From assembly GCA_044449065.1 (NCBI GenBank), contig JBIOHP010000002.1, forward strand, positions 117,462 to 181,461: a stretch of 64,000 nucleotides of DNA, given 5' to 3'. The position numbers and the translations under genes are program-made. This DNA comes from Bacteroidota bacterium. GTDB taxonomy: Bacteria > Bacteroidota > Ignavibacteria > UBA10030 > SZUA-254. The notes beneath the pieces were generated by a model. That model was not told the DNA's origin. It searched no databases and saw only the letters and a list, made by a program, of their open reading frames with translations. Positions 1 through 64,000 of this stretch are shown here, piece by piece. Numbering within the stretch: the stretch's first letter is position 1; every line of letters starts with the position of its first letter.

Positions 1-457
1 GTTTCAGCTCGTTATTAATTTCTTTGATACAATCGCGAAGAACAGGATTCTCAATATCATTGACCATCAAAACGAGAATTTCGTTGTATGGAAGTTTCTG
101 CCTGATGAGATCGGAGCTCACACGAACAAATGATACGATGTCCGTAGCGGGCGGCTTCATTTTTACGCTCGCGAGCAATTTCTTATTCACCCGCAGAACT
201 TTGAAGCCCATCTTCGAAAGAGCATCATGCACTTCCGCCTTTGTGAATGCTCGTTGTTCACCTTTAATCGGCTTCTCCCCGGTTTTTTGAACAGTGTACA
301 TCCATGTGGTCCGGGGAATGACTTTCGTCAGTTTAAACTTTCTTTGAAGCGCGAGTTGTTGAGCTTTTAGTTTCGCTATACGAACATTATCGGCCTCAAT
401 AATTCCCTGAATCGGCTTCCCCCCCGTGGCTATCCCTTCGACTCTAAATTCAGCCAT
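1..457 (-). CDS. pilC: PilC/GspF-family inner-membrane platform protein (type IV pilus / T2SS), N-terminal part; the gene runs off the left edge of the window
   Basis: Minus-strand ATG at 457..455. The translation is MAEFRVEGIATGGKPIQGIIEADNVRIAKLKAQQLALQRKF...KMKPPATDIVSFVRVSSDLIRQ...NPVLRDCIKEINNEL. It matches the N-terminal cytoplasmic domain pattern of PilC/GspF (M-A-x-F-x-Y, GK..KG..EA, then the T2SSF repeat). The ORF track missed it because the frame is open to the window edge. Confidence 0.65.
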   Translation of the reverse strand, partial: MAEFRVEGIATGGKPIQGIIEADNVRIAKLKAQQLALQRKFKLTKVIPRTTWMYTVQKTGEKPIKGEQRAFTKAEVHDALSKMGFKVLRVNKKLLASVKMKPPATDIVSFVRVSSDLIRQKLPYNEILVLMVNDIENPVLRDCIKEINNELK

Positions 458-749
458 GCAGTAAACCCTTCAGATTGTTGTTGCTATAAATTTCAACCAT
501 AGTTCCGCTTTCAATAATGCCAGTATGATATCCGCGCGTCATGAAGAATGTTTGACTTTTATAAATTGTGAATAATAGTTACATTGCACTCACAATTTAG
601 GTACTCAATGCTTAATAAACAAGACCCGTTTTGATCTCTATCAAAACCGACGTGAGGTGGATCACATGAATGAACCGGGGGATATCTTCGAAAAAACGCA
701 GTACGTATATTGAAACTGGATAGGAACTGAGAAAAGGCTTACAGGGACC

Positions 750-1136
750 TTATTGGAACTGACCGGTGTATATAAATAAAGATAATTGACCCCGGGAATC
801 GAGAGTGGCGGAAATAGTCCCAAATCCATCCTTTGAAGTGGAAAGAAATGTGATCGTTGATCCATTTCCAGCAATTGTAGCAGTAATATCCCCATGGGGA
901 TTCGTTTGATACGCAGCAGGAACAGTCCATCCGTTGAATGAACCGTTGCCTCCTCCCATGATCTTTGCACGCTGAAAATACGCGAATGCATCCTGCCCCA
1001 CGGTATTTAAATCGCTGATAAGGTCATCTTTATTCGATGCTATCGAAGTCATGTTAAAAATATAAATTCCCGTCGATATTGTGATGGCGACAATTATGAC
1101 GCCAAGGATAATCAAGAGAAGCTGCTGTTGTCCCAT
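750..1136 (-). CDS. Pilin-like small secreted or membrane-anchored protein, paralog A (atypical; no canonical G-FTLIE prepilin motif)
   Basis: 128 aa. N-terminus MGQQQLLLIILGVIIVAI is a hydrophobic helix shared with the two downstream paralogs. Gly/Asn/Thr/Ser-rich C-terminal part. GGAG lies 4 nt before the ATG, and an in-frame stop lies upstream. It sits in a tandem array next to the pilC-like gene. Confidence 0.45.
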   Translation of the reverse strand: MGQQQLLLIILGVIIVAITISTGIYIFNMTSIASNKDDLISDLNTVGQDAFAYFQRAKIMGGGNGSFNGWTVPAAYQTNPHGDITATIAGNGSTITFLSTSKDGFGTISATLDSRGQLSLFIYTGQFQ

Positions 1137-1250
1137 AAATCTTCTCCGTTAACAAATAAACATTTCAAAATAAAAAATGCATTGCCCTCGGCGGTTGATT
1201 TGCGTTGGGCAATGCATGTGCATAATCCTTATAAAAGTCCGAATTAACCT

Positions 1251-1640
1251 TTAAAATCCGGTACTTGCGGGTGCGGACGCGTTACCATTACCATCGTAAG
1301 TGACAGTTACGGAAGCTCCATTAACCTGCTTCGAGGTAGCCGTTAGCACAAGCTGAGTTGCAGTTTGTGTGGTTACAGTGTACGTGGCATTGGGATTGCC
1401 GGTGCCCCATGCGCCGGTCGTATTAATCGTATATCCTGCGTAGGTGCCATTACCGCCGCCCATGCTGGTGGGACGGATTTTGAATTGGTACGCATCTGCA
1501 CCCAGAGTTGATAAATCAGTGATTATAGCATCGCGATTTGATGCAATGCTTTGACCGCTGAACATCGAAATACCGACAGCGATTGCGACGCCGACAATGA
1601 TGACGCCAAGGATGATGAGGAGGAGTTGTTGCTGACCCAT
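1251..1640 (-). CDS. Pilin-like small protein, paralog B
   Basis: 129 aa. Same MGQQQLLLIILGVIIVGVAIAVGISMF N-terminus. About 96% identical to paralog C, differing at only about five positions. In-frame TAG six codons upstream of the ATG. Confidence 0.45.
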   Translation of the reverse strand: MGQQQLLLIILGVIIVGVAIAVGISMFSGQSIASNRDAIITDLSTLGADAYQFKIRPTSMGGGNGTYAGYTINTTGAWGTGNPNATYTVTTQTATQLVLTATSKQVNGASVTVTYDGNGNASAPASTGF

Positions 1641-1722
1641 ATTAGTTCCCTTCTATTTTTTAAAGTTTGTGAATTATGTTTATTAGTTCTTTGAGTATTA
1701 TGATAACCTGCTTATTTTAGTT

Positions 1723-2112
1723 TTAAAAACCTGTCGTAACCGGCGCTGACGCTTTTCCATTTCCATCATACGTCACTGTTACCGATGCGCCATTGACCTG
1801 CTTTGACGTTGCTGTTAACACAAGCTGTGTAGCAGTCTGTGTCGTTACGGTATAGGTAGCATTTGGATTTCCAGTGCCCCAAGCGCCATTCGTATTGATC
1901 GTATAGCCCGCGAAGGTACCATTACCGCCGCCCATGCTGGTGGGACGAATCTTGAACTGGTACGCATCTGCGCCAAGTGTGGATAAATCTGTTATGATAG
2001 CATCTCTATTTGACGCAATACTCTGACCGCTGAACATTGAAATACCGACTGCAATAGCGACACCCACTATGATGACGCCGAGGATGATGAGAAGAAGTTG
2101 CTGCTGACCCAT
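1723..2112 (-). CDS. Pilin-like small protein, paralog C
   Basis: 129 aa, near-identical to paralog B. Tandem duplication. Confidence 0.45.
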   Translation of the reverse strand: MGQQQLLLIILGVIIVGVAIAVGISMFSGQSIASNRDAIITDLSTLGADAYQFKIRPTSMGGGNGTFAGYTINTNGAWGTGNPNATYTVTTQTATQLVLTATSKQVNGASVTVTYDGNGKASAPVTTGF

Positions 2113-2496
2113 AATATGACTCCTTTATATTATTTTTAAAATTTATGAATTGATAATCCGAACACAAAGATTTTTCATGACTAATTCTATCGTTGCAATG
2201 TTCGTACCAATCTATTAGAATCTTTTAAAAACTTAGTATCGTCCAAATATTCACCATTTTCAGCGAATTATTAAAGTTAAAAATCTTATTGGAAATACTC
2301 ATCGGTAAATATTACGTATAATAAGGAATTTATTACCGAAAAATAACAAATCACCTTAAAACGAGCTGAATTCGTTCATCGGATTTAAGATAATGTGCAT
2401 TAGAAGGGTCGATTGCAGGTATTATTGATTGAATATCTGGAGGTAGATCAGAATTTGATGTGTATACGTTAAAATGTAAATTTGTCGAATTAATTC

Positions 2497-3210
2497 TTAT
2501 GGGTAGTACCGGGGAATAGTTGCGTAACTAATAGGGTCTTCGATTCCAGCCATCTGGAAACCCCGTAGCCGCAGCGCACAGCTATCGCATATGCCGCATG
2601 CTTTCTCTTCCCCCTGATAACATGACCACGTGAGATGGAAGGGAGCTTTGAGTTCGATCCCGCGCTTTACAATTTCAAATTTTTTCATATGAATAACAGG
2701 CGTTAGAATTGAGATGTGTGTTCCGGGTTTTGTTCCTAAAGAAATCACTCGGTTGAAGGCGTCATAAAACTCACGGCGGCAATCCGGGTAACCTGATGAG
2801 TCCTCTTCGACCGCGCCGATAAAAATTTTTTTCGCGTTCAATATTTCTCCCCAACTCACGCCGATAGAAAGAAGATGTGCATTCCGAAAAGGAACGTATG
2901 ATGTAGGAATTTCAATTCTATGGAGATCCGCTTTTTGAACCCCCATTGTATAATCGGTCAAGCTTGACCCACCGATTTGTTTTAAATGTTCGATGCTCAC
3001 ACTCATGCGCTTCTGGACGCGATAATGATCGGCAATTTCATTAAACGCCCGTTGTTCCCTATTTTCCGTACGCTGACCATAATTCAAATGAAGAAATGCC
3101 AATTCATACTCAAGATTTGCAATAGCGGCAGTTACGCAGCTATCCATCCCACCGCTCATTAATACGACCGCAATTTCTTTTTTTTGCTGGCTCTTCATAA
3201 CAATGTTCAA
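2497..3210 (-). CDS. queC: 7-cyano-7-deazaguanine synthase QueC
   Basis: SGGMDS PP-loop motif and C-terminal CGxCxxC zinc motif (CGICDSC). 4-bp ATGA overlap with queE. Confidence 0.9.
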
Positions 3211-3878
3211 ACGCCCCTCGTCGAAGGATGCCAGATAAATTTGTGTATTTGAAGTTGAAATCGTGCGTCCAACTTATCCGAGAGAATCCATTCTGCCAAC
3301 CGGATGGGTTCCAATTCGCCGAATACAACCGACATGAGCACAGAACTCTTTTCTAATAGCCGATGTTCAGCAATTTTCTCTTTTGCCCAATCATAATCTT
3401 CGCGGGTTCCGATCACAAATTTTACCTCGTCATCACGGGCAAGATAGCGAACGTTTTCCCACAAATTTTTTTTAACCATTTTACTCGAAGGACATTTGAA
3501 ATCGATTATTTTTTTCACCCTTGGATCGACTTTCTCAATCGATAAACTGCCGCCGGTTTCCAGGAGAACTTCATAACCCTCATCGCAAAGCCGCCTCATC
3601 AACGAATGGACATTCGATTGGAAGAGAGGTTCACCGCCAGTCACCTCCACGAGCCGGCATCCGTATTCCTGAACAACGGATAGAATTTGCGAGATATTCA
3701 ATTCTTCCCCTTCATCAAAGGCATATTGGGTATCGCAGTAACTACAACGGATATTACAATAGGATAAGCGGATGAAGACGCACCTACGACCGGCGAAACT
3801 CGATTCACCCTGTACACTGTGAAAAATCTCATTTATTATTAGAGATTCCCCTGTATTTTTTATATCTTTGGTATCCAT
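3207..3878 (-). CDS. queE: 7-carboxy-7-deazaguanine synthase QueE (radical SAM)
   Basis: CNIRCSYC radical-SAM cysteine motif and QGES motif. Operon partner of queC. Confidence 0.85.
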
Positions 3879-4066
3879 GATTGCTCTAGAAAAATATCAT
3901 AAATAGAGCAGTGAAACGCAAACAATCGATCTGCAAAAGCCAATATTATATACTCCGGTTAATTGGTTTCGATGGCATTTCTATCATCAAGTGAGATCCA
4001 AGGCATCATGAGAATGCTATTTATGCTATTAATAGATACGCCCGCTTTATCTAAATTTTTGCCAAT

Positions 4067-5920
4067 ATGAAACGTTTAATAATATTCAAAGCCCTCATAT
4101 CGCTGGTTTTTACAGTATTGTTTTTTATGTTTTGGCCCACCAATTTGGTATGGGATGACGCCGGAATAATATTGAAGTACATGGACAATTTTAGGAACGG
4201 TTACTTCTATTCTTACAATCCTTCCGATGGTCCGGTATTTGGAATTTCAAGTTTTACCCACGGTCTCTTATCAGGATTTTTTGCCTTCACTCATATTTTT
4301 TCTCCTTTAAATAGTTTATTTGCGAGCAATTTCATCGGCTTGTTTTTCGTCTCTTTCCTCTCGCTCCATTTGATATCCCGGTATGAATATAATTTTTCAG
4401 TAATCTGGTTTGCATGGCTTCTATTAATGTGTTCGTCGCAGGATTTTGTCTGCAATATTAAACAGGGAATGGAGATTCCGCTGTACCTTGCAATACTCCT
4501 GGGATGTTTTCACTTCTATCTGAAAAACGACGTGAGATGGATGTTCGCGTTCTTCTCCCTGGCAATTATTACAAAACTCGACTCTGTGCCAATTATCGGC
4601 ATGCTATTCCTCGGCTTTGTCTATAATAACCGTCAATCGCTGAAACCTTTTACATTTGCCAATAAATTATATCAACAAATTTTATTGTACGGCATCTTGC
4701 CCCTGACTGGATGGATAGTATTCAGTTTTCTGGTTTTTCGGGGACCTCTGCCGCAGGCGGCGCTCGCCAAAATGTATTATCATATGCATTCATCCGGAAG
4801 CTGGTTTCCTTTCCTGCAGCCGCTTATGGAAGGCGTAGTTCATCAAATCATTATTCTGGGAGTCGCAATTGTATTTTTTGGATACGCTCTCTATTGTATT
4901 TACACGAAACGATTCAGCGAGATATCGACAACCCTGATCTTTGGTTTAGCGGCGACGGCGTATTTACTCCTCTATTACTTTTATAACCCGGGAGAAAGAA
5001 TGGGATGGTATTATGCTATCCCGGAATTCCTCATGAGCTTACAAATGATCGTCATAGCGATCAGACTCGCTCACACCTTCATGATTCGCTGGAAACGCTC
5101 TGCGCTCATCATTATATTCATGGCTCTCCTTATCATCAGTTCTGCCGTCGTCAATAAATTTATCCAGAGAACGCTAAATTATTTAACGGTCATAGAATCC
5201 CAACGAATTGCCATCGGCGATTGGATTCATGATCATAGTAACCCCAACGATACGCTTATGGCTGGACATGGACATATCGCACGGAATTCAGGTCTGTATA
5301 CCATTGATTTTACCGGCATCAATTCAACAATTGTTACCGATTATAAACTTGATTTCGGAAAACTTGTCAATAATTTTAAACCCAGATGGATCGTGCAAGA
5401 GGGGTTTCTCGATGCTAAGTTGGAAAGGACGGCTGGATATACACTGAGAAATTCGTTCTATAATACTGCCGTTTTGAGTTATCCGCCGGTAAGAGTATAT
5501 GAGAAATTGTCCGGAACTAATTTCACCGCCGAACATCCCATTACACCGGCGATGGTTACTACCAATGGCAAATATGAGATGCGAGCGAATGGATTATTTA
5601 TTATCGATGGGACTAGAATTTCATTCAAAAATATCGATCCTAACATTCATCTGATAAAATTTGAAGTCGGTTTAATCAGAGGGGATATCAACAACACCAT
5701 TAACGCCGAAATAACCGGCATCGATTCTAAAACATTAAAAAACTCATCATTCGAGCTACCGCGTAAAAATTTAGCCAATCCTGCCGATGGATTTAGTGAC
5801 CGATGGGTAATAGATCTTCAACCGGAATGGACCATTAAATCCGTGACACTTTTTACACAAGAATCAGCGGGAAATCCTTCAGAACATTTTATAATCGTTG
5901 ATCCGATCATTACAGAATAA
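4067..5920 (+). CDS. Polytopic integral membrane protein (about 12 TM) with a C-terminal soluble domain; possible GT-C-type glycosyl/polysaccharide-modifying enzyme
   Basis: 617 aa, highly hydrophobic N-terminal two-thirds. It heads the polysaccharide gene cluster. No specific motif recognised. Confidence 0.4.
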   Translation: MKRLIIFKALISLVFTVLFFMFWPTNLVWDDAGIILKYMDNFRNGYFYSYNPSDGPVFGISSFTHGLLSGFFAFTHIFSPLNSLFASNFIGLFFVSFLSLHLISRYEYNFSVIWFAWLLLMCSSQDFVCNIKQGMEIPLYLAILLGCFHFYLKNDVRWMFAFFSLAIITKLDSVPIIGMLFLGFVYNNRQSLKPFTFANKLYQQILLYGILPLTGWIVFSFLVFRGPLPQAALAKMYYHMHSSGSWFPFLQPLMEGVVHQIIILGVAIVFFGYALYCIYTKRFSEISTTLIFGLAATAYLLLYYFYNPGERMGWYYAIPEFLMSLQMIVIAIRLAHTFMIRWKRSALIIIFMALLIISSAVVNKFIQRTLNYLTVIESQRIAIGDWIHDHSNPNDTLMAGHGHIARNSGLYTIDFTGINSTIVTDYKLDFGKLVNNFKPRWIVQEGFLDAKLERTAGYTLRNSFYNTAVLSYPPVRVYEKLSGTNFTAEHPITPAMVTTNGKYEMRANGLFIIDGTRISFKNIDPNIHLIKFEVGLIRGDINNTINAEITGIDSKTLKNSSFELPRKNLANPADGFSDRWVIDLQPEWTIKSVTLFTQESAGNPSEHFIIVDPIITE

Positions 5921-6023
5921 ATTGATAAAGGACGGTTTTATCGTTACATTTAAAATTGTTAGATTTTGATTTTATCAATATATATATAATGGATAATTCA
6001 GAAACTGAAACAACTATAACGCC

Positions 6024-6815
6024 TTGAACACGAAAACTTCAACGATAAAAAAGAAGCCGACGCCGTTTAATCAATACTACAATATCATCCGTGAATTGGC
6101 GATTGCCGATTTTCGCCTCAAATATCATGATTCAGCGCTGGGATACGTCTGGTCCATGTTGAATCCGCTATTGATGTTCGGGGTATATTATTATGTCTTC
6201 ACCACGATTTTCCACAGCACTATTCCATCCTACCCGATCTTTCTCCTGGCAGGAATTATCAGTTACGCATTTTTCCAGGATTGTACGTTTAGCGGAATGG
6301 TTGCGCTCGGCTCAAAAGCCGGAATTATGAAGAAGATTTATTTCCCAAAAACCATTCTCATTTTTGCCGCTTCAACCACTTCAATACTATCATATGTCAT
6401 CAATTTGTTTGTGCTCTTCGCCATAACATTTATCGGGAGAGGATTTACCCCACTTGTGTTTCTTACACCAATCCCGGTTTTCTGTTTGATTTTATTTTCC
6501 ATTGGTATATCATTCATCATGGCGACGATGTATGCGTATTTCCGGGATATGGGACAGATTTGGAATGTGTTAGTCCTGGTAATCTTCTGGCTTAGTCCTG
6601 TTGTGTACAATGTTGACAATCTTCCCCAATCGATTTCCAAATTGGTCTACTTCAATCCCCTGACGAGGATTTTCGTTCTTCTTCGCCACTACCTGCTCTA
6701 CAATTATTTCGATCTACGATTTTTATTGATGACGATTATTTATTCTGTCCTCACCTATCTGATAGGATACGTTATCTTTCGGAAATATCAGGATAGCCTT
6801 GCGGAGTTATTTTAA
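6024..6815 (+). CDS. wzm: ABC-2 type polysaccharide export permease (Wzm/KpsM/TagG-like)
   Basis: 263 aa, 6 TM, typical ABC-2 permease layout. TTG start. The stop overlaps the start of the downstream ATPase (TAAATG). Confidence 0.75.
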   Translation: MNTKTSTIKKKPTPFNQYYNIIRELAIADFRLKYHDSALGYVWSMLNPLLMFGVYYYVFTTIFHSTIPSYPIFLLAGIISYAFFQDCTFSGMVALGSKAGIMKKIYFPKTILIFAASTTSILSYVINLFVLFAITFIGRGFTPLVFLTPIPVFCLILFSIGISFIMATMYAYFRDMGQIWNVLVLVIFWLSPVVYNVDNLPQSISKLVYFNPLTRIFVLLRHYLLYNYFDLRFLLMTIIYSVLTYLIGYVIFRKYQDSLAELF

Positions 6816-7559
6816 ATGATTTCCGTCTCCCACCTCTCGAAAATATTTCGTCTTCCCCATGCCCGGAAAAAAACGTTATTCCACAATCTCACATCCATTA
6901 TGTCGGGTGGATACGAGTATGAACAATTGTTTGCATTAAATGACATTTCGTTTCGGGTAAACCGTGGTGAATTCCTAGGAATTATCGGAAGAAACGGTTC
7001 CGGAAAATCCACACTTCTCAAAGTTATTGCGAGAATCTATCAACCGACAAGCGGCGAGGTCCTCGTTGAGGACGATGTTTTTCCAATTCTTGAGCTTGGG
7101 GTGGGTTTCCAGCGCGATTTTACGGTCCATGATAACATCTTTCTTTACGGCTCGCTGATCGGATTCTCACGCAAACAGATGAATCAAAAAAGCAAAGAAA
7201 TACTTGAATTTGCAGAGTTGACAAGGTTTGCCGATTCAAAATTAGAGAAACTCTCATCAGGCATGCAAATGCGGTTGGGTTTCGCAATTGCCATCCAATC
7301 AGTCGCACCTATCATGCTTGTCGATGAAGTTCTGGCTGTGGGGGATAAAATTTTCATTGAGAAATGTAAGAAGACCTTTTGGCAATTGAAAAAATCGGGC
7401 ACCACCATCATATTGGTAAGCCACGATAACGAGGCAATCAGGGAATTCTGCGATCGTGTGTTGGTATTAAATGAAGGGAAATTAGTGTACGATGGGAAGA
7501 CAGCCGATTCGATTGAATATTATGATCGAAACATTCTCGGCGTTTCCCAACCTTCCTGA
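6816..7559 (+). CDS. wzt: ABC transporter ATP-binding protein for polysaccharide export (Wzt/KpsT/TagH-like), nucleotide-binding domain only
   Basis: Walker A GRNGSGKST, ABC signature LSSGMQMRL, Walker B LVDE. 247 aa, so no C-terminal carbohydrate-binding extension. Confidence 0.85.
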   Translation: MISVSHLSKIFRLPHARKKTLFHNLTSIMSGGYEYEQLFALNDISFRVNRGEFLGIIGRNGSGKSTLLKVIARIYQPTSGEVLVEDDVFPILELGVGFQRDFTVHDNIFLYGSLIGFSRKQMNQKSKEILEFAELTRFADSKLEKLSSGMQMRLGFAIAIQSVAPIMLVDEVLAVGDKIFIEKCKKTFWQLKKSGTTIILVSHDNEAIREFCDRVLVLNEGKLVYDGKTADSIEYYDRNILGVSQPS

Positions 7560-7568
7560 ATAATATTT

Positions 7569-8597
7569 CTACCTCAACTCCGATTCCTTCCGGCTAAATC
7601 CTTTTAATATCCCCGCTACACTCCCCACAAAACAAACCAGGTGATCTACCAATAAAAATGGCGTCATCACGATCATGGCAAAAAGACCGCGCACCTGCTC
7701 GAGGTAATTAAGAAAACGGATGTTGAGAAGAATATACACGCCCATCAACGGGAGAAGATACTCATACGATATGAATCCTAACACTGCAGAAATCAGAGCG
7801 ACGAACAGCAAGACGACAAAGAGCGTTGAGATGACAAATGAAGGATAGACATTCACAAAACCCCGTTTAACCGATCCACGAGTTTCTCCTAACTGAGTTG
7901 CTAATTCGGCAAACCCCTCGCTTCGGTGATATTCATTCCGGATGAACGATGCAAGGGTATATCGTTTAAGGTGTTCAACTTCGATATCCATATTTAAGTG
8001 GATGTTGAGTTTTGCTTTTGAAAATCTCTTCCCCAGCTCAATATCGTCGTGACCATGAACGGCGAGCAGTTCGACATTGAATCCACCTAACTGCTGGAAC
8101 GCAGCGCGTTTTATCCCTGATATTGCTCCGAACAGCCAATCGATTTCCGGCAAGCTTTTAATGTATGAATACCGCACCCACAGATTTTTATACTGGCTGA
8201 CGAGATTTTCATGCCGGTGTTGCGCTGTGTATATTCCCACCACCGCATCGAGCCCTTCTTCGCTCAACGATTCAACAATGCCTAAAATAGTTTCGCGGCG
8301 AATGACAATATCGGAATCAATGAAGATGAAAATATCACCTTGTGCATGGCTCGCGCCAAAATTTCGCGCATTATTAGCGCCTTTCCCTTCACCGACTTCC
8401 AGCAGGTTTATCTCAAATTGCCGCGCAATCTCCCTGGTTGAATCGGTTGAATGATCATCAACCACGATAACTTCTATGTTCTTGTAATAGGATCGCTTGA
8501 TCGAAACCAGGCAGGTCTGAATAGTTGCCGCGCCATTCCTTACGGGAATGATCACCGAAACGAGTGGACTATATTCAGACGTGAAGCTTAACGCCAT
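7569..8597 (-). CDS. Glycosyltransferase family 2 with C-terminal TM helices
   Basis: VSVIIPVRNGAATI...VVDDHSTD GT-A N-terminus with a DxD-like motif. Hydrophobic C-terminus. Confidence 0.8.
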   Translation of the reverse strand: MALSFTSEYSPLVSVIIPVRNGAATIQTCLVSIKRSYYKNIEVIVVDDHSTDSTREIARQFEINLLEVGEGKGANNARNFGASHAQGDIFIFIDSDIVIRRETILGIVESLSEEGLDAVVGIYTAQHRHENLVSQYKNLWVRYSYIKSLPEIDWLFGAISGIKRAAFQQLGGFNVELLAVHGHDDIELGKRFSKAKLNIHLNMDIEVEHLKRYTLASFIRNEYHRSEGFAELATQLGETRGSVKRGFVNVYPSFVISTLFVVLLFVALISAVLGFISYEYLLPLMGVYILLNIRFLNYLEQVRGLFAMIVMTPFLLVDHLVCFVGSVAGILKGFSRKESELR

Positions 8598-8636
8598 CTA
8601 GTGTTCAAGAAAAATAATGTATCGGATCGGAAACCA

Positions 8637-9515
8637 TTATTTCAATAACCGAAGGAGGTATTCGCCATAATTATTCTTACTCATCGTTTCGGCAATCGTT
8701 CGCAACCTAGCGGCATCGATATAGCGCTGGGTAAAAGCGATTTCTTCTATGCAGGCGATTTTTAATCCCTGGCGTTTTTCCATCATTGCAATAAATTCAC
8801 CCGCCTCGAGGAGACTATCATACGTGCCGGTATCTAACCACGCATATCCCCTGCCGAGAAGTTCAATCTGGAGCATGGCGCGTTTTAGATACATGTTATT
8901 AACATCTGTAATCTCCAATTCTCCGCGCCCCGAGGGTTTGATCTGTTTGGCAATTTCCACTACACGATTATCGTAAAAATAGAGACCGGTCACGGCATAG
9001 TTTGATTTGGGAGATTTTGGTTTCTCTTCAATGGACGAAACACCCCCTTTGTCATCAAAGCCGATAATACCGTAGCGATGCGGATCGTTTACGTAATATC
9101 CAAAAACCGTAGCCCCGCCTTTTGTTTCAATAAAATGCACCGTTCTACGGAGGCGTTCGGTGAGTCCGTCGCCGTAAAAAATATTATCTCCGAGAATAAG
9201 ACAAACATTGTCCTTACCAATAAACCGTTCGCCGATCAGAAACGATTGAGCGAGCCCTTCGGGTTTTGGCTGCGCAGCATAACTAAAATGGAGGCCAAGG
9301 TTTGAACCATCGCCGAATAAATCCTGAAATTTTGGTAACTCATCCGGCGTCGAGATTATCAGAATATCCCGGATTTCTGCCAGCATCAGCACCGATAAAG
9401 GATAATAGATCATCGGTTTATCGTAGATCGGGAGGAGCTGTTTACATACCGAAAGTGTGAGTGGATATAACCGGGTGCCTGTTCCGCCTGCTAATATGAT
9501 GCCCTTCATTGCCAT
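8637..9515 (-). CDS. rfbA: Glucose-1-phosphate thymidylyltransferase
   Basis: [19 protein letters not shown]-terminus and overall RmlA pattern. Confidence 0.85.
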
Positions 9516-9549
9516 AGCTTGTAATTACAGGTAAATGATTGTCTGATGA

Positions 9550-10497
9550 TTAACCAAGTGTTTTGCGATGCTCAACATACCATTGGATTGTTTTTTTAAG
9601 TCCTTCTTCAAAACCGGTTTTTGATCGAAAACCGAATTCTTTTTCCGCACGCTGGGTGTCAAGGCAACGGCGCGGCTGACCGTTTGGTTTTGATTTATCC
9701 CAGGTTATCTTCCCCGCGAAACCGGTATGGCGGGCGATAATAGAAACAAGATCAACTATGGATATTTCACTTCCACTTCCAAGATTGACCGGTTCTGATG
9801 AATTGAATCGCTCGGCAGCCAGCGTGATACCATCTGCAGCATCCTCCGCGTACAAGAATTCGCGGGTTGGCGAGCCATCTCCCCAAACAACAATTTCACT
9901 ATCCCCCTTCTCCCGCGCTTCGACGCATTTTTTAATCAAAGCGGGAATCACATGCGATGACTTGGGATTGAAATTATCTCTGGGTCCGTACAGATTCACA
10001 GGCAATAAATAAATTGAATTATATCCGTATTGCTGACGGTATGCCTGCGATTGCACCAGCATCATTTTTTTTGCTAAGCCATACGGGGCATTTGTTTCTT
10101 CCGGATAGCCGTTCCAGAGGTTTTCTTCCTTAAACGGGATGGGGCAGAATTTCGGATATGCGCAGATGGTGCCAATGGCAACAAATTTGGGGATTCCCAT
10201 CAACCGGGCATGTTCAAGAAGCTGAATCCCCATGAGAGCGTTATCGTAAAAGAATGTGCCGGGGTTTTCGCGGTTGGCGCCAATGCCGCCGACTACCGAG
10301 GCGAGGTGAATCACCATATCGGCTTTTGATTTTTCATAGAGCGCTTTTATAACGCTTTGTTCACGCAAATCGTACTCTCTTTTCCGGGGAACAATGATGT
10401 TTTTGCATCCCAGCGACTGAAGTTTAGCGAGAACGTAACTGCCGAGGAAACCCCCGCCGCCGGTTACGATGACTGTTTTTGAATTCCAGAATGACAT
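9550..10497 (-). CDS. fcl: GDP-L-fucose synthase (GDP-4-keto-6-deoxymannose 3,5-epimerase/4-reductase) family
   Basis: GxxGxxG at the N-terminus, YxxxK, and close similarity to Fcl over SHVIPALI...[13 protein letters not shown]. Confidence 0.75.
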
Positions 10498-10581
10498 TAG
10501 TTCAATCCCTTAAGAGTTCGAATTCAGAATTATTGATTCGTTTAAACAATTTTTACTTTCCATGCCGTTTTCCAACAATAC

Positions 10582-11427
10582 CTATAGAGAGGTATGAACA
10601 GAACGATGCATACACTGGCTAAGGGCTGTCCGTGATTTTGATCCCCGCACAAAAAATAGATTTTTAAAAAATGAGCCGATCAATGCCGCAATAAATGAAA
10701 ATAAATATCCCAAATATTCCGCACCGACTGGTTTTCCCCAGTGTCTTACCGAAACCCGGTGTAATTCCCAAATCCATGGAGAGATAACATGGTGCATACC
10801 CTTCCCCGTTTTAGAAGATTCATACAGCCGCAAGTTGGAAAGTGCATACGGAATATACTGTAACGTATAGCGGTGCGTTAATCGAATAAAATATTCCTGG
10901 TCCATCACATACTGTAAGCTCTCATCAAGATAACCGACTTCCTGAAACACTTGTCTTCGATAAAAAAAGGACGGCTGGACATACTCGCACGACCATGTCC
11001 AGTATTTCACCAGGTTTTCATATGTCATGCCGCGGGTGAGCATAGGTTTGGTTTCTCTTCCCCCGGCATCGATTTCATATCCATCTCCATAGACAACCAT
11101 TACATGAGGATCGCTGAAGGCATCATTGACTTTTTTAAAAATATTCGGACGGTACATATCATCGGAATTTACCCAGCCGACGATCTCCCCTTTTGCCATC
11201 TTGAATCCTTTATTGAGAGCGTGCGCTTGCCCATTATCCGGCTCGGATACCCATCGCAGGTGAGGATACTTTTTAAGAATATCTATTGTGCCGTCCGTCG
11301 AACCGCCGTCGATGATGATATGCTCCACATCGGAGAAATCCTGATTCATCACACTTTGGATATTCGCCTCGATAAATGAAGCTTGATTATACGAGGGAGA
11401 TATAATTGAGAACCGGGGTGAATTCAC
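10582..11427 (-). CDS. Glycosyltransferase family 2
   Basis: FSIISPSYNQASFIEANIQSVMNQ...IIIDGGSTDGT GT-A fold N-terminus. Confidence 0.8.
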   Translation of the reverse strand: MNSPRFSIISPSYNQASFIEANIQSVMNQDFSDVEHIIIDGGSTDGTIDILKKYPHLRWVSEPDNGQAHALNKGFKMAKGEIVGWVNSDDMYRPNIFKKVNDAFSDPHVMVVYGDGYEIDAGGRETKPMLTRGMTYENLVKYWTWSCEYVQPSFFYRRQVFQEVGYLDESLQYVMDQEYFIRLTHRYTLQYIPYALSNLRLYESSKTGKGMHHVISPWIWELHRVSVRHWGKPVGAEYLGYLFSFIAALIGSFFKNLFFVRGSKSRTALSQCMHRSVHTSL

Positions 11428-11597
11428 GAAAAATTTTCAATGATCGAATAGAGTTCAAATAAAAAATGTTTGTCGCTATCTTTAGATCCTGAGTGAAAAT
11501 TGTTTTGTTTATTTAGTAGCCCGTCGTTAAACGGGCGAAATAAAGAAATTCAGCATGCCGATCAGTGATCGGCTACTACAAAAAATAACTTATTACG

Positions 11598-11622
11598 CAG
11601 GCTCTTTAAAGAGCGGTTTTTT
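11598..11622 (+). terminator. Intrinsic-terminator-like hairpin (GCTCTttaaAGAGC) followed by a T7 run; no + strand gene upstream
   Basis: GGCTCTTTAAAGAGCGG followed by TTTTTTT, read directly. Confidence 0.35.
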
Positions 11623-11739
11623 TATGGTTAATGAGGTTTAAGTATAGCAAATATCGGCTTAATTCCCAAATAATCAGGGAATATTGAACAATTCCGACTA
11701 TTAATTGATATTCCTTAGGAAGCATCGTAAGCTGAATAT

Positions 11740-13014
11740 CTACCGTTTCAACCTCATTGCCTCCTGTGAAACATCAATATATTTTTTTATGAAGATATCC
11801 AATGTAAAATGATCAAGAACTCTCTTACTCCCAGCTTTGCCGAAACGATTACGTTTTTCGGGATCATCTAACAAATTCACAATTGCATCAAAGAGTGCTT
11901 TTTTATCTCCCGACCTAACCAACCATCCGGTTTCACCGTGATTGACTTGTTCCGGGATTCCGCCCGTTTTATACGCTACCACTGCCGTTCCGCATGCCAT
12001 CGCTTCCACAACGGTACAGGGGCTATTGTCTGCCAACGTGGGGGAGACAAAAATATCCGCTGAGGAATAACACGCCCGCAAAATGTCAGGATCGCTTACC
12101 CAGCCAGTTTCTTTTCCAGCGTATTCATCCCCCAGCACCGATTTGCCCTGAAGATGTCCCACTATAAGCGTGTATATATCCGTCCGATTCTTGTACAGTA
12201 TGGAGAGCAATTCTTTAAACGTGTCAATGCCTTTGTGCTGAATAGAATTAATCCAGCTTGCGATGAAGAGAATGACTTTTTTATCCTGCGGGATTCCCAT
12301 TCGTTTGCGAGCTTGGGATTTGTCTTCCGGAAAAAATATTTTTGTGTCCACAGAACTGGGGATCACAAAACTTGGGACGTCGCGCAAAATAGAATTATTG
12401 ACATGAGATTGCAGCCACGCAGATGGCGCTACGATGACAAATTTTTTATTAGCATAAAGCATTTTCTTGAGTCCCAGTTGAAACCGGCTTCTATCGTGTT
12501 TCATTACCGGGTAAGCCGATAGCTGGGGACAATTCCCGCAGTGTTCAGCATAACGCTCACAATCAAAACTCCAGACGCACTTGCCGGTAAACGCCCACAT
12601 ATCATACAACGTCCAGACGACCGGCTTCACGTTCATCAGCGTGGGCAGCGCGAGCAGGTTGAAATAATAACCATGAATATTGTGCAAATGGATGACGTCG
12701 CTTTGCCTTACCAATTTCAAAAAGGGAATCCGCCAAGTCGACAGATAAAACAAGTATTGGGTCGAAAAAATATCGTCAAGAAGATTCCCCGCCGAATAGA
12801 GCAAATCGGGACCGGGAACGGGCTGCACAAACTCTTTCACCAGCGGATCGGCGGAATAATCAATTTTCCGGGCAAGCATTTTGCTGTTGTACCCGCGCAG
12901 GTGCAATTCTTTGCAGATTGTATAGGCGACCTTTTCCGCGCCGCCGCCGGTATTACCGGGACTTATTGCAACAATGTTTTTCATCGTCGCCGGTTCGTCT
13001 TGATTATTTTGCAT
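11740..13014 (-). CDS. Glycosyltransferase family 4 (GT-B)
   Basis: C-terminal EAMACGTAVVAYKTGGIPE motif typical of GT4. Confidence 0.8.
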   Translation of the reverse strand: MQNNQDEPATMKNIVAISPGNTGGGAEKVAYTICKELHLRGYNSKMLARKIDYSADPLVKEFVQPVPGPDLLYSAGNLLDDIFSTQYLFYLSTWRIPFLKLVRQSDVIHLHNIHGYYFNLLALPTLMNVKPVVWTLYDMWAFTGKCVWSFDCERYAEHCGNCPQLSAYPVMKHDRSRFQLGLKKMLYANKKFVIVAPSAWLQSHVNNSILRDVPSFVIPSSVDTKIFFPEDKSQARKRMGIPQDKKVILFIASWINSIQHKGIDTFKELLSILYKNRTDIYTLIVGHLQGKSVLGDEYAGKETGWVSDPDILRACYSSADIFVSPTLADNSPCTVVEAMACGTAVVAYKTGGIPEQVNHGETGWLVRSGDKKALFDAIVNLLDDPEKRNRFGKAGSKRVLDHFTLDIFIKKYIDVSQEAMRLKR

Positions 13015-14131
13015 TCAACACCCGATCGATCACCGCTTCGATTTGTTTAACATTCCGGGGAAGCGAAAATTTCTCGAAGACCCTCTTTCTTCCCGCCTCT
13101 CCCATTTGTGTTCTGCGCATTTCATTATTTGCGAGATTCCTTAGCGAATCAACCACACTTTGGATATCCATCAACGGCACTAATATTCCGCAATCGGAAG
13201 TTACTGCTTCGGGTATCCCGCCGACTGAAAACCCTATCACCGGCAAACCGGACGCCATTGCCTCCATTATCACTAACGGGAAGGGATCCTCCCGCGCGGT
13301 TGATAAATAGATATCCATCGCTGAATAATACAGTGCAACATCTTCAACATTCTCTTTCAGGATAATATCATTTTGTAATCCCAACCGTTCGATATTCCGA
13401 ATAAACTTGCAATAGAATTCCTCGTCTTCTTTTATGCCGATCACGAGAAATTTAAAATGGGGCTTGCCCTTCGTCTCTGTTTTTAGCCGGTTCGCGATAT
13501 CGATAAAAATATCGAATCCCTTCATGTTAGAAATTCTGCCGACCGTGCCTATTACGATGGAATCATCGATCCCCAGCGACTGACGAATTTCGGTCCGCCG
13601 GGAGGCATTGTACGAAAATTTTTCGGGTATGATACCGGCATGAACTACGTCGATCTTGTTAGCGTCAAATCCTTTTTCCTGAATCAGAAAATTTTTCACC
13701 GCTTCCGATACGGCGATCATTCTATCCGGAAAGGTTTTCAACAGCCAGCGTTCTTCCGGGGTTAACGATGCAAATCCCAGGGAGAGCTCATGGACGTGCA
13801 CGATGGAAGGTATTCTCAGCAACTTTGTGTAGAATAACCACTTGGCGGGCTTGATCGTATTGCAGTAGACTGCATCTGGATGGATTCTTCGGAGGAGTTG
13901 AATGCGTTTATTAACCCGTTTAATTTCACGCCAGTATTTCATCTCATCGGGATAGACCGGATCAATATAGACTTGCCCCATTTCTCTGAATTCTGATACA
14001 AGAGGACCATCCTCATCGACAATAAACACCGGATGATATTTACTCTTATCCAACAACGAGACGATGTCCTTTAATAATAGCGGGGCGCCGGAGTGTGATG
14101 CGCTGTGAGATAAGAAGAGAATTGTAGGCAT
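13004..14131 (-). CDS. Glycosyltransferase family 4 (GT-B)
   Basis: MEAMASGLPVIGFSVGGIPE motif. Overlaps the upstream GT4 gene by 11 bp. Confidence 0.8.
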   Translation of the reverse strand: MPTILFLSHSASHSGAPLLLKDIVSLLDKSKYHPVFIVDEDGPLVSEFREMGQVYIDPVYPDEMKYWREIKRVNKRIQLLRRIHPDAVYCNTIKPAKWLFYTKLLRIPSIVHVHELSLGFASLTPEERWLLKTFPDRMIAVSEAVKNFLIQEKGFDANKIDVVHAGIIPEKFSYNASRRTEIRQSLGIDDSIVIGTVGRISNMKGFDIFIDIANRLKTETKGKPHFKFLVIGIKEDEEFYCKFIRNIERLGLQNDIILKENVEDVALYYSAMDIYLSTAREDPFPLVIMEAMASGLPVIGFSVGGIPEAVTSDCGILVPLMDIQSVVDSLRNLANNEMRRTQMGEAGRKRVFEKFSLPRNVKQIEAVIDRVLNAK

Positions 14132-14279
14132 GATCGTAGACGTCCGGTTAGATAGTCGTTAAGTGGTGTTCGAGTCTGTACAAAAAGCTACACTCTAGCG
14201 TTAAAAAAGATTTAAAGTTTCGCAATTTATATCGATATGAGGAGATCGCCCGCCCGAACGACGCAGTCGGGCAGGCGAC

Positions 14280-14316
14280 GTCCGCCTCCCGCCAAAAGGG
14301 AATGCGGGAGGCGGAC
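14280..14316 (-). terminator. GC-rich perfect 13-bp stem-loop (GTCCGCCTCCCGC...GCGGGAGGCGGAC) downstream of the 910-aa membrane protein gene; terminator-like, no U-tract on the minus strand
   Basis: Perfect inverted repeat read from the sequence, 55-90 nt after the minus-strand stop at 14369. Confidence 0.4.
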
Positions 14317-14368
14317 TTGCGATGACTTTTTACACAGGTTTGTTCCATGACGAGTTCTTGTAAGTAAC

Positions 14369-17101
14369 TCATTGCAGGGTTAATTTTATTTTGAACGATT
14401 TATCACCCTTTTGGTCAAACCAGCCGACGCCTTCCTGCAACATGCTGAATTTCACCATGTATATCCCTAAGGGCAAAAGCTTTTGATCGGAGCCGACAGG
14501 ATTTAATTTTGATGTGATTTCGATTTCTTCCCCCGGTTCAACAGCATGCGGAAGATCAACCCGCTGTTCAACTACTTCTTTACCGGGATCTTTTTCGGAG
14601 AACCACATAATACCTAACCGCACTGCGCCAATTGGCGATGGCAAGTCGGTAAGGCAGGGCCAAACCTTATTGCCGTTGTTTCGTATTCTTGCGCGATATT
14701 GCAGAGATTTTGCTGTATCCGCCATACTGCCGATATTAATAATATCAATTTGTATTGATGATCGCAGAGCCGGCAGCGCAAGCGGAGCCGCCGTAAGCGG
14801 ATGATAATGATCAAGAAGCGTAATGCCGTTTAAATAAACCCCCAGGGTCCGTGTATCACCGCTATTCGGCATTGTCTTCGCAGGAACAAAACTATCACTT
14901 TTTACCTCGATGAGCAGGTTTTTTGATATTGGGACGCCATCTAAACTTAACACTTTCGCCCAGTTTCCCTGTGCAACTGCCTGATTAAATATATCGACCT
15001 GATTCGCTTTAATATTTAAATTCGATAAGACAGGAGAGTTTTCTCCAAGTTCGATACGCACCGCTCTGGGCAGATGATTTGAATTGATAGGAATATTAAA
15101 AGAAGCATTACCATTTGTCCAACGGGATTGAGCATCCCGCGCGGCCGGTTCATTCAAACCCGATTCTTCGATGCCAAAATATTGCCGACCGCCAATTTTT
15201 ACATTGATAAAATCATCCTTCAATCCGGTTACAGTATAAATATCCACATTTCGTTCATCGAAAATGATACTATCAGGCAAGGGATTAGTCACGGTTTCAA
15301 TAAACACGCGTCGTAGAAAGAAATTATCGACGTTTTTTTCAACAATCCCGTTTAAATGATGGTTTCCCTGATAGACGACATATACCGGATTACTCACAGA
15401 TGCGCTTTCGCGGATATAATTTTCAACAACTGTCCTCCCGGGATCATTATCCAGATTCATGGGAATAACCTTTCTATCAAAGGCGAGGAAAAGCGGGGTT
15501 TCCCATGTCGCCCAGGGACCTGCGTCATCGGTAAAGATCATTTTATCCTTCGGTAAATGTTCAGCCAATGATTGAATCTGTTTATAATATCCCATTTGTT
15601 CGGTCACCATGATCTGGAAGTCGTCGGCGTCAATCATAAAAATGACAATGAAGAGGGCGGCGGCAACCGAAGGTATATGTCGCATCCAGCCCTTTAAAAA
15701 ATGATCGATGAGCCAGGAGAGCCCCAATGCGGCGAAGATGGCAAAACCGGGGATGACCACGGGGATAAATCTCCGTATCAGCCAGAAGTGATCAGGAGCG
15801 ATGGAAGGATTCCAAATAAATACACTCGAAAAACCTGACGCGATCATAAGGATAACAATTATGGTTGTATCCTTTTTCCGTCGGATCACGTCCCTGAATG
15901 AAAAGAGCCATCCAATTGGAGCCGCGAAAATCACTAATGGTGAAAGATACTTTGCAAGATTTACTAACGAATTTTCTCTAAAATCCCGGGTCAGATATCC
16001 ATAAAGATCCCACACCATTGCAAAATTCCCAAAATTCGGACGGATCCAGTATGCGTAAAGAACTAATGCCACAATAATCGCGGAGAGGATCCCAAAAATC
16101 AAGCGGTGTTCAATAAATTTTTTAATGGAAGAATTGATGGCGGGACTTTTAACAAGCAAAAGAATTGCCGAAATTATCATTAAGTAATTTATTGGACGCA
16201 ATGAAGGGAAAAGTGAAATCAGGTATGGTAGGGTCGTGAATACATGATATAATGTTCCCAAAAGGAAAATCGGAAGAAAGGTTTTGTACAGTGCGAGCCA
16301 GAGAGATTCATCTTCCTGTTCACTTACGTTTGATATTATACGATAAATAAAATGGGAGATAAAAACAAACGGAATAATCATAAAACTATCGATACGGACC
16401 CAGATCGATAGACCGAGCAAGATTCCACTCCATGCCGCTAATTGTTTCACTTTAAAACGGAGTGAATAAATAAATAGAAGTAATCCCCCCCATATACAGA
16501 GCTGGGTGAATATTTCTGTCAGAGTAACATGAGTCACCCAAATCTGGCCCGGATTCAATCCGATCACGAATACCGCGGCGAGAGCAAATTGAACAGGCAG
16601 GAACAACCGGCAGAAACCGTACAAAATGCATAGAGATAGGAGACCGACAAAGCCGTTGAACCTGATTAATCCATCAAAATCGAACGTGCAAAATGCCTGC
16701 GCCAGCCACACAGGATAGAGATGCGCAAATTGAATCGTCATGGTCGAACGAGTTTCGTATATTCCCGGGTATTGTTCATGGGAATCGGCAAATATTGAAT
16801 CCTGACTTTCTGTCCAGGGATAAGGGACATCTAACCTTCCGTGGTGTGCGATATAGATTGCGTGATTTGCGTACATACCCGTATCGCGTCCCCCCACAAT
16901 CGAATCAGCGGGATGCCAGAAATAAATAAACCCTGCAACCATGAGGATAACCATAAGAGATACATCCTCCCACGAAAATGGGGGAAAATTCCCTTGCGCT
17001 GATTTGCCGGTCAGAAATTTTGAAATGAAATATCCACCTGCGACTGCCCAGCCAAGAGCTCCAACCATCGCTCCATTATAGAGATGAAAAGCCGCAAGCA
17101 T
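14369..17101 (-). CDS. Large polytopic membrane protein (about 14 TM) with a C-terminal approximately 350-aa extracytoplasmic domain; possible GT-C-fold glycosyltransferase or polymer-modifying enzyme
   Basis: 910 aa. Hydrophobic N-terminal 560 aa, soluble beta-rich C-terminal domain. Embedded in the glycan cluster. Confidence 0.4.
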   Translation of the reverse strand: MLAAFHLYNGAMVGALGWAVAGGYFISKFLTGKSAQGNFPPFSWEDVSLMVILMVAGFIYFWHPADSIVGGRDTGMYANHAIYIAHHGRLDVPYPWTESQDSIFADSHEQYPGIYETRSTMTIQFAHLYPVWLAQAFCTFDFDGLIRFNGFVGLLSLCILYGFCRLFLPVQFALAAVFVIGLNPGQIWVTHVTLTEIFTQLCIWGGLLLFIYSLRFKVKQLAAWSGILLGLSIWVRIDSFMIIPFVFISHFIYRIISNVSEQEDESLWLALYKTFLPIFLLGTLYHVFTTLPYLISLFPSLRPINYLMIISAILLLVKSPAINSSIKKFIEHRLIFGILSAIIVALVLYAYWIRPNFGNFAMVWDLYGYLTRDFRENSLVNLAKYLSPLVIFAAPIGWLFSFRDVIRRKKDTTIIVILMIASGFSSVFIWNPSIAPDHFWLIRRFIPVVIPGFAIFAALGLSWLIDHFLKGWMRHIPSVAAALFIVIFMIDADDFQIMVTEQMGYYKQIQSLAEHLPKDKMIFTDDAGPWATWETPLFLAFDRKVIPMNLDNDPGRTVVENYIRESASVSNPVYVVYQGNHHLNGIVEKNVDNFFLRRVFIETVTNPLPDSIIFDERNVDIYTVTGLKDDFINVKIGGRQYFGIEESGLNEPAARDAQSRWTNGNASFNIPINSNHLPRAVRIELGENSPVLSNLNIKANQVDIFNQAVAQGNWAKVLSLDGVPISKNLLIEVKSDSFVPAKTMPNSGDTRTLGVYLNGITLLDHYHPLTAAPLALPALRSSIQIDIINIGSMADTAKSLQYRARIRNNGNKVWPCLTDLPSPIGAVRLGIMWFSEKDPGKEVVEQRVDLPHAVEPGEEIEITSKLNPVGSDQKLLPLGIYMVKFSMLQEGVGWFDQKGDKSFKIKLTLQ

Positions 17102-17384
17102 TGCAATCGGAACCGACCAACATGCAATACCGATCGTTGTTAAAATCGCAAAATATACAACATTGGATACTTTAAGCGAGATTGATCCCCCTCCTGTATA
17201 TTGAAATAAAATATAGCCGGTACAAGGAAGGGCGAGCCAGATACCGCTGGATAGAACATGAGTTACGATATTAATAGATTACCTCTGGATGCATCTATAG
17301 ATAAATATTTTCTTGATCTATCTTCCCGTTACATGTATATAACTATCTGTAAAGGAATAAATTAAACATACCATGAATAATAAA

Positions 17385-18149
17385 TCATCTTCGGGAAACT
17401 GCTGGATCCGAATTTTCACGAATCCTCCGAAGATTTTCGACTTCGTTCATGAACTGGTGATTCTCAAATATTTTTGTTTCAACATTCCGCGGCTCGATCA
17501 GTCTGGTAAATAACGAAAACGTATCGCTTAAAATGCCCGGTTCCCATTGTATAATTTCCTGAGAAACGCAGTGTAATCCAACCTTTGCGCAGGTTTCACG
17601 AAACAATTTTGCGGACATCGTCGTGTCCCGCCAGTGGTGGCTCGCCGCAGTCATGAATCCTGAAGCTTCATCGCGATACGATCCCATATTTGAATGGTGG
17701 ATAAAACCATATCCGCCCGGTTTCATTTTCTTTGCGAGTTGGGTTAAGTAGGTAACAAATACTTCGTCATTAGCGTGGACAAGAGAATCCCAGCTAAAAA
17801 CAAAATCTATCGAATTATCGTCCAGAAATTTCAGGGACTTGCCGTCATTGACAAAATACCGAATATGATTGCAAGAAGAAAACCTTTTCTTGCATGCGTC
17901 GATGCATTTCTCAGCAAGATCGACTACGGTTAATTTCTTGCACATTTTCAATAAATGCTTTGTGCATCTTCCATAACCCGGAGCAATCTCCAGGATATGA
18001 TTTGATTCAGCTACCGCCCGGATTCGCGGGTAAATGGTACCATACCACATAGTATCGGAATCACCCCACGGTTTTGACCATTCGTCACCACCTTCGGACC
18101 AATCATAGGATGACCATTGCTTTAAATTTTCCTTTATAGTTGGCATCAC
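17385..18149 (-). CDS. Class I SAM-dependent methyltransferase
   Basis: ILEIAPGYGRCT (motif I, GxGxG-like) followed by an acidic residue after a beta strand (VVDLAE). Confidence 0.7.
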   Translation of the reverse strand: MMPTIKENLKQWSSYDWSEGGDEWSKPWGDSDTMWYGTIYPRIRAVAESNHILEIAPGYGRCTKHLLKMCKKLTVVDLAEKCIDACKKRFSSCNHIRYFVNDGKSLKFLDDNSIDFVFSWDSLVHANDEVFVTYLTQLAKKMKPGGYGFIHHSNMGSYRDEASGFMTAASHHWRDTTMSAKLFRETCAKVGLHCVSQEIIQWEPGILSDTFSLFTRLIEPRNVETKIFENHQFMNEVENLRRIRENSDPAVSRR

Positions 18150-18229
18150 AGACTTCTAAAAATTTATTCCTTACATCGTTTTCTAACTTGGGATTCTGCT
18201 CTATTCCGGTTTACTGGGTCTTGTTCATG

Positions 18230-21076
18230 TTACGAGGAGATGAATTTAAATCCATTTTGTCCGAGTTGTGCGCTCGTATAATTATCGGAAAGAAGATACT
18301 CCAAACATTCCGCCGCTTCGGCAGGGTTAGTATAATAGAGTCCGCATTTTGACTGCACGCAAAGATTTCTTAACTGTGCATTCCCTTCAGGAACGAGCAG
18401 GGGAATTTTGTGCAACAGTCCCCGTAAAACCGCTTGCAGAGTGCACTGCGGATCAACTACCCAATAAATTTTAGCATGGAGCATTTGATCGTTGTCCATC
18501 CAGTCAGCCATGACAAAGTTGACCGGTTTTGAATATTTTTTTGTAAACAGGTCGAGCGCGTCCATGGCGTCTTTTGAGAAACCCGAACCCGCGCATACCA
18601 CAAGCGGCATAGCCGCAGAGTGCGCTCCGTTCGTTCCCGGCTCGTACTCCGCCAGTATCTTACGCGTTTGACTTTCAAACGTATTAGTTTGGATAATGCG
18701 GTATGCATTCTCCCCAAAAGTTTTTAGATGATCAGGATGGTCGATGAGGCGGTCCATCGCTCCGGCAAGCTGGCGCGCGTTCCCGGCGTCAAAGAGGTAT
18801 CCCGTTTTGCCGTCGGTCACTATTTCCGGTATCCCGCCGATACGGGAGGCGATCACCGGCGTACGCGCCGCCATCGCCTCGGTGATTGTGACCGGCTGAT
18901 TTTCGGGCCAAATGGAAGCAAGAATCAGCACGTCTGTCTGCCGGAAAATTTCTTCGATATTATTATTTTCGACCATACCGAAGAAATTCACCGCGGTTTC
19001 GAATCCCATTTCCTTCACCTGCTTCTTATACGATTCCAATCGGTCGCCGGTCCCGACAATATTTATCTTCACACGATCTGGGTGTTTCAGAAACGGCAGC
19101 GCTTCAAAAATGACATGCACGCCTTTATGCCTGCCAAGATAACCGATAAATGTGAAACGGATGAATCCGTTTGCCGGTGTTTTTACCAGAGAGGCATACC
19201 TTTCAACATCGATCCCATACGAAATCACCTTTATCTTATCATTTTGGAATCCCGCTTTCCGGTACGCACAAGCCAGGTAATTACTTGGAGGAAGAAAAAG
19301 ATCGGATTCGCCTAAGGTCAATGAGAGATAATCTTTCCGCAGCCGTATGGGAACCGGCGCACCGTTATCCGAAGAGCTGTGTGACAAACAATCGGTGCAA
19401 TTCGCAAAGTTATCGCAAATTGTTCCATCCGGTTTGAGCAGCGTATTATTCAGACAAAATCCCCAGTGATCGTGCAGCGTGACAACGGTTTTGATATGTC
19501 TCTTCCCCGCCGCGTGGATCAAACCGGCGGAAAGCCCGGTGATATTATGAAAATGGACGACGTCCGGCGCGAACGAATCCAGCGTTTCGGCAAACCGCGC
19601 TTCCACCTCTTTATGGACAAAATTGAAATACTCCGAGCTGTAATCCTTCGGATGGAGAGCAACCCGCACCACGGGCAAGCCCTCGTACTCGTCCCTCCAG
19701 ACGGAGTGCCGTTCCTGCGTTTCCGTGGGATATCCCGCGAAGATGAGAACGTCATTCCCCTTTTTCTTGATCTCCTTTGCCTGGTAGTGAGCGATTAACT
19801 CCGCTCCGCCGATAAAATTGGGAGGGTAAGCATTTGCGCAGAAGATGATTTTCTTTTTCCCGTACGTCGCCTTGAGAACATCTTCAGCTTTTTTCCCTAT
19901 GGTATTCCACGTATATTCGCGCAGAACTTTTTCCCTGCCCACTCTCCCCATCCGTTCAAGAGATTTTGCGTCCTTCAATGCATATAATAATTTATTCTTT
20001 AAATCAAGGACGTCTCCGTACCGTGAAAGGATACCCTCCTTCCCGATTATATTCGGCATGGCTCCCTCGGTGGTTCCAAGAACCGGCGTGCCGCAAATCC
20101 ACGCTTCCAGAAACACGATGCCGAACGCCTCATATCTTGATGGGAGCGCCATCAGATCGCTGATGGAGAGAAGGTTCACTTTATCCTGATGGGACAACAG
20201 ACCGAGATCGATGATCGACGCCTTATCCGCCGAAGAAAGTTTTGCGTAGTATTCTTTGAACCACTCAAATGTGGGACCGACGAGGAAAACCTTTACGGGG
20301 TACTCGGGATAAATTTGCCGCATGGCTTCTATCAGCGTATCCACGCCCTTATCGGGCATTTTTCTGCCGAGAAACGTGATGATTTTTTCCGAGGGTTTTA
20401 ATCCATAGTCCCGCGCGTAACGCGCTCTGAATTTATCAAGCTCAATAGGTTGATAATCCTCCGGGTGAATGCCGCATCCGGCAACGAAAATCTTATCCGG
20501 GGAAACTCCCTTTTTCGCTATATAGTCTTTCTCAAACTCCGAATCGGCAATAACAGCGTCGCTTTTCTTCATCAGCCAATAATTAGAGCGTCGCTCGTAA
20601 TGCGGATGACCGGGGTGAAAATGGGGCACGAACGCGATTTTTTTCTTAAAATATTTCGCCAGAATCATCGCGAAAAAATTATGAGGGTACGGCGCCGTAT
20701 TAAGAAATACAACGTCTGTCGCCTTGATATATCTCCACATCTTGCCGTACATTTCCACCGAGTGGGGACCGTAAAAATAGACTTTAAATATTTTATCGAG
20801 GATAATCCGGTACACAAGATGATAAAAATGGTGGATCGGCAGGGAGCGGTCAAACCGGCGCACCTTCACTCCATGATCGAATTCAAATTTTCCGAACGCT
20901 ATCGTACGGTCGCGGTCGGCGGGATCGCGCCAGAATTCTTCCTCTTTGTTCACGTTCATGGTGAGAACTGTTACATCGTGTCCGTGCCCCGCGAGATAAC
21001 GGCAAACTTCCTGGCACCATGTTTCCGAACCTCCTACTGCAGGCGGGTAACGCTGGATGATAGTCAGGATTTTCAA
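18230..21076 (-). CDS. Dual-domain glycosyltransferase (two tandem GT4 modules plus a C-terminal extra domain), WbdA-like polymerising mannosyl/glycosyltransferase
   Basis: 948 aa. MKILTIIQRYPPAVGGSE (GT4 start) and a second KIIFCANAYPPNFIGGAE module. EAWICGTPVL and EAMAARTPVIASRIGGIPE are GT4 C-terminal motifs. Confidence 0.7.
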   Translation of the reverse strand: MKILTIIQRYPPAVGGSETWCQEVCRYLAGHGHDVTVLTMNVNKEEEFWRDPADRDRTIAFGKFEFDHGVKVRRFDRSLPIHHFYHLVYRIILDKIFKVYFYGPHSVEMYGKMWRYIKATDVVFLNTAPYPHNFFAMILAKYFKKKIAFVPHFHPGHPHYERRSNYWLMKKSDAVIADSEFEKDYIAKKGVSPDKIFVAGCGIHPEDYQPIELDKFRARYARDYGLKPSEKIITFLGRKMPDKGVDTLIEAMRQIYPEYPVKVFLVGPTFEWFKEYYAKLSSADKASIIDLGLLSHQDKVNLLSISDLMALPSRYEAFGIVFLEAWICGTPVLGTTEGAMPNIIGKEGILSRYGDVLDLKNKLLYALKDAKSLERMGRVGREKVLREYTWNTIGKKAEDVLKATYGKKKIIFCANAYPPNFIGGAELIAHYQAKEIKKKGNDVLIFAGYPTETQERHSVWRDEYEGLPVVRVALHPKDYSSEYFNFVHKEVEARFAETLDSFAPDVVHFHNITGLSAGLIHAAGKRHIKTVVTLHDHWGFCLNNTLLKPDGTICDNFANCTDCLSHSSSDNGAPVPIRLRKDYLSLTLGESDLFLPPSNYLACAYRKAGFQNDKIKVISYGIDVERYASLVKTPANGFIRFTFIGYLGRHKGVHVIFEALPFLKHPDRVKINIVGTGDRLESYKKQVKEMGFETAVNFFGMVENNNIEEIFRQTDVLILASIWPENQPVTITEAMAARTPVIASRIGGIPEIVTDGKTGYLFDAGNARQLAGAMDRLIDHPDHLKTFGENAYRIIQTNTFESQTRKILAEYEPGTNGAHSAAMPLVVCAGSGFSKDAMDALDLFTKKYSKPVNFVMADWMDNDQMLHAKIYWVVDPQCTLQAVLRGLLHKIPLLVPEGNAQLRNLCVQSKCGLYYTNPAEAAECLEYLLSDNYTSAQLGQNGFKFISS

Positions 21077-21567
21077 CCGGCAAGCTCCTGCGCCAGCATG
21101 AGCCGCTCCAAAGATTTATCGCCTCCGTGATACAGCGACGCATTGATGTAATAGACGCCTTTTTCGCTCACGGTTCCCCGCCAGAACTCCTCCGGCGAGC
21201 ATTGCGCGTCGTCGATGACGATGCATGCCTCTCTGTTCCAATCGTAGGCAACCGTTATGGTGAGCGGCTGCATCTTCGGCAGGTAGAGCGATTTGGAGAA
21301 ATAGGCAAAGTGACCTTCGGGATGGACCGGGTGTTCTTTCCGGTAAATATCGATTAAGATCTTTACATAAAAATCCTGCGGTGAATTATTTGCCAGGATG
21401 AGGCGGTATTCCGATATCTGATTAAGACGCACGGTCGGTTTATCGCACGAAAAGATCGAAATGCTTGCGGGCACGGAATCGACCTCGCGCGCGTAACGGA
21501 TCAAATCGCGAGTGCGTGAAATAACTTTGATAAAATCCGACGCGACGGCTTTAACTTTGTGTATCAT
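21073..21567 (-). CDS. Hypothetical protein
   Basis: 164 aa ORF, 4-bp overlap with the downstream gene. No motif recognised. Confidence 0.4.
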   Translation of the reverse strand: MIHKVKAVASDFIKVISRTRDLIRYAREVDSVPASISIFSCDKPTVRLNQISEYRLILANNSPQDFYVKILIDIYRKEHPVHPEGHFAYFSKSLYLPKMQPLTITVAYDWNREACIVIDDAQCSPEEFWRGTVSEKGVYYINASLYHGGDKSLERLMLAQELAG

Positions 21568-21589
21568 ACTACTTCACAACCGGTCTGGA

Positions 21590-23446
21590 TTATCCTTTCC
21601 ATGCGATGACGGCGTAGTCCTGCGGTCCGTAAAAATGATCGTTGAACCGGTTGGACGTTTCCGTGTTCTCCGAAAGGCGCTGCGCAATATCAACCGGATG
21701 CAGTTTGAGTATCTCCACGTTGGAGAACCCTCGCGCTTCCGCCATAAATTTTACCATTTCGGACGGCAGGGGATTGCGGTGTGTGGGATCCATATAGAAC
21801 ATATTGCTCCCCACGATGACATTTTCCGGATTCGGCGTTTCAAAGATCATGACGCCACCCGGTTTTAAGACACGGAGAGCTTCGTCAAAAACTTTGATCC
21901 ACACCGCGAAGGGCAGATGTTCTATAATATGGAATCCCGTGAGCGCCCCCAAACTTTCGTCTTTAATTTGCGTCAGATAGGCGAGGATATCGCCCTGTTC
22001 CGCTTTTAAACCGAGAACGCGGCAATGCTCTACCATTGCGCCGCTGAGATCAAGCCCGAACGCTACCAATCCTTCGTCTTTCAGAACTTCCAGCCATTCG
22101 CCTCTTCCGCATCCGACATCGAGGATGGGTTGTTTTCCCGAACCGGCGCCCGCCTTCCGCACCATCGGAAGGTAAATTTTCACACGGTCTTTGATCTCGT
22201 GCCGCGAGCCGCGGTATTTATTTTCAAACGCGAGATACAATTCTTCGTTCATGGCGTCAAGCTCATGGGCAAGCACCTCAAGCTGATCCTGGTTAAAGGG
22301 ATGCGGCAATCGCCGGCGGGCTTCATCTAAAATCACCGATAACCGCCGCTCATGACCAACCATCATCGTCATCAATTTTGTGAGATGTTCCTGAAGATGA
22401 GTAACTTCCGGTCGTAAGCCCGATACCGTCTCATCCAATTTGATATTGCGATCAATGATGCTGCCCTGAGCATCTCTCACCGCGTCGAGACGACGTTCCA
22501 TATTCGATAAAACGTCAACCCTTCCTGTTAACCCGTTTATTCTCTGCTCAAACGACGTTAACCCCCCGATATTGCTTCGTATGTCGTTCACGGTACGCTC
22601 AAGCCGCCATACCGTTTCAAATTGTTCGTGAATTTGCCTGAGCTGGATATTGACAGAATTCAGATTGTCCGAATGCACTTTGACGTCGGTTCCCTGAAGC
22701 GATAATCGGTCGAAGACCGTTCTGGTTTCTTCCTCTAATTTAGATCGTAAGTTTGAGATTTTCTCATTCTGTTCCCTGAGGATTTGCTCGAGATGGGGAA
22801 TAATTTCCACACGATTTTGAACGTACGAGATATGTCTTTCCAAATCAGGAATGGAATTGAGTTTATGTGTGTTTTCACGAATTTGCCGGTCGATGCGATC
22901 TTCGATGGATGGCAGCGCCCGCAATGCTTCTGTGAGATCCTTCATGTCCGCGCGAACGGACGCGAGTTCTGATTCGAAGCCGCGCATGTCGTCCAACCGT
23001 GAACGCAGGAGTATCAGGTTATCCTGCAACGGATGCAAGCTTTCATTTAGACGGTGCATCACTTCCAGTATGGACGTATTAAACGCCTGCTGCGGTTTGG
23101 TGACGACCTGGGCGAAGTACAGAAATATCTTTCCAAAGATAGTCGCCATGCCCCGTACAATTCCGCTTTTGTAATGATTCATTTCGGGTTTTGTACTCCA
23201 GACATATTTGCGGCGCTCTGCTTCTGCAACGCGGGATGTAATCTTATCCCAATCGATGAGCGCGATTTCAGGAGTTGGACGGGGAGTTATTCCCCCCGAT
23301 GCCTGGGGAAAGGGCGGGCGTGCGTCCTTTACATCGGTTGATTTCGCGGGTAATTTCGATCCGTTATCCCCTAATTTTGCTCGTAACCGATTCATGATTT
23401 GTTCGATATCGATATCCTGAGCGGGGTCTTTCATGCTCGTACTCAT
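21590..23446 (-). CDS. Coiled-coil protein with a C-terminal SAM-dependent methyltransferase domain (candidate O-polysaccharide chain terminator / molecular ruler, WbdD-like but with reversed domain order)
   Basis: 618 aa. Residues about 130-400 are long heptad-rich helices (LRSRLDDMRGFESELASVRADMKDLTEALRAL...). C-terminus has ILDVGCGRGEWL methyltransferase motif I, acidic motif II (GLDLS) and motif post-I. Confidence 0.6.
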   Translation of the reverse strand: MSTSMKDPAQDIDIEQIMNRLRAKLGDNGSKLPAKSTDVKDARPPFPQASGGITPRPTPEIALIDWDKITSRVAEAERRKYVWSTKPEMNHYKSGIVRGMATIFGKIFLYFAQVVTKPQQAFNTSILEVMHRLNESLHPLQDNLILLRSRLDDMRGFESELASVRADMKDLTEALRALPSIEDRIDRQIRENTHKLNSIPDLERHISYVQNRVEIIPHLEQILREQNEKISNLRSKLEEETRTVFDRLSLQGTDVKVHSDNLNSVNIQLRQIHEQFETVWRLERTVNDIRSNIGGLTSFEQRINGLTGRVDVLSNMERRLDAVRDAQGSIIDRNIKLDETVSGLRPEVTHLQEHLTKLMTMMVGHERRLSVILDEARRRLPHPFNQDQLEVLAHELDAMNEELYLAFENKYRGSRHEIKDRVKIYLPMVRKAGAGSGKQPILDVGCGRGEWLEVLKDEGLVAFGLDLSGAMVEHCRVLGLKAEQGDILAYLTQIKDESLGALTGFHIIEHLPFAVWIKVFDEALRVLKPGGVMIFETPNPENVIVGSNMFYMDPTHRNPLPSEMVKFMAEARGFSNVEILKLHPVDIAQRLSENTETSNRFNDHFYGPQDYAVIAWKG

Positions 23447-23702
23447 TGTCGTCTTCCTTTGAGTGTAATTATTGGCTTGCTTGGCTGATTTGAGTTCCGA
23501 TCCATTTAATGACGAATTGAATTATTGAGAATCGTTCAATGTCAGAAACTAATGTACGTATTTATAAATTTTTAATCAATAAATATGATAATTCTCTTTT
23601 GGAGGGATTTTTGACTGATTTTCAACAATAATACTGAAGGTTTTATGAAATGCGTTTGAGCCACTCTAATGGGTAAGATTTAAAATGGTCAAAAATAGCA
23701 AT

Positions 23703-24407
23703 TTACGTTTCGTTCCCGGAGGGAATTAATCCTTCGATTATCAAAACGAACTCGCCGCGTATGGTATGCGTTGAAAAATGCATTATCATCTCTGAAATTT
23801 TGCCCCGCCTGATTTCTTCAAATTTCTTGGTTAATTCCCGCGCAACCGCAATCTGGCGATCCCCGAAATGATCTTTCAAATCGCTCAACGTCCTCAGCAG
23901 CCGGTGCGGAGATTCATACAAAACGATTGTTCGTTCCTCCATGCAGAGAATTTCCAGTTTAGTCTTCCTCCCTTTTTTCACAGGGAGAAACCCTTCAAAC
24001 ACAAATCTCTCGATAGACAACCCGCTCGTTATTAACGCCGGAAGAAATGCCGCAGCGCCGGGGATGGAAGTAACCGGAATCAGTTCATCGAGCGCTGCAC
24101 GAATGATCGAGTAAGCCGGATCGGAAATGCCGGGAGTCCCGGCGTCGGTCACCAGCGCAATGGAAAGTCCGGATTTGAGCTTTTCGATTAATTCCGGAAC
24201 ACGGCGAATCTCGTTGTAACTATAAAAACTGAGAAGGGGTTTTTTGATCTGATAGTGTTTGAGAAGAACGCCGGTCGTGCGGGTATCCTCAGCGGCGATA
24301 AGATCGACATGAGAAAGAATATGCACTGCGCGGTATGATAGATCGTCAAGATTACCAATCGGCGTACTAACAATATACAACGTACCCGGTGAAATTTCTT
24401 CAGGCAT
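23703..24407 (-). CDS. rsmI: 16S rRNA (cytidine1402-2'-O)-methyltransferase
   Basis: GTLYIVSTPIGNLDDLSYRA...LIAAEDTR tetrapyrrole-methylase-fold motifs typical of RsmI. Confidence 0.85.
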   Translation of the reverse strand: MPEEISPGTLYIVSTPIGNLDDLSYRAVHILSHVDLIAAEDTRTTGVLLKHYQIKKPLLSFYSYNEIRRVPELIEKLKSGLSIALVTDAGTPGISDPAYSIIRAALDELIPVTSIPGAAAFLPALITSGLSIERFVFEGFLPVKKGRKTKLEILCMEERTIVLYESPHRLLRTLSDLKDHFGDRQIAVARELTKKFEEIRRGKISEMIMHFSTHTIRGEFVLIIEGLIPSGNET

Positions 24408-24422
24408 GCCTGTGATAAGTTC

Positions 24423-25265
24423 TCAGAGACCCCAATCGCGGGGGTACCGGTAATCGATATTGATGGTGCGGTGGGATATTTTAGCAATGAGGGGCGGACG
24501 ACGTTTGAATTGATTCTGCTGCACCAATCGCTGCACTTTTTGAATGAACGATTTTTCAAAACCCATTGCCGCAAGTTCCTGTTCGTTGCGGCGCTCGTCA
24601 ATCATCTGGTAGAACAACTGATCGACTTCTTTGTAGGTAAATCCGAATTCACCTTCGTCGGTCTGCCCGGTCCATAAATCTGCGCTTGGTTTTTTATCGA
24701 CGATAGCTTTCGGAACACTTATCGCTTCCGCAAGCTGCCATACCTGTGTTTTGTATAAATCGCCGATAGGATTAATCGCGCACGCAAGGTCTCCGAAGAG
24801 CGTTCCGTATCCGAGCAGTAATTCCGATTTATTAGAGGTGCCGAGGACGAGAGCGTTTTCACGAGCGGAAATATCATAGAGCACAATCATTCTCTCCCTC
24901 GCCATGACGTTGCCCTTCCGTTTCGCATCCATGGCAGGATCCCCCTCAATAAAGGGATCAACCATTGGCGTAATATCGACCGAAATGAAAGGTAAACCGA
25001 GTTTCTTCAGAATGAGGTGCGCATCGGATAAGCTTGCAGGATTGCTTGTTTTATAGGGAAGAGTTACTGCCGTGACATTTTCCTTTCCCAGCGCTTCAAC
25101 TGCAAGGAACGCAACCAGCGCAGAATCGACTCCGCCGGATAGTCCTATCACGACTTTCCCAAATCCCGCATTTTTTACTTCATCCCGAATGAATTCTACA
25201 AGAATTTTTCGAACGATAGGGGTATGCAGGTTCAAAGAATCGGTTGCTTTCGATGATATTTCCAT
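24423..25265 (-). CDS. nadE: NH3-dependent NAD+ synthetase
   Basis: [14 protein letters not shown]-loop (SGGxDS) and overall NadE pattern. Confidence 0.85.
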
Positions 25266-25382
25266 AGTATGTGAAGATACGGAAAATGGACATTGAACAC
25301 AATTATAAAAAGTTTAGAGGATATTTGTGATATAAATTTCACTTTGATAATCCATTGCTCTTTTCCTATATTATTAATCCAT

Positions 25383-26231
25383 ATGAAACAACAATCAACC
25401 CAGACAAATCCCATAGGCGTCTTCGATTCCGGTATAGGCGGACTGACGGTTGTACAGGCGCTCATGAAGCGGTTCCCCAACGAGAACATTGTCTACTTCG
25501 GCGATACAGCGCGCGTACCGTACGGACCAAAATCGCCCCAGGTGATCCGGGAATATGCCGCTCAGGACACCGAGTTTCTTGTGAGCAAAAGCGTTAAAAT
25601 GATCGTTGTCGCATGTAATACGGTCTCATCAGTTGCCCTCGATGTTGTGATGAAGCACGCGCGTGTTCCTGTCGTCGGGGTAATACTTCCCGGCGCAAAA
25701 GCCGCTGTGGCAGCGACAAAAAAAAACCGCGTTGGCATCATAGGAACAGCCGGAACAATTGCCAGCGACGCCTATGCATACAACATTCACCAATTTAAGA
25801 AATCGATTGAAGTTATCAGCAAAGCATGCCCGTTGTTCGTTCCGCTTGTCGAAGAGGGATGGCTTACGCATAGCGCCACCGAGATGATAGCGAAAGAATA
25901 TCTTTTTCCTCTTAAATTAGCTAAGATTGATACTCTTGTCCTTGGATGCACGCATTACCCGCTTTTGAAAGGCATCATCGGAAAAATCTTCGAAAATGAA
26001 ATAACGCTGATCGATTCCGGCGAAGCGACATCCGAAGAAGTCTCAAACGTCCTTGACCAACAACAACTACACAATCCGAGTTCTGTTCGCGGTAATGTTG
26101 AATTTTTCGTGAGCGATATCCCTTCTAAATTTTCCGAAATCGGTGAACGGTTTTTAGGGAAAAAATTAGGAAAAGTGAGAGTTGTGAGCGTACCGGGAAC
26201 GAAAATTCCTGCAATCGGTTATAGAACTTGA
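25383..26231 (+). CDS. murI: Glutamate racemase
   Basis: IGVFDSGIGGLTV and GCTHYP motifs. The start is placed at MKQQS (25383) rather than the ORF-track ATG at 25293, whose extension overlaps nadE and has no similarity. Confidence 0.8.
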   Translation: MKQQSTQTNPIGVFDSGIGGLTVVQALMKRFPNENIVYFGDTARVPYGPKSPQVIREYAAQDTEFLVSKSVKMIVVACNTVSSVALDVVMKHARVPVVGVILPGAKAAVAATKKNRVGIIGTAGTIASDAYAYNIHQFKKSIEVISKACPLFVPLVEEGWLTHSATEMIAKEYLFPLKLAKIDTLVLGCTHYPLLKGIIGKIFENEITLIDSGEATSEEVSNVLDQQQLHNPSSVRGNVEFFVSDIPSKFSEIGERFLGKKLGKVRVVSVPGTKIPAIGYRT

Positions 26232-26250
26232 ATTACGAAATGAATTTTTT

Positions 26251-26778
26251 ATGGCAATAAAAGAGATACTACTGCTTGGCAATCCCCTTCTACGAAAAAA
26301 ATGCGACCGGGTTAAGAAGATAGCCGATGTATCGAACCAGGAAACGATTCTGGATTTACAAGACACGCTGAATCATTTTCGCCGCAATCATGGGTTTGGC
26401 AGGGGAATCGCAGCTCCGCAGATAGGTGTTCTAAAACGAATAATTTTCATCAATATCGATGAATCGATTGCGCTTATCAATCCAAAAATTATCGCTCATT
26501 CAAAAACCAAGATGACGCTATGGGACGATTGTTTTTCATTTCCCGATATTCTTGCTAAAGTGAAAAGGTATTCGAAAGTAACTTTAACATATACTACTTC
26601 CGAAGGGGCCAAAAAACGCGTCCACGCTGAAGGAGGTTTTTCCGAGCTGCTGCAGCACGAGATCGATCATCTTGACGGCATCCTTGCCATCGACCGGGCG
26701 ATCGATTCCCGGCACATCATCTTGAGAAGCGAATATGAGAAGTTGATCCCAACGAAAAAAGATATCCAGATGTTGTAA
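26251..26778 (+). CDS. def: Peptide deformylase
   Basis: GxGxAAPQ (GRGIAAPQIG), C-containing motif (DDCFSFPD) and HEIDHLDG metal-binding motif. Confidence 0.9.
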   Translation: MAIKEILLLGNPLLRKKCDRVKKIADVSNQETILDLQDTLNHFRRNHGFGRGIAAPQIGVLKRIIFINIDESIALINPKIIAHSKTKMTLWDDCFSFPDILAKVKRYSKVTLTYTTSEGAKKRVHAEGGFSELLQHEIDHLDGILAIDRAIDSRHIILRSEYEKLIPTKKDIQML

Positions 26779-26797
26779 TTGTTGAAAGGAAACTCCA

Positions 26798-27073
26798 ATG
26801 CCTCTATTATCAAATCAGCAGATTACCTCGGAACTCCAATCGCTTAAAGGTTGGACATTAAAAGGGAAAGAAATCACAAAAACGTTTGATAAAAAAGATT
26901 TCATCCGGGCTATCGGTTTCGTAAATTCAGTCGCATTGTATGCGGAAAAATTCAATCATCATCCGGATATTGATATTCGCTGGAATACGGTCACGCTCGC
27001 GCTTTCCACCCATAGCGAAGGCGGATTAACGGAAAAAGATTTCAAGCTCGCGAGAGAAATCGAAACATTATAA
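26798..27073 (+). CDS. Pterin-4a-carbinolamine dehydratase (PhhB/PCD)
   Basis: 91 aa. EKFNHHPDIDIRWNTVTLALSTH matches the PCD signature. Confidence 0.8.
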   Translation: MPLLSNQQITSELQSLKGWTLKGKEITKTFDKKDFIRAIGFVNSVALYAEKFNHHPDIDIRWNTVTLALSTHSEGGLTEKDFKLAREIETL

Positions 27074-27175
27074 TTTCAATTAATTGTATCATCCATTTTA
27101 ATCCGACGGGACGCCCGCAGGGCAATATCGGAGGGTGGAATTGGCTTCACCATACTCGAATCAATTAAAACTACA

Positions 27176-27787
27176 ATGACAAACGATGAACTACTGATAA
27201 TATTCAAAAAATCCGGGGCGCTACTTGAGGGCCATTTTCAACTTACATCCGGACTCCATAGTCGCCAATACTTTCAATGCGCAAAAGTGCTTCAATATCC
27301 GGAATATGCCACAACTATTTGCGGCATGATCGCCAAACACTTTCAAAGTTCGCGGATCAATATCGTTATCGCTCCGGCACTGGGAGGAATCATCGTTGCC
27401 CAGGAAGTCGGAAGAATTTTGAACTCACTAGCTACCAACAATGCCGATCAATTGAGAATTCTCTTTACTGAACGAAAAGATAATCTCATGCAGCTCCGGA
27501 GAGGATTTGAAATTCACCCGGGTGAGCGCGTGCTAGTATGCGAGGATGTTATCACCACGGGCGGTTCCGTTTCGGAGGTTATTGAGATCGTCCGCCGTGA
27601 AGGCGGCGAGGTTGCAGGCGTCGGGTCTATTGTTGATCGAAGCGGTGGAAAAGTTAATTTCAATAATACGCTCTTTGCAGCGATGTCTATGCAGGTGGTA
27701 ACATACAAACCGGAGGATTGTCCCCTTTGCGCGAAAGGAGTCCCTGTTGAAAAACCGGGGAGCCGCGGGAATGCTCCTAAATCGTAA
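27176..27787 (+). CDS. pyrE: Orotate phosphoribosyltransferase
   Basis: LLEGHFQLTSGLHSRQYF N-terminus and PRPP-binding motif VLVCEDVITTGGS. Confidence 0.85.
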   Translation: MTNDELLIIFKKSGALLEGHFQLTSGLHSRQYFQCAKVLQYPEYATTICGMIAKHFQSSRINIVIAPALGGIIVAQEVGRILNSLATNNADQLRILFTERKDNLMQLRRGFEIHPGERVLVCEDVITTGGSVSEVIEIVRREGGEVAGVGSIVDRSGGKVNFNNTLFAAMSMQVVTYKPEDCPLCAKGVPVEKPGSRGNAPKS

Positions 27788-27925
27788 TGTTCACTTCCAT
27801 GCCGACTATTTTTAATATATTTATTATCAAGACCTCACTTGGTGAGGAGCTTTACACAAAATTCGGAAGCGCCAATATCCATTTTGCTGTTCCGCGCCAG
27901 ATTAACTATATGGTAAAAGAATCCC

Positions 27926-28480
27926 GTGAATTTTAAACTCTTGAATAGGAAGATTGTTTACGAAGGAGAGGTGTTCGGCACAATCGTAGATAACATTGAA
28001 TATCCATCCGGAAACATCGGTATTCGTGAAGTAGCGCGCCATCCCGGGGGCAGCGTCATACTGGCAGTTTTTCCTGAACAAACAATATTGATGATCCGGC
28101 AGCATCGTTACCCGATTGATAAATTAATATGGGAACTGCCCGCAGGAAAATTAGAACCAGGCGAAACTCCGCTGCAATGCGCTAAACGTGAATTAGAAGA
28201 AGAAACCGGTTATACTGCTACTCATTTGGAACCGCTCATTTCTATTTATACTACTCCGGGATTCTGCAACGAAATTCTCCACTTGTATATCGCACAAAAT
28301 CTTACACAGCTCCAAGAAGGAAGAAGATTGGAGGAAGGCGAGCAATCTATTACGGTTCATATAATGCCGTTTGCAGAAGTAAAATCCATGATTCTTGCGG
28401 GTGAAATCCATGACGCAAAAACCATATGCGCTATTTTAATCGCTGAAGAAAGAGTAAAACAACTTCCGAACCAATTATAG
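27926..28480 (+). CDS. NUDIX hydrolase (ADP-ribose pyrophosphatase-like)
   Basis: Nudix box GKLEPGETPLQCAKRELEEETGY. Confidence 0.8.
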   Translation: MNFKLLNRKIVYEGEVFGTIVDNIEYPSGNIGIREVARHPGGSVILAVFPEQTILMIRQHRYPIDKLIWELPAGKLEPGETPLQCAKRELEEETGYTATHLEPLISIYTTPGFCNEILHLYIAQNLTQLQEGRRLEEGEQSITVHIMPFAEVKSMILAGEIHDAKTICAILIAEERVKQLPNQL

Positions 28481-28735
28481 CATAAAATCACCGTGCCAAC
28501 AGATAGGTATTTTTTTGTAATTAATACAACAATATCCCATTCTTCAAATCGACTGAATTACTTCAACAATCGATACAAAACGGTTGGCAAAGCATCATAC
28601 GATGCATTGGTATCGCTAATATCTTCTAAAGATATTCTCTGCAACTAATTGGAACTTGCCGTTGTTTTGTATTTTAGATAATATATTTCTATTTTAATTT
28701 GTTGTTATACGTTCCGGAGAAAGTATACAAATACT

Positions 28736-28885
28736 ATGGCGACAGAAACAACCCAACCCGCACCCGTAAAAGATCATAAAGAATTAAAAGAAAAAATTGG
28801 GATGATTTTAACATGGATCATTTTTGGCGGTTCGTTCCTCTTTGTTCTGGGGCGGTTGCTAATGGAAATCGCTACCGGCAGGTAA
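28736..28885 (+). CDS. Small hypothetical membrane protein (49 aa), not in the ORF track
   Basis: ATG preceded by GGAGAAAG about 13 nt upstream. MATETTQPAPVKDHKELKEKIGMILTWIIFGGSFLFVLGRLLMEIATGR has a single predicted TM helix. It lies in an otherwise empty 580-bp gap. Confidence 0.3.
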   Translation: MATETTQPAPVKDHKELKEKIGMILTWIIFGGSFLFVLGRLLMEIATGR

Positions 28886-29061
28886 ATTCCCGCATTCCCA
28901 ACAGCATCAGGGAAATCTTAATCGGCGTGCGATCAACATTCTAACCAATGATTGATATACACATTTGTTACACAGTGCGATATTGGCTGAACAACCAGCG
29001 TCGACATGCTTATTATGATTCGATTTAATAATTACATGGACATGATATTTCCAAGGATCAG

Positions 29062-31740
29062 ATGAATTCAAAAAATCTTCATATTCTTCTTCTCGAAGAT
29101 AATCAGACGGACGCCGAGTTTATCGAGAGAGAGTTGAGGAGGGGGAGTATCCATGCCCAGGTGCTTCGGGTAAACACGAAGAATACATTCATCAAAGCAT
29201 TGGATGATTTTAAACCCGATCTCATCCTTGCAGATTACAATTTGCCTGCCTTCGATGGATTAAGCGCGCTGAAAGTATCCAAACAACGCTCGCCGGATGT
29301 TCCGTTCATTATTGTTTCGGGTTTCCTCGGAGAAGAACTTGCAGTAGATATCGTCAAGAATGGCGCAACCGATTACATCCTCAAAGACCGGTTATCGCGG
29401 CTCGTTCCCTCGGTCACGAGAGCAATTAAAGAAAGTGATGAACGTTCGCAGCGAAAACGCGTTGAAGAACAATTGCGGCAAAGCGAGGAACAGTACCGCC
29501 TCCTTTTTGAAGGCAATCCTGAACCTATGTGGGTATACGACCTCGATACATACCATTTTCTCGCGGTGAACGAATCTGCGGTAAAACATTATGGATTCAC
29601 CTATACCGAATTTCTATCAATGACAATTATGGATATTCATCCGGAATCCGAGATAGCATTATTCAAAAATTATCATGAGAAAATCATTAAAACATCGTTG
29701 AGCCGCGGGATCGGGCGGGCGGGATTGTGGCGGCATAAGAAGAAAGATAACTCCGGACTATTCGTAGAAATCACATGGAATTCCATCCCCTTCATGGGCA
29801 AGCAGGGCGTCCTGGTTCTTGCGAATGATGTGACGGAAAGAAAAATTGCCGAAGACGCTCTCCAGGAGAGCGAACGGAAACTTCGTCAAATTATCGATCT
29901 TGTTCCGCATTTCATTTTTGTGAAGAGCAGCGACGGGCATTACCTTTTGGTCAATAAGGCGGTTGCCGACGCCTACGGAACGACAATATCAGACTTGCTC
30001 AACAAAACCGATTTCGATTTCAACCTGTCGCATTCGGAAGCATCGAAATGGCGGGAAGACGACCTTCTTGTTATAAACAACAAAGAAACACGCTACATTG
30101 AGGAACAACCATTCACCGACTTCAACGGCAATAAGCGTATTCTTTATTCGATCAAAATACCGTTTACGATTACCGGCTCCTCCACTCCCGCCGTGCTCGG
30201 GATGGCAATCGATATCACGGAACAGAAGAAATCCGAAGAAAAAATACTTGAGCAAGCCGCATTGCTCGATATCGCTACAGACGCCATTATTGTGAGCGAT
30301 ACGAATGATACGATCCTGTTTTGGAATACAGGCGCCGAAACTATGTATGGATGGAAAAAGGAAGAAGCGCTGGGGCAGCATGTCTCCGATCTCCTTTTTA
30401 AACACAACAGCGCGCAATTCGAGGAAGCAAAAACTGCCATCCTCAAAGATCAAAAATGGAGCGGTGAAATCCACCAGATCACCAAATCGGAAAAGAACAT
30501 CATCGTCCAAAGCCGGTGGACTGTTGTCTATGGAGAAAACGGAAAAATAAAATCATTCCTTATCCTCAACACCGATATCACTGAGAAGAAAAAATTTGAA
30601 GCGCAATTCCTCCGGGCGCAGCGCATGGAAAGCATCGGGACGCTTGCCAGCGGCATTGCTCACGATCTGAATAATGTACTCGCGCCCATTCTTCTGACGA
30701 TGCAAAATCTGAAGAAAAGATTACCGGACGAACGAACCCAACGGCTCTTAAACACGATCGAGGTGAGCACGCAGCGCGGCGCCGATATGGTTCAACAGGT
30801 CCTTACCTTCACGCGGGGTGTGGACGGGGAAAAGATCATGCTTCAACCCGCTCATCTTATCCAGGAGATCGAAAAAATTGTCCGTGAAACATTCTCCAGA
30901 ACAATCCGGATCCAGGTCAGGTTGGTGAAAGATCTTTGGATGCTCCAGGCTGACGCAACCCAGCTTCATCAGGTAATGATGAATCTTTGCGTCAATGCAC
31001 GGGATGCGATGCCTTCCGGCGGAACATTACTGGTTGAAGCGGACAATGTGACCCTTGATGAGGCATTTGCCCGCATGCACGTTGACGCGAAACCCGGACC
31101 GTATGTCAATATCACTGTCTCGGATAACGGGATCGGTATCGACCCCGAAGTGATCGATAAAATCTTCGAACCATTCTTCACCACAAAAGAAATCGGCAAG
31201 GGAACCGGGCTCGGACTATCGACAGTGCTTGCCATTGTGAAAAGTCACAAGGGATTCATCAATGTTTATAGCGAAGTGGGAAAAGGCACTAAATTCAAAG
31301 TGTACCTGCCTGCTATTATTTCCCCCGCAACACGCGAAGCAACTACCCGAAAGCATGTTGAACTCCCGGCAGGCAAAGGTGAAACTGTTCTTGTTGTGGA
31401 TGATGAAACATCCATCTGTGAAATCACCAAAGAAACTCTCGAAAATTACGGTTACAAGGCGATGATCGCGAACGACGGAAATGAGGCAATTGCGCTCTTT
31501 ACCCAACATAAAAATAAAATTGGCGCTGTTCTTACCGATATGATGATGCCGAACATGGACGGTCCCTCGACAATCAAAGCGTTACGGAAAATCAACCCCC
31601 GGATAAAAATAATCGCTGCAAGCGGATTGATCACCCAGGATAAACTTTCTGAACCATCGGTGACTGGAGTGCAGGCATTTCTACAGAAACCATACACTAC
31701 CGAGAAGTTACTAACAACACTCCGGGATGTGTTGAAGTAA
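29062..31740 (+). CDS. Hybrid sensor histidine kinase: N-terminal receiver, multiple PAS domains, HisKA, HATPase_c, C-terminal receiver
   Basis: Receiver ([12 protein letters not shown]...[13 protein letters not shown]), H-box [10 protein letters not shown]-box DNGIGID...GTGLGLS, C-terminal receiver (VLVVDDE...[11 protein letters not shown]). Confidence 0.85.
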
Positions 31741-32541
31741 TCAGATGCTGTTCCTTCCCAGCGCTTCTATCATCTGATTGTGCACTAAACCATTGCTGGC
31801 AAGAATTTCATGTTCGTAGATACTCGCCTTCTGCCCCGCAAAACCTGTCACTTTTCCGCCTGCCTCCTGAACCAGTAAAATTCCCGCAGCCATGTCCCAC
31901 GGTTGAAGGTTAACCTCCCAGAATCCTTCGTATCTTCCTGCAGCAACATATGCCAAATCGATTGCCGCCGACCCCATCCTGCGGACCGCCTGTGAGATAT
32001 GGAGAAAATCAACAAACCTTTCTATGGCGTGACTGGGATTATCGCGAATATTATACGGAAAACCCGTTACTAACATACTTTTTTTCAATTCGGAAACCTT
32101 TGATACCGAGAGTTTTTCCCCGTTCAGATACGCCCCTTTCCCCTTTTCGGCAATAAATAAATCGTTGAAGTTTGGATCGTAGATAACACCGATGGTAATT
32201 TCGCCCTTCACCTCCAAACCGATGGAAACAGAGAAAACGGGAAACCCATGCGTATAATTTGTGGTGCCATCAAGCGGATCGATGACCCATTTATAGTCCG
32301 GCGAATTTCCCCCGATTCCTATCCCCTCCTCACCGAGGATCCTGTGCGATGGAAAATGCTCATGAAGAATATCGATAATAATTTTTTCGGATTTTTTATC
32401 GATTTCGGTCACGAGATTTTTTTCCTGGCCGAATTTCTCTTCAATCGTTTTCACCTTTCCCAAATTCTCTTTCAGGAATTGTCCGGCGTTTTTCGCTGCG
32501 CGTACCGCAACATCAAGCATGGGGTTTGGTATCTGATTCAT
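31741..32541 (-). CDS. suhB: Inositol monophosphatase family protein (SuhB-like)
   Basis: WVIDPLDGTTNY and GFPVFSVSIGL IMPase motifs. The start is placed at MNQIPNP (32541) rather than the longer ORF-track start at 32625. Confidence 0.8.
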   Translation of the reverse strand: MNQIPNPMLDVAVRAAKNAGQFLKENLGKVKTIEEKFGQEKNLVTEIDKKSEKIIIDILHEHFPSHRILGEEGIGIGGNSPDYKWVIDPLDGTTNYTHGFPVFSVSIGLEVKGEITIGVIYDPNFNDLFIAEKGKGAYLNGEKLSVSKVSELKKSMLVTGFPYNIRDNPSHAIERFVDFLHISQAVRRMGSAAIDLAYVAAGRYEGFWEVNLQPWDMAAGILLVQEAGGKVTGFAGQKASIYEHEILASNGLVHNQMIEALGRNSI

Positions 32542-32828
32542 TTTTTGACCTATATCACAAATTATCGATAAATTTATCCGTACATTCTTTCTATGAACAT
32601 CACAGCCATGCAACGCATATGGCATATATTGATGAGTTTGATTTATTTACAAGCGCGTTTTTGAAGGGAAACGCTTCAATTCCGATAAAGGTGAGTTGAG
32701 TTGTTATTGGTTAAAAGAACAGGGGCGACTCATCCCGTCATGCGAAAAAAGTATGGCGGGACTTTTTTATTTCCCGCTTAACGTAAAATAAAACCTATTC
32801 TTACAATTTCCGGCACCCTGTTCTTCTA

Positions 32829-32950
32829 ACAGGATGCTGAAAAACCCGAACCGAGTCACCCTGAACTTGTTTCAGGGTCTGAATGTGAACAGATTCCGAA
32901 ACAAGTTCGGAATGACTCACTCCAATTTGATACTTTTTCAGCATCCTGCT
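32829..32950. repeat. Approximately 120-bp palindromic intergenic repeat element, copy 1 (REP/MITE-like), two internal hairpins plus a terminal stem
   Basis: AGGATGCTGAAAAA...GAGTCACCCTGAACTTGTTTCAGGG...TTCCGAAACAAGTTCGGAATGACTC...TTTTTCAGCATCCT. About 85% identical to the copy at 39406-39530. Confidence 0.7.
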
Positions 32951-34274
32951 AATGTTTTTTCCCCAGCAGTTTCTTCACCCGGTCGCGATGATTGATATTC
33001 ACCCGGTATTGGATATGGACGCAATTGCCCTCATACGTTTTATTGATTATTTCGACCTCACCATGTAACCGGGCTATTGTTTTATATTCCGACTGGGGAA
33101 TGGTAATTTCTTCAATGATCGAATCTTCATTGAGGATATTCTCAATCATTGCGACCAATCCTGATACATTAATATTCCGAGCCGCTGAGATTATCACGGA
33201 CGGATTATAACGAGTGGTGATATCCTGCACTGCTGAACGATCCGCAACCGCATCGATTTTGTTGAATACAAAGATTGTGGGCTTATCTGCGACCTTCAGT
33301 TCTTCCAGCGTTTGCCGCACAACTTCAATATGTTCGGTAAATTGGGGATGACTTACATCCACCACATGGAGAAGCAAATCCGCCTCTATAACTTCAGTCA
33401 ACGTGCTTTTAAATGATGCAACCAGCGTCGTCGGTAATTTCCGTATGAAACCAACGGTATCGCTCAATAAGATCTTCTTACCGGAAGAAAGGGAAACCTT
33501 TCGCACCGTCGTATCCAGGGTTGCAAATAGCCGGTCTTCAACCAGCACGTCCGCATTGGAAAACAACTTTAGCAACGTCGATTTCCCGGCATTCGTATAC
33601 CCGACTAATGCGACCCGAACAAGATCAGATCGGCGGTTCCGTTGTACATTCCGTTCAAGTTCGATACCGTGAAGTTTCTCTTTTAAAAGACTTATCCGTT
33701 TACGGATAGCTCTCCGGTCAGATTCAATCTGTGTTTCGCCGGGACCTTTTGTTCCCACGCCCCCGAATTGTTTCGATAAGTGAGTCCATTGCCGCGTGAG
33801 CCGCGGCAGCATATATTGCAATTGTGCAAGCTCCACCTGGGTCATTGCTTCTTTCGATTTCGCGCGGAAGGCGAAAATATCTAAAATCAATCCGCTCCGG
33901 TCAATAATTTTGCATTTAATGTGTTTTTCAAGATTCCGGATTTGAACCGGCGAGAGATCGTCGTCAAAAATTACCATGCTGATGTTTTCATCGGCAACAA
34001 GCTCCCCGATTTCTCTTGCTTTTCCGCTTCCGATGAAGGTCGCTGCGTCCATGCGATCACGTTCCTGCAATATCATATGCTGAACCGCTGCGCCGGCGGT
34101 ATCGGCTAACCGTTTGAGTTCCTCAAGATATTCCTCGGCATGTTCACGGGTTTGTTTCCGTCGCACCAGCCCGACAACAATAGCAGTCTCCGGTTTTGCA
34201 GTATCTTTTGAACGGGCGATTTCTCTCCGCTCAGGTTTTAGGGTCTCGATACTATCTTCATTAATCTTACTCAA
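32949..34274 (-). CDS. hflX: GTPase HflX
   Basis: G1 motif VALVGYTNAGKSTL, DTVG, NKID, and the HflX N-terminal domain pattern (IFDDDLSPVQIRNLE). The maximal ORF starts at ATG 34364 but overlaps the upstream gene by 94 bp. TTG at 34274 preceded by GGAG, forming a TTGA overlap with the upstream stop, is proposed as the start. Confidence 0.8.
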   Translation of the reverse strand: MSKINEDSIETLKPERREIARSKDTAKPETAIVVGLVRRKQTREHAEEYLEELKRLADTAGAAVQHMILQERDRMDAATFIGSGKAREIGELVADENISMVIFDDDLSPVQIRNLEKHIKCKIIDRSGLILDIFAFRAKSKEAMTQVELAQLQYMLPRLTRQWTHLSKQFGGVGTKGPGETQIESDRRAIRKRISLLKEKLHGIELERNVQRNRRSDLVRVALVGYTNAGKSTLLKLFSNADVLVEDRLFATLDTTVRKVSLSSGKKILLSDTVGFIRKLPTTLVASFKSTLTEVIEADLLLHVVDVSHPQFTEHIEVVRQTLEELKVADKPTIFVFNKIDAVADRSAVQDITTRYNPSVIISAARNINVSGLVAMIENILNEDSIIEEITIPQSEYKTIARLHGEVEIINKTYEGNCVHIQYRVNINHRDRVKKLLGKKH

Positions 34275-36469
34275 GCAGGCGCTTTCTCCTTCTCCCGGCT
34301 GTCGTGGGCAATGATCATTTCGATGATGACGAGGAGGAGACATAACGCCAGCAAATATTTCCACAACTCAACGCCGAACCGTGACTGGAGCACCGTCGTT
34401 TGGATTGCTGCCGCCTGGTCGACTGATGGAATGATTTTCGGTTCTATGCCTTTTTTCTTCCAAAACTCTTCCATGGCGCCTAAAGACATCTTGCGTGTAT
34501 CCGATTCGCGGCTATCGATATTAACATCGAAGACGGAAAGGAGAACGCTCCCGCTTTTCAGATCGTAGAAACCCGGCACGATTACATGCGGTTTCACGAA
34601 TGTAAGACTCCCGATAGGCAGGAGATTTCTCGGCGATCCTTCTGAAGTAATTTCTTTCAATTTATTCTCATTTGTTGGGACCATTAATTCCTGCGTGCCA
34701 TCGGGAGAATAGAGCGTGTATTTTGTTTCTCCGGTTACTTCTGTCGGTTCAATTGAGATAATGGCGTCCTGCCCGGTAAGATATGATTGATTAACTGCCG
34801 GATGTGCGCCGAGGTATAATACGGAGCGATAAATCAGGGGAACGAAAATCCCTTTGAGCGGAAAATCAGACCAGGAAAGCACGGGTGAAACTGAATAAAA
34901 GAGAATTTTTCCGCTGCCGAGCGTATGTTCCGAAAGAAAGGACATTCCATCGGTCTGCGAAATAATTACATGGCTATTCACGCCGACTTGCCGCTGAAGC
35001 GACCGGAGAATCGCGGGCGATTCGATTGTACGCTTATCGCCGTTAAATCCCGGCAACGTTTTATCAAAAATTGTATTAAATAACGGATGATCAAGATCGA
35101 TTTTCTGGAATGAAACCGAAGAATTCGCATTTGTATTTCCGGTTACTCCCGCAACGGACGGAACAGCAAGAGAGGGAAGAAATTCCGCGTTGAACTCCCC
35201 TTGTTGAAATGCTGACGACGGAAAAATTATAACCCCGCCGCCATGTTCAACAAATTCTTTAATACTCTTGAAACCGATACTCGATATTCCCTTGGTATTC
35301 ATGATTATCAAAACGTCGGTGCGCTTTAAATCGACAGTTGGAAATTTATCCGAAGTTACTTGTTGAACATTGACCAATGACTGAAGCGAATCTGCCCTGC
35401 CTGCTTGCAATGCCAGGGCAGGAAAATGAGCATCACCAGGATTATCGGCAACGAGCGCAACATTGATCCGTTCGGGAATCGATAATGTAAAATACCGCCG
35501 GTTATCCTGTTCCAAGGCGTCATTTTCAGTTTCAACATACCCCTTGATTAACCCGGCATGTTTAGGAATTACCTTCAAGATGACTGTTGCCGTCCCCCAC
35601 GGATCGATACGCACGCTTTGCTGGGCAGCCCGCGCATTTTCAAGGTATCCGCTTACTACATAATTGGAAACGGGGGTGGGGGTAAAATTTCTGATGATTG
35701 CGCTGAGCTCAACCGGCTTGCCGACTTCCAGAATTTTGTTTAACACCTCAACAGAATCGATACCGATATTATCAATTTCTTTTGTGCCGACTTCGACTAA
35801 AAAAAATCTGTTCGGAGAATTCGTATTGTCCGCACTATCCTTGGTGGTGGAAGTAAATAACGTTCGCTGCATATCCGAGATGATGTAGACCTCTTTATTG
35901 GCATTCTTCGATTTGGCAAGAAGTCTTTCGGCTGTGCGCGCCGCTTCATCGATTGAACGGGTAACGCTGGTGATATTCGACTCGCGGATGAGCGTTCTGA
36001 GAGCGCTAAAATCGTGCGTTGCAGGATCGATAGTGGCATTCGGCAAATCGGATAGCTTGATAAGATATACTTCATCGCCCTGGTTCAGCACATCGATGAT
36101 TTTTTCCGTTTTATCTTTCGCCTGCTTAAACAACTCGCCGTACTGATCGCTTCCGGTCATGCTGAATGAATCATCAAAAATAATCGCGACGGATGAATGG
36201 GCATTCGCGCCTAATTTTCCAAAGAGCGCCCCTCGTAAAGCCGGTCTCGCAAATGCAAACACTAAACACAGGACTATCAACGTCCGCACAAGAAGAAGCA
36301 GCCACTGACGTATTTTTAACCGGCGGATTTTGGTTTGCTGTAATTCTTTCAGAAACGAAAGCGTGCTAAACTCTATCGTTCGTAACTTCCGTAAGTTGAG
36401 TAGATGAAGAATAACAGGAATTGCCGCAGCGACTAACCCGAACAGAACGAGCGGATTAAGAAATGTCAT
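34271..36469 (-). CDS. VWA-domain membrane protein with an N-terminal double-TM domain (BatA-like aerotolerance-family architecture)
   Basis: N-terminus MTFLNPLVLFGLVAAAIPVILHLL (characteristic double-TM N-terminal domain). VAIIFDDSFSM (VWA MIDAS-like DxSxS). C-terminal TM. Confidence 0.55.
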   Translation of the reverse strand: MTFLNPLVLFGLVAAAIPVILHLLNLRKLRTIEFSTLSFLKELQQTKIRRLKIRQWLLLLVRTLIVLCLVFAFARPALRGALFGKLGANAHSSVAIIFDDSFSMTGSDQYGELFKQAKDKTEKIIDVLNQGDEVYLIKLSDLPNATIDPATHDFSALRTLIRESNITSVTRSIDEAARTAERLLAKSKNANKEVYIISDMQRTLFTSTTKDSADNTNSPNRFFLVEVGTKEIDNIGIDSVEVLNKILEVGKPVELSAIIRNFTPTPVSNYVVSGYLENARAAQQSVRIDPWGTATVILKVIPKHAGLIKGYVETENDALEQDNRRYFTLSIPERINVALVADNPGDAHFPALALQAGRADSLQSLVNVQQVTSDKFPTVDLKRTDVLIIMNTKGISSIGFKSIKEFVEHGGGVIIFPSSAFQQGEFNAEFLPSLAVPSVAGVTGNTNANSSVSFQKIDLDHPLFNTIFDKTLPGFNGDKRTIESPAILRSLQRQVGVNSHVIISQTDGMSFLSEHTLGSGKILFYSVSPVLSWSDFPLKGIFVPLIYRSVLYLGAHPAVNQSYLTGQDAIISIEPTEVTGETKYTLYSPDGTQELMVPTNENKLKEITSEGSPRNLLPIGSLTFVKPHVIVPGFYDLKSGSVLLSVFDVNIDSRESDTRKMSLGAMEEFWKKKGIEPKIIPSVDQAAAIQTTVLQSRFGVELWKYLLALCLLLVIIEMIIAHDSREKEKAPA

Positions 36470-36646
36470 AAACCCCCGTTGAAATCAATAAAGCATGGAA
36501 TATCATTGATTAAATGACAGAAAAAAACGGGTGAAAAGCAAGATGATTCTTGATGGATTATTCTGACAAATGAACCAAAATTCCCAAAATTCATATTGCC
36601 TTTTCAGCCAAAGTTTCTTACATTGTATTCGCTTAAGTTAAGTCAT

Positions 36647-36721
36647 CGGGATGTAGCGCAGCTCGGCTAGCGCGCCTGCCTTGGGCGCAGGAGGTCCCGG
36701 GTTCAAATCCCGGCATCCCGA
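36647..36721 (+). tRNA. tRNA-Pro (anticodon TGG)
   Basis: Cloverleaf folded by hand: acceptor CGGGATG/CATCCCG, D-arm GCGC/GCGC, anticodon stem CCTGC/GCAGG with loop CTTGGGC (anticodon UGG), T-arm CCGGG-TTCAAAT-CCCGG, discriminator A. CCA is not encoded. Confidence 0.85.
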
Positions 36722-37016
36722 CTATCGTTGTATTTATCGAGACGACAAAAACTCAAGATGGTGACGCTTCTTAATATCTCGAAAACAACCTGAGTGATGC
36801 AACCCACATCGTATTGTGTATGCTATCGGGAGGGGAAAGTGTAAAAATCAGCGTCTATTCTGACATTTTCCGGTAACTCCCAAAGATTAAACGCAGGTCA
36901 GTATTACCGGTCACCTTCATTCTTGCTTTTATTCTGCGTTTTCGTTAATTTGGCACACGTACTTACAATTAAACTATTTTTAAAATTATGATTACAATAT
37001 CACAGAAGGAGAATCC

Positions 37017-37385
37017 ATGCTAAATCAACGCAGCATTCTTGTTGTGGATGATGAAGAAGCTCTTCGCACTGTTCTGAGCAGTGAACTTTCCAGCGAGGGG
37101 TATAATGTTGATACGGCGTCGGACGGCGACGATGCGATCGCGGTCCTCCAGGGCAAACAATTCGACCTTGTTCTCCTTGATATTAAGATGCCGCGGGTTG
37201 ACGGATTTGAAGTTTTGAAATTCATCAAAAAAGGTACCCCCCAGATTAAAGTTATCATGCTCACGGCGTTTGCAGACCTTAAAAATGCCATTGAATCCAA
37301 GAAGCTCGGAGCGGAAGATTTTATCAGCAAACCGTACGATCTTGTCGATCTTTTAACCACCATCGAACGCGTGCTTAGCGAATAG
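37017..37385 (+). CDS. Single-domain response regulator (CheY-like receiver)
   Basis: ILVVDDEE...D...LLDIKMPRVDG...K receiver motifs. 122 aa. Confidence 0.8.
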   Translation: MLNQRSILVVDDEEALRTVLSSELSSEGYNVDTASDGDDAIAVLQGKQFDLVLLDIKMPRVDGFEVLKFIKKGTPQIKVIMLTAFADLKNAIESKKLGAEDFISKPYDLVDLLTTIERVLSE

Positions 37386-37418
37386 TTTTTACCGCGATCG
37401 AAGGAGACCGGAGAAGTT

Positions 37419-38759
37419 GTGCCGCAACGTTACAACATTTTAATTGTAGATGACGAGGCGTCATTTACCGAAATCCTTCGAGAAGAGCTCCAGGAGGAAG
37501 GTATCTATGAAGTCGATCTCGCGTTCGACGGCGTGGAAGCGATCAATCTCATCCAGAAAAAATTATATGACGTAGTCCTCCTCGATATTAAAATGCCGCG
37601 GGTCAGCGGCATTGAAGTTTTGCAATTCATTCAAGAACATTCTCCCTCTTCCCAGGTTATCATTCTCTCCCAGTTCGCCGATGTAAAGATGGCGGTTGAA
37701 ACCACCAAGTTAGGCGCATACGAGGTGCTGGGGAAACCGTACGATTTCGATCAGGTGGAACAAACAATCCACCGCGCTATCGACCGGAAAAAGCTTGCCA
37801 TCGATAATACACTGATGAAGACGGAGCTTTCCCGGAAAGCCGGCACGTTTGAGATCATCGGGAAAAGCCCGCGTATCCAGCGCGTCATGATCGACGCCGA
37901 AAAAGTTGCCGATAGCGAATCCATCGTGCTTATCACCGGAGCAAGCGGCACCGGTAAAGAACTCATCGCCCATTTAATCCATGATCGGAGTCCCAGACGG
38001 TCGCGTCCGTTCGTGCCCGTAAACTGTTCCTCCATCCCCGATACGCTTTTAGAGAGCGAATTATTCGGTCATGAGAAAGGCGCATTCACCAATGCATATA
38101 CCGCCAAGCCGGGTTTGGTTGAAGTTGCAAACGGCGGCACGCTCTTTCTCGATGAAGTTGGCGATATAAGTCCGGTGATTCAACCGAAGCTGCTGAGGTT
38201 TTTGGAAACGGGAGATTTCAGGCGCGTCGGCGGCACCAACGAATTGAAAGCGAATGTGCGCGTAGTGTCCGCGACCAATAAGAACCTCCAGGAAGAAGCA
38301 AAAGCCGGAAGATTCCGCGATGATCTTCTCTACCGGTTGAATGTTATAACGATTCTCATTCCCACGCTGAACCAGCGCCTTGAGGATATTCCTCTGCTGG
38401 TGGATTTTTTCCTTCAGAAAAAATCCAAGCTCAGTGCGCCAAAACGCGTGAGCGAAGAAGCGATGAAATCCCTCATGTTGTATGAATGGCCCGGGAATAT
38501 ACGGGAGCTGGAACATGTTATCGAACGCGCTATAATTTTATCGACCGGCGATCAGATTGAGATTACCGATCTCCATCTCACAAACAACGGAAGCATCGGG
38601 GCGCCCGCCGATCTTTCACTCGACGAGCTTGAGAAACAGCATATCGAGAAAGTTCTTAAACTCTTCGGCGGAAACCGCAAACAGACATCTGAGGCGCTCG
38701 GTATAAGCCAGAAAACTCTCTACCTGAAAATTAAGGATTATAAGATACAGGTAGATTGA
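37419..38759 (+). CDS. Sigma-54-dependent Fis-family transcriptional activator (NtrC-like: receiver + AAA+ + HTH)
   Basis: Receiver domain, Walker A GASGTGKE, GAFTGA-type motif ESELFGHEKGAFTNA, Walker B LFLDEVG, C-terminal Fis-type HTH (QTSEALGISQKTLYLKIK). Confidence 0.85.
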   Translation: MPQRYNILIVDDEASFTEILREELQEEGIYEVDLAFDGVEAINLIQKKLYDVVLLDIKMPRVSGIEVLQFIQEHSPSSQVIILSQFADVKMAVETTKLGAYEVLGKPYDFDQVEQTIHRAIDRKKLAIDNTLMKTELSRKAGTFEIIGKSPRIQRVMIDAEKVADSESIVLITGASGTGKELIAHLIHDRSPRRSRPFVPVNCSSIPDTLLESELFGHEKGAFTNAYTAKPGLVEVANGGTLFLDEVGDISPVIQPKLLRFLETGDFRRVGGTNELKANVRVVSATNKNLQEEAKAGRFRDDLLYRLNVITILIPTLNQRLEDIPLLVDFFLQKKSKLSAPKRVSEEAMKSLMLYEWPGNIRELEHVIERAIILSTGDQIEITDLHLTNNGSIGAPADLSLDELEKQHIEKVLKLFGGNRKQTSEALGISQKTLYLKIKDYKIQVD

Positions 38760-38857
38760 TACTCCATTAACCGATTTATCATTTTTTCAACATAGGTCGA
38801 ATTCCTATTGATATTTTCCAGTTTGTGCATTATATTAAAACGCTCTACTGATATAAC

Positions 38858-39397
38858 ATGCAGATTAAAACCGGAAAAAACATAAAAATTCTACTGTCGC
38901 TGTTTTTCGTTCTCATCCTTATCACGGGAGAGACGGCATTTATTTCCTTCACAACGATTTTCCAATCGACAGCGCATCAGAAAATCGCTGAATCTGTACG
39001 CGAAGGATGCGAGTCCTCCTCCATTGTTCAACTCTGGTATGACCCCCGTGAACCGGAAAATCAAATGATCGTAAGAAACGAAGATCAAACCGTGCTCTGG
39101 GAGGGAGTCGCATATTCAATTGTTTCCATCATTCCGACCTCGGAAGACATTCTTTATCTATGCATGACGGATAACGGCGAAACTTATGTTGAATCCACCG
39201 GCACGCGTTTTTCACCGCAGCACCCCGATCCGATAAAAAACGGATTGAAGGGAAAAGTACTTCTCGGACAATTTATCCAACTCGATGAGATTGTGAGCAT
39301 TCACTGCCCCTATAATGGCGAGCTAACCGCCCCCGCTCACCCGCGGCTGCAAAGCTTCTACCCCGAAATCTCTCCACCCCCTCCCCGTTTAAGTTAA
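38858..39397 (+). CDS. Hypothetical secreted protein
   Basis: 179 aa with an N-terminal signal/TM segment KILLSLFFVLILITG. No motif recognised. Confidence 0.4.
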   Translation: MQIKTGKNIKILLSLFFVLILITGETAFISFTTIFQSTAHQKIAESVREGCESSSIVQLWYDPREPENQMIVRNEDQTVLWEGVAYSIVSIIPTSEDILYLCMTDNGETYVESTGTRFSPQHPDPIKNGLKGKVLLGQFIQLDEIVSIHCPYNGELTAPAHPRLQSFYPEISPPPPRLS

Positions 39398-39405
39398 TAA
39401 ACACG

Positions 39406-39530
39406 GCAGGGTGTTGAAAAACCCTAACTCGAGTCACCCTGAACTTGTTTCAGGGTCTGAACGCTTACAGATTCCGAAACAAGTTCGGATTGACTCATTC
39501 CAATTCGAGACTATTTCAACACCCTGCTAG
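39406..39530. repeat. Palindromic intergenic repeat element, copy 2 (same family as 32829-32950)
   Basis: AGGGTGTTGAAAAACCC...GAGTCACCCTGAACTTGTTTCAGGGTCTGAA...AGATTCCGAAACAAGTTCGGATTGACTCA...TTTCAACACCCT. Terminal stems differ from copy 1 by compensatory changes. Confidence 0.7.
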
Positions 39531-39696
39531 AAGGATTTACGCCAAAAGGATAGCGTTTATCCTTTCTGGCAGTGTTACACAGTCTGTGTGAAAGGTCGTC
39601 ATTGCGAGTCCCGTCATTCTTTTTGACGGGACGTCGCAATCTCCTCACATCGATGTAAATTGCTGAGAATTGATGTTGTCCAAAAAATATTAATCG

Positions 39697-39790
39697 CTTC
39701 TCTGAGTCATCCCGAACTTGTTTCGGGATCCAAAAATTGGTGACTATAGATGCTGAAACAAGTTCAGCATGACTCACCGAACTCAGGGAA
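39697..39790. repeat. Palindromic repeat element, copy 3 (core only, diverged)
   Basis: CTGAGTCATCCCGAACTTGTTTCGGGAT...GATGCTGAAACAAGTTCAGCATGACTCAC. Both internal hairpins are retained with compensatory substitutions relative to copies 1 and 2. Confidence 0.55.
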
Positions 39791-39826
39791 GTATTTTTGT
39801 TAACAAAATTTTTACGGAGAATAAAC

Positions 39827-40693
39827 ATGAAACCTTTAATAATTATTACATTTTTAATTTTATGTTCAATCCCTGCACTCGCGCAGCAGCGGGATACATC
39901 GCAGGTGGTGCTGCCACCAATAACGGTTACGGCGTACAAAGAGAACCAACCCATCGGTGCATATAAACAACCGGAATGGACCACCCGCCGTCGTTTCCCT
40001 ACCACGAGAGTGTATATCCAGACGCAACCCGGTGAAGCCGAGTTTGAGCAGTGGGTTGAAGTGCGTGAGGAAAAAGCAAGCGCCGGCGGCGCCAAGAAAG
40101 CGCGGATTTCACAAGAACTGGAATTCGGGCTTGGAGCGCATACGCAGCTTGATATCTATATGAACAGCATCAGGTACTGGGATGGACAGGCGTCATCCTT
40201 CAATTCACGGGGATGGTCGGTTGAAATGCGCTGGGCGCTTGCCGATTGGGGCTCGCTTCCGGGCAACCCGACTCTCTACTTCGAATACTCAACGTTCGAC
40301 GCAGTCAATGGTGACGAAGACCAAGGGTACGATAAAATCGAACCGAAACTCCTTCTTGGAGGAGAGTTGGGAAACCTCTGGCATTGGGGTTTGAACATCG
40401 TAACGGAACGCGGGTTAGCGCCCGCCGATTATCGTGATGAAGAATATGTTGTCACCGGCGCTGCATCCTATATCGTCGCGGATGAATTATTTTCCATCGG
40501 ACCGGCGTTTCAATATAAATATGAGATAGGCCGAGCGACAGGCACACCCAACTGGCGCACCCATTATTTACTTGGACCCACAATGCAATACCGTCCTGTA
40601 AAACGCGCCTTCCTCGATGTTGAACCGCTCTTCGGCGTCACCGATCAATCGCGCTTGCTCGATATGACAATTGTTTTTGGGTGGACGTTATAA
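39827..40693 (+). CDS. Hypothetical secreted / outer-membrane protein
   Basis: Signal peptide MKPLIIITFLILCSIPALAQQ. Aromatic-rich, with alternating hydrophobic C-terminal strands consistent with a beta-barrel. The start is placed at 39827 rather than the ORF-track start at 39797. Confidence 0.45.
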   Translation: MKPLIIITFLILCSIPALAQQRDTSQVVLPPITVTAYKENQPIGAYKQPEWTTRRRFPTTRVYIQTQPGEAEFEQWVEVREEKASAGGAKKARISQELEFGLGAHTQLDIYMNSIRYWDGQASSFNSRGWSVEMRWALADWGSLPGNPTLYFEYSTFDAVNGDEDQGYDKIEPKLLLGGELGNLWHWGLNIVTERGLAPADYRDEEYVVTGAASYIVADELFSIGPAFQYKYEIGRATGTPNWRTHYLLGPTMQYRPVKRAFLDVEPLFGVTDQSRLLDMTIVFGWTL

Positions 40694-41134
40694 ATGGAAG
40701 AATGAGAGGTCGCTCCGAAAATAGATAAGTCTTTTGGGAGCAACCTCTTGGAGTTTAATGGTGAGGGAACGTTGATATTCAATCCTGCCTGTTTTTTAAA
40801 CCTATCGAATTCGATGGGTTTAAAAAGAGGTTTTTGGATTTTGCTATTTCTTTGAATATACCAAGATTTAATCTCTCACAAATTCCTTAAAATCGACGTA
40901 TATTCAACAATATTTTGATTTTCATTAAATTTTACTTGACAAAATCTTGATACTTTCGTAAATTCTTAAGTATTTTTGCAGGGTATAATCGATACATGCA
41001 CTTTGTATCGATGGGGTTATACATTCATTTAAATAATTTCACTTAATGGCGAGTACGCTTTTTTAGGATAGGGATTATTTCATTTCGCCATAAAAAATAT
41101 TTTAAAATTCTTTCAAAAAAATTAAAGCAGACAT

Positions 41135-41302
41135 ATGAGCACATGTAAGGAATGTAAAGGTAAAGGTTCCGCACAATGTCCAAAATGTCATGGGACTGGG
41201 CGTCTTGGAGGTGGAATATTAAGTTCATCATATCAATGCAACAATTGTAATGGTTCCGGCAAGGTAAAATGCGGCGTTTGCAATGGTAAAGGTAACATTT
41301 GA
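41135..41302 (+). CDS. Mini zinc-ribbon protein with four CxxCxGxG repeats (DnaJ cysteine-rich-domain-like), 55 aa; missed by the ORF track (under 60 aa)
   Basis: MSTCKECKGKGSAQCPKCHGTGRLGGGILSSSYQCNNCNGSGKVKCGVCNGKGNI read directly. Four evenly spaced CxxCxGxG motifs. First gene of the AT-rich island. Confidence 0.5.
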   Translation: MSTCKECKGKGSAQCPKCHGTGRLGGGILSSSYQCNNCNGSGKVKCGVCNGKGNI

Positions 41303-41762
41303 AGTCAATGAAATAGTTAGGAAAATATTTTTGAAAATCGAAGAAATAATTAAATATTTAAAATCTCGTTATACGGCTAATTTTCGTCAGGATTCACCTA
41401 CTTATTGGAGAGTAGAGGTAATGACAACGGAAGGGCGATCACAAGTTGTACATTTGATATACAAGAAAATAATTTTGGCGGGCCAAGATTTATCGAGGCT
41501 GATTGCTGAGAGTCCCATAGGACCTTTATACAAGCACTTCAATTATGAAACCATTTTGAGGAAAAACGCGGAATTAGATGTAGGGGCAATATGCATTGAA
41601 GATCTTAAAAATGAAGAAAATTTATTTGTTTCCTACTTGACCCTCCGCTCAACTCATCTTGTGCCAACTGCTGATTATGAGGAGATACAAGAATTGATAG
41701 AGAAAACAGCTTTTGTCGCTGATCAATTAGAGAAAGAGATTTATGCAAGAGACTATCACTGA
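41283..41762 (+). CDS. Hypothetical soluble protein (island gene 2)
   Basis: 159 aa ORF. The start overlaps the last 20 nt of the zinc-ribbon ORF in another frame. No motif recognised. Start uncertain. Confidence 0.4.
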   Translation: MVKVTFEVNEIVRKIFLKIEEIIKYLKSRYTANFRQDSPTYWRVEVMTTEGRSQVVHLIYKKIILAGQDLSRLIAESPIGPLYKHFNYETILRKNAELDVGAICIEDLKNEENLFVSYLTLRSTHLVPTADYEEIQELIEKTAFVADQLEKEIYARDYH

Positions 41763-41784
41763 ATTCTTATAAAAGGAGAATATC

Positions 41785-42801
41785 ATGTTTCGCTATCTTT
41801 ATTTTTTCATTCGATTTCGTCAATATTTTAAAAATGACAAAGGATTATCCGAATTTGCAGACAGATGTCTGAACTGGTTAATCGAAAAATCTGCCATAAA
41901 AGCTGGAATTTATATAGAAAAAAACGAAGAACTCAAAGATGAGAAAAAAAATCTAATTTTACGTAGTGAAGATATAAATAAAAAGGCAATGCTCGAAAAT
42001 GATGATTTTTTCACTGTGAGAAAGAAATATCGTACACAAACTTTTATTATTGGAGTAATAATAATCGCAGAAATGTTTTTAAATTACATTTCAACACTTA
42101 TTTTCATCAACGGGGAAGATTTGATCTTCACCTTCATACGATGGGGAATTGCAATTGTATTAACTGGTGGCGGAATTATTGTATCGGAGAAATTGATCGA
42201 ATCAGTCTTGCCGATAACAAAAAAGGAAAAAAAAGATATTCCAAACAGATCTACCCCAGTTATTATATTGTGGTCAATTTTACTCATAGGGGTTGAAATA
42301 GCCATAATGGGAGTTTCAGAAACTAGAGCAACCGATATTGAGGGTGGCCATACCGGTGGTGTGTTGTATTATGGGTTCATTATACTTTCAATGGTATTGC
42401 CTCTTATTGCAGGTGCGGCTCGATGGGATATTATGCATTATTTAGATGCGTATAAAAATACACTCTTACATCGAAAAATTCAGGAGAGATTGCATAAAAT
42501 AGAGACGATACTACGAAGAAATGAAGAACATAAGTTGCAATATTTTAAAATTCAAAGTGTAGTATTCTGGGACATTTTCAGCGAATTTAAGACATTTAAA
42601 GAAAACTATGACAAGAAGAAAGGACTGAAAACCGAAGATCTATCTTCTCATTTTGCCTGTAACAATGATACATTTCAACTCGAAGCCGATAAGAGATACG
42701 AGAAGGATCCTCGCACACATTCCGCAAGTCATATTCAAAAATTGACAATATCTGATAAATCTGTTGGAGATAAAATTGGACAATCAGCCTTTCAGGAATG
42801 A
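41785..42801 (+). CDS. Hypothetical membrane protein (about 4 TM central block, soluble N- and C-terminal parts) (island gene 3)
   Basis: 338 aa. Hydrophobic segments FIIGVIIIAEMFLNYISTLIFI, IAIVLTGGGIIVS, VIILWSILLIGVEIAIMGV, VLYYGFIILSMVLPLIAGA. RBS GGAG 8 nt upstream. The stop overlaps the next start (ATGA). Confidence 0.5.
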   Translation: MFRYLYFFIRFRQYFKNDKGLSEFADRCLNWLIEKSAIKAGIYIEKNEELKDEKKNLILRSEDINKKAMLENDDFFTVRKKYRTQTFIIGVIIIAEMFLNYISTLIFINGEDLIFTFIRWGIAIVLTGGGIIVSEKLIESVLPITKKEKKDIPNRSTPVIILWSILLIGVEIAIMGVSETRATDIEGGHTGGVLYYGFIILSMVLPLIAGAARWDIMHYLDAYKNTLLHRKIQERLHKIETILRRNEEHKLQYFKIQSVVFWDIFSEFKTFKENYDKKKGLKTEDLSSHFACNNDTFQLEADKRYEKDPRTHSASHIQKLTISDKSVGDKIGQSAFQE

Positions 42802-43664
42802 GGTTTGAGAGATTTATGAGCAAGATAATAATTTGTTACTTAGGTGTTTTGCTGATAGGCTTTTCCATCCTAAATATTGGATGCCAAACCAAGATTGATA
42901 GACGTTTGAATTGTATATGTTTGATTGATTACTCTGGCAGCCTGAGCGATGAAACGCTTCAGAGGTATATACACATTATTAGTTCTGATGTTTTGTCAAA
43001 TTTGAACATCAAGGACCGTTTAATAGTTTTGCCAATCGATGAAGGAGCAAAGACAGAAGCTGTTAAACTAGTCTATGAGGATTTCTCTGAAAAAAAATAT
43101 TCTAAAACATCGGATGGATTCACACACGCTAGCGATAGCACAATGAAGCGATTTCATGATTATCTTGAGCAATTAAAACCTCAACTTATGATCCAATTGG
43201 ATTCACAAAAAGTCGTTCGCAGTAAATTCACATACTTTACTGATATAATGGCAGCATTGGAACAGTCAGAAGGGTTATTGGAAACAAATGAAGAAGATAA
43301 TTTTACAACGATTTTCAACAGATTTATTACCGGGCGCAATAAATTGGTTTCCGAAAATGTAATCATCCTTTTTTCAGATATGATTCATGAATCAAGTGAG
43401 TATAATTTTAATAAACCCAACGGCTGCGATTCCAAAGAGGCAAGCTCAATTATTAACAATCTCGTCCAAAATAAAAGAATGCCAAACTTGAAGGGAAGTA
43501 AGATATTTGTTGATGGACGAACTGGACATTCGAATCGTATGGTCGAAAACATACGATCATTTTGGAGCAAGTACTTTAAAGAATCTCATGCAGACCTCAT
43601 TGCTTATGATTTCGATATTGGCAATCAAATTGTTTCATTTTTAAATAATCAACGAGTTAAATAA
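42798..43664 (+). CDS. Secreted or lipoprotein with a von Willebrand factor A-like domain (island gene 4)
   Basis: Signal peptide ending ...LIGFSILNIGC. MIDAS-like LIDYSGSLSD (DxSGS). Later VIILFSDMIHE resembles the VWA iiLlTDG strand. An alternative start is at the second ATG, 42816. Confidence 0.5.
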   Translation: MRFERFMSKIIICYLGVLLIGFSILNIGCQTKIDRRLNCICLIDYSGSLSDETLQRYIHIISSDVLSNLNIKDRLIVLPIDEGAKTEAVKLVYEDFSEKKYSKTSDGFTHASDSTMKRFHDYLEQLKPQLMIQLDSQKVVRSKFTYFTDIMAALEQSEGLLETNEEDNFTTIFNRFITGRNKLVSENVIILFSDMIHESSEYNFNKPNGCDSKEASSIINNLVQNKRMPNLKGSKIFVDGRTGHSNRMVENIRSFWSKYFKESHADLIAYDFDIGNQIVSFLNNQRVK

Positions 43665-44022
43665 GTTTTACGTAAAAGTGTGGAAAATAGATTGAACGTT
43701 TTGATTTTTTGTAAAAATAGATTATTCCGAAATAGCCCATTTAATCATAACTTGAGCTCTCTACTATATGAAATCATACTTCAAATGCAATCTATTTTTT
43801 TACCCCATTAGTAACAGCATTGCAAAAATAGAAAAGGGGAGTGGATCGACATCAACCAAATTCATTAAGAATTATTGATCGATGCATTGCAACAATAGTT
43901 TAATATACCGAAAGTAAGCAATCCCGTCACATTCAAGGAAATATAGAGGCCGACTCCATCTCGTTTTCAAGAACTTCGGGCGATACAATCTCTTTTTAAT
44001 CGCCTTTCCTCTTGCACTTTCT

Positions 44023-44745
44023 GTGGGTATCCTCAAAATATTCTTTCATTACCAGGGATGGGAGCCATTTGTTTTTTCACTTTCTCCATTTTTTACGAGC
44101 GTTTTAACTGGTATTGTTTTTTTGATAGGATTCATTCTTGCGGGGGTAATGACGGATTATAAAGAATCTGAAAAAATACCGGGCGAGATCTTGACTAGTC
44201 TCCAGACTATCTGGCTCGAGACATCGTTAATACACAAGAAAAATCCGCCAGCGGCGATGTCCTTGCGCAAGAAAGTTGTGGAATTTACAGCAATCCTGCA
44301 AACTGATTTTCTCGTGCGACGGGAAGAACGAACAGCCTTCCAGTTGCTCGACTCATTCTCCGAAGAATTTGAACTATTATACGATACTCTTCCACCCCCC
44401 TTTCTAGTCCGGTTAAAAAATGAACAAGCTGCTCTAAGGAAACTTCTTGTGCGAATCAAGGTCATACGCGATACGCACTTCTCTCACAACGTATATTTCG
44501 TAATCAAAAGTACGGCTGCTGGATTCGTTACCGGATTGCTTCTGTTAAAAATGGAACCGTTCGCGGAAGGTATATTTTTTCTCTGTCTATATGTTTATAT
44601 GTTAGTTTCCGTTATTATATTAATTAGGGATATGGATGATCCGTTTGAATATTCGGATAACATTGAAAAAATTGATGAAATTGATTTTAAGATACTGTTT
44701 GACTATGCACAGAATTTAGGTAACAAAATAGCGTTCGATGACTGA
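44023..44745 (+). CDS. Hypothetical membrane protein (2 N-terminal + 2 C-terminal TM helices around a soluble helical domain) (island gene 5)
   Basis: 240 aa. GTG start (no in-frame ATG/TTG upstream back to the stop at 43915). No motif recognised. Confidence 0.4.
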   Translation: MGILKIFFHYQGWEPFVFSLSPFFTSVLTGIVFLIGFILAGVMTDYKESEKIPGEILTSLQTIWLETSLIHKKNPPAAMSLRKKVVEFTAILQTDFLVRREERTAFQLLDSFSEEFELLYDTLPPPFLVRLKNEQAALRKLLVRIKVIRDTHFSHNVYFVIKSTAAGFVTGLLLLKMEPFAEGIFFLCLYVYMLVSVIILIRDMDDPFEYSDNIEKIDEIDFKILFDYAQNLGNKIAFDD

Positions 44746-44822
44746 CCGGTAATTCACTAATGTATAGCAAACAATGATGTGATTTCTTCATTCCTCCTCG
44801 ATAAGGAATTTTAATCTAAGTA

Positions 44823-45536
44823 ATGCGAGAAATAATAGATGGACTCAAAGAAGGATTTCAATTTACAGTAACTTTCCACCCACACCTTGAGTTAGATAAA
44901 GTGCTTCTCGGTACTTCTGGATTATCGAATTTTCTAATTCTGATGACATTAGGCGGTTTGATAGCGGCTATTTATTTTTCAGTTGAACAATCGAAAATTA
45001 TTGAAAGCGTTCCATTCGGAAAGCCGGGCTTTGTGACTGCACTTGCATGTCTTGCGTTAGCGTGGTCCGGTTTAGCCTCTATCGCTTTGACTTTTTTTTA
45101 CATCATAGGTTCACTCACTGGTTGTTTAATAGGAGTCCGCAATGGCACGCTGCTCCGCAGGAATATCTTCTTTGGGGTTTCGATGCTCGCTGGTATTTTT
45201 ATAGGAGGAATCCTCATCGTTTTAGCACCAATAAATTTAGGAAAAACGGTCCAGCTTATCATACTTTGTTGGCTTGCGTGGGATATGGTACAAGAAGGGC
45301 TTCGAACAATTAATATGGAACGTTTTTATCATCTCTATATATTCTTGATGATAGGAGGAGCCATTTCGCTGGTTTTTTTTGACCCAAAAATTTATTGCCT
45401 ACTGATCGTTAAGGCATCAGAGACAACTTCGATGCGAATTGTTTATACCGATGGCTTCAAGAACCTGATGATTGCTTTTTCCTATACTCCAATTTTAGGT
45501 TGGGTTATCGGATTTTGGAACGAAAAACCATATTGA
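44823..45536 (+). CDS. Hypothetical polytopic membrane protein (about 6 TM) (island gene 6)
   Basis: 237 aa, strongly hydrophobic throughout. Confidence 0.4.
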   Translation: MREIIDGLKEGFQFTVTFHPHLELDKVLLGTSGLSNFLILMTLGGLIAAIYFSVEQSKIIESVPFGKPGFVTALACLALAWSGLASIALTFFYIIGSLTGCLIGVRNGTLLRRNIFFGVSMLAGIFIGGILIVLAPINLGKTVQLIILCWLAWDMVQEGLRTINMERFYHLYIFLMIGGAISLVFFDPKIYCLLIVKASETTSMRIVYTDGFKNLMIAFSYTPILGWVIGFWNEKPY

Positions 45537-45714
45537 GTACATTTTTTCATTCTTTTTTTAAACAAATTTGTTCGGAAATTAGATGGTAACGATAATTATT
45601 TCAAAATTTTTTATCCTTGACAATCTGTACTTTTTCCCAAGGGAAAAACCTGCCTGCCCAAATTTGTTTGACTTTCCCCCTAAAATTTCGTAATTTTTGA
45701 TACTTTTTAACATC

Positions 45715-45752
45715 AAACGCCCTGAAAACAACTAATGACAGGGCGTTTTTTC
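45715..45752 (+). terminator. Rho-independent terminator (9-bp stem AACGCCCTG/CAGGGCGTT followed by TTTTTT)
   Basis: Perfect stem with a 15-nt loop and a T6 tract, read directly. Lies at the right edge of the AT-rich island. Confidence 0.6.
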
Positions 45753-45823
45753 TATTAAAGAATTTTGCTATCGGTCAATGGAAACGTTCCGATGACTGTA
45801 CTCTACCTCCCCTCGCTCCGCGT

Positions 45824-45847
45824 CTCCCCTCCTCAATCGAGGAGGGG
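45824..45847 (+). repeat. Perfect 10-bp GC-rich hairpin TCCCCTCCTC-aatc-GAGGAGGGGA (member of a recurring CTCCC/GGGAG hairpin motif)
   Basis: Read directly. A similar hairpin (ATCCCCTCC-n6-GGAGGGGAT) occurs at 47138-47161. Confidence 0.5.
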
Positions 45848-45945
45848 AAACCAGCAGAGAGGTGTGGTCGGAATCAAAAGAGAGCGTTTCATAAAGACCA
45901 TAATATTCATAGTTAACCGTTTAACATTATTGGAAGACCTCCCGG

Positions 45946-47115
45946 ATGACGAAATTTCAAGGCGTCGATTATTACAGTCTCGATGACAATCTGAGCGAAG
46001 ATGAAATTTTAGTTCGGAACACCGTTCGCGAATTTGTCGACGACAATGTCCTGCCGGTCATTGAAAAGCAGTATCGCGCCGGCGCCTTTCCCATGAACCT
46101 GATCCCCACAATGGGCGAGCTTGGGATGTTCGGCTCCACCCTGCCCGCGAAGTACGGCTGCGCCGAAATGAACAACGTCGCCTACGGCCTGGTGATGCAG
46201 GAGCTGGAGCGCGGCGATAGCGGCGTGCGCAGTTTCGCCTCGGTGCAAAGCGCGCTCGTGATGTATCCCATTTTCACCTTCGGATCGGAACAGCAGAAAG
46301 ATTACTGGCTGCCGAAACTCGCCACGGGCGAAAAAATCGGCTGCTTCGGATTGACCGAACCCGATTACGGCTCTAACCCCGGCGGCATGATCACGCGAGC
46401 CGAAGAAAAAAGCGACGGCTACCTCCTCAACGGCGCGAAGATGTGGATCACCAACGGCACACTTGCGGATGTCGCGGTTGTCTGGGCAAAACTCAACGGC
46501 GTCGTGCACGGCTTCCTCGTAGAAAAAGGCACCAAAGGATTTTTAGCTCCCGAAATGACAGGCAAACACTCGCTCCGCGCTTCGGTGACATCGGAATTGA
46601 TTTTCCAGGATTGCCTCATTCCCAAATCAAACATTTTCCCCAAGACAGAAGGATTGAAAGCGCCGCTCATGTGCCTGAACCAGGCGCGGTACGGTATCGC
46701 ATGGGGAGTAATCGGTTCGGCGATGGCATGTTACGACTCTGCATTGAACTATGCCAAGTCGCGCATACAATTTGGGAAACCGATAGCGGCATTCCAGATC
46801 ACGCAGGAAAAACTCGTTCAGATGATATCCGAAATAACGAAAGCGCAGCTCCTTTGCCTGCAACTTGGGAGATTGAAAGATAAAGGGAAACTCCGGTTCC
46901 AGCAGGTATCGATGGCGAAACGGAACAACGTTCACCAGGCGCTGGAGATCGCGCGCGTGGCGCGGGAAATTTTAGGGGCGAACGGCATCCTCGACGAGTA
47001 TCCCGTCATGCGCCACATGGCAAACCTCGAATCGGTAAAGACGTACGAGGGCACGCACGAGATGCACACGTTAATCATCGGCGAAGACATCACCGGTATC
47101 CCGGCGTTTATGTAA
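45946..47115 (+). CDS. gcdH: Glutaryl-CoA dehydrogenase
   Basis: Acyl-CoA dehydrogenase fold with near-collinear similarity to GcdH ([19 protein letters not shown]...I.GE.ITGI.AF). Confidence 0.8.
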
Positions 47116-47137
47116 ACGTTTCCCCTCCGAAGGACGT

Positions 47138-47161
47138 ATCCCCTCCTGCGAGGGAGGGGAT
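47138..47161 (+). terminator. GC-rich hairpin ATCCCCTCC-tgcgag-GGAGGGGAT 22 nt after the gcdH stop; terminator-like without a contiguous U-tract
   Basis: Read directly. Confidence 0.4.
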
Positions 47162-47237
47162 AAAGGGGTGGGCTTTCATCGGGGACTTAGAGGGTTTATA
47201 AAAGTGTTTTCTCATTATAATATTATCCAAAACCAAT

Positions 47238-48704
47238 ATGCCAATCAAAAAATTTTTAGGTGAAGCGATCACGTTCGACGACGTCCTCCTAGTTCCAAGG
47301 GAATCGTCGGTGCTTCCGCGCGACGTCGATATCAGCACGAAGCTTTCAAGAAATATCCGGCTGAACATCCCGCTGGTATCCTCGGCAATGGATACCGTAA
47401 CGGAAGCGCGGCTGGCAATCGCCATGGCGCGGGAAGGCGGCATCGGCGTCCTCCATAAAAACATGTCGATTGATCATCAGAGCGCTCAGGTGGATCAGGT
47501 AAAACGTTCTGAAAGCGGTATGATCTCCAATCCCACTACCATGAAGCCCACGCAGACGGTCGGGGATGCACAGCAGATGATGGGCCATTATCAGATCTCC
47601 GGCATCCCGATTGTCAATGACGACGGCAAACTCGTCGGAATCATCACAAACAGGGACCTCCGGTTCGATCCCGATGAAACGCTCCCGATCTCAAAACTCA
47701 TGACGAGCAAAAACCTCGTTACGGCTCCGGTGGGAACCTCGTTGGCGGAAGCCGAGCACCTTCTGCAAAAACATAAAATCGAAAAACTCCTCATCGTCGA
47801 TAAAAAAGGAAAATTGCAGGGGTTGATCACCTTCAAGGACATTCAGAAGAAGAAGAGTTTTCCAAACGCCTGCAAAGATACGCGCGGCAGGTTGCGGGTT
47901 GGAGCGGGAGTCGGCGTGACCGTTGATACGATGGAACGGGTAGACGCGCTCATCAAAGCTGGCGTCGACGTCGTCATTGTCGATACCGCCCACGGACATT
48001 CGCGCGGCGTAATCGATATGATTAAAAAAATCAAGCGCAAATATCCCGATAACGAACTCATCGCCGGCAACGTTGGGACCGGCGAAGCCACCCGCGCACT
48101 CATTGCTGCCGGCGTTGATGCGATTAAAGTCGGTATCGGTCCCGGTTCGATTTGCACGACGAGAATTGTCGCTGGAGTCGGCATCCCCCAGATCACGGCT
48201 GTGTACGATTGCGCGAAAGCAGCGGCGCGTTCGGGCGTTCCCGTGATTGCCGATGGCGGGATTAAACAAACAGGAGATATTCCCAAAGCGATCGCGGCGG
48301 GCGCTGATTCTGTAATGATCGGCAGTCTCTTCGCCGGAGTGGATGAAAGCCCCGGAGAAAAAGTGCTGCTCGAAGGCAGAGGTTATAAAACGTATCGCGG
48401 CATGGGTTCTATTGAAGCGATGAAAAAAGGAAGCAGCGACCGGTATTTCCAGGATGTTGAGGATGAGCTCCCCAAACTCGTGCCCGAAGGCATCGAAGGG
48501 CTTGTGCCCTACAAAGGTCCCCTGGCGGATACTATATTTCAAATGGTCGGGGGGTTGCGCGCTGCGATGGGTTACTGCGGGTGTCCGTCTATCGCCGACA
48601 TGAAAACCAAAACGCAGTTTGTAAAGATATCCGAAGCGGGTTTGCGCGAAAGCCACCCGCACGACGTAGTGATATCCAAAGAAGCGCCGAACTATCACAG
48701 ATAG
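47238..48704 (+). CDS. guaB: Inosine-5'-monophosphate dehydrogenase
   Basis: N-terminal FDDVLLVP, tandem CBS domains, catalytic loop [11 protein letters not shown]. Confidence 0.95.
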
Positions 48705-48720
48705 ATTTTCGGTAATAATA

Positions 48721-48887
48721 TTGACCTCACCCTAACAAACATCAAGGGTAAGGGATGCAGTATTTTCTCTTTGACCTCACCCTAAGAAACATCAAGGTTC
48801 AGGGAACTGATACTTACTTCCTCTCCCGGTGGGAGAGGGAAATTATAATATGATCTTATAGGAAAAACCTTACCGGGGTGAGGTCAA
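48721..48887. repeat. MITE-like element: 12-bp terminal inverted repeats TTGACCTCACCC / GGGTGAGGTCAA enclosing two 35-bp direct repeats and a CCTCTCCC-ggt-GGGAGAGG hairpin
   Basis: DR1 48721-48755 TTGACCTCACCCTAACAAACATCAAGGGTAAGGGA. DR2 48771-48805 TTGACCTCACCCTAAGAAACATCAAGGTTCAGGGA. Inverted terminal copy CCGGGGTGAGGTCAA at 48873-48887. Confidence 0.55.
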
Positions 48888-48993
48888 TTAAACATCATCT
48901 TAGAAAATTTCGTAGGTGCCACATTACTGATGGGTTAAGAAAATCAATCTTATGAACAAAATTCAATTTCGATAACAAATTTAAAATTATAGA

Positions 48994-50064
48994 GTGTCAT
49001 CAATTCGTCTCCAAAAACTTCGCAAGATCCTTGATCAACTTGATCTTGACGCGTTCCTGATAACCTTTCCGCCGCATTTGCGGTATATAAGCGGGTTCTC
49101 CGGTTCATCAGGATTGGCTGTGGTGAAAAAAAACTCTGCATGGATCTTCACCGACGGTAGGTATACCCAGCAGATACGGGAGGAAACACTCGGTTGGAAA
49201 GTCCACATCGCCGGCGGCAGTTTGTTCGAGGAGCTGAAAAAGACCTCCTCCCTCCTCGCTTTAATGCGGGTCGGGATCGACGGCAATACGATGATGCTTA
49301 CGGAATTCCACCAGTTGAAGAAAATCTTTCCGCGCGTGAAATTCATCCCGAAAGTTGATACCATAGAGCAAATCACGGCGGTGAAAGATATTGGAGAGAT
49401 CGAAAATATCAGATCAGCAGTACGCATCACGGATAAGGTCTTCAAAGATTTGCTCCCGATGGTGAAACCGGGCGTGAGCGAGCTTGATCTCTCGGCGGAA
49501 ATTTCCTACCGCCACCGCAAGTATGGCGCAGAAGGCGACGCCTTTGAACCGATCGTTGCCAGCGGCAAGCGGAGCGCACTTCCACACGGAAAAGCGTCGT
49601 CAAAAAAAATCAGAAAAGGCGAACTGCTCACGCTCGATTTTGGCTGTACCTATAACGGATATCACAGCGATATGACGCGCACAATAGTTGTGGGAAAACC
49701 GACATCTGAAATGAAAGATATTTATGATGCGGTTCTAACGGCACAGATGCTTGCGATTGAAGCGGCAAAAGACGGAATCAAATCGCGCGACCTTGACGGT
49801 GTAGCGCGATACTCTATAAAAACGGCGGGGTATGATAAATATTTCCGGCATTCACTGGGGCACGGCGTAGGGTTGCAGATTCATGAATCACCGCGGATAT
49901 CAATGCAAAGCAAAGCGGTAATCGAGAAGGGAAATGTCGTCACGATTGAACCGGGTATCTATATACCGCAATTCGGGGGAGTTCGTATTGAAGATATCTT
50001 AGTCATTACGAACGATGGTTCCGAAAACCTGACCCGCTCCCCTAAACATCTCATAATCGTATAA
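48994..50064 (+). CDS. M24-family metallopeptidase (Xaa-Pro aminopeptidase / prolidase-like)
   Basis: GTG start. Metal ligands in D...D (LTLDFGCTYNGYHSDMTRT), HGVGLQIHESP and E...E near the C-terminus (pita-bread fold motifs). Confidence 0.8.
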   Translation: MSSIRLQKLRKILDQLDLDAFLITFPPHLRYISGFSGSSGLAVVKKNSAWIFTDGRYTQQIREETLGWKVHIAGGSLFEELKKTSSLLALMRVGIDGNTMMLTEFHQLKKIFPRVKFIPKVDTIEQITAVKDIGEIENIRSAVRITDKVFKDLLPMVKPGVSELDLSAEISYRHRKYGAEGDAFEPIVASGKRSALPHGKASSKKIRKGELLTLDFGCTYNGYHSDMTRTIVVGKPTSEMKDIYDAVLTAQMLAIEAAKDGIKSRDLDGVARYSIKTAGYDKYFRHSLGHGVGLQIHESPRISMQSKAVIEKGNVVTIEPGIYIPQFGGVRIEDILVITNDGSENLTRSPKHLIIV

Positions 50065-50079
50065 GGTCGACCTGCCGGA

Positions 50080-51372
50080 ATGAGCGCCGACACAACCTCA
50101 CTGCGAAACGTTCTCGTTATAGCATATTATTTTCCGCCGATGGGTTTGAGCGGAGTCCAGCGAACATTGAAATTTGTGAAATATCTCCCGCAATTCGGCT
50201 GGCAGCCGACAGTGCTTACCGTAACCCCGACGGGATACTTTGCGCAGGATGAAACTCTTCTGGATGAAATCAAAGATTTGAATATCGAGATCATCCGCGC
50301 CGGTTCGCTCGACGCAAATAGGTTCTTTAAGAAACAAAGAATCGTCAAACTGCCGTCCGAACGATGGGGAAAGTTTCTTACGTTTACAAGTGATTTGTTT
50401 TTTATTCCCGATAATAAAATTGGCTGGAAACGGAGAGCCCTTCAGGCGGCGATGGAAACGATGAACAAAACAAAATTCGACGTGATTTTTGCCACCGCGC
50501 CTCCGTTTACCGATTTTCTCATCGGAACGGAATTGCACGATCGGTACAAAATCCCTCTCATTCTCGATTACCGCGATCCGTGGCTCGAATATCCAGTTAA
50601 GTATTATCCCACATTGTATCACCGGTGGAAAACGTACGCCATGGAAAAAATCGCCTTGCAGAAATCGTCAAAAATTATCGTGACCAACCGGCGGGTTAAA
50701 GAATTAATCCTGAAACAGTACGTATTTCTTGATTATGAAGATATCGTAATCCTCCCGCAGGGATACGATCCCGCCGATTTTGATTTCTCATCCTCAAAGA
50801 ATAGTGAAAATCAAAAATTCACAATTACTTATACCGGCGTCTTCAACGGCGATAGAACCCCGAAGTATTTTTTCGAGGCATTGAAAAAAATATTTTCCGA
50901 TTCACCGGATTTGAAAGAAAAAATTGAAGCGCGCTTCGTCGGAAATTTCCAGGATGAGTATATCAGATTAATTCAAGCGATGGAACTCGATCAGAATATC
51001 GTTATGACGGGATATGTTAGCCATGCCGAGAGCATCAAAGAAGTGATGAAATCTGATTGCGTATGGCTGATGTTGATGAACGACCGGCAATCGCCCGGAA
51101 AGTTGTACGAATATATCGCCTCGAAGAAACCGATTCTCGCTTGCGTCCCGGATGGGTTTATTAAACAAACCGTACTCGAAACGGGCGCGGGTGTTGTTGT
51201 CGATCCCACGCACGTCGAAGCAATATCCAATGCGATCCTGCAACTGTATGATCAGTTCAAGAAAAAACAGCTCCCTTCGACCACAGAAGAGATTGTTCAG
51301 AAATATAACCGTGTCGCTCTAACGAACGAGTTATCGAAGATAATGGGATTTCTTATAGATTATCCGTCATGA
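50080..51372 (+). CDS. Glycosyltransferase (GT-B, family-4-like)
   Basis: 430 aa. N-terminus NVLVIAYYFPPMGLSGVQR and C-terminal Rossmann-like half (ILACVPDGFIKQTVLETGAGVVVD). Confidence 0.55.
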   Translation: MSADTTSLRNVLVIAYYFPPMGLSGVQRTLKFVKYLPQFGWQPTVLTVTPTGYFAQDETLLDEIKDLNIEIIRAGSLDANRFFKKQRIVKLPSERWGKFLTFTSDLFFIPDNKIGWKRRALQAAMETMNKTKFDVIFATAPPFTDFLIGTELHDRYKIPLILDYRDPWLEYPVKYYPTLYHRWKTYAMEKIALQKSSKIIVTNRRVKELILKQYVFLDYEDIVILPQGYDPADFDFSSSKNSENQKFTITYTGVFNGDRTPKYFFEALKKIFSDSPDLKEKIEARFVGNFQDEYIRLIQAMELDQNIVMTGYVSHAESIKEVMKSDCVWLMLMNDRQSPGKLYEYIASKKPILACVPDGFIKQTVLETGAGVVVDPTHVEAISNAILQLYDQFKKKQLPSTTEEIVQKYNRVALTNELSKIMGFLIDYPS

Positions 51373-52652
51373 AAATTTTAGTTATCGGCTCCGGAGCCCG
51401 CGAACACGCGCTCCTTTGGAAATTGTCGCAGAATTCAAAACACCCCGAATTGTTCTGCGCGCCGGGAAATGCCGGAACCGCGCAATTAGCAAAAAATATC
51501 CCGGTGAAGACAACCGCGTTACCGGACCTGTTGTCATTCGCGAAAATTGAAAAAATCGATCTCACTGTCGTCGGTCCTGAGCAACCCCTCATGGACGGGA
51601 TTGTGGATCTTTTTGAGGAAAACGGATTAAACATATTCGGTCCCCGGAAAGCTGCCGCGGAGATCGAAGGAAGTAAGGTCTTTGCGAAACATTTCATGCA
51701 AAAGTACAAAATTCCCTCCGCTTCCTTCCGCTCGTTCGACCTAACGGAACAAAATAATGCGATAGATTATATTAATGCACTCTCCCCTCCCATCGTTATT
51801 AAAGCGGACGGATTAGCGGCGGGAAAAGGCGTATCGATTTGTGAAACACGCGGCGAAGCAGTTCAAACAATCGATGCGATGATGGGGAAAAAAATTTTCG
51901 GAGATGCCGGCACGCGGATCGTTATCGAAGAATTTCTCGAAGGATTTGAAACATCGGTTCTCGTACTCACCGATGGCGGGAATTTTGTTACCCTTGTCCC
52001 TTCGCAGGATCACAAACGGATTCTCGATGGAGATAAAGGAAAAAACACCGGCGGAATGGGCGTGTATGCGCCGGTGCCGATGGTTTCGTTTGAAATGCTT
52101 GAGGAAATCAAACGGCACATCATCAAACCGACGCTCGAAGGTATGGCAAAGGAAGGAAGAACGTATAAGGGCTGCCTCTATGCCGGTTTGATGATCACGC
52201 AGCAGGGTCCCAAAGTTATTGAATTCAACTGCCGCTTCGGCGACCCTGAAACGGAAGTTGTCCTGCCCCTCCTTGATGACGACCTCGTCGATCTAATGAT
52301 GGATATATCGGCGGGTACATTATCAAAAACGGAAGCACGGTTGAAACAACTCTCCGCGGTATCCGTGATTATCGCATCGGGGGGTTATCCCGATGCATAT
52401 GAAACCGGAAAGAAAATATTAGGATTGGATACAATTGCTGCAATTGACGATATTATAGTGTTTCACGCCGGCACAAAAACGGAAAACGGAGCAGTACTAA
52501 CCTCCGGCGGAAGAGTCCTCGCTGTTACGGCTCTTGGTCCCAAAGATAATTTTGAAGAAACCATTCGCAAAGCATACAGCGCGGTAAAAAAGATCACCTT
52601 CGATGGCGCGTATTACCGGAGCGACATCGGGAAAAAGGGACTGTTGCGGTAA
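51369..52652 (+). CDS. purD: Phosphoribosylamine--glycine ligase
   Basis: MKILVIGSGAREHAL N-terminus and ATP-grasp motifs. 4-bp overlap with the upstream gene. Confidence 0.9.
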   Translation: MKILVIGSGAREHALLWKLSQNSKHPELFCAPGNAGTAQLAKNIPVKTTALPDLLSFAKIEKIDLTVVGPEQPLMDGIVDLFEENGLNIFGPRKAAAEIEGSKVFAKHFMQKYKIPSASFRSFDLTEQNNAIDYINALSPPIVIKADGLAAGKGVSICETRGEAVQTIDAMMGKKIFGDAGTRIVIEEFLEGFETSVLVLTDGGNFVTLVPSQDHKRILDGDKGKNTGGMGVYAPVPMVSFEMLEEIKRHIIKPTLEGMAKEGRTYKGCLYAGLMITQQGPKVIEFNCRFGDPETEVVLPLLDDDLVDLMMDISAGTLSKTEARLKQLSAVSVIIASGGYPDAYETGKKILGLDTIAAIDDIIVFHAGTKTENGAVLTSGGRVLAVTALGPKDNFEETIRKAYSAVKKITFDGAYYRSDIGKKGLLR

Positions 52653-52680
52653 ACAACTCACAATAAGGATTATTATTTTA

Positions 52681-54024
52681 TTGTTCCAGTATAAACATAT
52701 AGAACAATCGCTCTCAGTTATTCGCGAACAACTGAGTTTATTCGATGTGCAGACTAAAAAAGCACATGTTCCGTCTTATCAACTTGAATTTAAAGATTGG
52801 GATTTTGCTTCAGCGGATACGAAAATTGAAACTCATGGGTTTCATCCCTATCCCGCCATGATGATCCCGCAGATTGCGAGATTATTAATTCAGATGCATG
52901 GTAAAAAGGGACAACCATTACTGGATCCGTTTTGTGGCTCCGGCACAGCCCTTGTCGAAGCACGGATCGCCGGGTTGAATTCCTACGGGATAGATATTAA
53001 TCCCCTCGCACTTCTTTTATCAAAAGTCAAAACAACTCCACTTGATATACAAATATTAAAAAAATATTCCATTCGATTATGCGATGATTACCTAAAGACG
53101 ACCATAAAACTTGCCGATAAAAAAGACTCTGAAATAATCCCGAAGTTTTTCAATATAGATTATTGGTTTCGCCCTAAAATTAGTCGTCAACTCTTCGTGT
53201 TAAAATCAGTCATCGACAAAATTCCTGAAATTGATTATCGCGGGTTCTTTTTAATTGCTTTTTCACAAACAGTCAGAGAATCGTCATATACTCGCAACGG
53301 CGAGTTTAAACTTTTCAGGATGCCCGCGGAACAAATGGAGAAATTCATGCCAAATGTTCCAGAATTATTCTTCAGTATTGTTCAAAAAAACTTGCCCATG
53401 ATGGCAGAGTTTGCACGAGCTGCAAAAAACAACGTTTTCGTAAATATTCTTGATGAAGATTCCAGAAAAACTACTGCGATACCCACAAAAACGGTTGATC
53501 TGATCGTAACCTCTCCTCCCTATGGAGACTCGCGCACAACGGTTGCCTACGGGCAATATTCTCGTCTCTCGCTTCAATGGTTAGGTTTACCATGGGAAAA
53601 AGTAAAAAATATTGATACTATTTCACTTGGAGGGCGCAAATATTCGGAATTTTCCGGTTTTAAAAAGTATCCCCATCTCATGGATATAGTAAAGAAAATT
53701 GAGATTCAGGATTCCAAACGCGTCCAGGATGTTGCGAGTTTCTTTTATGATCTCGAATTATGCTTTAGTGAATTCAAACGAGTGTGCAAGAAAAATGCGA
53801 TTCTATGTTTTGTTGTCGGAAACCGTACAGTGAAAGGGGTGAAAATTCCAACGGATGCTATTATTACGGAATTAGGCAATAATGTGGGGATGAAGCACAT
53901 CAAAACTTATACTCGAAATATTCCAAACAAACGAATGCCTTCAAAAAATAGCCCAACCAATATTGAAGGTCAATTAGGCGAGACCATGACAAAAGAATAT
54001 ATTGTCGTGTTGAAAAATAACTGA
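52681..54024 (+). CDS. SAM-dependent amino-methyltransferase, probably a DNA N6-adenine/N4-cytosine methyltransferase (motif I before motif IV with about 200 aa between: alpha-like order)
   Basis: Motif I LLDPFCGSGTALVEA and motif IV DLIVTSPPYGD. The ORF is open from 52603, inside purD. TTG at 52681 (AAGGA 11 nt upstream) is proposed as the start; the first in-frame ATG is about 85 codons further in. Confidence 0.6.
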   Translation: MFQYKHIEQSLSVIREQLSLFDVQTKKAHVPSYQLEFKDWDFASADTKIETHGFHPYPAMMIPQIARLLIQMHGKKGQPLLDPFCGSGTALVEARIAGLNSYGIDINPLALLLSKVKTTPLDIQILKKYSIRLCDDYLKTTIKLADKKDSEIIPKFFNIDYWFRPKISRQLFVLKSVIDKIPEIDYRGFFLIAFSQTVRESSYTRNGEFKLFRMPAEQMEKFMPNVPELFFSIVQKNLPMMAEFARAAKNNVFVNILDEDSRKTTAIPTKTVDLIVTSPPYGDSRTTVAYGQYSRLSLQWLGLPWEKVKNIDTISLGGRKYSEFSGFKKYPHLMDIVKKIEIQDSKRVQDVASFFYDLELCFSEFKRVCKKNAILCFVVGNRTVKGVKIPTDAIITELGNNVGMKHIKTYTRNIPNKRMPSKNSPTNIEGQLGETMTKEYIVVLKNN

Positions 54025-54034
54025 AGAGGATTCC

Positions 54035-54928
54035 TTGAAGATAATTCCAATACGTCCAGAATTGAAAAACGAGTTACAAGGGAATAAGGGCTTAATTCAA
54101 AAAGTCAAGAAGAAATATCTCCCCACGGGAGAAAAACTTGCAGGGGTAGCATGGAAAAATGTTTCATTTAGACACCAGAAATTAACCCGTGAAAACGTAA
54201 TAAAAAATTTCAATGCGTATTTATCCGAACTTCTTGATTAAGAATATGAATTATATCTCGAATATGAGGAGGATTGCATTTCCAAGGGAGTCATTGAACT
54301 TGCATTCGGACCAGACAATAAGCGGGACTACCCGGCAGTTCATTCTTTAATACAAAAGACGTTAGGCATTTTCGGGGATAAAACTATTTCAAATGACAAG
54401 AAGTTAATTAATTTAATTTCAATTCTCCGTCCATTTTATAAGATAGTTGAACAAAGTTTTGCGCAAGGTCGGATGTCTCGCGCAGGTGGAAGCTCGCAAT
54501 ATCATCTTAAAACTCTTCTTGAACGCGCGGGTTATAGCGGTGAATTTGAAATGGAACAGATCCTTAATGGTACAGTCGATTTTTTGTTTCCGAGTAAAGC
54601 TGCGTGGGATCAGGATAAGAGAAAATGTATCATTGTATCGATGAAACGCACGCTGCGTGAGCGTTATAAACAAATATTCGAGGAATTAAATATTACCGGC
54701 GGCATCCCTGTGTATATTATTATAACAGAAACTTATGAAGAAGCCGAGAAAGATATTACCGAGTCTAAGGTTGACAAATTGAACGAACACAACTTTTATC
54801 TTGTTATCCGAGACGAAATCAAGAATCGGAGGTTCTCCAAAAAGGTAAATGTAATTAGTTTTTCCACGTTTATTCAAGAAGAACTCCCGAATAAACGATA
54901 TGCATGGAAGTCGTTGCTAAAAAAATAG
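54035..54928 (+). pseudogene. Putative restriction-endonuclease partner of the upstream methyltransferase, disrupted by a single in-frame TAA (54239-54241); the ORF track shows it as separate 68-aa and 151-aa ORFs
   Basis: 54035..54241 and 54473..54928 are in the same frame. I translated the 231-bp gap codon by codon and found no further stop, giving a continuous 297-codon frame with one TAA. The ATG at 54035 is 10 nt after the MTase stop. Confidence 0.5.
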
Positions 54929-54957
54929 ACTACATTAATAAGAAAGAGAGTATATAG

Positions 54958-55884
54958 TTGAAAATTCTTATCACCGGCGGAGCAGGGTTTATCGCATCTC
55001 ATGTCGCCGACGCCTATATTGCGGCGGGACATGACGTCGTTATTATCGATAATCTTGTTACCGGGAACAAACAAAATCTTAATCCCAAAGCAAAATTTAT
55101 CGAAATGGATATCCGAAGCGAAGAACTGAAAAAAATATTTTCCTCCGAAAAATTCGACGTTGTTAATCATCACGCTGCGCAAATGGATGTGCGAAAATCC
55201 GTCGAAGACCCTATGTATGACGCCTCGGTGAACATTCTTGGAGTGTTAAATCTTCTGGAAAATTGCCGGTCGCATAAAATAAAGAAATTCATTTTCTCCT
55301 CCACCGGCGGAGCAATTTACGGCGAGCAGGATTATTTCCCCGCCGATGAGGAACATCCAACGCGGCCCCTTTCCCCCTACGGGATCTCAAAGTTAACGAC
55401 AGAAAAGTACCTGTTCTACTACAGCGCTATACACGGCGTGCAGTACGTGATTCTTCGGTATGCAAACGTGTACGGACCCCGGCAAAATCCTCATGGTGAA
55501 GCCGGCGTGGTGGCGATCTTTGCCACCAAAATGTTCGCCGGAACACAACCGGTGATTAACGGCGAAGGCAAACAAACACGCGATTATGTCTATGTCGGCG
55601 ACGTCGTAAGGGCGAATGTAAGCGCGTTGAAATTGAACAAAAACGATTGCATTAATATCGGCACGGGAATCGAAACTGATGTTAATGCGTTGTTCAATAT
55701 TTTGAGTAAATATACCGGAAAAAACGTGAAGGAAGTCCATGGAGCCGCGAAAGAAGGCGAGCAGCTCAGAAGCGTCCTTCTAAATAATAAAGCAAAGCAA
55801 ATCCTCAACTGGTCGCCGGAAGTCTCCCTTGAGGATGGCTTGAGGATGACTGTGGATTATTTCAGAAATCGTAAACAATCGTAA
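54958..55884 (+). CDS. NAD-dependent sugar-nucleotide epimerase/dehydratase (GalE/WbpP-like)
   Basis: TTG start. GGAGFIASH Rossmann motif, catalytic YxxxK (YGISK). Confidence 0.8.
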   Translation: MKILITGGAGFIASHVADAYIAAGHDVVIIDNLVTGNKQNLNPKAKFIEMDIRSEELKKIFSSEKFDVVNHHAAQMDVRKSVEDPMYDASVNILGVLNLLENCRSHKIKKFIFSSTGGAIYGEQDYFPADEEHPTRPLSPYGISKLTTEKYLFYYSAIHGVQYVILRYANVYGPRQNPHGEAGVVAIFATKMFAGTQPVINGEGKQTRDYVYVGDVVRANVSALKLNKNDCINIGTGIETDVNALFNILSKYTGKNVKEVHGAAKEGEQLRSVLLNNKAKQILNWSPEVSLEDGLRMTVDYFRNRKQS

Positions 55885-55887
55885 TCC

Positions 55888-56838
55888 ATGCCTCATAAAC
55901 AAAAACTTATAGAGAAAATTCTCAGCGGCGACCGCGTAAGCATCGCCCGGGGAATTTCGTACATCGAAAATGAATATTCCGAGTCGATTCAATTGCTCCG
56001 GGAACTGTATTCACACACGGGTAAAGCGTACCGTATCGGTATCACGGGACCTCCCGGTGCCGGCAAAAGCACCATCTCGAATAAGCTTGCAAAATTTTAT
56101 CGCGGGCAGAATAAAAAAGTCGGCATCATAGCTGTCGATCCTACCAGCCCCTTTACCGGGGGCGCACTTCTCGGAGACCGCGTGCGGATGACCGACGTCG
56201 AATTGGATCCCGGTGTATTTATCCGGAGTATGGCGTCCCGGGGAAGTCTGGGCGGGTTGAGTAAAAAGGCAAAAGAAGCCGCCGATGTTCTGGATGCGTC
56301 AGGATCAGATATCGTACTTATGGAAACGGTGGGAGTCGGACAATCCGAGCTGGATATTGCGCACGCAGCGGACACCACCATTGTCGTGCTTGTTCCCGAA
56401 TCCGGAGATTCAATCCAGGCGATGAAAGCCGGCTTGATGGAAATTGCGGATTTCTTCATCATTAATAAAGCCGATCGTGCCGGCGCGGATCAGGCGGTGA
56501 TGTCGATTAAAACTGTTTTAAATCTCAAACCGCAGGATTCCGGCTGGTCACCCGACGTCTTGAAAACTGTTGCAAATAGCGAAAAAGGAATCAAAGAAGT
56601 TGCCGACATGATCGACGCCCATCATAAGCATCTTGAAACGACGAACAATCTTCAGTTGCGGCGTAGGGAACGGATTGTTGAACGCATTCACGATCTCATC
56701 AGTGAACGGCTGCATGTTGAATTCTGGACAGAAGAGCGTAAGTCCCTTCTTGCGTCCAAGTTAGATTCAATCGTCGATCAGAAAGCGACCCCATATGATA
56801 TTGTGGAAGAATTACTAAAAAGTTTGAAACATCGATAA
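55888..56838 (+). CDS. meaB: MeaB/ArgK-family GTPase (methylmalonyl-CoA-mutase-associated chaperone)
   Basis: Walker A ITGPPGAGKST, IAVDPTSPFTGGALLGDRVRM, NKAD motif. Confidence 0.8.
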   Translation: MPHKQKLIEKILSGDRVSIARGISYIENEYSESIQLLRELYSHTGKAYRIGITGPPGAGKSTISNKLAKFYRGQNKKVGIIAVDPTSPFTGGALLGDRVRMTDVELDPGVFIRSMASRGSLGGLSKKAKEAADVLDASGSDIVLMETVGVGQSELDIAHAADTTIVVLVPESGDSIQAMKAGLMEIADFFIINKADRAGADQAVMSIKTVLNLKPQDSGWSPDVLKTVANSEKGIKEVADMIDAHHKHLETTNNLQLRRRERIVERIHDLISERLHVEFWTEERKSLLASKLDSIVDQKATPYDIVEELLKSLKHR

Positions 56839-56892
56839 CATTGCTATTCGTCGAAAATCCTCATAAATTAAAAAAACGAAAAGGAAATTGAA

Positions 56893-58071
56893 ATGGCTGA
56901 ACAAGAAACATTAGAACAGGTTACACCGGAATTCCAGATAACCGATACCATGAAGATGGTGCGCGATGTTGCTCGCGACTTCGCTGAAAAAGAAATTAAA
57001 CCCGTCGTTATGAAAAACGATGAATCGATGAACTTTCCCATGGATATCATCAAAAAACTTGGCGGATTGGGATTTATGGGAGTTATCTTCCCCGCAGAGT
57101 ATGGCGGCGCGGGCTTCGGCTATCTCGAATATATCACCATTATTGAGGAAATATCAAAGATCGATCCGTCAATCGGTTTGAGCATTGCCGCGCATAATAG
57201 TTTGTGCAGCAACCACATCTATACATTCGGCTCTGAGGAGCAGAAACGAAAATATTTGACCGATCTTGCTTCCGGTAAAAAGATCGGCGCATGGGCATTG
57301 ACGGAGCCAACTTCGGGAAGCGATGCGGGCGCGATGCTAACAACAGCAAAGCGCGAAAGCGATTATTATGTCCTGAACGGCAGCAAAAATTTCATCACTC
57401 ACGGATCAGTAGGTGATGTGACCGTAGTGATGGCAATTACCGATAAATCTCTGGGGAAAAAAGGCGCATCCGCGTTCATCGTAGATAATAAAACTCCCGG
57501 CTTCATCGTCAGCAAGAAGGAAAATAAACTTGGGATGAGGTGCTGCGATACATCCGCGCTATCATTCGACAACATGAAAGTTCCGAAAGAAAATTTGCTC
57601 GGAGAGGAAGGCGGCGGATTTGCGCAGGCGCTAACCGTATTAGACGGCGGACGCATCAGCATAGCCGCCCTTGCGCTTGGCATTGCGCAGGGTTCGTTCG
57701 AATTAAGCGTGAAGTATGCCAAAGAGCGGCAGCAATTCGGCAAGCCGATCGGATATTTCCAGGCGATCCAGTGGAAACTTTCAGAAATGGCAACCCAGAT
57801 CGAGGCAGCGAGACTGCTCACGTATCGTGCAGGATTTCTAAAAAACGAAGGCAGCGAGGTCACCCTTGAATCGGCGATGGCAAAATATATGGCGGGTGAA
57901 ACCGCGGTATATTGCGCCGGTGAAGCCGTTCAAATTCATGGCGGGTACGGTTTTATCAAAGACTTTCCGGTCGAAAAATTTTACAGGGATTGCAAATTGG
58001 TGACGATTGGCGAAGGAACCACCGAAATACAAAAGCTCGTCATCGCGCGTAATCTTCTCGATATTCATTAA
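56893..58071 (+). CDS. Acyl-CoA dehydrogenase, short/branched-chain type (isovaleryl-CoA-dehydrogenase-like)
   Basis: Acyl-CoA dehydrogenase motifs (GAWALTEPTSGSDAG, QIHGGYGF, ...EGT.EIQ). Adjacent to the methylcrotonyl-CoA carboxylase subunit. Confidence 0.75.
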   Translation: MAEQETLEQVTPEFQITDTMKMVRDVARDFAEKEIKPVVMKNDESMNFPMDIIKKLGGLGFMGVIFPAEYGGAGFGYLEYITIIEEISKIDPSIGLSIAAHNSLCSNHIYTFGSEEQKRKYLTDLASGKKIGAWALTEPTSGSDAGAMLTTAKRESDYYVLNGSKNFITHGSVGDVTVVMAITDKSLGKKGASAFIVDNKTPGFIVSKKENKLGMRCCDTSALSFDNMKVPKENLLGEEGGGFAQALTVLDGGRISIAALALGIAQGSFELSVKYAKERQQFGKPIGYFQAIQWKLSEMATQIEAARLLTYRAGFLKNEGSEVTLESAMAKYMAGETAVYCAGEAVQIHGGYGFIKDFPVEKFYRDCKLVTIGEGTTEIQKLVIARNLLDIH

Positions 58072-58089
58072 TCCTTATCAATCAACATC

Positions 58090-59748
58090 ATGGCGCAGCC
58101 TGGCAGTGAAGTTCAGAAAAATCCAACCTACCTGAAATATGAAGACAACGTAAAAAACTTACTCCGGGTAATCGAAGCAAAACGGGAGATCATCAAACTC
58201 GGGGGAGGCAAAGCGTCGATTGAAAAACTCCATAGCAAAGGAAAACTGAGCGCGCGTGAGCGCATCAATAAACTTATTGATCCCGGCAGTTATTTTTTAG
58301 AACTCGGGATATTCACGGCTTACGATATGTATGAAGAATATGGCGGCGCGCCCGCTGCCGGCACGGTGTTTGGCCTGGGTGTGATCCACGGCAGGGATGT
58401 TCTCATCGTTGCGAACGATGCTACAGTAAAAGCTGGCGCGTGGTTTCCGTTAACCGGCAAGAAAAATCTCCGCGCCCAGGAAATAGCGATGGAGAACCGC
58501 GTTCCGATTATCTACCTCGTGGATTCTGCCGGAGTCTTCCTCCCAATGCAAAGTGAAATATTTCCCGATAAGGAACATTTCGGTAGAATATTCCGGAATA
58601 ATGCCGTGCTCTCATCTATGGGTATTCCACAAATAGCCGCAATCATGGGACCGTGCGTTGCCGGCGGCGCGTACCTGCCGATCATGAGCGATGAAGCGCT
58701 TATAGTTGAAAAAACCGGAAGCGTATTCCTCGCCGGACCTCATCTCGTGAAAGCTGCCATAGGCGAAGAAGCCAATATCGAAGACCTCGGCGGAGCGACA
58801 ATGCATTCGAGTGTTTCCGGCGTCACGGAATACCATATGCAAAACGACGAAGAGTGCCTTGAAAAAATCCGGAGTCTTATTGATAAATTTGGCAACTTTC
58901 CTAAAGCCGGTTTCAGCAGAATCGCAGCAAAACCGCCGCGATTTGACGAGAGTGAACTTTATGGATTAATACCCGATGACCGCTCCAAACCATACGATAT
59001 GTATCAGATCATTTCCCGAATTGTGGATGACGGTGAATTTGACGAGTATAAAGCCACTTATGGAAAATCATTGATCACCGCCTACACCCGGATTGACGGT
59101 TGGGCGGTCGGCATCGTCGCCAATCAACGCTCAGTCGTAAAAACAAAAAAAGGAGAAATGCAGGTTGGCGGCGTTATCTATTCCGATAGCGCCGATAAAG
59201 GCGCGCGGTTTATCATGAACTGCAACCAGAAACTCATTCCGCTGGTCTTCATTCAGGATGTTACAGGATTCATGGTCGGTACGCGCTCCGAACAGGGCGG
59301 TATTATCAAAGACGGAGCGAAAATGGTGAACGCGGTTGCAAACAGCGTTGTTCCGAAATTCACATTCATTATCGGCAATAGTTATGGCGCGGGCAACTAC
59401 GCCATGTGCGGCAAAGCATACGATCCGCGGATGATCTTCGCCTGGCCCACAGCGCAAATTTCAGTGATGGGGGGAAAACAAGCCAGCGAGACTCTCCTCA
59501 GCATTAAAGTCCAGGCGATGGCGTCTAAAGGCGGAAAACACATTTCCGACGAGGAACAAAAAGCATTACTTAAAGAAATATCCGACCGCTATGCTCGTGA
59601 ACTCGATCCCCTCTTTGGGGCAGCAAGATTGTGGGTTGACGATATCATCGATCCGCTTCAAACCCGAAAGATCATTTCACGGGGAATCGAAATGGCGTCG
59701 AATAATCCAAATATTCCAAAGTTCAATCCGGGAGTCTTGCAGGTGTAG
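58090..59748 (+). CDS. Acyl-CoA carboxylase carboxyltransferase subunit (methylcrotonyl-CoA carboxylase beta-chain-like)
   Basis: 552 aa. N- and C-terminal carboxyltransferase halves (SARERINKLIDPGSF, GPCVAGGAYLP, FIQDVTGFMVG). Confidence 0.8.
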   Translation: MAQPGSEVQKNPTYLKYEDNVKNLLRVIEAKREIIKLGGGKASIEKLHSKGKLSARERINKLIDPGSYFLELGIFTAYDMYEEYGGAPAAGTVFGLGVIHGRDVLIVANDATVKAGAWFPLTGKKNLRAQEIAMENRVPIIYLVDSAGVFLPMQSEIFPDKEHFGRIFRNNAVLSSMGIPQIAAIMGPCVAGGAYLPIMSDEALIVEKTGSVFLAGPHLVKAAIGEEANIEDLGGATMHSSVSGVTEYHMQNDEECLEKIRSLIDKFGNFPKAGFSRIAAKPPRFDESELYGLIPDDRSKPYDMYQIISRIVDDGEFDEYKATYGKSLITAYTRIDGWAVGIVANQRSVVKTKKGEMQVGGVIYSDSADKGARFIMNCNQKLIPLVFIQDVTGFMVGTRSEQGGIIKDGAKMVNAVANSVVPKFTFIIGNSYGAGNYAMCGKAYDPRMIFAWPTAQISVMGGKQASETLLSIKVQAMASKGGKHISDEEQKALLKEISDRYARELDPLFGAARLWVDDIIDPLQTRKIISRGIEMASNNPNIPKFNPGVLQV

Positions 59749-59751
59749 ATT

Positions 59752-60549
59752 ATGCCAAAACTTCCGGCAATAATCTTGATTTTCTTCTTCTCATTATCAA
59801 CTGCATCTTCACAGGAAACGCCGGGCGCGCGCGCGAACGATCTCCGAAAATATTTTATCTTCGATAACCCGCATCCTCTCGCCTGTCTCTTTACATACTT
59901 CCCCTCAATTTTCATCCAGCATGAAATTGAATTAAAATCATTTGTCCGGAGTAAAACATTTTCTCATTTACGGGAGCAATTTGGGGATCAAAAAGCGGTC
60001 GATGCGATCTATATCAGGGCAATGCAATTGACAAATAATAACACAGCTATTTCGCTGCTTCTTGCCACACTTGCCACGTTTGATCATCGCGTCGTGGAGT
60101 TAAAAATCCCGATCTTTGAATTCGGATTGCCCCTCAGCGAGGAATCAGGCGGTGAATTCTCCCGGCGGGTGAAAAACCTCCCACGCACTTTGTATGACGA
60201 CAGCCCGGATTCCGGCGACAGGGATAAATTACAACACTTTTTTGGATCGGCATTTATAACCTATATTTCTGAATCACGCGACGCTGCAGATAGATTTGGC
60301 ATGTTTGTGGAAAAAGGCGAGCGGCTATTTATCATCGGCGGCGTGTACGATGAACGCGATCTGCGCGCCGATTGGCAGGGACAAAATTTCGGAAGCGCGC
60401 TTCTGAAAAATAACCGCAAAAGACCTTCCCATTTCCTGACAAACTATCCCGCCGGCTACAAAACGGAAAACATTCCTTCGGGCGGCGTGGGGCACGATGA
60501 GGAACTCTCCGAAACCGGGGCGTCTTGTTACATTACGGAAGGACCATAA
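59752..60549 (+). CDS. Hypothetical secreted protein
   Basis: Signal peptide MPKLPAIILIFFFSLSTASSQ. No motif recognised. Confidence 0.45.
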   Translation: MPKLPAIILIFFFSLSTASSQETPGARANDLRKYFIFDNPHPLACLFTYFPSIFIQHEIELKSFVRSKTFSHLREQFGDQKAVDAIYIRAMQLTNNNTAISLLLATLATFDHRVVELKIPIFEFGLPLSEESGGEFSRRVKNLPRTLYDDSPDSGDRDKLQHFFGSAFITYISESRDAADRFGMFVEKGERLFIIGGVYDERDLRADWQGQNFGSALLKNNRKRPSHFLTNYPAGYKTENIPSGGVGHDEELSETGASCYITEGP

Positions 60550-60551
60550 TC

Positions 60552-61895
60552 ATGCCGTCAATATTAATCATCGATGATGAAAAAAGCGTCATCGAATCGA
60601 TCAAGATGATCCTGGAGTATGAAAAATATACCGTTAATTCCGCAGAGAACGGAATGAAGGGATTGAATCTCCTATCCAGCAGTCCTACCGATGCAATACT
60701 GCTCGATATTAAAATGCCCGATATGGATGGCATCGAAGTGTTGCGGGAAATTAAAAAACGCAATAACGAAATCCCGGTGATAATGATATCAGGACACGGA
60801 ACATTCGAAACTGCGGTAGAGGCGACAAAACACGGGGCGTTCGATTATCTTTCCAAACCGTTGGACCGCGACAAACTTCTCATCACTGTCCGCAATGCCC
60901 TTCGCCAGCGCGATCTTGTCGTTGAGGTTAGAAAGGTCAGAGACAAAGAAATAATTCTTGGGTCGAGTGAAAAAATTCAATCAATTCTAAGTGTCATTCA
61001 GCGGGTTGCCCAGACTGATGCGAGGGTGTTGATTACCGGAGAGAGCGGCACCGGTAAAGAACTGGTGGCAAAAGCTATTTACCGCGCAAGCAAACGTATC
61101 AACAAACCGTTCGTGGAAGTGAACTGCGCCGCGATCCCCGGAGAATTAATTGAATCCGAATTATTCGGTCATGAAAAAGGATCATTCACCGGCGCAACCG
61201 CCCAGCGAATGGGTAAATTCGAACAGGCGGATGACGGCACAATTTTCCTTGATGAAATCGGGGATATGAGTCTCTCCGCGCAGGCAAAAGTTCTCCGGGC
61301 ATTGGAAGAGGGAAAGGTTGAACGTGTTGGCGGCGAGCGGTTGATTCCGGTCGACGTGCGGGTGCTGGCTGCAACCAATAAAGACCTCTCCGTAGAAATT
61401 CAGGCAGGGCGCTTCCGTGAAGACTTGTACCATCGCCTCAATGTTATTCCGATACTGGTGCCTCCGCTTCGCGACCGGCGCGATGATATACCAACCCTTG
61501 TGTATGCTTTTATTGACGATATTTGTTCGAGAAACGGCATCCCGCAAAAGAAAATCTCCGAAGACGCGATGCAAACACTCTATTTGATGGAGTGGCGGGG
61601 GAATGTGCGCGAGCTTCGCAATGCCGTTGAACGGCTTGTCATTATGTGCGCCGGAAGCACTATCGAACAATCCGATCTCCAGCTTTTAGGCTACGCCGAG
61701 CGAAAAGTCGGCGACGATCTGGTTTCAACCAGCCGGACATTTCAGGAATTTAAAGACCGCGCCGAAGCGGCATTCATCAAACACCAGTTGGATGTCCATG
61801 AATGGAATATCTCCAAGACCGCAGAAGCGCTGGAGATGGAACGCAGCCATCTCTATACGAAAATTAAGAAATATGATTTGAAAGAAGAGAAATAA
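60552..61895 (+). CDS. Sigma-54-dependent Fis-family transcriptional activator (receiver + AAA+ + HTH)
   Basis: Receiver (ILIIDDE...LLDIKMPDMDG), Walker A GESGTGKE, ESELFGHEKGSFTGA, C-terminal HTH. The start is placed at MPSIL (60552); the ORF-track start at 60525 overlaps the upstream gene. Confidence 0.85.
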   Translation: MPSILIIDDEKSVIESIKMILEYEKYTVNSAENGMKGLNLLSSSPTDAILLDIKMPDMDGIEVLREIKKRNNEIPVIMISGHGTFETAVEATKHGAFDYLSKPLDRDKLLITVRNALRQRDLVVEVRKVRDKEIILGSSEKIQSILSVIQRVAQTDARVLITGESGTGKELVAKAIYRASKRINKPFVEVNCAAIPGELIESELFGHEKGSFTGATAQRMGKFEQADDGTIFLDEIGDMSLSAQAKVLRALEEGKVERVGGERLIPVDVRVLAATNKDLSVEIQAGRFREDLYHRLNVIPILVPPLRDRRDDIPTLVYAFIDDICSRNGIPQKKISEDAMQTLYLMEWRGNVRELRNAVERLVIMCAGSTIEQSDLQLLGYAERKVGDDLVSTSRTFQEFKDRAEAAFIKHQLDVHEWNISKTAEALEMERSHLYTKIKKYDLKEEK

Positions 61896-62007
61896 CGTTA
61901 ATCCGCATTTTCAACAAAACCCCCGTTCCCCCTTTCCTGCCCGACTGTCAGGCGGGGACAAGGGGGCAGAAATTGATTCGATAAAAATCCATCTTTAAGT
62001 TTTAACT

Positions 62008-62157
62008 ATGAAAGGTATTCCCCGTCGACAAAAAATGAACGTACAAGCTAAGCACGCTGATCCGCGTAGCTCACAAAAACTGGAGCAATCAAAAATTCAG
62101 CGGGTGAAGAAAAGCGAATTGAAGTTTAAGAAGAAATCTGAGGAAAACAACCTATAA
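62008..62157 (+). CDS. Small highly basic hypothetical protein (49 aa), not in the ORF track
   Basis: MKGIPRRQKMNVQAKHADPRSSQKLEQSKIQRVKKSELKFKKKSEENNL. Lies in a 290-bp gap after a GC-rich hairpin. Confidence 0.25.
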   Translation: MKGIPRRQKMNVQAKHADPRSSQKLEQSKIQRVKKSELKFKKKSEENNL

Positions 62158-62182
62158 GATAAGGCAATCTGACGTTTTGTTT

Positions 62183-63274
62183 TTACTCCGTTACCGGATA
62201 TCGCTCCATACATTCCTCCCTATCGCAGCAGGTGTAACAAACTCGTTTGAACGCTTCATAGCCGAGCAGTTCAACATCCGGTGAAATGTATCCATCCTTC
62301 ACGGGTTCGTTGCGCAAGAGATCCGTGCTTAAATACTTCTTGTTATCATCGGGTAACACCGTAACTACTATTGCATCATTCCCCAATTTATTTTGCGCCA
62401 TCAACGCGCCGATAAGATTGGCACCGGAGGAAATGCCCATCCCTAACCCAATTTCCGACGCAAGTTTTTGCGCCATGATTATAGCATCACCGTCATGGAC
62501 GGCAAGAATTTCATCAAATTTATCTAATTGAACAATTGGAGGAATAAATTCATCGGTAATTCCCTGGATGCGATGTTTACCAACTTTGTGACCTGTAGAC
62601 ATGGTCGGCGACTCTGCCGGTTCCAGGGGAAATATTTTCACAGACGCATTTTTGCTATTCAAGAATTTGCCAACGCCCATGATCGTACCACCCGTCCCGA
62701 CGCCCGATACGAACGCATCAGGTTTTAATGAGTGATAAAAGAGCTGCCACCAAATTTCAGGACCAGTGGTTGTTGCATGAGCTTCAACATTCGCTCCATT
62801 TGAAAATTGTTGGGGAAGAAACGCCGTCTTTTCATTTTTGGCAAGCTCCTCGCTCAAACGAACACTGCCGAGGAATCCACCTTCCTCGTGGCTTACCGGA
62901 ACAATTTTAGCGCCGAGGCTACGGATAAGTTCCACACGTTCGCGGCTCATCCAATCCGGCATGAAGATTACTACCGGATGTCCCAATGCTCTGCCAATCG
63001 CGGAAAAGGAAATCCCGGTATTTCCGCTGGTGGCTTCAACGATAGTATCGCCTTGATGGAGTTTATCTTCCTCATACGCCTTTGTGATGATATGATACGC
63101 CATACGGTCTTTGATGCTGCCTGTCATATTAACATTTTCCGCTTTTGCATAAATCACCCGATTGGAACCGCGAAATTTAAGATGGATGCCCAGCAAAGGC
63201 GTATTGCCAATCATGTGACGAAGATTGTTCAATCGGTCAGAATGATGCGGGAATGTTTTAATTACCTCTTGCAT
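62183..63274 (-). CDS. PLP-dependent cysteine synthase / CBS-family enzyme with an approximately 50-aa Cys-rich C-terminal extension
   Basis: PLP-lysine motif [13 protein letters not shown], glycine-rich GTGGT loop. C-terminal tail ...[20 protein letters not shown]. Confidence 0.7.
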
Positions 63275-63595
63275 TACGATCTCGTGTTAGGAATATGAAG
63301 ATTAAATCAAATATATATTGAACAAATTAGAGTATGGCTAACCATAAATACGCCGACATCACTTTCATATAACATACAATATGCGAGAAATTGCATCCGA
63401 GCAGTTATAGGCAGCTGTCTTTACAAAATAATGTATTTTTAAAATATACGATTTTCTTAAGGACATTCAAACTGACCTTCCATCATTCAAAACGTGAAGA
63501 ATTGGTTAGATTTTCGTAAATTAGTATGTGATCAATTCACTAATTTTATTTACACATTTATTCTCCACTAGAACTTCAATCCGACAAGAAAATGC

Positions 63596-64000
63596 ATGGA
63601 AAACCTTATTTATTTAGATAATGCCGCTACGACATTTCCGAAACCCCCTGAAGTGTATGATTTTATGTTTGAATTCTTCCGCACGCACGGGGTAAACCCG
63701 GGCCGTTCCGGATACGATGCCACCATAGAAACCGAAGAAGTGGTATATGGCACAAGGAAAATGTTAACGGATTTTTTCAACGGCACCGATCCGAACCAAT
63801 TAACATTCAGCTACAATGCATCCGATTCACTGAATATGATTATCCAGGGACTCGTAGTTAAAGGCGATCATGTCATTACTACAAAGCTGGAGCACAATTC
63901 CGTTCTCCGCCCGGTGTATCATTTGGAGCACGATCATGTTTCCGAAATGACCCTGATCCCGTTTGACAGGGACGGCTATCTTGATCCCGGCGACATTAAG
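63596..64000 (+). CDS. Cysteine desulfurase / class-V aminotransferase (N-terminal part; continues beyond the window)
   Basis: MENLIYLDNAATTFPKP start typical of IscS/NifS/SufS-family enzymes. Confidence 0.7.
   Translation, partial: MENLIYLDNAATTFPKPPEVYDFMFEFFRTHGVNPGRSGYDATIETEEVVYGTRKMLTDFFNGTDPNQLTFSYNASDSLNMIIQGLVVKGDHVITTKLEHNSVLRPVYHLEHDHVSEMTLIPFDRDGYLDPGDIK

Follow-up and report, generated by a model that had tools for sequence, protein, structure and literature searches.

An Ig-like protein, a candidate coiled-coil terminator and a Wzt that lacks a carbohydrate-binding domain in a Bacteroidota surface-polysaccharide locus

How are chain length and export controlled in a polysaccharide locus that encodes a candidate terminator together with a Wzt that has no carbohydrate-binding domain (CBD)? 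The question is raised by 14 genes from an uncultured Bacteroidota bacterium (a metagenome-assembled genome, MAG), which lie at positions 4067–23446 of the 64-kb stretch analyzed here (the window, taken from a 255-kb contig) and specify an ABC-transporter-dependent glycan pathway. An earlier sequence-only reading had delimited this cluster exactly: the 617-amino acid ORF starts at 4067 and the minus-strand 618-amino acid ORF starts at 23446. Domain searches with Pfam and NCBIfam back both the cluster genes and their neighbors, queC and queE upstream and rsmI and nadE downstream, and the reported content of GT2, GT4, methyltransferase, rfbA, fcl-like and wzm/wzt genes agrees with the profile matches (Table 1). 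The cluster is thereby confirmed as a genuine surface-polysaccharide locus of a well-known type. We consider it moderately probable that its product is a lipid-linked polysaccharide made by ruler-terminated synthesis, exported without cap gating and decorated in the periplasm, with a 164-amino acid protein, p164, serving as a docking or glycan-binding module.

Table 1. Genes of the locus, in window coordinates, with the matches or context on which each assignment rests.
Feature	Coordinates	Strand	Basis
GT-C-fold glycosyltransferase, 617 aa	4067..5920	+	AF2 and Foldseek; just upstream of wzm-wzt, same strand
Wzm, ABC-2 permease of glycan exporter	6024..6815	+	PF01061 (ABC2_membrane), E = 2.4e-13
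Wzt, 247 aa, nucleotide-binding domain (NBD) only	6816..7559	+	ABC_tran sole domain
GT2, 342 aa, candidate polyprenyl-phosphate (or other lipid) sugar synthase	7569..8597	-	PF00535 and Glyco_transf_21
RfbA, glucose-1-phosphate thymidylyltransferase	8637..9515	-	TIGR01207, 472 bits, over cut-off
Fcl-like SDR (GDP-L-fucose-synthase family)	9550..10497	-	NF047922, E = 5.9e-85; 285 bits against a 500-bit cut-off
GT2, 281 aa, cytoplasmic glycosyltransferase	10582..11427	-	PF00535, E = 1.1e-28
GT4, 424 aa	11740..13014	-	PF00534 and PF13439
GT4, 375 aa	13004..14131	-	PF00534 and PF13439
Polytopic protein, 910 aa, family related to ArnT/PMT	14369..17101	-	NF047440 and homologues
SAM-dependent methyltransferase, 254 aa	17385..18149	-	PF13649 and PF08241
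Polymerase candidate, 948 aa, WbdA/WbpX-like architecture	18230..21076	-	PF00534 x2, PF13439 x2
p164, 164 aa, free-standing	21073..21567	-	Between CCMT and polymerase genes
CCMT, 618 aa, terminator candidate	21590..23446	-	Methyltransferase Pfam matches 439–578

Polymerase and coiled-coil methyltransferase

The 948-amino acid polymerase candidate consists of two GT4 modules followed by a C-terminal tail of ~130 amino acids. Polymerases at the syntenic position in other loci share 52–54% (L006 and L009) or 35% (L010) identity with it, and reference genomes hold 266 relatives. These include Pseudomonas loci with a gene order like that of the P. syringae TET (transport, elongation, termination) operon. 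This operon, part of the common polysaccharide antigen locus, is arranged as wzm-wzt-methyltransferase-wbdA/wbpX (PMC7820976) and, judged by gene arrangement, comes nearest among the systems studied by experiment. One P. syringae strain (L062) has a methyltransferase that matches residues 339–616 of the coiled-coil methyltransferase of our locus (CCMT; E = 5e-71) and a polymerase ~35% identical across the second GT4 module. The presence of both homologues in TET-like order bears out the earlier view that the locus follows an O9a-like, terminator-controlled ABC gene logic. CCMT homologues adjoin wzt in cyanobacterial as well as Pseudomonas loci. In contrast to the window protein, Pseudomonas Wzt has the Wzt_C domain. 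Searches within 10 kb of the Pseudomonas polymerases revealed neither a p164 gene nor one of the 910 family, and the 617-amino acid family was likewise undetected in these loci.

Three regions can be distinguished in CCMT: an N-terminal region (residues 1–120) with a hydrophobic or amphipathic stretch at ~96–115, a coiled coil (120–370) and a SAM methyltransferase domain (~400–618). Heptad periodicity across residues ~120–370 was 0.585, compared with 0.283 ± 0.028 in shuffled sequences (>10 SD), and coiled-coil families in Pfam and NCBIfam match residues 124–378 weakly. Coiled coils mark the terminators of all studied systems (PMC11231755). The methyltransferase domain is matched by PDB 3dli (E = 2e-31), and the PDB search returned no WbdD structure at E ≤ 0.01. 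With the kinase domain also absent, the earlier description of this protein as WbdD-like holds as an analogy and not as homology.

Similar to the E. coli O9a and Klebsiella O3 systems (WbdA, WbdD, Wzm and a CBD-bearing Wzt), the locus combines a double-GT4 polymerase, a coiled-coil methyltransferase and Wzm/Wzt, and the polymerase is probably recruited to the ruler protein. It departs from them in that CCMT has neither a kinase nor a detectable relation to WbdD structures and carries its methyltransferase C-terminal to the coiled coil (N-terminal in WbdD), in that its Wzt has no CBD, and in the addition of p164 and two GT-C enzymes. We propose that chain extension would take place in the cytoplasm, where the GT2 and GT4 enzymes would work alongside the double-GT4 polymerase. 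CCMT would act as a molecular ruler, its ~250-residue coiled coil reaching ~37 nm if continuous, and the methyltransferase at the far end would cap the non-reducing end and thus set chain length.

p164, a small protein encoded between CCMT and the polymerase

The TTG start codon of the polymerase gene overlaps the p164 stop codon by 4 nt (TTGA). The p164 ORF is missing from the gene list of the sequence-only reading. An exhaustive HMMER search placed p164 in an unannotated family of 135 representatives; 60 members gave no Pfam match, Wzt_C included, and the family profile matched no PDB sequence. The AF2 model (pLDDT 94.3) predicts an N-terminal helix (residues 2–27) followed by an Ig-like β-sandwich (34–163). 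Additionally, the gene order CCMT-p164-polymerase is invariant in eight loci from at least five lineages, and the family is found fused to other parts of the pathway. GT2-coiled coil-p164 fusions occur in 14 representatives, P0264 joins p164 to a homologue of the CCMT methyltransferase (E = 2e-37), and in P0265, P0270, P0274 and P0296 p164 is joined to a homologue of the polymerase C-terminal tail. GT4 and radical SAM domains are further partners.

Judged from these sequence relationships, the most likely role of p164 would be docking within a polymerase-terminator complex. It would form a third subunit, most plausibly one that sits at the ruler's base and docks the polymerase there through the polymerase C-terminal tail. 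Alternatively or additionally, it could grip the nascent chain in the manner of a CBM.

The stricter form of the latter idea, that p164 is a CBM of the biosynthetic complex which holds the growing chain or its end and is neither a protein dock nor a transporter subunit, is possible but clearly the less probable choice. The β-sandwich matches both CBD and CBM-type domains, three aromatic residues are conserved (Y54, W110 and W129), and being appended to GT2, GT4, methyltransferase and radical SAM domains is typical CBM behavior. A precedent is offered by the Klebsiella O7 terminator ORF6, a methyltransferase-kinase with a CBM-like Ig-like domain, a coiled coil and two GT2 modules; this domain was called 'indicative of a CBM', and ORF6 is described as the only terminator known to have one (PMC11231755). 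As in our locus, an Ig-like β-sandwich is thus tied to a coiled-coil terminator, a likeness by fold description. The ORF6 domain is internal to one polypeptide, whereas p164 is separate and has an N-terminal helix. However, a protein-protein adaptor would account just as well for the tail-domain fusions and for the location at the end of coiled coils. Both roles could be combined in one protein, and the modeled fold of p164, which lies nearest a cap-binding CBD, would count against a docking-only role.

An exporter without a carbohydrate-binding domain

Both exporter subunits have galactan-type models as their best NCBIfam matches, and Wzm is 64% identical to its counterpart in L006 (on the same contig as L011). 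The earlier reading was correct that Wzt lacks a CBD. The NBD of Aquifex aeolicus Wzt aligns with the window protein (E = 7.5e-48) up to residue 232 of 247, where that NBD ends. There are zero residues of C-terminal extension past the NBD, and the stop codon lies 9 nt from the convergent neighboring gene. A Wzt_C profile validated on PDB 6o14, 2r5o and 5hno detected no such domain in a six-frame search of the whole 64-kb window (best E = 0.26).

This pairing is rare, since Wzt carries a CBD in 27 of 30 related loci that have a CCMT homologue. Cap gating is therefore the norm in the CCMT family, and the CCMT product would be a normally recognized cap. The closest relative of the window NBD after L011 (50% identity) has a CBD, which suggests that the domain was lost in this lineage; its loss could have an unseen compensation. 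Functionally, a terminator and an exporter that lacks a CBD are compatible, because the Klebsiella O1/O2 transporter, which has no CBD, exports terminated O3a antigen (PMC11231755). Similar to our locus, the K. pneumoniae O1/O2a exporter has an NBD-only Wzt and provides an ungated precedent (PMC11231755). Unlike our locus, with its terminator candidate, K. pneumoniae O2a has no coiled-coil terminator and sets length through export-synthesis coupling. We propose that Wzm and the NBD-only Wzt would export the polymer with no cap checkpoint borne by Wzt, and that capping would therefore govern length rather than license export.

The earlier reading had also suggested that the cap might be recognized differently. 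p164 is the only candidate for such a reader, and the evidence leans against it. As a split-off CBD, p164 would dock onto Wzt in trans, bind the methylated end and license O9a-like export, which we consider unlikely. When the 50 highest-ranking PDB matches to the modeled p164 are compared, the closest superposition is with 6o14_A, the A. aeolicus Wzt CBD (rmsd 2.1 Å, TM 0.56/0.63, E = 2.4e-4), but the remaining top Foldseek matches are generic Ig-like domains with comparable E-values. Two profile-profile alignments of p164 with Wzt_C, both sub-threshold (8.8% and 21.8%), place the near-invariant p164 residues Y108-D109-W110 opposite the Wzt_C motif Y-[D/H]-W. By alignment, allowing a one-residue numbering offset, the motif tryptophan is A. 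aeolicus Trp362, the lid over the 3-O-methyl pocket, mutation of which abolishes LPS binding (PMC9445017). In O9a, moreover, a separately expressed CBD rescues export by a CBD-less WzmWzt (PMC9445017, citing Cuthbertson 2007), and the suggested loss of the CBD in this lineage would fit such a split. Against this, p164 homologues coexist with a genuine Wzt_C-bearing Wzt in four of the six loci with both genes in range (L010, L013, L017 and L042), and a fusion to a Wzt NBD occurs in none of the 135 representatives of the family. In gene arrangement p164 is tied to the polymerase, with wzt 13.5 kb away on the opposite strand. Although p164 and the Wzt CBD (PF14524; 6o14, 2r5o, 5hno) are both β-sandwiches, their sequence similarity is not significant, and p164 has an additional N-terminal helix and additional C-terminal strands.

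It is similarly improbable that CCMT is no terminator and that the pathway is of the O2a type, with length set by the exporter/polymerase ratio and methyltransferases decorating internal residues: the CBD-less, galactan-type Wzt resembles O2a-type exporters and a short Wzt usually goes with the absence of a terminator (six of eight sampled loci that lack CCMT), but a ~250-residue coiled coil with a methyltransferase attached is a terminator hallmark (PMC11231755), and Wzt_C accompanies CCMT homologues in nearly all loci, as counted above.

A GT-C-fold membrane protein, a probable second GT-C protein and a candidate donor synthase

A hydrophobic-segment scan, though crude, agrees with the earlier description of the 617- and 910-amino acid proteins as polytopic, finding seven to eight hydrophobic segments followed by a soluble C-terminal region in each. 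The suggestion that they are GT-C enzymes holds at the fold level for the former and at the family level for the latter. The 617-amino acid protein matched nothing in Pfam or NCBIfam, and all 60 homologues are annotated as hypothetical. Its AF2 model (pLDDT 92.9) comprises a ~390-amino acid membrane domain and a periplasmic domain with α/β and β-sandwich parts, and the best 18 Foldseek matches in the PDB are all GT-C proteins, including EmbC, ALG12, PglB, ArnT, AftA/B and ALG9. Within the family E136, K170 and D172 are invariant and D30-D31, after TM1, nearly so. The locus of the nearest homologue (54% identity) also keeps the order queE, GT-C gene, wzm, wzt.

The 910-amino acid protein, with a soluble region of ~400 amino acids, is probably a GT-C enzyme as well, judging from its family. 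It matches NF047440 (LA_3751/2 putative GT) under the cut-off (E = 8e-9), and some of its 106 homologues match PF13231 or bear ArnT-family or GT39 names; the family profile matched no PDB sequence. D73, which follows a transmembrane segment, is invariant. In L006 and L009, the slot after the polymerase gene is occupied by remote homologues (hmmsearch E = 1e-22 and 7e-21), and members of the family lie in synteny with the polymerase cassette of Chlorobiaceae and Binatia MAGs.

The 342-amino acid GT2 has two to three C-terminal hydrophobic segments (255–273, 272–290 and 306–324), and its similarity to solved GT2 structures is generic (e.g. DPMS, E = 8e-8). GT2s of the same topology, with C-terminal segments predicted to be transmembrane, are found near the 910-family genes of L006 and L009. 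This enzyme is a candidate supplier of donor to a GT-C enzyme. The two GT-C proteins would add residues to the exported polymer in the periplasm from lipid-phosphate-sugar donors, at least one of them made by the membrane-anchored GT2. The 64-kb window holds no initiating phosphoglycosyltransferase, flippase for a lipid-phosphate-sugar donor, or ligase (WaaL or oligosaccharyltransferase), and both ends of the pathway, start and finish, are therefore unseen.

Large polytopic proteins had been called unexpected in an ABC-dependent pathway, a view we do not share: there are established precedents in mycobacterial arabinan synthesis and in the three-component periplasmic glycosylation of O antigens that an ABC transporter exports (PMC11127046). 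We compared the locus with GtrABC, the Klebsiella galactose-adding system, the GT136 pentofuranose system (PMC11127046) and mycobacterial Emb/Aft. These share with it GT-C enzymes with β-sandwich or CBM-like periplasmic domains, ABC-exported lipid-linked substrates and a membrane-anchored GT2 as candidate donor synthase. In contrast to the three-component systems, the locus has no GtrA- or MATE-type flippase, the 617-amino acid family carries no Pfam or CAZy-type annotation, and the 910-amino acid family travels with the polymerase cassette itself rather than forming an accessory seroconversion module.

Gene content and pathway class

The glycan locus begins and ends at exact gene boundaries (4067 and 23446), as determined by ORF calling. 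Window genes were named using Pfam and NCBIfam scans, and the source is a Bacteroidota MAG, in which identical proteins bear the locus tags ACHQQQ_01615, ACHQQQ_01660 and ACHQQQ_01675. The gene inventory drawn up in an earlier sequence-only reading agreed with these domain assignments and coordinates, except that it had missed a 164-aa ORF, here called p164.

Features of the glycan locus, in gene order, and of the surrounding window
Feature	Position	Strand	Remark
queC and queE	2497-3878	-	upstream flank
617-aa polytopic protein	4067-5920	+	
wzm	6024-6815	+	
wzt	6816-7559	+	247 aa
GT2, 342 aa		-	first of the - strand genes converging on wzt
rfbA		-	
fcl-like SDR		-	
GT2, 281 aa		-	
GT4, 424 aa		-	
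GT4, 375 aa		-	
910-aa polytopic protein		-	
Methyltransferase, 254 aa		-	
Double-GT4 protein (polymerase), 948 aa		-	
Polymerase C-terminal tail, residues ~820-948	18230-18620	-	
p164	21073-21567	-	164 aa
CCMT (coiled coil and methyltransferase)	to 23446	-	cluster end
rsmI and nadE			downstream flank
Three tandem pilin-like ORFs	750-2112	-	
Four consecutive ORFs	41785-45536	+	
Additional GT4	50080-51372	+	
DNA methylase and EcoRII-type ORF	52603-54928	+	
SDR epimerase/dehydratase	54958-55884	+	

The locus belongs to the ABC-transporter-dependent (Wzm/Wzt) class of glycan pathways. It encodes an ABC-2 permease, Wzm (PF01061), a Wzt-type nucleotide-binding domain (NBD; PF00005) and, as assigned by Pfam, cytoplasmic glycosyltransferases, of which two are GT2 enzymes, two are GT4 enzymes and one is a double-GT4 protein. 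The scanned ORFs of the 64-kb window included no initiating phosphoglycosyltransferase (WecA/WbaP type; PF00953, PF02397) and no Wzy_C ligase. Because genes for initiating transferases and ligases are frequently located elsewhere in genomes, this result does not exclude class membership. When the remainder of the window was searched for an initiating transferase, ligase, flippase, rfbB/C/D and gmd, it contained housekeeping genes apart from one GT4 and one SDR gene (GDP_Man_Dehyd/Epimerase). These two lie ~27-32 kb past the cluster, amid housekeeping genes, and may supply or extend the glycan pathway of the locus.

Other features of the window were also recorded. Pilin-like paralogues stand three in tandem (128, 129 and 129 aa), two of them 96% identical; their N-termini read MGQQQLLLIILGVIIV and none has a Pfam match; a related metagenomic contig carries an ORF triplet (127, 129, 129 aa) upstream of queC and beside T2SS E/F genes. 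A probable remnant of a restriction-modification system consists of a DNA methylase gene (N6_N4_Mtase) and, after it, an ORF encoding an EcoRII C-terminal domain. Additionally, four consecutive ORFs of 338, 288, 240 and 237 aa have no Pfam match at E <= 1e-5.

A terminator candidate and a short Wzt

CCMT (618 aa), the last protein of the cluster, had been described as WbdD-like. Its first 120 residues form an N-terminal region that includes a hydrophobic or amphipathic stretch at ~96-115. There follow a segment of ~250 residues (120-370) with a heptad periodicity of 0.585 compared to 0.283 +/- 0.028 in shuffled sequences (>10 SD), and a C-terminal SAM methyltransferase (Pfam 439-578; PDB 3dli, E = 2e-31). 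Coiled-coil families (SMC, Rad50, SpiroCoCo) gave weak matches. In WbdD of the O9a system a methyltransferase and a kinase come first, then a coiled coil, and the C-terminal region binds the membrane and WbdA, whereas the methyltransferase of CCMT is C-terminal, Pfam and NCBIfam scans detected no kinase domain, and no WbdD structure was matched at E <= 0.01 in a search of PDB sequences. Judged by these comparisons, CCMT is an analogue rather than a homologue of WbdD, lacking the kinase and having its domains in the opposite order.

The absence of a carbohydrate-binding domain (CBD; Pfam Wzt_C) from Wzt, proposed in the sequence-only reading, was borne out. The match of Wzt to the NBD of Aquifex aeolicus Wzt (E = 7.5e-48) extends as far as residue 232 of 247. 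Wzt also aligns with TarH (E = 5e-45), has no C-terminal extension, and is followed by the next gene 9 nt after its stop codon. A Wzt_C profile built from related loci, which recovers the solved CBDs 6o14, 2r5o and 5hno, had no match in a six-frame scan of all 64 kb (best E = 0.26). After the Wzt of L011, a related locus, the closest NBD relative is the Wzt of the archaeal locus L018 (50% identity), which does bear Wzt_C; this hints that the CBD was lost in the window lineage.

A search of reference genomes with the polymerase yielded 80 loci; together with the window and L010, 39 have a Wzt within ~10 kb. A CCMT homologue accompanies a Wzt_C-bearing Wzt in 27 of the 39, including loci from cyanobacteria, some archaea and Pseudomonas, P. 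syringae among them, and a short Wzt in three (window, L011 and L069). CCMT is lacking in the remainder, of which six have a short Wzt and three, L010 included, a Wzt with Wzt_C. These counts were confirmed by Pfam. The Pseudomonas loci have the same arrangement as the P. syringae transport, elongation, termination (TET) operon (PMC7820976). The mismatch sensed in the sequence-only reading is therefore borne out numerically, with a short Wzt in 3 of 30 CCMT loci, although phylogenetic independence does not hold for this sample. Archaeal MAGs (Methanomicrobiaceae/Methanoregulaceae; L018, L056, L058, L060) also encode proteins that closely resemble the polymerase in its second GT4 module, with 47-51% identity; wzm and wzt are present in L018, L058 and L060, with wzt fragmented in the latter two.

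A pairing of terminator and CBD-less Wzt is functionally feasible. The CBD-less Klebsiella O1/O2 transporter imposes no substrate specificity and is able to export terminated O3a antigen (PMC11231755). We propose that the locus works in the terminator-type manner known from O9a and from the common polysaccharide antigen of Pseudomonas. The coiled-coil ruler of the terminator candidate is a likeness to the O9a type. In that type export requires the terminal cap and a CBD is fused to the C-terminus of Wzt; the locus departs from it on two defining points, the Wzt CBD and the organisation of WbdD.

Two polytopic membrane proteins

Neither Pfam nor NCBIfam gave a match for the 617-aa protein, and each of its 60 homologues is annotated as hypothetical. 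An AlphaFold2 model built on a 44-sequence alignment (pLDDT 92.9, pTM 0.91) was compared to the PDB with Foldseek, and all 18 best matches were GT-C enzymes (E = 4e-7 to 9e-4), including EmbC, ALG12, PglB, ArnT, AftB, ALG9, AftA, STT3 and DPY19. Weaker matches were partial and to beta-sandwich domains (Cry-toxin domains, xylanase modules), presumably falling on the C-terminal beta-sandwich of the model. In the same alignment, D30-D31 directly after TM1 is nearly invariant (>=90% conserved) and E136, K170 and D172 are invariant, in agreement with the acidic signature that GT-C enzymes have in their first loop. The predicted fold, with a helical polytopic core, an extracytoplasmic loop following TM1 and a domain in the periplasm, thus shows the 617-aa protein to be a GT-C enzyme. 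The neighbourhood of its nearest homologue (54% identity) is organised in the same way, as queC-queE, then GT-C, wzm, wzt (245 aa), GT2, rfbC and rfbA, and distant family members adjoin PMT_2, YfhO-like and small GT2 genes.

The 910-aa protein is a probable GT-C enzyme, on a family-level sequence basis, and a candidate member of the ArnT/PMT-like GT39/GT83 clan. The protein itself has no Pfam match and its family profile no match among PDB sequences; several of its 106 homologues carry PF13231 or are named ArnT-family/GT39, and it matches NCBIfam NF047440 (LA_3751/LA_3752 putative glycosyltransferase) weakly and under the cut-off of that model (E = 8e-9). D73, which follows a TM segment, is invariant in the family. 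In one Chlorobiaceae and one Binatia MAG (L006 and L009), the gene that directly follows the polymerase encodes a remote homologue (hmmsearch E = 1e-22 and 7e-21). The homologues P0003-P0006 are ~1530-1590 aa long with large extra regions, and one matches PF06799. The suggestion that both large proteins are GT-C enzymes thus stands on fold for the 617-aa protein and as probable for the 910-aa protein.

These proteins had also been regarded as unexpected in an ABC pathway, a view we do not retain. GT-C enzymes in the locus are not anomalous, because GT-C decoration of ABC-exported O antigens in the periplasm, like GT-C action in mycobacterial arabinan synthesis, is established (PMC11127046). 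We conclude that both proteins would act on the periplasmic face, and the 617-aa protein may use a lipid-phosphate-linked sugar donor. A nearby GT2 with C-terminal hydrophobic segments, predicted to be transmembrane, is found in the window and in the related loci L006 and L009. GtrB-type lipid-phosphate-sugar synthases are GT2 enzymes with C-terminal transmembrane segments; the similarity of the 342-aa GT2 to known synthases is generic, and a hydrophobic-segment scan indicates that a GtrB-like topology fits. In contrast to GtrA/GtrB/GT-C three-component systems, which have a dedicated flippase, no gene for a GtrA- or MATE-type flippase of a lipid-P-sugar lies between 4067 and 23446.

p164 and a proposed model for termination and export

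A word-indexed homologue search with p164 returned p164 itself alone, while an exhaustive HMMER search yielded 135 representatives (58 at E <= 1e-10) from Chlorobiaceae, Binatia, Desulfobacterota, Acidobacteriota, Rokubacteria and Omnitrophota. The majority stand alone, with a length of 160-170 aa. No meaningful Pfam match was found in 60 family members, Wzt_C (PF14524) included, and the family profile had no match among PDB sequences. The AlphaFold2 model of p164 (pLDDT 94.3) comprises an N-terminal helix (2-27) and a beta-sandwich (34-163), for which Foldseek returned many generic Ig-like domains (E ~1e-4).

In every p164 locus (window, L011-L017 and L042) the gene order is CCMT-p164-polymerase; L011 is on the same contig as L006, and L012 may be compared with L009, a related Binatia contig. 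At TTGA, the stop codon of p164 and the start codon of the polymerase overlap. Elsewhere, a p164 domain is attached C-terminally to GT2-coiled-coil proteins (14 representatives) or is fused to a homologue of the CCMT methyltransferase (P0264, E = 2e-37; also P0297), to a GT4 domain (P0217), to a radical-SAM domain (P0248), or, in four proteins, to a domain homologous to the polymerase tail (~858-945). None of the 135 representatives is fused to a Wzt NBD, and p164 coexists with a Wzt bearing its own Wzt_C in L010, L013, L017 and L042, the L010 homologue being a fused one adjacent to that Wzt. Together, gene order, overlap, fusions and coexistence argue for a place of p164 in the polymerase-terminator complex rather than the transporter. 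The idea that p164 is simply a displaced Wzt CBD was downgraded on the same two grounds, Wzt_C coexistence and the lack of NBD fusions. The polymerase tail, which extends beyond the second GT4 module, resembles one half of a GT-B domain in degenerate form; in P0265, P0270, P0274 and P0296 it is a separate domain fused to p164-like domains.

We propose a five-step model, which as a whole we consider moderately likely. The double-GT4 enzyme and helper glycosyltransferases would polymerise the chain in the cytoplasm, and the methyltransferase at the far end of a ~37 nm CCMT ruler would terminate it. As a module for docking, for glycan binding or for both, p164 would tie polymerase and ruler together. 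The NBD-only Wzm/Wzt would then export the chain with no cap checkpoint, and the 617-aa and 910-aa GT-C enzymes would decorate the polymer in the periplasm.

The alternative that fares best, that p164 is purely a carbohydrate-binding module of the biosynthetic complex, overlaps this model; we hold it to be possible but doubtful. A second alternative makes p164 a highly diverged relative of the Wzt CBD that moved from the transporter to the ruler-polymerase complex and acts as a free-standing cap reader, passing the methyl-capped chain end in trans to the NBD-only Wzt of CBD-less systems. If true, this would be a new coupling of termination to export, and nature's equivalent of the experiment in which a CBD complements in trans. 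The best p164 superposition among the top 50 is indeed the A. aeolicus CBD 6o14_A (rmsd 2.1 A, TM 0.56/0.63), with E-values similar to those of generic Ig-like domains. Profile-profile comparison to Wzt_C (hhalign) was not significant (probability 8.8% and 21.8%), and both alignments pair the nearly invariant Y108-D109-W110 with the Wzt_C Y-[D/H]-W motif. Allowing a one-residue numbering offset, we infer that the Trp of this motif corresponds to A. aeolicus Trp362, the lid of the 3-O-methyl pocket, whose mutation abolishes LPS binding (PMC9445017). No Wzt_C-like or p164-like sequence was found in the C-terminal regions of the 617-aa and 910-aa proteins or in the polymerase tail. Against a trans reader, four p164 loci already have a Wzt_C-bearing Wzt and NBD fusions number 0 of 135, so that we consider it unlikely. 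That CCMT is not a terminator is likewise improbable.

Models of ABC-dependent glycan assembly derive from few enterobacterial prototypes, in which the capped end is read by a transporter-fused domain. Set beside these, the locus offers four modest but real novelties: a terminator in rare company with a CBD-less exporter, a 617-aa GT-C family that lacks annotation, a probable GT-C family (910 aa) within the polymerase cassette, and p164, a conserved and hitherto undescribed companion of terminators with coiled coils. A terminator/ruler module can accompany a reader-less transporter, p164 appears as the fixed beta-sandwich third partner of one polymerase-terminator lineage, and such loci include two GT-C families, one of them probable, that have no useful annotation. 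Should p164 be a ruler-polymerase link or a new glycan-binding module, it would fill a gap in how chain-length complexes assemble outside Enterobacteriaceae and provide a handle for glyco-engineering.

The p164 question is testable, because a cultured carrier exists, Desulforhabdus sp. TSK (L013, NZ_BQXM01000048.1). At 5258-13689 this strain has wzm, wzt (with CBD), CCMT, p164 and polymerase, followed by a second p164 copy, and the same 23-kb stretch contains a second wzm/wzt pair.

Follow-up and report, generated by a model that had tools for sequence, protein, structure and literature searches.

Coiled-coil rulers are the best-understood bacterial means of measuring template-free polymers. 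In WbdD of E. coli O9a and K. pneumoniae O3 (PDB 4AZS, 4AX8, 4UW0), a methyltransferase-kinase is combined with a coiled-coil molecular ruler. In the characterised coiled-coil terminators, the catalytic module is N-terminal, and the coiled coil and the membrane- or polymerase-binding region are C-terminal (PMC11231755, PMC3482155, PMC13168486). WbdD of E. coli O8 and K. pneumoniae O5 adds a methyl-only cap and has no kinase. K. pneumoniae O7 ORF6, O4 ORF7 and O12 WbbB show that modules for termination, coiled coil and polymerisation can be distributed over polypeptides in different ways (PMC11231755). The Wzt_C carbohydrate-binding module of the exporter is treated as a companion of chain-terminating enzymes (PMC11127046, PMC11231755).

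Here we analyse a 618-aa protein encoded in a 64,000-nucleotide stretch of DNA from a Bacteroidota bacterium, the whole of which we call the window. The order of its parts is the opposite one: an N-terminal module (N-module, 1-122), a coiled coil (113-379) and then a methyltransferase (439-616). The preliminary description had proposed that the domain order is reversed relative to WbdD, and this agrees with what is published on the known terminators (PMC11231755, PMC3482155, PMC13168486). We favour, with some reserve, the reading that it terminates the chains of a surface glycan exported by an ABC transporter, and acts as a ruler for them, with inverted polarity. The preliminary description had seen in it a candidate chain-length ruler or terminator, and our results support this candidate.

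Domain anatomy of the 618-aa protein

The gene and the parts of its product lie as follows.

21590..23446, minus strand: whole gene of the terminator candidate, 618 aa, encoding N-module, coiled coil, junction and C-terminal methyltransferase (ATG-to-stop ORF and translation)
23081..23446, minus strand: conserved N-terminal module, aa 1-122 (alignments A1 and A2, AlphaFold2 secondary structure)
23093..23167, minus strand: amphipathic, cationic, aromatic-rich helix, aa 94-118 (hydrophobic moment in aligned members)
22310..23110, minus strand: coiled-coil stalk, aa 113-379, ~265 residues (Fourier period, register, AlphaFold2)
22154..22291, minus strand: conserved junction helices, aa 386-431 (conservation in A1; within the 3DLI match)
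21599..22132, minus strand: class-I SAM-dependent methyltransferase domain, aa 439-616 (Pfam, PDB 3DLI, Foldseek, pLDDT, invariant columns)

The identical protein in NCBI, P0001 in our alignments, is titled 'MAG: methyltransferase domain-containing protein [Bacteroidota bacterium]'. The sole domain that Pfam finds in it is a class-I SAM methyltransferase at aa 439-578 (Methyltransf_23/11/25, E 3e-15 to 1e-12), and Pfam detects no kinase domain. The methyltransferase domain, which contains the motif ILDVGCGRGEWL, is intact: the SAM motif reads D443-x-G445-x-G447-x-G449, residues H506, E509, H510, D553 and H556 are conserved, and every family-invariant residue of the A1 columns is kept. In the AlphaFold2 model (mean pLDDT 77.8), the Rossmann domain at 441-616 has a pLDDT above 90 and is preceded by the junction helices at 386-431, which carry the family motif FExxYRGSRxxIKxRxxxYLP with R412 and G413 invariant in A1. 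The ORF, Pfam and AlphaFold2 together bear out the 618-aa protein that had been described beforehand, with a long helix and a C-terminal class-I methyltransferase without a kinase.

The nearest solved relative is PDB 3DLI, a functionally uncharacterised SAM-dependent methyltransferase of Archaeoglobus fulgidus from structural genomics. It matches the junction and methyltransferase (aa 398-617) with E 2e-31 and 32% identity, and by Foldseek with E 6e-19 and TM 0.86. The window protein fits this 3DLI-type class (junction motif FExxFRGSRExIK plus methyltransferase) in sequence and fold; in contrast, 3DLI itself is a stand-alone 240-aa enzyme from which the N-module and coiled coil are absent. WbdD was not among the phmmer PDB matches of the window protein at E <= 0.01, nor among the top 50 Foldseek matches, and as judged by sequence the methyltransferase is 3DLI-like, with undetectable homology to the methyltransferase of WbdD.

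The N-module begins with a helix (14-26) and a disordered linker rich in P, S and T (27-60), followed by a helix at 66-78 and an amphipathic helix that leads to the invariant Q119 and N123 (AlphaFold2; A1 and A2). In 22 of 22 aligned family members, the helix that corresponds to aa 94-118 has a hydrophobic moment of 0.39-0.69, with 3-6 Lys/Arg and 0-3 Asp/Glu each. We propose that this helix may be an in-plane membrane anchor and/or a polymerase-docking surface; WbdD has a membrane-associated amphipathic helix at its anchor end (PMC11231755), and the helix of the window protein is analogous to it in position and character.

The coiled-coil stalk

The hydrophobicity of aa 113-378 gives a single dominant Fourier peak with a period of 3.46 residues and a power of 257, as compared to a maximum power of 66 +/- 14 in shuffled sequences, and none of 300 shuffles matched it. 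In the same analysis the peak is not seen in the N-terminal 94 aa or in the methyltransferase. When the register is assigned, the core is hydrophobic at 41 of 44 'a' and 32 of 37 'd' positions, there are regular +3 stammers, of which some are spaced by 17 residues, and an invariant Gln occupies a core 'a' position where the stalk begins. AlphaFold2 predicts a nearly continuous helix from aa 95 to 379 with short breaks near 177, 198, 214 and 251-258. A coiled coil, the absence of which would have spoken against the earlier proposal, is strongly indicated by the Fourier analysis, the register and AlphaFold2, with a periodicity far above chance. If fully extended, the stalk would be ~39 nm long (an arithmetic estimate at 0.148 nm per residue).

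Across the family, no region is less conserved or varies more in length than the stalk, which has 49-292 aa in A1 and down to ~31 aa among the genome loci. Recent in-frame DNA tandem repeats extend it in some relatives, as 93 bp x 3.8 in locus L001 and 21 bp x 10 in locus L088; within the window gene itself we found no DNA tandem repeats.

The glycan cluster in the window

The 618-aa gene is the first of an ABC-transporter (Wzm/Wzt) glycan cluster, and the 164-aa ORF and then the double-GT4 gene lie downstream of it. The other genes of the cluster, in order from the 618-aa gene, are these.

21073..21567, minus strand: 164-aa protein; starts 22 nt past the stop of the 618-aa gene and has a 4-nt overlap with the GT4 start
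18230..21076, minus strand: 948-aa protein with two GT4 modules and a C-terminal ~130-aa domain (Pfam Glyco_transf_4 and Glycos_transf_1 twice each); candidate polymerase
17385..18149, minus strand: second class-I methyltransferase, stand-alone, 254 aa (Pfam Methyltransf_25/11)
14369..17101, minus strand: 910-aa polytopic membrane protein with a C-terminal beta-rich domain (translation; NCBIfam)
7569..14131, minus strand: rest of the glycan cluster, GT4 to GT2 (Pfam/NCBIfam), made up of the next six entries
13004-14131, minus strand: GT4 (Pfam/NCBIfam)
11740-13014, minus strand: GT4 (Pfam/NCBIfam)
10582-11427, minus strand: GT2 (Pfam/NCBIfam)
9550-10497, minus strand: GDP-fucose-synthase-like epimerase/reductase (Pfam/NCBIfam)
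8637-9515, minus strand: RmlA (Pfam/NCBIfam)
7569-8597, minus strand: GT2 with C-terminal transmembrane helices (Pfam/NCBIfam)
6816-7559, plus strand: Wzt, nucleotide-binding domain alone, 247 aa (Pfam ABC_tran)
6024-6815, plus strand: Wzm, ABC-2 permease (Pfam ABC2_membrane)

The cluster contains four GT4 modules and two GT2 genes together with Wzm and Wzt. The 910-aa protein has a weak match to an LA_3751/LA_3752 putative glycosyltransferase model (NF047440, E 8e-9, below cutoff). The preliminary description had called the double-GT4 neighbour 'WbdA-like'; its position beyond the 164-aa ORF and its two-GT4 architecture stand, and the likeness holds for that architecture only.

Pfam finds no Wzt_C carbohydrate-binding module in the Wzt of the window, so what canonically couples capping to export is missing here. 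This absence counts against a terminator, as does the fact that the methyltransferase is not related to WbdD by sequence. The cluster's second methyltransferase (17385..18149) could supply any methylation, which also speaks against a terminator.

Relatives and their genomic context

The architecture is not unique to the window; the family that shares it is large and widespread. In an exhaustive representative search with the A2 profile, we found the N-module in at least 828 representative protein clusters, nearly always at residues 1-120, and relatives are present in at least 511 species genomes. The window protein matches the A2 profile over residues 5-139 with E 4e-29, although A2 includes the window sequence, which makes this score in part circular; the protein has all of the N-module features, namely the 'EIxVDELM'-type helix, the amphipathic cationic helix and the invariant Q...N (Q119 and N123). 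A word-indexed search with the N-module profile returned fragments of the same family and nothing else. Of the longer N-module members that we scanned, 52/58 end in a class-I methyltransferase.

These genes are linked to glycan genes in many phyla. A glycosyltransferase lies within 10 kb in 67 of 69 species-genome loci; in 52 loci the very next gene is a glycosyltransferase, and 59 have one no more than two genes downstream. Wzm or Wzt is present in 45/69 loci (within two genes upstream in 31/69), and 32/69 have a GT4 with 700 aa or more no farther than two genes away. Among the 35 Wzt proteins that adjoin relatives, 33 carry a Wzt_C carbohydrate-binding module; L006 and L088, like the window, lack it. 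Loci L003, L004, L006, L088 and L090 individually have the same glycan context. Orthologous polymerases are paired with stalks of differing length, about 75 aa in L008, about 128 aa in L024 and about 220-265 aa in the window.

The closest full-length relative, P0003 (47% identity), shares its nadE-rsmI neighbours with the window gene. We found no glycosyltransferase within 10 kb of it, and what comes after it is an integrase-like gene, then a type I restriction system and a TIR gene. A locus without an adjoining glycosyltransferase is an observation against the terminator reading.

Some relatives have the methyltransferase first (L073, L075, L078, L085, L086), and in these we found no significant heptad signal for a C-terminal coiled coil. 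Upstream of some cyanobacterial relatives there are methyltransferase genes of 611-627 aa that we considered as a second coiled-coil terminator and rejected, since each is made of two methyltransferases and a C-terminal beta-sandwich. We likewise rejected the P. aeruginosa CPA methyltransferases PA5457 and PA5459 as examples of the same architecture, since they lack membrane- and glycosyltransferase-interacting domains (PMC3560663).

The 164-aa protein next to the terminator candidate

The 164-aa protein has an N-terminal helix and a predicted all-beta domain, and it has no Pfam or PDB match. Its single-sequence AlphaFold2 model (pLDDT 40.7) was too poor for a structure search. A word-indexed search found the protein itself alone, as if it were an orphan, but local phmmer of the fetched loci revealed three homologues, which hold the same position in L008, L024 and L026. 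In the same three loci, full-length orthologues (953-972 aa) of the 948-aa GT4 protein adjoin N-module methyltransferases, so that the set of terminator candidate, 164-aa protein and double GT4 is kept in four distant lineages. The small ORF that follows the L006 homologue is unrelated to the 164-aa protein. We considered the 164-aa protein as a free-standing carbohydrate-binding module that stands in for that of Wzt; this is not supported, because L008 has a 403-aa Wzt as well as a 164-aa homologue and because there is no Pfam or PDB match.

Comparison with WbdD and other terminators

The window protein resembles WbdD of O9a and O3 in that both belong to a wzm/wzt cluster with an adjacent multi-module GT4 polymerase and in that the predicted logic, catalytic head distal and anchor proximal, would be the same. 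The two differ in that the window protein has an N-terminal anchor module, a C-terminal catalytic domain and no kinase, and in that its Wzt lacks the carbohydrate-binding module. WbdD itself forms a trimer (PMC3482155). O8 and O5 WbdD, with its methyl-only cap, shares with the window protein the absence of a kinase; its catalytic site, which we compared by its published description, is N-terminal to the coiled-coil ruler (PMC11231755). In O7 ORF6, O4 ORF7 and O12 WbbB the terminating module is also N-terminal to the coiled coil, the polarity opposite to that of the window protein; in O7 and O12 glycosyltransferase modules are fused C-terminally, whereas the polymerase of the window is a separate protein. 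The window protein adds one more arrangement to these shuffled terminator, coiled-coil and polymerase modules.

A cyanobacterial relative, P0284 (GCA_018447775.1), joins the N-module and a heptad-repeat coiled coil to a C-terminal WbdD-type methyltransferase-kinase and is in effect a reversed WbdD. It shares with the window protein the N-module (profile E 1.4e-20), the order of domains and the gene context of wzm, wzt (246 aa), terminator and GT4s, in the locus order wzm-wzt-P0284-GT4-GT4. In contrast to the 3DLI-type methyltransferase of the window protein, the head of P0284 is truly WbdD-homologous (E ~1e-42 to WbdD crystal structures). The same scaffold is used by a WbdD-type catalytic module.

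A proposed mechanism and its alternatives

In the mechanism that we propose, the N-module would dock on the membrane or on the polymerase and so keep the protein at the membrane's cytoplasmic face, beside the polymerising double-GT4 enzyme. The amphipathic cationic helix would be the anchor, perhaps with a contribution from the 164-aa protein. The coiled coil of ~265 residues would hold the C-terminal methyltransferase at a distance from the membrane; it is probably a parallel homo-oligomer that is extended rather than folded into a hairpin. A chain would be O-methylated at its non-reducing end, a terminal and not an internal target, once it had grown far enough to reach the methyltransferase, and shorter chains would not. 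This methylation would block elongation, and the modal chain length would then be biased by how long the stalk is, as expected of a ruler.

It is rather unlikely, in our view, that the protein is instead a scaffold-tethered decorating methyltransferase that acts on internal residues or on every repeat unit, with a stalk and N-module that just oligomerise it and tether it to the glycosyltransferase complex. Chain length would then come from competition between polymerisation and Wzm/Wzt export, as where Wzt has no carbohydrate-binding module, and the Wzt of the window does lack it, like that of the export-limited K. pneumoniae O2a model (PMC3560663). The clusters of relatives often contain several more methyltransferases, so methylated sugars may be in the repeat unit, and 3DLI itself is functionally uncharacterised. 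However, Wzt_C is nearly always present in the Wzt proteins that adjoin relatives, the same scaffold bears a WbdD-type terminator module in P0284, and repeat units are more likely to be methylated by the stand-alone methyltransferases of those clusters; it is also hard to see why a decorating enzyme would need a stalk of such variable length, expanded by repeats. A role outside glycan synthesis, for example as a chromosome-partition, chemotaxis or small-molecule methyltransferase that is merely beside the cluster, is effectively refuted by the context statistics and is extremely improbable. It could draw on weak matches to SMC and Rad50 coiled-coil models, which are compositional, and on the absence of adjacent glycosyltransferases at P0003; against it stand the glycosyltransferases near 67 of 69 loci, which also contradict the possibility that homologues are consistently found outside glycan clusters, those within two genes downstream in 59 loci, and the conserved set with the 164-aa protein and double GT4.

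The stalk itself could also be arranged differently. In the AlphaFold2 monomer the sole low-confidence break is aa 251-258, which divides the stalk into near-equal arms of ~120 residues each (about 130-250 and 259-379), so an antiparallel hairpin is also possible, and the discontinuities in the register cluster at 245-260 as well. If the helices folded back as a hairpin or bundle, the methyltransferase would be beside the N-module at the membrane and the protein would be a terminator without a ruler, with length set by the ratio of terminator to polymerase. We regard this as improbable, since the ~31-49-residue stalks of some members could hardly make a useful hairpin, contiguous tandem-repeat expansion would be easier in a parallel in-register oligomer, and the invariant Gln at a core 'a' position would fit a parallel homo-oligomer with a polar layer.

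A possible second class of rulers

A broader reading, which we offer tentatively as one that may well prove wrong, is that the N-module and coiled coil form a second, polarity-inverted class of rulers: a portable unit for docking on membrane and polymerase, found in many phyla, with a stalk tuned by tandem repeats and with interchangeable terminating heads. These heads would be the 3DLI-type methyltransferase, the WbdD-type methyltransferase-kinase and, in the same tentative scheme, an added sulfotransferase or FkbM methyltransferase. In the window, the system would operate with a Wzt that lacks the carbohydrate-binding module, and capping and export would be uncoupled or would be coupled via a new partner, such as the conserved 164-aa beta-rich protein. 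If this is true, what matters is geometry (head distal, anchor proximal) and not the direction of the chain, and the N-module would allow terminators to be recognised by their N-terminus in groups with unstudied O-antigens, among them cyanobacteria, Acidobacteriota, Nitrospirota and Bacteroidota. Natural variation would provide ready-made tests of the ruler model, in stalks of ~30 to 290 residues or more, in repeat expansions and in orthologous polymerases that work with different stalks.

In the literature that we searched we found no experimental study of any family member, and public annotation at present calls the proteins just 'class I SAM-dependent methyltransferase'. At JGI, many homologues are named 'O-antigen chain-terminating methyltransferase', a label that fits the enzyme class of O8 and O5 WbdD.

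Domain architecture of the 618-aa protein

The ORF at 21590-23446 (minus strand) starts with ATG and encodes a 618-aa product that combines an N-terminal module, a periodic central stalk and an intact methyltransferase domain. An identical NCBI entry comes from a Bacteroidota MAG ('methyltransferase domain-containing protein'). Pfam assigns a single domain, a class-I SAM methyltransferase (aa 439-578), and no kinase, in agreement with the preliminary description. Three independent measures identify the central region as a coiled coil, the continuous heptad-like helix that had been proposed to precede the methyltransferase. In a sliding heptad score, core residues gather at a/d positions over approximately aa 113-378. 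For aa 113-378, the hydrophobicity spectrum shows a lone dominant peak at 3.46 residues with a power of 257. In shuffled sequences the strongest peak has a power of 66 ± 14, and 0/300 shuffles matched the observed value; the 3.46-residue peak is absent from the first 94 aa and from the methyltransferase. In the register assignment, 41/44 'a' and 32/37 'd' positions are hydrophobic, and three-residue stammers recur regularly, some with a spacing of 17 residues.

Structure prediction, which the preliminary description had suggested as a check, gives a long helix followed by a C-terminal Rossmann domain. In the AlphaFold2 model (57-sequence alignment as input; mean pLDDT 77.8), the N-terminal part contains helices 14-26 and 66-78, a near-unbroken helix spans 95-379, interrupted briefly near 177, 198, 214 and 251-258, and junction helices (386-431) lead to the confidently modelled Rossmann domain (441-616). 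All 22 aligned members share the amphipathic, cationic and aromatic-rich character of the third helix of the N-terminal module (aa 94-118), which would suit anchoring in the plane of the membrane or docking to a protein.

A widespread family defined by the N-terminal module

A homologue search with the 618-aa protein gave 263 matches among 8000 candidates scored. Many homologues carry the JGI name 'O-antigen chain-terminating methyltransferase'; plasmid records carry only the generic 'class I SAM-dependent methyltransferase', and we found no experimental study of the family in the searchable literature. Aligning 57 homologues distinguished four regions. The N-module (approximately 100-120 aa) consists of an 'EIxVDELM' helix, a second helix ending 'AE' and a hydrophobic helix running to an invariant Q...N (Q119 and N123 in the window protein). 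The middle region is very weakly conserved and 49 to 292 aa long, the junction is strongly conserved (...ERRLxxLLEEARxRLP...FEDxFRGSREDIKxRLxVYLP), and the methyltransferase has 25 invariant residues. Junction and methyltransferase match PDB 3DLI (E 2e-31, TM 0.86), an uncharacterised A. fulgidus enzyme whose likeness is confined to these two regions. WbdD, the E. coli O9a terminator, is not among the PDB sequence matches nor the top 50 fold matches.

An exhaustive search with the N-module profile alone returned 828 representative proteins, 402 of them at E ≤ 1e-10, with the match almost always at residues 1-120. A class-I methyltransferase lies at the C-terminal end in 52 of 58 scanned N-module proteins of at least 300 aa. 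One relative (P0226) has an additional sulfotransferase N-terminal to the N-module, and another (P0045) has, by precomputed Pfam annotation, FkbM-type methyltransferase (PF05050) and DUF4214 domains besides the class-I methyltransferase. When one genome per species was scanned, at least 511 genomes proved to have a relative, spread over Cyanobacteria, Acidobacteriota, Nitrospirota, many Proteobacteria, Actinomycetota, Saccharibacteria, Planctomycetota and others.

DUF4214 is also inserted within the N-terminal region of Acidobacteriota homologues (e.g. L004 10001-11875), and separate DUF4214 proteins occur in the same clusters as relatives, one on a Pseudomonas plasmid (compare L090 1952-4718). 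Numerous N-module matches are only 100-250 aa long (P0143, P0147, P0163, P0170, P0177), some on long contigs or complete genomes; these could represent either free-standing N-module proteins or genes that a frameshift has interrupted in the repeat-rich stalk.

The glycan cluster and a candidate 164-aa partner protein

The 618-aa gene heads a minus-strand glycan cluster and is preceded by the housekeeping genes nadE and rsmI. Downstream of it are, in order:

21073-21567, minus strand: 164-aa ORF, beginning 22 nt past the 618-aa gene stop codon
minus strand: 948-aa protein with two GT4 modules, its start overlapping the 164-aa ORF stop by 4 nt
minus strand: 254-aa methyltransferase
14369-17101, minus strand: 910-aa polytopic membrane protein
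minus strand: two GT4 genes and one GT2 gene
minus strand: GDP-fucose-synthase-like enzyme and RmlA
7569-8597, minus strand: membrane-anchored GT2 with C-terminal transmembrane helices

Wzm and a 247-aa Wzt (Wzt at 6816-7559) are encoded on the plus strand, convergent to this cluster. As first described, only the 164-aa ORF separates the 618-aa gene from the double-GT4 gene. The pathway is ABC-transporter-dependent, and by Pfam the 247-aa Wzt is a nucleotide-binding domain without the Wzt_C carbohydrate-binding module.

In the 164-aa protein, an N-terminal helix is accompanied by a predicted all-beta domain, and neither Pfam nor PDB gives a match. The protein is a member of a small, uncharacterised family with invariant Y54, Y75, H86, W110 and W129-R130-G131. 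Full-length orthologues of the 948-aa double GT4 are found in Nitrospirae (L008), Candidatus Magnetocorallium (L024) and Candidatus Binatia (L026); each locus also holds a 164-aa homologue (L008 10839-11345, L024 12547-13053, L026 ~11017-11511), which a word-indexed protein search did not return, in the same gene order as the window. Across four distant lineages, this gene always lies between an N-module coiled-coil methyltransferase and an approximately 950-aa double GT4.

Relatives are linked to glycan genes and to the Wzt carbohydrate-binding module

Of 80 loci of relatives that we fetched and in which we called ORFs, 69 yielded the target ORF and entered the statistics; neighbours were assigned to classes by iterative profiles seeded with the Wzm, Wzt, GT4 and GT2 proteins of the window. 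The preliminary description had considered that homologues might consistently lie outside glycan clusters, and we found a glycosyltransferase in 67/69 loci. The next downstream gene is a glycosyltransferase in 52/69 loci, and one lies within two genes downstream in 59/69; a GT4 of at least 700 aa occupies these positions in 32/69. Wzm or Wzt lies within two genes upstream in 31/69 loci and anywhere in 45/69. In the subset with a full N-module (16 loci), a glycosyltransferase follows within two genes in 15 loci, and Wzm or Wzt is present in 12. Wzt_C, which the literature regards as the companion of chain-terminating enzymes (PMC11127046, PMC11231755), is present in 33/35 Wzt proteins adjoining relatives (Pfam). 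Precomputed annotations give these gene orders:

L004: Wzm, Wzt with Wzt_C, homologue, GT4s
L003: homologue, then 777-aa double GT4
L006: Wzm, Wzt, homologue
Pseudomonas plasmid: ABC ATPase, homologue, glycosyltransferase, GDP-mannose dehydratase

The sole discordant locus (L001) is that of the closest full-length relative, P0003. The nadE-rsmI neighbours are retained, and the place of the glycan cluster (12019-21869) is taken by an integrase-like gene, small ORFs, a type I restriction-modification system (HsdM/HsdS) and a TIR-domain gene, which looks like island insertion or cluster loss.

Comparison with known chain terminators

The window protein is best filed functionally with coiled-coil chain terminators. 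It is outside the WbdD protein family: tests of domain order, of the kinase and of methyltransferase homology all came out negative. The catalytic module of WbdD is N-terminal to the coiled coil, whereas in the window protein a conserved non-catalytic module is N-terminal and the methyltransferase C-terminal, so the reversed order proposed earlier stands. The WbdD-like order is found in WbdD O9a/O3 and O8/O5, WbbB O12, ORF7 O4, ORF6 O7 and the O101/O162 methyltransferase (PMC11231755, PMC13168486). No characterised terminator in the accessible literature has a C-terminal catalytic module, although the 2019 census (Mann et al.) may already contain this domain order.

The N-module/coiled-coil scaffold is common to the window family and a WbdD-type head. 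In a 651-aa cyanobacterial protein (P0284; L088 10001-11956, GCA_018447775.1), the N-module is followed by approximately ten perfect heptads, (EQRIDST)n, and a C-terminal methyltransferase-kinase that matches E. coli O9a WbdD crystal structures (E ~1e-42, WbdD residues 14-372). Judged by these matches, P0284 amounts to a reversed WbdD. Its locus reads wzm - wzt (246 aa) - P0284 - GT4 - GT4 - epimerase - GT4 - GT4. This widespread family of inverted polarity extends the established terminator/ruler model and does not overturn it.

Stalk length and a possible ruler

The stalk is the most variable part of the family, from approximately 31 aa in genome loci to more than 600 aa in the relative P0113. 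Stalks paired with an orthologous double GT4 measure ~75 aa (L008) and ~128 aa (L024), as compared to ~220-265 aa in the window protein. Recent in-frame DNA tandem repeats encode 31-aa units at L001 10577-10932 (93 bp x 3.8 copies, 84% identity) and exact heptads at L088 10377-10587 (21 bp x 10 copies, 90% identity), which suggests that stalk length evolves through repeat expansion and contraction; the window gene contains no DNA tandem repeats. The family provides a usable N-terminal signature, and these natural length variants lend themselves to testing the ruler idea.

By analogy, the anatomy of the window protein can be mapped onto the WbdD model with inverted polarity. The N-module would dock the protein at the membrane or a protein partner through the aa 94-118 helix, and the stalk, as a parallel extended oligomer of ~39 nm (266 residues x 0.148 nm), would keep the methyltransferase at a distance from the polymerase on the membrane. 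The methyltransferase would then methylate the chain terminus, and only long chains would be capped, giving a ruler effect. The stalk may instead fold as a hairpin, because the low-confidence AlphaFold2 break at aa 251-258 divides it into two arms of ~120 residues; the very short stalks of some relatives, the contiguous repeat expansion in others and an invariant core Gln argue indirectly for the parallel rod. Because Wzt lacks the carbohydrate-binding module in the window, L006 and L088 alike (it is also short in L006 and L088), export in these three may not depend on the cap. The window cluster holds a second methyltransferase besides the putative capping enzyme.

Other genes in the window

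Two large polytopic membrane proteins without a Pfam match (4067-5920, plus strand; 14369-17101, minus strand) accompany the GT2 at 7569-8597 (minus strand), and one of the two weakly matches LA_3751-type putative glycosyltransferases. By analogy, this set resembles polyprenyl-phosphate-sugar synthase and GT-C systems, which modify glycans outside the cytoplasm (PMC11127046). The C-terminal ~120 aa of the 910-aa protein form a beta-rich domain with a final '...LxQEGVxWFD' signature. A domain of similar appearance, judged by eye only, ends the 611-627-aa double methyltransferases beside cyanobacterial relatives:

L010, 7770-9653
L014, 7770-9617
L019, 7719-9557
L023, 7685-9520

Three tandem paralogous genes of 128-129 aa at 750-1136, 1251-1640 and 1723-2112 (minus strand) have a common N-terminus (MGQQQLLLIILGVIIV...). 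With a hydrophobic N-terminal helix, their products resemble subunits of pilin type or of another surface filament.

Follow-up and report, generated by a model that had tools for sequence, protein, structure and literature searches.

The closest described counterparts of the elements analysed here are the SRM hairpins (NTS or dRS3 in Neisseria) and their partner SsnA, a single-domain GIY-YIG endonuclease (cd10448) that cleaves single-stranded DNA (Chenal et al., Nat Commun 2025, PMC11893778). Characterised Ssn acts on single-stranded DNA only and not on RNA, its cleavage is governed by the three nucleotides before the palindrome, and the C right after the palindrome is the top base for binding (PMC11893778). 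A second related group is the CGTC-tagged REP superfamily, which is known from Bacteroidetes, Chlorobi, and Spirochaetes and some of whose dimers were reported in 2013 to be nested in longer palindromes (Di Nocera, De Gregorio, Rocco, BMC Genomics 2013, PMC3733652). A third comparison is offered by the REPINs or BIMEs and their RAYT enzymes (HUH/Y1), which share with the present elements inverted hairpin doublets, a bracketed protein gene, action on single-stranded DNA, and extragenic location. Y1 transposases form a covalent intermediate, but GIY-YIG nucleases do not, and a transposase-like role of Ssn is therefore only putative.

The window, that is, the whole 64-kb stretch of DNA that was analysed, contains six copies of an oriented 27-nt half-site with the consensus GAGTCA-NNNN-GAA-CTTGT-TTC-NNNN-TC. 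They form three inverted pairs, with the tags pointing outward and the tails facing each other. The frame of the half-site, GTC followed by an 8-nt stem arm beginning with A, a 5-nt loop, a stem arm ending with T, and a final C, corresponds to that of the Neisseria NTS (CGTC, ATTCCCGCG MAV GCGGGAAT, C). As in the SRM/SsnA system, the hairpin is oriented, GTC precedes the palindrome, the first pair is A-T, and C follows; moreover, there are hundreds of extragenic copies, and hairpins occur on both sides of a GIY-YIG gene of ~95 codons. Unlike SRMs, however, the stem (A[T/C]NC[T/C]GAA) is AT-richer than those of tested Ssn substrates, the CTTGT loop is nearly fixed, and most hosts are not Proteobacteria but belong to Bacteroidota and related lineages. 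The window hairpins also differ in being heterodimer pairs within an outer palindrome with no ssn gene within 64 kb, and the published degenerate SRM motif had no match in the window half-sites, elsewhere in the window, or in 108 loci from other genomes (L001-L108).

Like the CGTC REPs, the half-sites have stems of 8–9 bp starting with A-T and loops of 4–5 nt, and are flanked on one side by an unpaired tag and on the other by a short tail. Inverted dimers, often heterodimers, predominate in both groups, and they lie downstream of ORFs and sometimes supply ORF ends. Judged from its description, the CGTC-2 family would fit in its 8-bp stem and 5-nt loop, and the consensus of H. neapolitanus (GCTT-GAAAaACC..GGTaTTTCgAAGC) resembles GCTGAAAAACC..TTTTTCAGC of the window. 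In contrast to these REPs, all six window half-sites carry the unpaired tag AGTC; overall the tag is (A/C)GTC, and partner halves elsewhere often have CGTC.

Architecture of the window elements

The following features were delineated (no strand is assigned to whole elements):

32733–32761, no strand: conserved hairpin TCCCGTCATGCG..GTATGGCGGGA, context outside the element
32827–32951, no strand: element copy 1, 125 nt, with outer inverted repeat, 10-nt linker, hairpin pair, and 17-nt linker
32827–32844 and 32934–32951: copy 1 outer inverted repeat, TAACAGGATGCTGAAAAA / TTTTTCAGCATCCTGCTA, 18 nt, 94% complementary
32853–32879, plus strand: half-site 1a, GA-GTC, ACCCTGAA CTTGT TTCAGGGT, C; 8-bp stem, 5-nt loop; 49.0 bits
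32892–32918, minus strand: half-site 1b, GA-GTC, ATTCCGAA CTTGT TTCGGAAT, C; 49.8 bits
39406–39527, no strand: element copy 2, 122 nt, starting 9 nt past the stop of ORF 38858–39397
39406–39419 and 39514–39527: copy 2 outer inverted repeat, GCAGGGTGTTGAAA / TTTCAACACCCTGC
39431–39457, plus strand: half-site 2a, identical to half-site 1a; 49.9 bits
39470–39496, minus strand: half-site 2b, GA-GTC, AATCCGAA CTTGT TTCGGAAT, C; 7/8 pairs; 44.2 bits
39598–39641, plus strand: seventh hairpin, with a long stem, between copies 2 and 3, GTC, ATTGCGAGTCCCGTCA TTCTTTT TGACGGGACGTCGCAAT, C
39697–39790, no strand: element copy 3, 94 nt, with hairpin pair, 18-nt spacer, and short outer stem (39698–39707 / 39781–39790), just upstream of ORF 39797–40693
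39704–39730, plus strand: half-site 3a, GA-GTC, ATCCCGAA CTTGT TTCGGGAT, C; 47.7 bits
39749–39775, minus strand: half-site 3b, GA-GTC, ATGCTGAA CTTGT TTCAGCAT, C; 50.9 bits

The pattern GAGTCAYCCYGAACTTGTTTCRGGRTC, allowing at most three mismatches, matched the six half-sites in the window, against 0.00 matches in shuffled sequence. An unfiltered search with a half-site covariance model returned exactly the same six sites (44–51 bits, E 1e-10 to 1e-13); the next-best match, at 10.6 bits, came from these hairpins read on the opposite strand. Hairpins in the more general frame of GTC, a palindrome running from A to T, and C numbered seven in the window as compared to 0–2 in shuffles. The seventh of these (39598–39641) is missing from the first-pass annotation.

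That annotation was right in describing three palindromic intergenic elements here, and its inner stems (CCCT/AGGG, TTCC/GGAA, TCCC/GGGA, and TGCT/AGCA) were found as claimed, with every change being compensatory. The outer stems of copies 1 and 2 likewise covary at two pairs, in which both bases have changed in a compensatory way (A-T becoming G-C, and C-G becoming T-A). Other details required correction. The hairpin in the right half of copy 2 is present, but reads GGATTGACTC instead of GGAATGACTC and thus has 7/8 pairs; copy 3 was called "core only" although it carries an outer stem of its own; and the complementary loops CTTGT and ACAAG exist, but are a trivial consequence of the inverted-repeat arrangement. 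The AT-rich island that two copies were said to adjoin immediately on its left starts near position 41000, leaving a gap of ~1.2 kb after copy 3. Two hairpins enclosed by a closing stem constitute the minimum-energy fold of copy 3 only, whereas for copies 1 and 2 this fold is a single long hairpin with imperfect pairing.

The proposal that the elements behave like miniature non-autonomous elements was borne out. Copies 1 and 2 share 86% identity over 112 nt, and in both a hairpin pair is nested in a lineage-specific outer palindrome; the stem of half-site 1b is unlike that of 1a, so the pair in copy 1 is a heterodimer. Copy 1 adjoins the hflX stop codon (CTA at 32949–32951, minus strand). Since the orthologous hflX 3' site lacks copy 1 in three relatives (L109, L154, and L155), copy 1 is an insertion, located within the last hflX codons and supplying a new stop codon. 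The conserved hairpin at 32733–32761 directly follows the hflX stop in the relatives, but is shifted here by ~185 nt by the insertion bearing copy 1.

Compensatory change in half-sites of other genomes

The half-site was found in many phyla; the majority of its hosts belong to Bacteroidota and related lineages (Ignavibacteria-like, Calditrichia, and Chlorobiaceae), with spirochaetes and further groups besides. At 113 sites of other genomes, four stem positions had been left free in the search, and 435 of the 452 cells at these positions formed Watson-Crick pairs, against 307±7 after shuffling. The stems are thus kept by compensatory change, as the first-pass annotation had suggested from three copies. 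In an alignment of 150 sequences 98.7% of the cells pair, and four pairs change on both sides. Pairing holds inside a half in 482/488 cases, but between halves in only 348/488. Furthermore, the two halves carry different stems in 60 of 61 pairs, which argues for selection on local hairpins and not on one long hairpin. The sequence comparisons therefore support local hairpins as the probable selected unit, despite the long-hairpin minimum-energy fold of copies 1 and 2.

A strong bias towards extragenic positions is evident, as long open frames cover 86% of the bases yet hold only 34 of the 225 half-sites, and the description as REP/BIME-like extragenic palindromes holds. An outer repeat of 12 nt or more surrounds 20/60 pairs as compared to 3/60 controls, pairs elsewhere show a linker asymmetry in the same sense as in the window, and the outer stem of copy 2 recurs in a metagenome locus (L146).

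Association with small GIY-YIG genes and alternative explanations

A GIY-YIG profile was run against 108 loci of 8 kb, which had been selected by the hairpin motif itself, and detected 12 copies or remnants in 10 of them; one more was detected in metagenome loci. All ten mapped genes (nine complete ones and the metagenome copy) have a hairpin just upstream, and in several of them a reverse hairpin additionally lies just past, or overlaps, the stop. In a protein-first sample, a GAA-CTTGT-TTC hairpin lay at most ~120 nt upstream of 4/4 distinct genes, all of one subfamily. The flanked proteins are single-domain (PF01541), 89–130 aa long, and 42–47% identical over their full length to a 94-aa protein of N. 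gonorrhoeae, an SsnA ortholog surrounded by nine exact NTS copies. As in SsnA, the catalytic residues are kept: Y6, Y17, and E64, which were mutated by Chenal et al. (PMC11893778), are invariant in the alignment of flanked proteins. The 64-kb window itself and the syntenic relative L109 contain no GIY-YIG gene.

We therefore regard the elements, with a probability of about 0.78, as inverted pairs of DNA hairpins of a known class, the CGTC-tagged REPs or SRMs, with the small GIY-YIG single-stranded DNA nuclease Ssn as partner. Extrapolating from four Ssn proteins in the literature, each half-site in single-stranded DNA would fold into a hairpin of its own (8-bp stem, 5-nt loop), and a single-domain GIY-YIG Ssn would bind the folded half-site. 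According to the published work, the enzyme would recognise the stem together with the GTC immediately 5' and the C immediately 3' of the stem, and would nick a few nucleotides upstream of the hairpin.

Alternatively, the hairpins could be selected as RNA, functioning as 3'-UTR stabiliser, terminator, or small RNA. The strong covariation would agree with this, as would the start of copies 1 and 2 at 0–9 nt past stop codons. REP-type hairpins stabilise upstream mRNA. Such stabilisation has also been argued for by Di Nocera et al. (PMC3733652). However, no Rfam family matched at gathering or permissive thresholds, the stems are not followed by a U-run, the motif adjoins unrelated genes across many phyla, as pairs in both orientations, and the nuclease gene that it brackets has characterised relatives that bind single-stranded DNA but do not bind RNA. 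Selection as RNA thus appears unlikely, and a role in RNA may be a secondary effect of insertion. Of the two states put forward previously, RNA or DNA cruciform, a DNA hairpin is favoured, in single-stranded form, because the known partner is restricted to single-stranded DNA; an additional effect at the RNA level is possible.

We consider it very unlikely that the elements are MITEs derived from an IS with a DDE transposase, with the outer palindrome in the role of terminal inverted repeats and with the inner hairpins as passengers. A 122-nt unit comprising the outer repeat and the linkers is indeed common to copies 1 and 2, and the frequent outer repeats elsewhere fit as well. From lineage to lineage, however, the same inner pair is enclosed by unrelated outer palindromes, and the conserved module is thus the core and not the ends. 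In addition, many pairs and single hairpins lack an outer repeat, no clear target-site duplication was seen at the three window-type copies, and ORF clustering of the loci yielded no recurrent transposase.

The partner proposed in the first-pass annotation, a RAYT (IS200/IS605 Y1 family) encoded elsewhere that mobilises REPINs or BIMEs, has become highly improbable. Inverted pairs of short extragenic palindromes that combine a conserved unpaired tag with stems changing in a compensatory way do resemble REP doublets, but the tag is (A/C)GTC and not the GTAG of REPINs, whose enzyme also differs in fold and chemistry. Searches with E. coli RayT found no relative in the window or in ~1.2 Mb around the copies, where Ssn-type GIY-YIG genes occur 13 times; distant Y1 enzymes could be missed with this single query sequence. 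Di Nocera et al. (PMC3733652) found no gene for a tyrosine transposase with CGTC repeats on its flanks. A double-stranded palindromic operator for a dimeric regulator would account for the dyad symmetry and the conserved GAGTCA...TGACTC ends, but is practically dismissed by variable positions that keep pairing within halves and not symmetry between them, by a spacer of 2 to 51 nt, and by sites that follow genes rather than lie at promoters.

Returning to DNA hairpins with Ssn as partner, the hairpins that bracket small GIY-YIG genes in 13 loci elsewhere, in the order of hairpin, ssn gene, and reverse hairpin, have the same orientation as the pairs in the window. The best reading of the window elements is therefore that they are gene-less, presumably non-autonomous relatives of the SRM-ssn-SRM cassette, which would make their relation to it analogous to that of REPINs to RAYTs; a side effect of the elements on mRNA 3' ends is possible.

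Architecture of the elements in the window

The first-pass annotation had reported three palindromic intergenic elements here, and all three stand where it had placed them. Together with their neighbors they are arranged as follows:

32827-32951, copy 1 (half-sites 1a and 1b), upstream of a suhB-like gene
32949-34364, minus strand, hflX, its stop codon abutted by copy 1
38858-39397, open reading frame (ORF), followed after 9 nt by the start of copy 2
39406-39527, copy 2 (half-sites 2a and 2b)
39697-39790, copy 3 (half-sites 3a and 3b), just ahead of the next ORF
39797-40693, ORF

The core of each element consists of two inverted 27-nt half-sites of the form GAGTCA-NNNN-GAA-CTTGT-TTC-NNNN-TC, in which the NNNN positions pair inside each half (CCCT/AGGG, TTCC/GGAA, TCCC/GGGA, and TGCT/AGCA). 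A degenerate version of this pattern, allowing up to 3 mismatches, finds six half-sites in the window and none in shuffled sequences. All six have an 8-bp stem with A...T as first pair, a 5-nt loop, GTC 5' of the palindrome and C right 3' of it; the stem is fully paired in five, while half-site 2b has seven of eight pairs. A covariance model of 150 half-sites, applied to the 64 kb without filters, recovers exactly the same six sites at 44–51 bits. Since the next-best match scores 10.6 bits and is the opposite strand of these very hairpins, the half-site motif is oriented.

Copies 1 and 2 share 86% identity over 112 nt, and the outer inverted repeats closing them differ by two double, compensatory changes. 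Their linkers measure 10 + 17 nt and 11 + 17 nt, respectively. According to thermodynamic prediction, these two copies would each fold into one long imperfect hairpin and copy 3 into two local ones (z-scores −4 to −9). The complementary loops pointed out in the first-pass annotation are a trivial outcome of the inverted arrangement and no evidence for a loop–loop interaction.

A seventh hairpin (39598–39641; ATTGCGAGTCCCGTCA / TGACGGGACGTCGCAAT) is found between copies 2 and 3; it keeps the GTC / A...T / C frame and has a long stem with one bulge. The 39406–39790 spacer is thereby a small mosaic of hairpins of this kind. None of the fetched loci showed an identical stem. At gathering score, Rfam 15 has tRNA-Pro (36647–36722) as its sole match in the window, and a permissive search added weak matches far under the gathering scores, mostly to microRNA-precursor hairpin models. 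This tRNA gene is located 4.3 kb left of an AT-rich stretch (41000–46000; GC 0.33–0.40 vs. about 0.45 elsewhere in the window) with five consecutive plus-strand ORFs (41283–45536), none of which has a Pfam match. The stretch may be an island; no link between it and the hairpin elements was found. A 141-nt direct repeat of 71% identity (37101–37241 and 37506–37646) lies inside two adjacent response-regulator genes (37017–37385 and 37419–38759) and probably reflects their paralogous receiver domains.

Distribution and conservation of the hairpins

With GAGTCANNNNGAACTTGTTTCNNNNTC as the pattern, at least 108 stretches were hit in genomes sampled at one per species. Hosts among those listed comprise many Bacteroidota families, Balneolaceae, Calditrichia, Chlorobiaceae, Ignavibacteriales, Treponema, Gastranaerophilales, Elusimicrobium, a Curtissbacteria MAG, and some Proteobacteria, a list possibly inflated by MAG binning errors. 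The window itself holds three pairs in 64 kb, and the multi-copy status of the family rests on the more than 108 loci across genomes.

At the four stem positions left free by the search pattern, 435 of 452 cells form Watson–Crick pairs, compared to 307±7 (maximum 330) after shuffling of the 3' arms, and two or three pair types occur at each of three free positions. In an alignment of 150 half-sites 98.7% of the cells pair, and both sides change in four of the eight pairs; as this alignment was partly selected for pairing, the free-position count is the cleaner test. The earlier claim that the stems are kept by compensatory change is thereby confirmed.

Among the 225 family half-sites examined, in about 0.89 Mb of sequence, 61 convergent (tags outward, spacer of 2–51 nt), 22 divergent and three tandem arrangements occur. 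The half-sites are strongly extragenic: only 34 (15%) fall within long open frames, although such frames make up 86% of the bases. One long hairpin would require pairing across the two halves. At the variable stem positions, however, pairing within a half is found in 482 of 488 cases and pairing across halves in 348. Moreover, both halves carry an identical stem in just one of 61 pairs, where 8.7 would be expected (P about 1e-3 if shared ancestry is disregarded). Despite the predicted long fold of copies 1 and 2, these comparative data point to the local hairpin as the conserved unit.

The base preceding GTC is A in all six window half-sites; elsewhere, many partner halves have C there. GTC itself is invariant among the collected half-sites, but was demanded by the search patterns. 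The tail reads C-T/C-N, and the GAA/TTC inner stem and the CTTGT loop are nearly fixed across phyla.

A flanking inverted repeat of at least 12 nt accompanies 20 of 60 pairs (3 of 60 with mismatched partners); the 20 outer arm sequences are all distinct, many of them of the GAGGCTGTCYAAAAAG type. Linkers are asymmetric, with about 8–11 and 17–20 nt, likewise in window copies 1 and 2. Scanning metagenomes for the exact CCCT/TTCC core yielded 43 loci, one of which (L146) repeats the outer stem of copy 2, whereas others frame the same core with quite different palindromes. Such unlike outer palindromes round one core identify the core as the conserved module; within a lineage, however, copying involves the entire unit, about 120 nt long.

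Other arrangements were also encountered. A Prolixibacteraceae MAG (OY781961.1; locus L068, 6283–7945) contains a tandem array of four units of 292–315 nt with 93% matches, each with a divergent hairpin pair and a conserved 31-nt spacer (GCTTCGAACAGCAACAAACCATGATCA). The array can be likened to Neisseria or BIME mosaic arrays; its units contain no GIY-YIG coding sequence. Further hairpin variants with the same frame, e.g., GTCACCCCGAGCGGAGTCGAGGGGTC and GTCATCCCGATGAAGATCGGGATC, are found close to the present family and to genes for small GIY-YIG nucleases (ssn genes) in L109 (5040–5100, minus-strand view), a syntenic relative of the window, and in the loci L030, L084, and L157, suggesting the coexistence of several hairpin types within a genome.

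GIY-YIG genes flanked by hairpins

Clustering of ORFs from the 108 loci revealed one small protein family recurring right beside the hairpins, a single-domain GIY-YIG protein (PF01541) of 89–130 aa. A GIY-YIG profile detected 12 copies or remnants in 10 of the 108 loci and one in the metagenome set, 13 in total. In all 10 mapped genes a forward hairpin lies 25–60 nt ahead of the start codon, and in several a reverse hairpin follows just past the stop or overlaps it, so that the gene is bracketed in the same orientation as in the gene-less pairs of the window. When sampling instead started from the protein, by profile, a GAA-CTTGT-TTC hairpin was present within about 120 nt upstream of four out of four distinct genes, and downstream too in two. 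No GIY-YIG gene was found within the 64-kb window or in L109. A profile search for relatives of the nuclease Ssn produced thousands of small GIY-YIG proteins; none among the best 120 of these matches carries an Ignavibacteria label, which is uninformative on the window's lineage.

Overlap of the reverse hairpin with the 3' end of ssn is frequent (L038, 5996–6012; L082, 1518–1541). In L038 an ATAAA loop variant supplies the TAA stop codon, and in L082 the hairpin encodes the protein end ..DPETSSG. In contigs L159 and L160, hairpin pairs flank an ssn gene on either side (1384–2060), and the gene is placed within a type I restriction-modification locus, between its hsdR-like and methylase genes; apart from one extra hairpin-pair unit, the two contigs are near-identical.

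This gene–hairpin association has a described counterpart. In Neisseria, the NTS hairpin CGTCATTCCCGCGMAVGCGGGAATCYRG, which is part of dRS3, flanks ssnA, a 94-aa GIY-YIG gene (Chenal et al., 2025; PMC11893778). Binding by SsnA requires the hairpin to be single-stranded DNA and is confined to one of the two strands; the cut falls a few nt upstream. Cutting is influenced by the three bases directly 5' of the palindrome, the C directly 3' of it is the most important base for binding, and loop identity is inessential for the Neisseria enzyme. Ssn-related motifs (SRMs) flank thousands of Ssn homologs, and the authors pointed out the IS-like NTS-ssnA-NTS layout and the analogy to REPs and their tyrosine transposases (RAYTs; Chenal et al., 2025). 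In the two N. gonorrhoeae chromosomes searched, nine exact NTS copies surround a 94-aa ORF, whose product is 42–47% identical over the full length to the hairpin-flanked proteins; Y6, Y17, and E64, the residues mutated by Chenal et al. (2025), are invariant in the joint alignment. Both records (L110, NZ_CP119140.1, and NZ_CP119142.1) are complete chromosomes of about 2.17 Mb labelled as plasmids by database error. By homology, then, hairpins of the window type flank genes of the SsnA family, and the GTC / A...T / C frame of the window half-sites is identical to that of the NTS round the gonococcal gene. The window differs in its AGTC tag. The published SRM motif, HGTCWYN(0-2)YYVSBRHN(0-5)WNVSBRGN(0-2)RNCYNB, has no match in the window or in L001–L108 as it calls for an inner stem rich in G/C; the motif serves for searching and is not a biochemical definition. 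The nearly fixed CTTGT loop and GAA/TTC stem suggest a distinct Ssn subfamily that would travel with its own hairpin.

Class membership, insertion at hflX and a possible mode of spread

A class of repeats with similar anatomy, the CGTC-tagged REPs, has stems of 8–9 bp starting with A-T, loops of 4–5 nt and a short tail, and occurs mostly as inverted dimers, often heterodimers and sometimes inside longer palindromes (Di Nocera et al., 2013; PMC3733652). Its hosts are Proteobacteria, Chlorobi, Bacteroidetes, Spirochaetes, and Thermotogae; it has no transposase partner, and dRS3 is its member CGTC-1 (Di Nocera et al., 2013). The window elements appear to fit this description, with their 8-bp stem, A-T first pair and 5-nt loop and, judging by counts from the genome loci, their multi-copy, extragenic and mostly inverted-dimer occurrence. 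The AGTC tag, however, is absent among the variants named in that study (TGTC and CCTC), and the tail is C-T/C-N instead of the 3-nt consensus CCA. Overall, the elements belong to the CGTC-REP/SRM-Ssn class, as a variant outside the published search motif. Full-text literature searches with the hairpin sequences found nothing related, and one combining GIY-YIG and REP terms had no match.

Copy 1 at hflX is one case of insertion. HflX in L109 and two further loci (L154 and L155) is 80–84% identical to that of the window, whose next named relatives are Ignavibacteria. In all three, a conserved hairpin, AAAAATCCCGNCATGG..CCATGNCGGGAT, comes immediately after the hflX stop, and GTCGCCCCGTTCTCTAATCC comes after the hairpin. 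At this place the window is longer by about 185 nt, copy 1 included. The C-terminus of its HflX reads ..LLGKKH* and no longer ..ILGKLQVAGEEQK*; the outer repeat of copy 1 contains the new TAG stop, and the former stop region, GGGAAATAAAAAAGTCCCGCC, can be recognized downstream. Exact insertion junctions and any target duplication are beyond resolution at this divergence. The hairpin conserved after hflX in all relatives (32733–32761 in the window) carries its T-run on the plus strand, in antisense to the genes on either side; read along the hflX strand, the hairpin is preceded by an A-run.

Among the alternative identities, a MITE with terminal inverted repeats would account for the outer repeat of the window copies and of a third of the pairs elsewhere, but this repeat is lineage-variable round the same core. 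No consistent target-site duplication was seen at the three window-type copies; visual inspection of copies 1 and 2 and of L146 gave no usable one, as the CTA recurring at the right end is apparently the repeat's own. The RAYT partner suggested in the first-pass annotation is not supported: with E. coli RayT as single query, a search of limited sensitivity, neither a relative nor a repeat-flanked RAYT gene turned up in the window or any locus, and the tag is AGTC or CGTC, in contrast to GTAG in REP/REPIN-RAYT systems. Integron attC sites, dif/Xer sites, CRISPR repeats, IS200/IS605 ends, and intrinsic terminators were rejected on the basis of the sequence, which lacks fitting core motifs (no GTTRRRY core, no regular spacing, no U-run).

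What is inferred for the window is recognition of its hairpins by a cognate Ssn, descent of the pairs from an ssn cassette or dependence on it, and a part for Ssn in their spread; binding and cutting of single-stranded DNA are taken from the literature. An effect on mRNA ends is possible and would be secondary. A bolder possibility, with a probability of roughly 0.3, is that the heterodimer pairs, outer palindrome present or not, are mobile but non-autonomous: a GIY-YIG nuclease of the Ssn type would work on single-stranded DNA and copy or move the pairs in trans.

If true, this would constitute a REPIN/RAYT-like partnership with a non-HUH enzyme across many phyla, and the rule of unlike stems would be part of the mechanism, e.g., by providing two distinguishable ends or by avoiding a perfect long palindrome. 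The CGTC-type repeats of Bacteroidota and allied phyla, partnerless in 2013, are now linked to the Ssn family of 2025. The AT-rich variant is very widespread and escapes the published SRM motif, so that surveys underestimate Ssn/SRM abundance in these lineages. The putative enzyme–substrate pairs have a new specificity, GTC-A[T/C]NC[T/C]GAA-CTTGT, and may serve if Ssn enzymes become tools for single-stranded DNA. For annotation, the elements are to be regarded as repeat insertions able to change gene ends, as in the hflX case, and not as regulatory RNAs.

Follow-up and report, generated by a model that had tools for sequence, protein, structure and literature searches.

The low-GC block at positions 40694–45760 of the window (the whole stretch of DNA analysed, 64,000 nucleotides) is best read as a composite, the meaningful part of which is A-B-C-D (41135–43664). 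Together they are best read as a rare, mobile cassette of two genes in a version with four. Its invariant core is C, a polytopic membrane protein, and D, a predicted lipoprotein with a VWA domain; E and F are best read as unrelated passenger membrane genes that share the same low-GC patch. Since the mobile cassette also occurs inside type III CRISPR loci elsewhere, C–D is a candidate for a new membrane module related to defence. The block contains the following features:

40694–41134, + strand: intergenic leader of the A–D unit, 30% GC
40792–40827, + strand: terminator-like hairpin for the gene upstream of the block, from a terminator scan
40936–40964, + strand: candidate promoter with sigma-70-like −35/−10 elements, consensus match only
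41135–41302, + strand: A, zinc ribbon of 55 aa, cytoplasmic, with four CxxCxGxG motifs
41283–41762, + strand: B, 159-aa soluble protein with homologues next to C
41785–42801, + strand: C, 338-aa core membrane protein with 4 predicted TM helices
42798–43664, + strand: D, 288-aa core protein, predicted lipoprotein with a periplasmic VWA domain (AF2 fold, motif, lipobox)
43665–44022, no strand: AT-rich spacer of 358 nt between the A–D unit and E–F
44023–44745, + strand: E, 240-aa 3-TM protein that adjoins the module and is not part of it
44823–45536, + strand: F, 237-aa polytopic membrane protein that adjoins the module and is not part of it
45715–45752, + strand: intrinsic-terminator-like hairpin closing the E–F unit (10-bp GC-rich stem, 14-nt loop, T-run)

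The first-pass annotation had described an AT-rich island of six tightly packed, uncharacterised genes, and its account of composition and layout holds. GC content is 35.1% in the block vs 45.2% across the remainder of the window, and in a windowed GC run the lowest values of any 1-kb windows in the 64 kb fall within the block (0.333–0.346; window mean 0.444, sd 0.043). GC3 is 0.27–0.39 in ORFs A–F vs 0.50–0.69 in the genes flanking the block. The composition looks foreign, deviating as is expected of a genomic island. It is uneven within the block, with mean GC of 34.3% in A–D and 38.9% in E–F, and D and E are set apart by the 358-nt spacer and by a step of 4.6 GC points. All six ORFs lie on the + strand, with overlaps of 20 nt between A and B and 4 nt (ATGA) between C and D, and a gap of 77 nt between E and F. 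Neither an integrase nor a transposase is present among ORFs A–F, as had been reported, and among the ORFs and repeats of 38000–46500 no integrase, tRNA, or flanking direct repeats were seen at the block borders.

The strong terminator proposed for the right edge is present as a hairpin with a T-run at about 45715–45752. Its arms, AAACGCCCTG and CAGGGCGTTT, followed by TTTT, were read from the sequence and also recovered by an inverted-repeat search, and it was missed by the consensus terminator scan because of the 14-nt loop. The gene downstream of the block encodes glutaryl-CoA dehydrogenase (E 3.8e-132). The palindromic repeats noted at the left flank do exist left of the block, but not at the island border; they occupy 39431–39496 and 39704–39775, upstream of the flanking gene 39797–40693. 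As a third palindromic pair lies far off, at 32853–32918, and none is at the block border, they are taken as a dispersed REP-like element.

Profile searches with Pfam, NCBIfam, PADLOC, and PHROGs gave no significant match for any of A–F, in agreement with their description as uncharacterised. The best E-values in PADLOC-DB v2 were 0.03–0.14, which is not significant, and no system model was matched. By Pfam, NCBIfam, and PADLOC, A–D contain no CARF or SAVED domain and no other nucleotide sensor that could be recognised, and no enzymatic effector was found.

Fifty-four fetched loci, representing 27 distinct contexts mostly from Ignavibacteriota/Bacteroidota MAGs, were surveyed for the C–D pair by tblastn, clustering, and HMM scans. 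In all contexts covered, the survey shows C and D as adjacent, translationally coupled genes: C is directly upstream of D in 27/27, and no other genes of A–F are always adjacent. Of 32 locus entries, 14 have a distance of −4 nt from the C stop to the D start, and nearly all have 20 nt or less. C and D form a single polypeptide in two lineages, P0145 (C, E 9e-41; D, E 7e-37) and P0204 (C, E 3e-19; D, E 4e-28). The family is rare and patchy, with 113 representatives among 1.84 billion proteins.

The cassette is also shown to move between unrelated genomic sites. Its flanks vary by genome, synteny is kept only among the close relatives L004, L007, and L008, and the window's flanking genes occur in none of the fetched C–D loci. 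Mobile-element neighbours include a relaxase adjoining D (L011), an integrase adjoining B-C-D (L046), and an integrase with ArdC (L013). Conflict-type neighbours include an OLD nuclease (L048), HNH with the toxin–antitoxin genes PIN/MazE and a methylase (L045), and HNH (L027). The GC content of C–D is 7–10 points under that of the host in the window, L006, L013, and L027; in most genomes it is host-like, so C–D can be a long-term resident. No match to the family was found among 72,556 plasmids, 50,697 phages, and IMG/VR contigs.

A and B are optional accessories of the C–D pair. A holds all four CxxCxGxG motifs and thus a complete DnaJ-CR-like unit, as the first-pass annotation had suggested, and its similarity to Pfam PF00684 (E 2.2e-6, 28.3 bits) is under the 32.7 cut-off. 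It accompanies C–D in 3/27 contexts and its position varies: homologues with 71–75% identity follow D in L006 and immediately precede C in L034. B is present in 6/27 contexts, always immediately upstream of C, with homologues of 54–58% identity in L027, L033, L037, L046, and L048. The family profile of B found nothing in PDB and Pfam.

Four TM helices are predicted in C, as claimed earlier, at about residues 88–106, 114–132, 159–177, and 193–211. They lie between a long cytoplasmic N-terminal helix and a long cytoplasmic C-terminal helix, with predicted N-in/C-in topology. The highest conservation is in the TM regions and in the loop of residues 178–192, SE(A/T)RA(R/T)DIEGG, which the positive-inside counts over successive loops (19/0/6/1/23) place in the periplasm, on the same side as D. 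The acidic residues E96 (TM1) and E171 (TM3) are near-invariant, and an acidic residue in TM1 persists in even the most distant partners. Fusions join the C module to a cytoplasmic Ser/Thr kinase domain (Pkinase) and a coiled coil in P0195 and P0205, and to two FtsK_gamma domains in P0129. Structure searches with C matched generic helical bundles.

The AF2 model of D (pLDDT 94) has a Rossmann-like alpha/beta, VWA fold with the canonical VWA strand order. The motif D44-Y-S46-G-S48, at least 90% conserved in the family, corresponds to the DxSGS of a predicted metal (MIDAS) site, and S193-D194, directly following the beta4 strand 182–192, are invariant; no residue could be matched to the MIDAS threonine. 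In hhalign, LIDYSGS of D pairs with LIDGSGS of an integrin alphaM I-domain sequence. Searches of D with Pfam VWA, VWA_2, and VWA_3 returned no VWA family even at E up to 1, and the D family profile found no VWA chain among PDB sequences; thus, D belongs to the VWA superfamily by fold only. At the N-terminus, the hydrophobic helix 10–28 is followed by G28-C29, C29 being at least 90% conserved, and relatives have FIGC, LSAC, or LASC at the lipobox position. With this signal helix and lipobox cysteine D is a predicted lipoprotein; its NCBI annotation begins later, at 42816. Fold, DYSGS motif, and lipobox agree with the secreted VWA protein or lipoprotein first proposed.

[quoted passage not shown] In L012 the gene order is Csx20, C, D, TM-CARF, Card1, Cas6, within a III-D operon. 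In L013 a Csx3-fusion, a C-like gene, and D stand beside III-D RAMPs, Cas10, and Card1. In L016 Csx20 is followed further on by C-like, D-like, Cas2, and RT-Cas1, and in L044 C–D lies 215 nt past the 25-repeat array of a III-B locus. Partners across the four loci thus include Csx20, a TM-CARF protein, Card1, Csx3, and RT-Cas1. Three of the four CRISPR-linked pairs are the most divergent ones (23–33% identity in D); the C partner in L013 has marginal similarity (hhalign E 0.002), and that in L016 is assigned by architecture only. The other 23/27 contexts have no CRISPR link, and within the 64 kb around the window copy there is no cas gene or homologue and no CRISPR array. At family level, C–D has the recurrent location by which type III ancillary genes are recognised, and it may tentatively be proposed as a type III CRISPR ancillary module of a new kind, able to work alone too.

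Membrane-bound ancillary effectors of type III CRISPR-Cas include Cam1, Csx23, and CorA (PMC10808066; PMC11229360), and uncharacterised membrane protein families have been noted in type III loci (bioRxiv 10.1101/270033). Like these effectors, C–D consists of membrane proteins encoded in type III loci, where its neighbours are ring nucleases and CARF proteins; in L012 it is flanked by Csx20 and a TM-CARF (Cam1-like) gene. Unlike Cam1, Csx23, and CorA, it lacks CARF, SAVED, and any other known domain for nucleotide binding, it consists of two components, one being a periplasmic lipoprotein by prediction, and most members, including that of the window, are not beside cas genes. VWA proteins are known from candidate CRISPR-associated systems (vWA+RDD, vWA+kinase, vWA+FHA+PP2C, and tubulin+vWA; Altae-Tran et al., 2023; PMC10910872) and from vWA-MoxR-VMAP conflict systems (PMC7159879). 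As in C–D, the VWA protein of these systems recurs by CRISPR or conflict genes with transmembrane or kinase partners, and in P0195 and P0205 a Ser/Thr kinase is fused to the C module itself. However, those VWA proteins are mostly cytoplasmic, in NTPase/kinase systems, and D is a predicted secreted lipoprotein. No MoxR, VMAP, PP2C, FHA, or tubulin genes were among the C–D neighbours scanned, and C and D peptide motifs had no match among the PMC10910872 supplementary sequences searched.

Similarity to the alpha2delta subunit and integrin I-domains is an analogy only; identity to D is 10–19%, and C matches generic helical bundles. Bat proteins match Pfam VWA models, are TM-anchored, and are encoded within a MoxR/DUF58/TPR operon. 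BatA/BatB of the Bacteroides aerotolerance operon (PDB 3ibs) have 14% identity to D, which differs from them in having no VWA model match, in being a predicted lipoprotein, and in its partner.

We infer, with about even confidence, that C–D is a mobile membrane module associated with conflict, and that within it D, the periplasmic VWA lipoprotein, docks on the 4-TM protein C or gates it. D would be anchored at the periplasmic face, and its metal site might bind an acidic residue (D184/E186) of the periplasmic loop of C, by analogy with integrin I-domains and the calcium-channel alpha2delta subunit binding their partners. An envelope perturbation (phage protein, wall damage) or a cytoplasmic signal on the C helices could alter the C–D contact, and C would then conduct ions or relay a signal via its conserved buried glutamates, with growth arrest or abortive infection as the possible outcome. 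B and the DnaJ-CR-type zinc ribbon A could be lineage-specific cytoplasmic regulators or assembly factors.

It is possible, if doubtful, that C–D instead serves envelope or ion homeostasis and has no conflict role, C being a channel or transporter for cations under the control of a periplasmic VWA lipoprotein that binds metal, and the proximity to CRISPR and mobile genes just reflecting the gathering of accessory genes in variable regions. The buried conserved glutamates in TM1 and TM3, the high conservation of the TM regions, the metal-site motif in D, and the host-like GC in most genomes fit such a role, as do the two further membrane proteins, one possibly bestrophin-like, beside the window copy. 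It is harder to reconcile with the rarity and patchiness of the family, with synteny restricted to close relatives, with the pairs of L012 and L016 embedded in type III operons, with Csx20 on one side and other cas genes on the other, and with the other Bat operon genes (MoxR, DUF58, TPR) not being adjacent among the neighbours scanned. An addiction, surface-exclusion, or entry-exclusion function in integrative/conjugative elements, benefiting the element and not the host, is improbable, although conjugative exclusion systems in their classical form are a lipoprotein and inner-membrane protein pair, integrase or relaxase genes are neighbours in L046, L011, and L013, and composition is foreign in four loci. 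The plasmid, phage, and IMG/VR searches were empty, the window block has no integrase, relaxase, or flanking direct repeats, and embedding inside CRISPR operons would be left unexplained.

The original proposal that all six genes form one membrane-associated system drew on their co-directional, tightly packed, low-GC arrangement with one strong terminator after F, and is now very improbable. Co-occurrence elsewhere, a test set beforehand, leaves only C and D always together: neither E nor F is near C–D in any of the 26 other contexts, and the gap and GC step already described separate D from E. Homologues of E with 32–36% identity (P0120–P0123) occur in unrelated contexts, without F or C–D. 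E contains a DMDDPFEY motif and may be distantly bestrophin-like, its similarity to PF14023 (E 0.044, 13.8 bits vs a cut-off of 32) covering the last two TM helices only; its homologues P0120 and P0121 have no Pfam match. The accompanying suggestion of a horizontally acquired anti-phage, toxin-immunity, or envelope-stress module is supported in part, for C–D, which keeps defence and mobile-element company and occurs in four type III loci, but not for all six genes. Least probable, by a little, is a proton-driven motor with a VWA force transducer, as proposed for pairs of a TolQ-like protein and a TM-tethered vWA protein (PMC12204202). C–D shares their gene logic, in that a unit of two genes encodes first a polytopic protein of the inner membrane, bearing long cytoplasmic helices, and then a membrane-anchored periplasmic VWA protein, and C has conserved intramembrane acidic residues. 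However, homology of C to MotA/ExbB/TolQ is not detectable, and the trans-pore helix aspartate of the motor type is absent from D. Membership in the MotA/ExbB/TolQ 5:2 motors was rejected, as C has no MotA_ExbB match and D has no partner-helix aspartate.

If the type III ancillary role of C–D is true, the pair would be a two-component device of a periplasm-facing VWA lipoprotein and a 4-TM protein, with neither CARF nor SAVED. Such a device would connect the cell envelope with cytoplasmic immunity, passing events at one on to the other in either direction, and in the stand-alone form B and the zinc ribbon A would act as its adaptors in the cytoplasm.

The stretch at 40694-45760 is the most AT-rich part of the window, with a GC content of 35.1% vs. 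45.2% elsewhere, and 1-kb windows within it fall to 0.333-0.346 GC (window mean 0.444, sd 0.043). GC3 is 0.27-0.39 in the ORFs of the block and 0.50-0.69 in the flanking genes. The first-pass annotation had described such an AT-rich block, and its six plus-strand ORFs, here called A to F, were found where it had placed them.

ORFs of the AT-rich block
41135-41302, plus strand: A, 55 aa, DnaJ-CR-like zinc ribbon
41283-41762, plus strand: B, 159 aa, soluble protein
41785-42801, plus strand: C, 338 aa, membrane protein with four transmembrane (TM) helices
42798-43664, plus strand: D, 288 aa, periplasmic VWA lipoprotein
44023-44745, plus strand: E, 240 aa
44823-45536, plus strand: F, 237 aa, apparently orphan polytopic membrane protein

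The ORFs are tightly packed as previously noted, with overlaps of 20 nt between A and B and 4 nt (ATGA) between C and D; the gap between D and E is 358 nt. The terminator predicted at the right edge is present as a hairpin with a T-run at about 45715-45752, and the next gene encodes glutaryl-CoA dehydrogenase (gcdH). No Rfam family matches within 38500-46500, and no tandem repeats were detected. Two other patches of lower GC (37-40%), at 1501-6000 and 52501-54500, are less extreme. The left flanking gene, 39797-40693, had been treated as an ordinary GC-rich gene; its product of 298 aa has an N-terminus resembling a signal peptide, matches nothing in Pfam, NCBIfam or PDB and is itself an orphan.

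A REP-like element is dispersed at 32853-32918, 39431-39496, and 39704-39775. Its 27-nt unit, GAGTCAYCCYGAACTTGTTTCRGGRTC, is itself a hairpin and forms three inverted pairs, and the six copies in the window (0 expected by chance) are all intergenic. The palindromic repeats reported earlier belong to this element, but their proposed position at the border of the island was rejected, since the two nearer pairs lie beyond the flanking gene 39797-40693 and the third lies at 32853-32918. A GC-rich 30-nt inverted repeat directly upstream of gcdH and a 35-nt direct repeat, in two copies 50 nt apart right after an IMP-dehydrogenase-like gene (repeat entries 45805-45868 and 48721-48805), may represent additional repeat elements between genes, or hairpins with a regulatory role.

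Profile checks against Pfam, NCBIfam, PADLOC, and PHROGs gave no significant match for any of A to F, in line with the earlier statement that no housekeeping family was recognisable. Protein A carries four CxxCxGxG motifs, which would make up a complete DnaJ-CR-type zinc ribbon as had been suggested, but its Pfam score is just under the cut-off. A profile built from five B sequences matched nothing in PDB or Pfam; B may bear some resemblance to YbjN-type chaperone-like proteins, although no such claim is made. For protein E, at least four distant homologues share the motif D-x-D-D-P-F-E-Y, and a faint match is to bestrophin-like proteins.

Loci of relatives were taken from genome and metagenome collections via the D and C families (54 loci), and removal of duplicates left 27 distinct contexts of the D-family gene. 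In all 27, D is directly preceded by C or by a protein with the same architecture. Of 32 locus entries, 14 have a distance of -4 nt from C stop to D start, and hardly any exceeds 20 nt. C and D are obligately paired and translationally coupled. B directly precedes C in six contexts (the window, L027, L033, L037, L046, and L048), and A occurs in three, upstream of B (window), upstream of C (L034) or downstream of D (L006). E and F were never found near C-D beyond the window's own block, and homologues of E occupy unrelated neighbourhoods without F. This pattern of co-occurrence defines the system as C-D, to which A and B are optional additions; E and F form a unit of their own within the same low-GC patch. 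The proposal that A to F form one novel membrane-associated system was therefore rejected, and is very unlikely.

Protein C has 38 homologues. Its model (pLDDT 82) is all helical, with a long N-terminal helix followed by the four TM helices, the last of which continues into the cytoplasm as an 88-residue helix. The Lys+Arg counts of successive loops (19/0/6/1/23) place both termini of C in the cytoplasm and the loops FINGEDL and SETRATDIEGGHTGG in the periplasm. Conservation is highest in the TM helices and in the loop SETRATDIEGGHTGG; E96 (TM1), E171 (TM3), R181, D184, and E186 are invariant or nearly so. Fold searches with C returned only generic helical bundles. When the D profile was aligned by hhalign with one integrin I-domain sequence, the region of the MIDAS-type DxSGS motif alone aligned. 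The VWA fold of D with this motif and the topology of C are regarded as established.

Among 1.84 billion representative proteins, no more than 113 were picked up by the C profile. Two of these (P0145 and P0204) are single-chain C-D proteins. P0195 and P0205, each 1050 aa long, begin with a Ser/Thr kinase, continue through some 400 residues of coiled coil and end in a C-type 4-TM module, and P0129 joins a C module to two C-terminal FtsK-gamma DNA-binding domains. The kinase and FtsK-gamma fusions show that the cytoplasmic ends of C are attachment points for other functions. In a Terriglobia MAG (L015, 3785-4801), one ORF encodes a D-like VWA domain after what resemble the last TM helix and cytoplasmic helix of a C-like protein; this ORF may represent a fusion that was truncated or what is left of a pseudogene. 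An Eubacteriales MAG (L014, 8686-14154) encodes a protein of C-like architecture, a distant D-like lipoprotein (HMM E 1e-15) and a 1091-aa HerA-like ATPase in succession, an arrangement suggesting that the pair may reach monoderm bacteria with a different partner.

The genomic settings are diverse. Only the closely related L004, L007, and L008 have flanks in common, and the window's flanks were found in none of the others. In most loci the pair matches its host in GC content, but in the window, L006, L013, and L027 it lies 7-10 points below. Four of the 27 contexts are type III CRISPR-Cas loci.

[quoted passage not shown]
L012, Zhuqueibacterota: III-D operon in the order Csx10, Csx7, Csx19, RAMP, TIR-FGE, Csx20, C, D, TM-CARF, Card1, Cas6, RT-primase, Cas1, Cas2
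L013, Ignavibacteriaceae: Csx3 fusion, C-like protein and D beside III-D RAMPs, Cas10 and Card1; integrase and ArdC nearby
L016, Bacteroidota: Csx20, C-like protein, D-like lipoprotein, Cas2, RT-Cas1
L044, Bacteroidales: pair begins 215 nt past the 25-repeat array of a III-B locus

The L044 proteins are 46% (C) and 49% (D) identical to those of the window; the other three pairs are distant relatives, the homology of the L013 partner to C being marginal and the L016 partner being assigned by architecture only. The III-D locus of L012 also encodes, at 7246-8253 and 14166-17114, a TIR and FGE-sulfatase-domain fusion protein and, upstream of Cas1-Cas2, a 982-aa fusion of reverse transcriptase and CRISPR-associated primase-polymerase. 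As a rough guide, well under 1% of a genome's genes have type III cas genes within 10 kb, and four contexts in 27 would therefore be far above chance. The window's own copy does not adjoin cas genes: a cross-search with the cas proteins of the CRISPR-linked loci found no homologues in the window or in the other loci, and the 64 kb hold no CRISPR-like array. Markers of mobile elements or defence in other contexts are a relaxase (L011), integrases (L046, besides that of L013), an OLD-family nuclease (L048), HNH, PIN/MazE and methylase genes (L045), and HNH (L027).

C-D is proposed to be a conflict- or defence-associated membrane module of a sensor- or lock-on-channel kind, a reading held with about even confidence. 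D would be tethered at the periplasmic face, where its predicted metal site would bind an acidic residue in the conserved periplasmic loop of C. The topology of the single-chain proteins fits such docking, because the signal helix of D would become a fifth TM helix and leave the VWA domain outside. Strong TM conservation and the buried glutamates argue for an activity of C itself, probably ion conduction, over a passive anchor. D would act as sensor or lock, triggered by an envelope event or, in CRISPR loci, by a cytoplasmic signal, and B and A may act in the cytoplasm of certain lineages as regulators or assembly factors. That the pair is truly linked in function to type III CRISPR signalling is put forward only tentatively and is rather doubtful.

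An ion or envelope module without any conflict role would accommodate the buried charges of C, the putative metal site of D and a GC content that in many genomes is like the host's. Such a module leaves the embedding inside cas operons and the patchy distribution unexplained, and is considered rather improbable. Integrases (L046, L013) and a relaxase (L011) near the pair would fit exclusion or addiction by mobile elements, but the family has no match in phage, plasmid or IMG/VR collections, and this function is decidedly unlikely. A TolQ-like motor with a VWA transducer (PMC12204202) was rejected as both its defining features are lacking in C-D, and is hardly credible. Identity with the Bat operon was also rejected.

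To our knowledge, few membrane proteins of type III loci are understood (Cam1, Csx23, CorA), and each senses a cytoplasmic nucleotide. C-D differs from these in having no recognisable nucleotide sensor and an extracytoplasmic VWA lipoprotein. That type III loci contain membrane proteins is well recognised (bioRxiv 10.1101/270033; PMC11229360; Cam1, PMC10808066), and experiments have confirmed Csx20 as a cA4 ring nuclease (PMC12409355). The vWA candidates of Altae-Tran et al. (2023; PMC10910872), vWA+RDD, vWA+kinase, vWA+FHA+PP2C, and tubulin+vWA, do not by their descriptions include a pair of 4-TM protein and VWA lipoprotein. Peptide motifs of C and D were not found among the supplementary sequences searched from that FLSHclust survey, and neither vWA nor lipoproteins are mentioned in a survey of type III effectors (PMC11229360). 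Within the searchable literature and model libraries the C/D family is undescribed, and C-D is placed among conflict-associated, CRISPR-linked membrane modules.

Because Pfam, NCBIfam, PADLOC and PHROGs have no model for it, the family is invisible to current annotation and defence-finding pipelines. With two to four genes, the cassette is small enough to be cloned and tested with ease. A recurring pair that has an extracytoplasmic VWA lipoprotein but lacks a recognisable nucleotide sensor would be a different design, and could reveal a tie between immune signalling and the envelope. Should it prove an ion-homeostasis module instead, an orphan family from the little-studied Ignavibacteriota would still have gained a fold and a partner.
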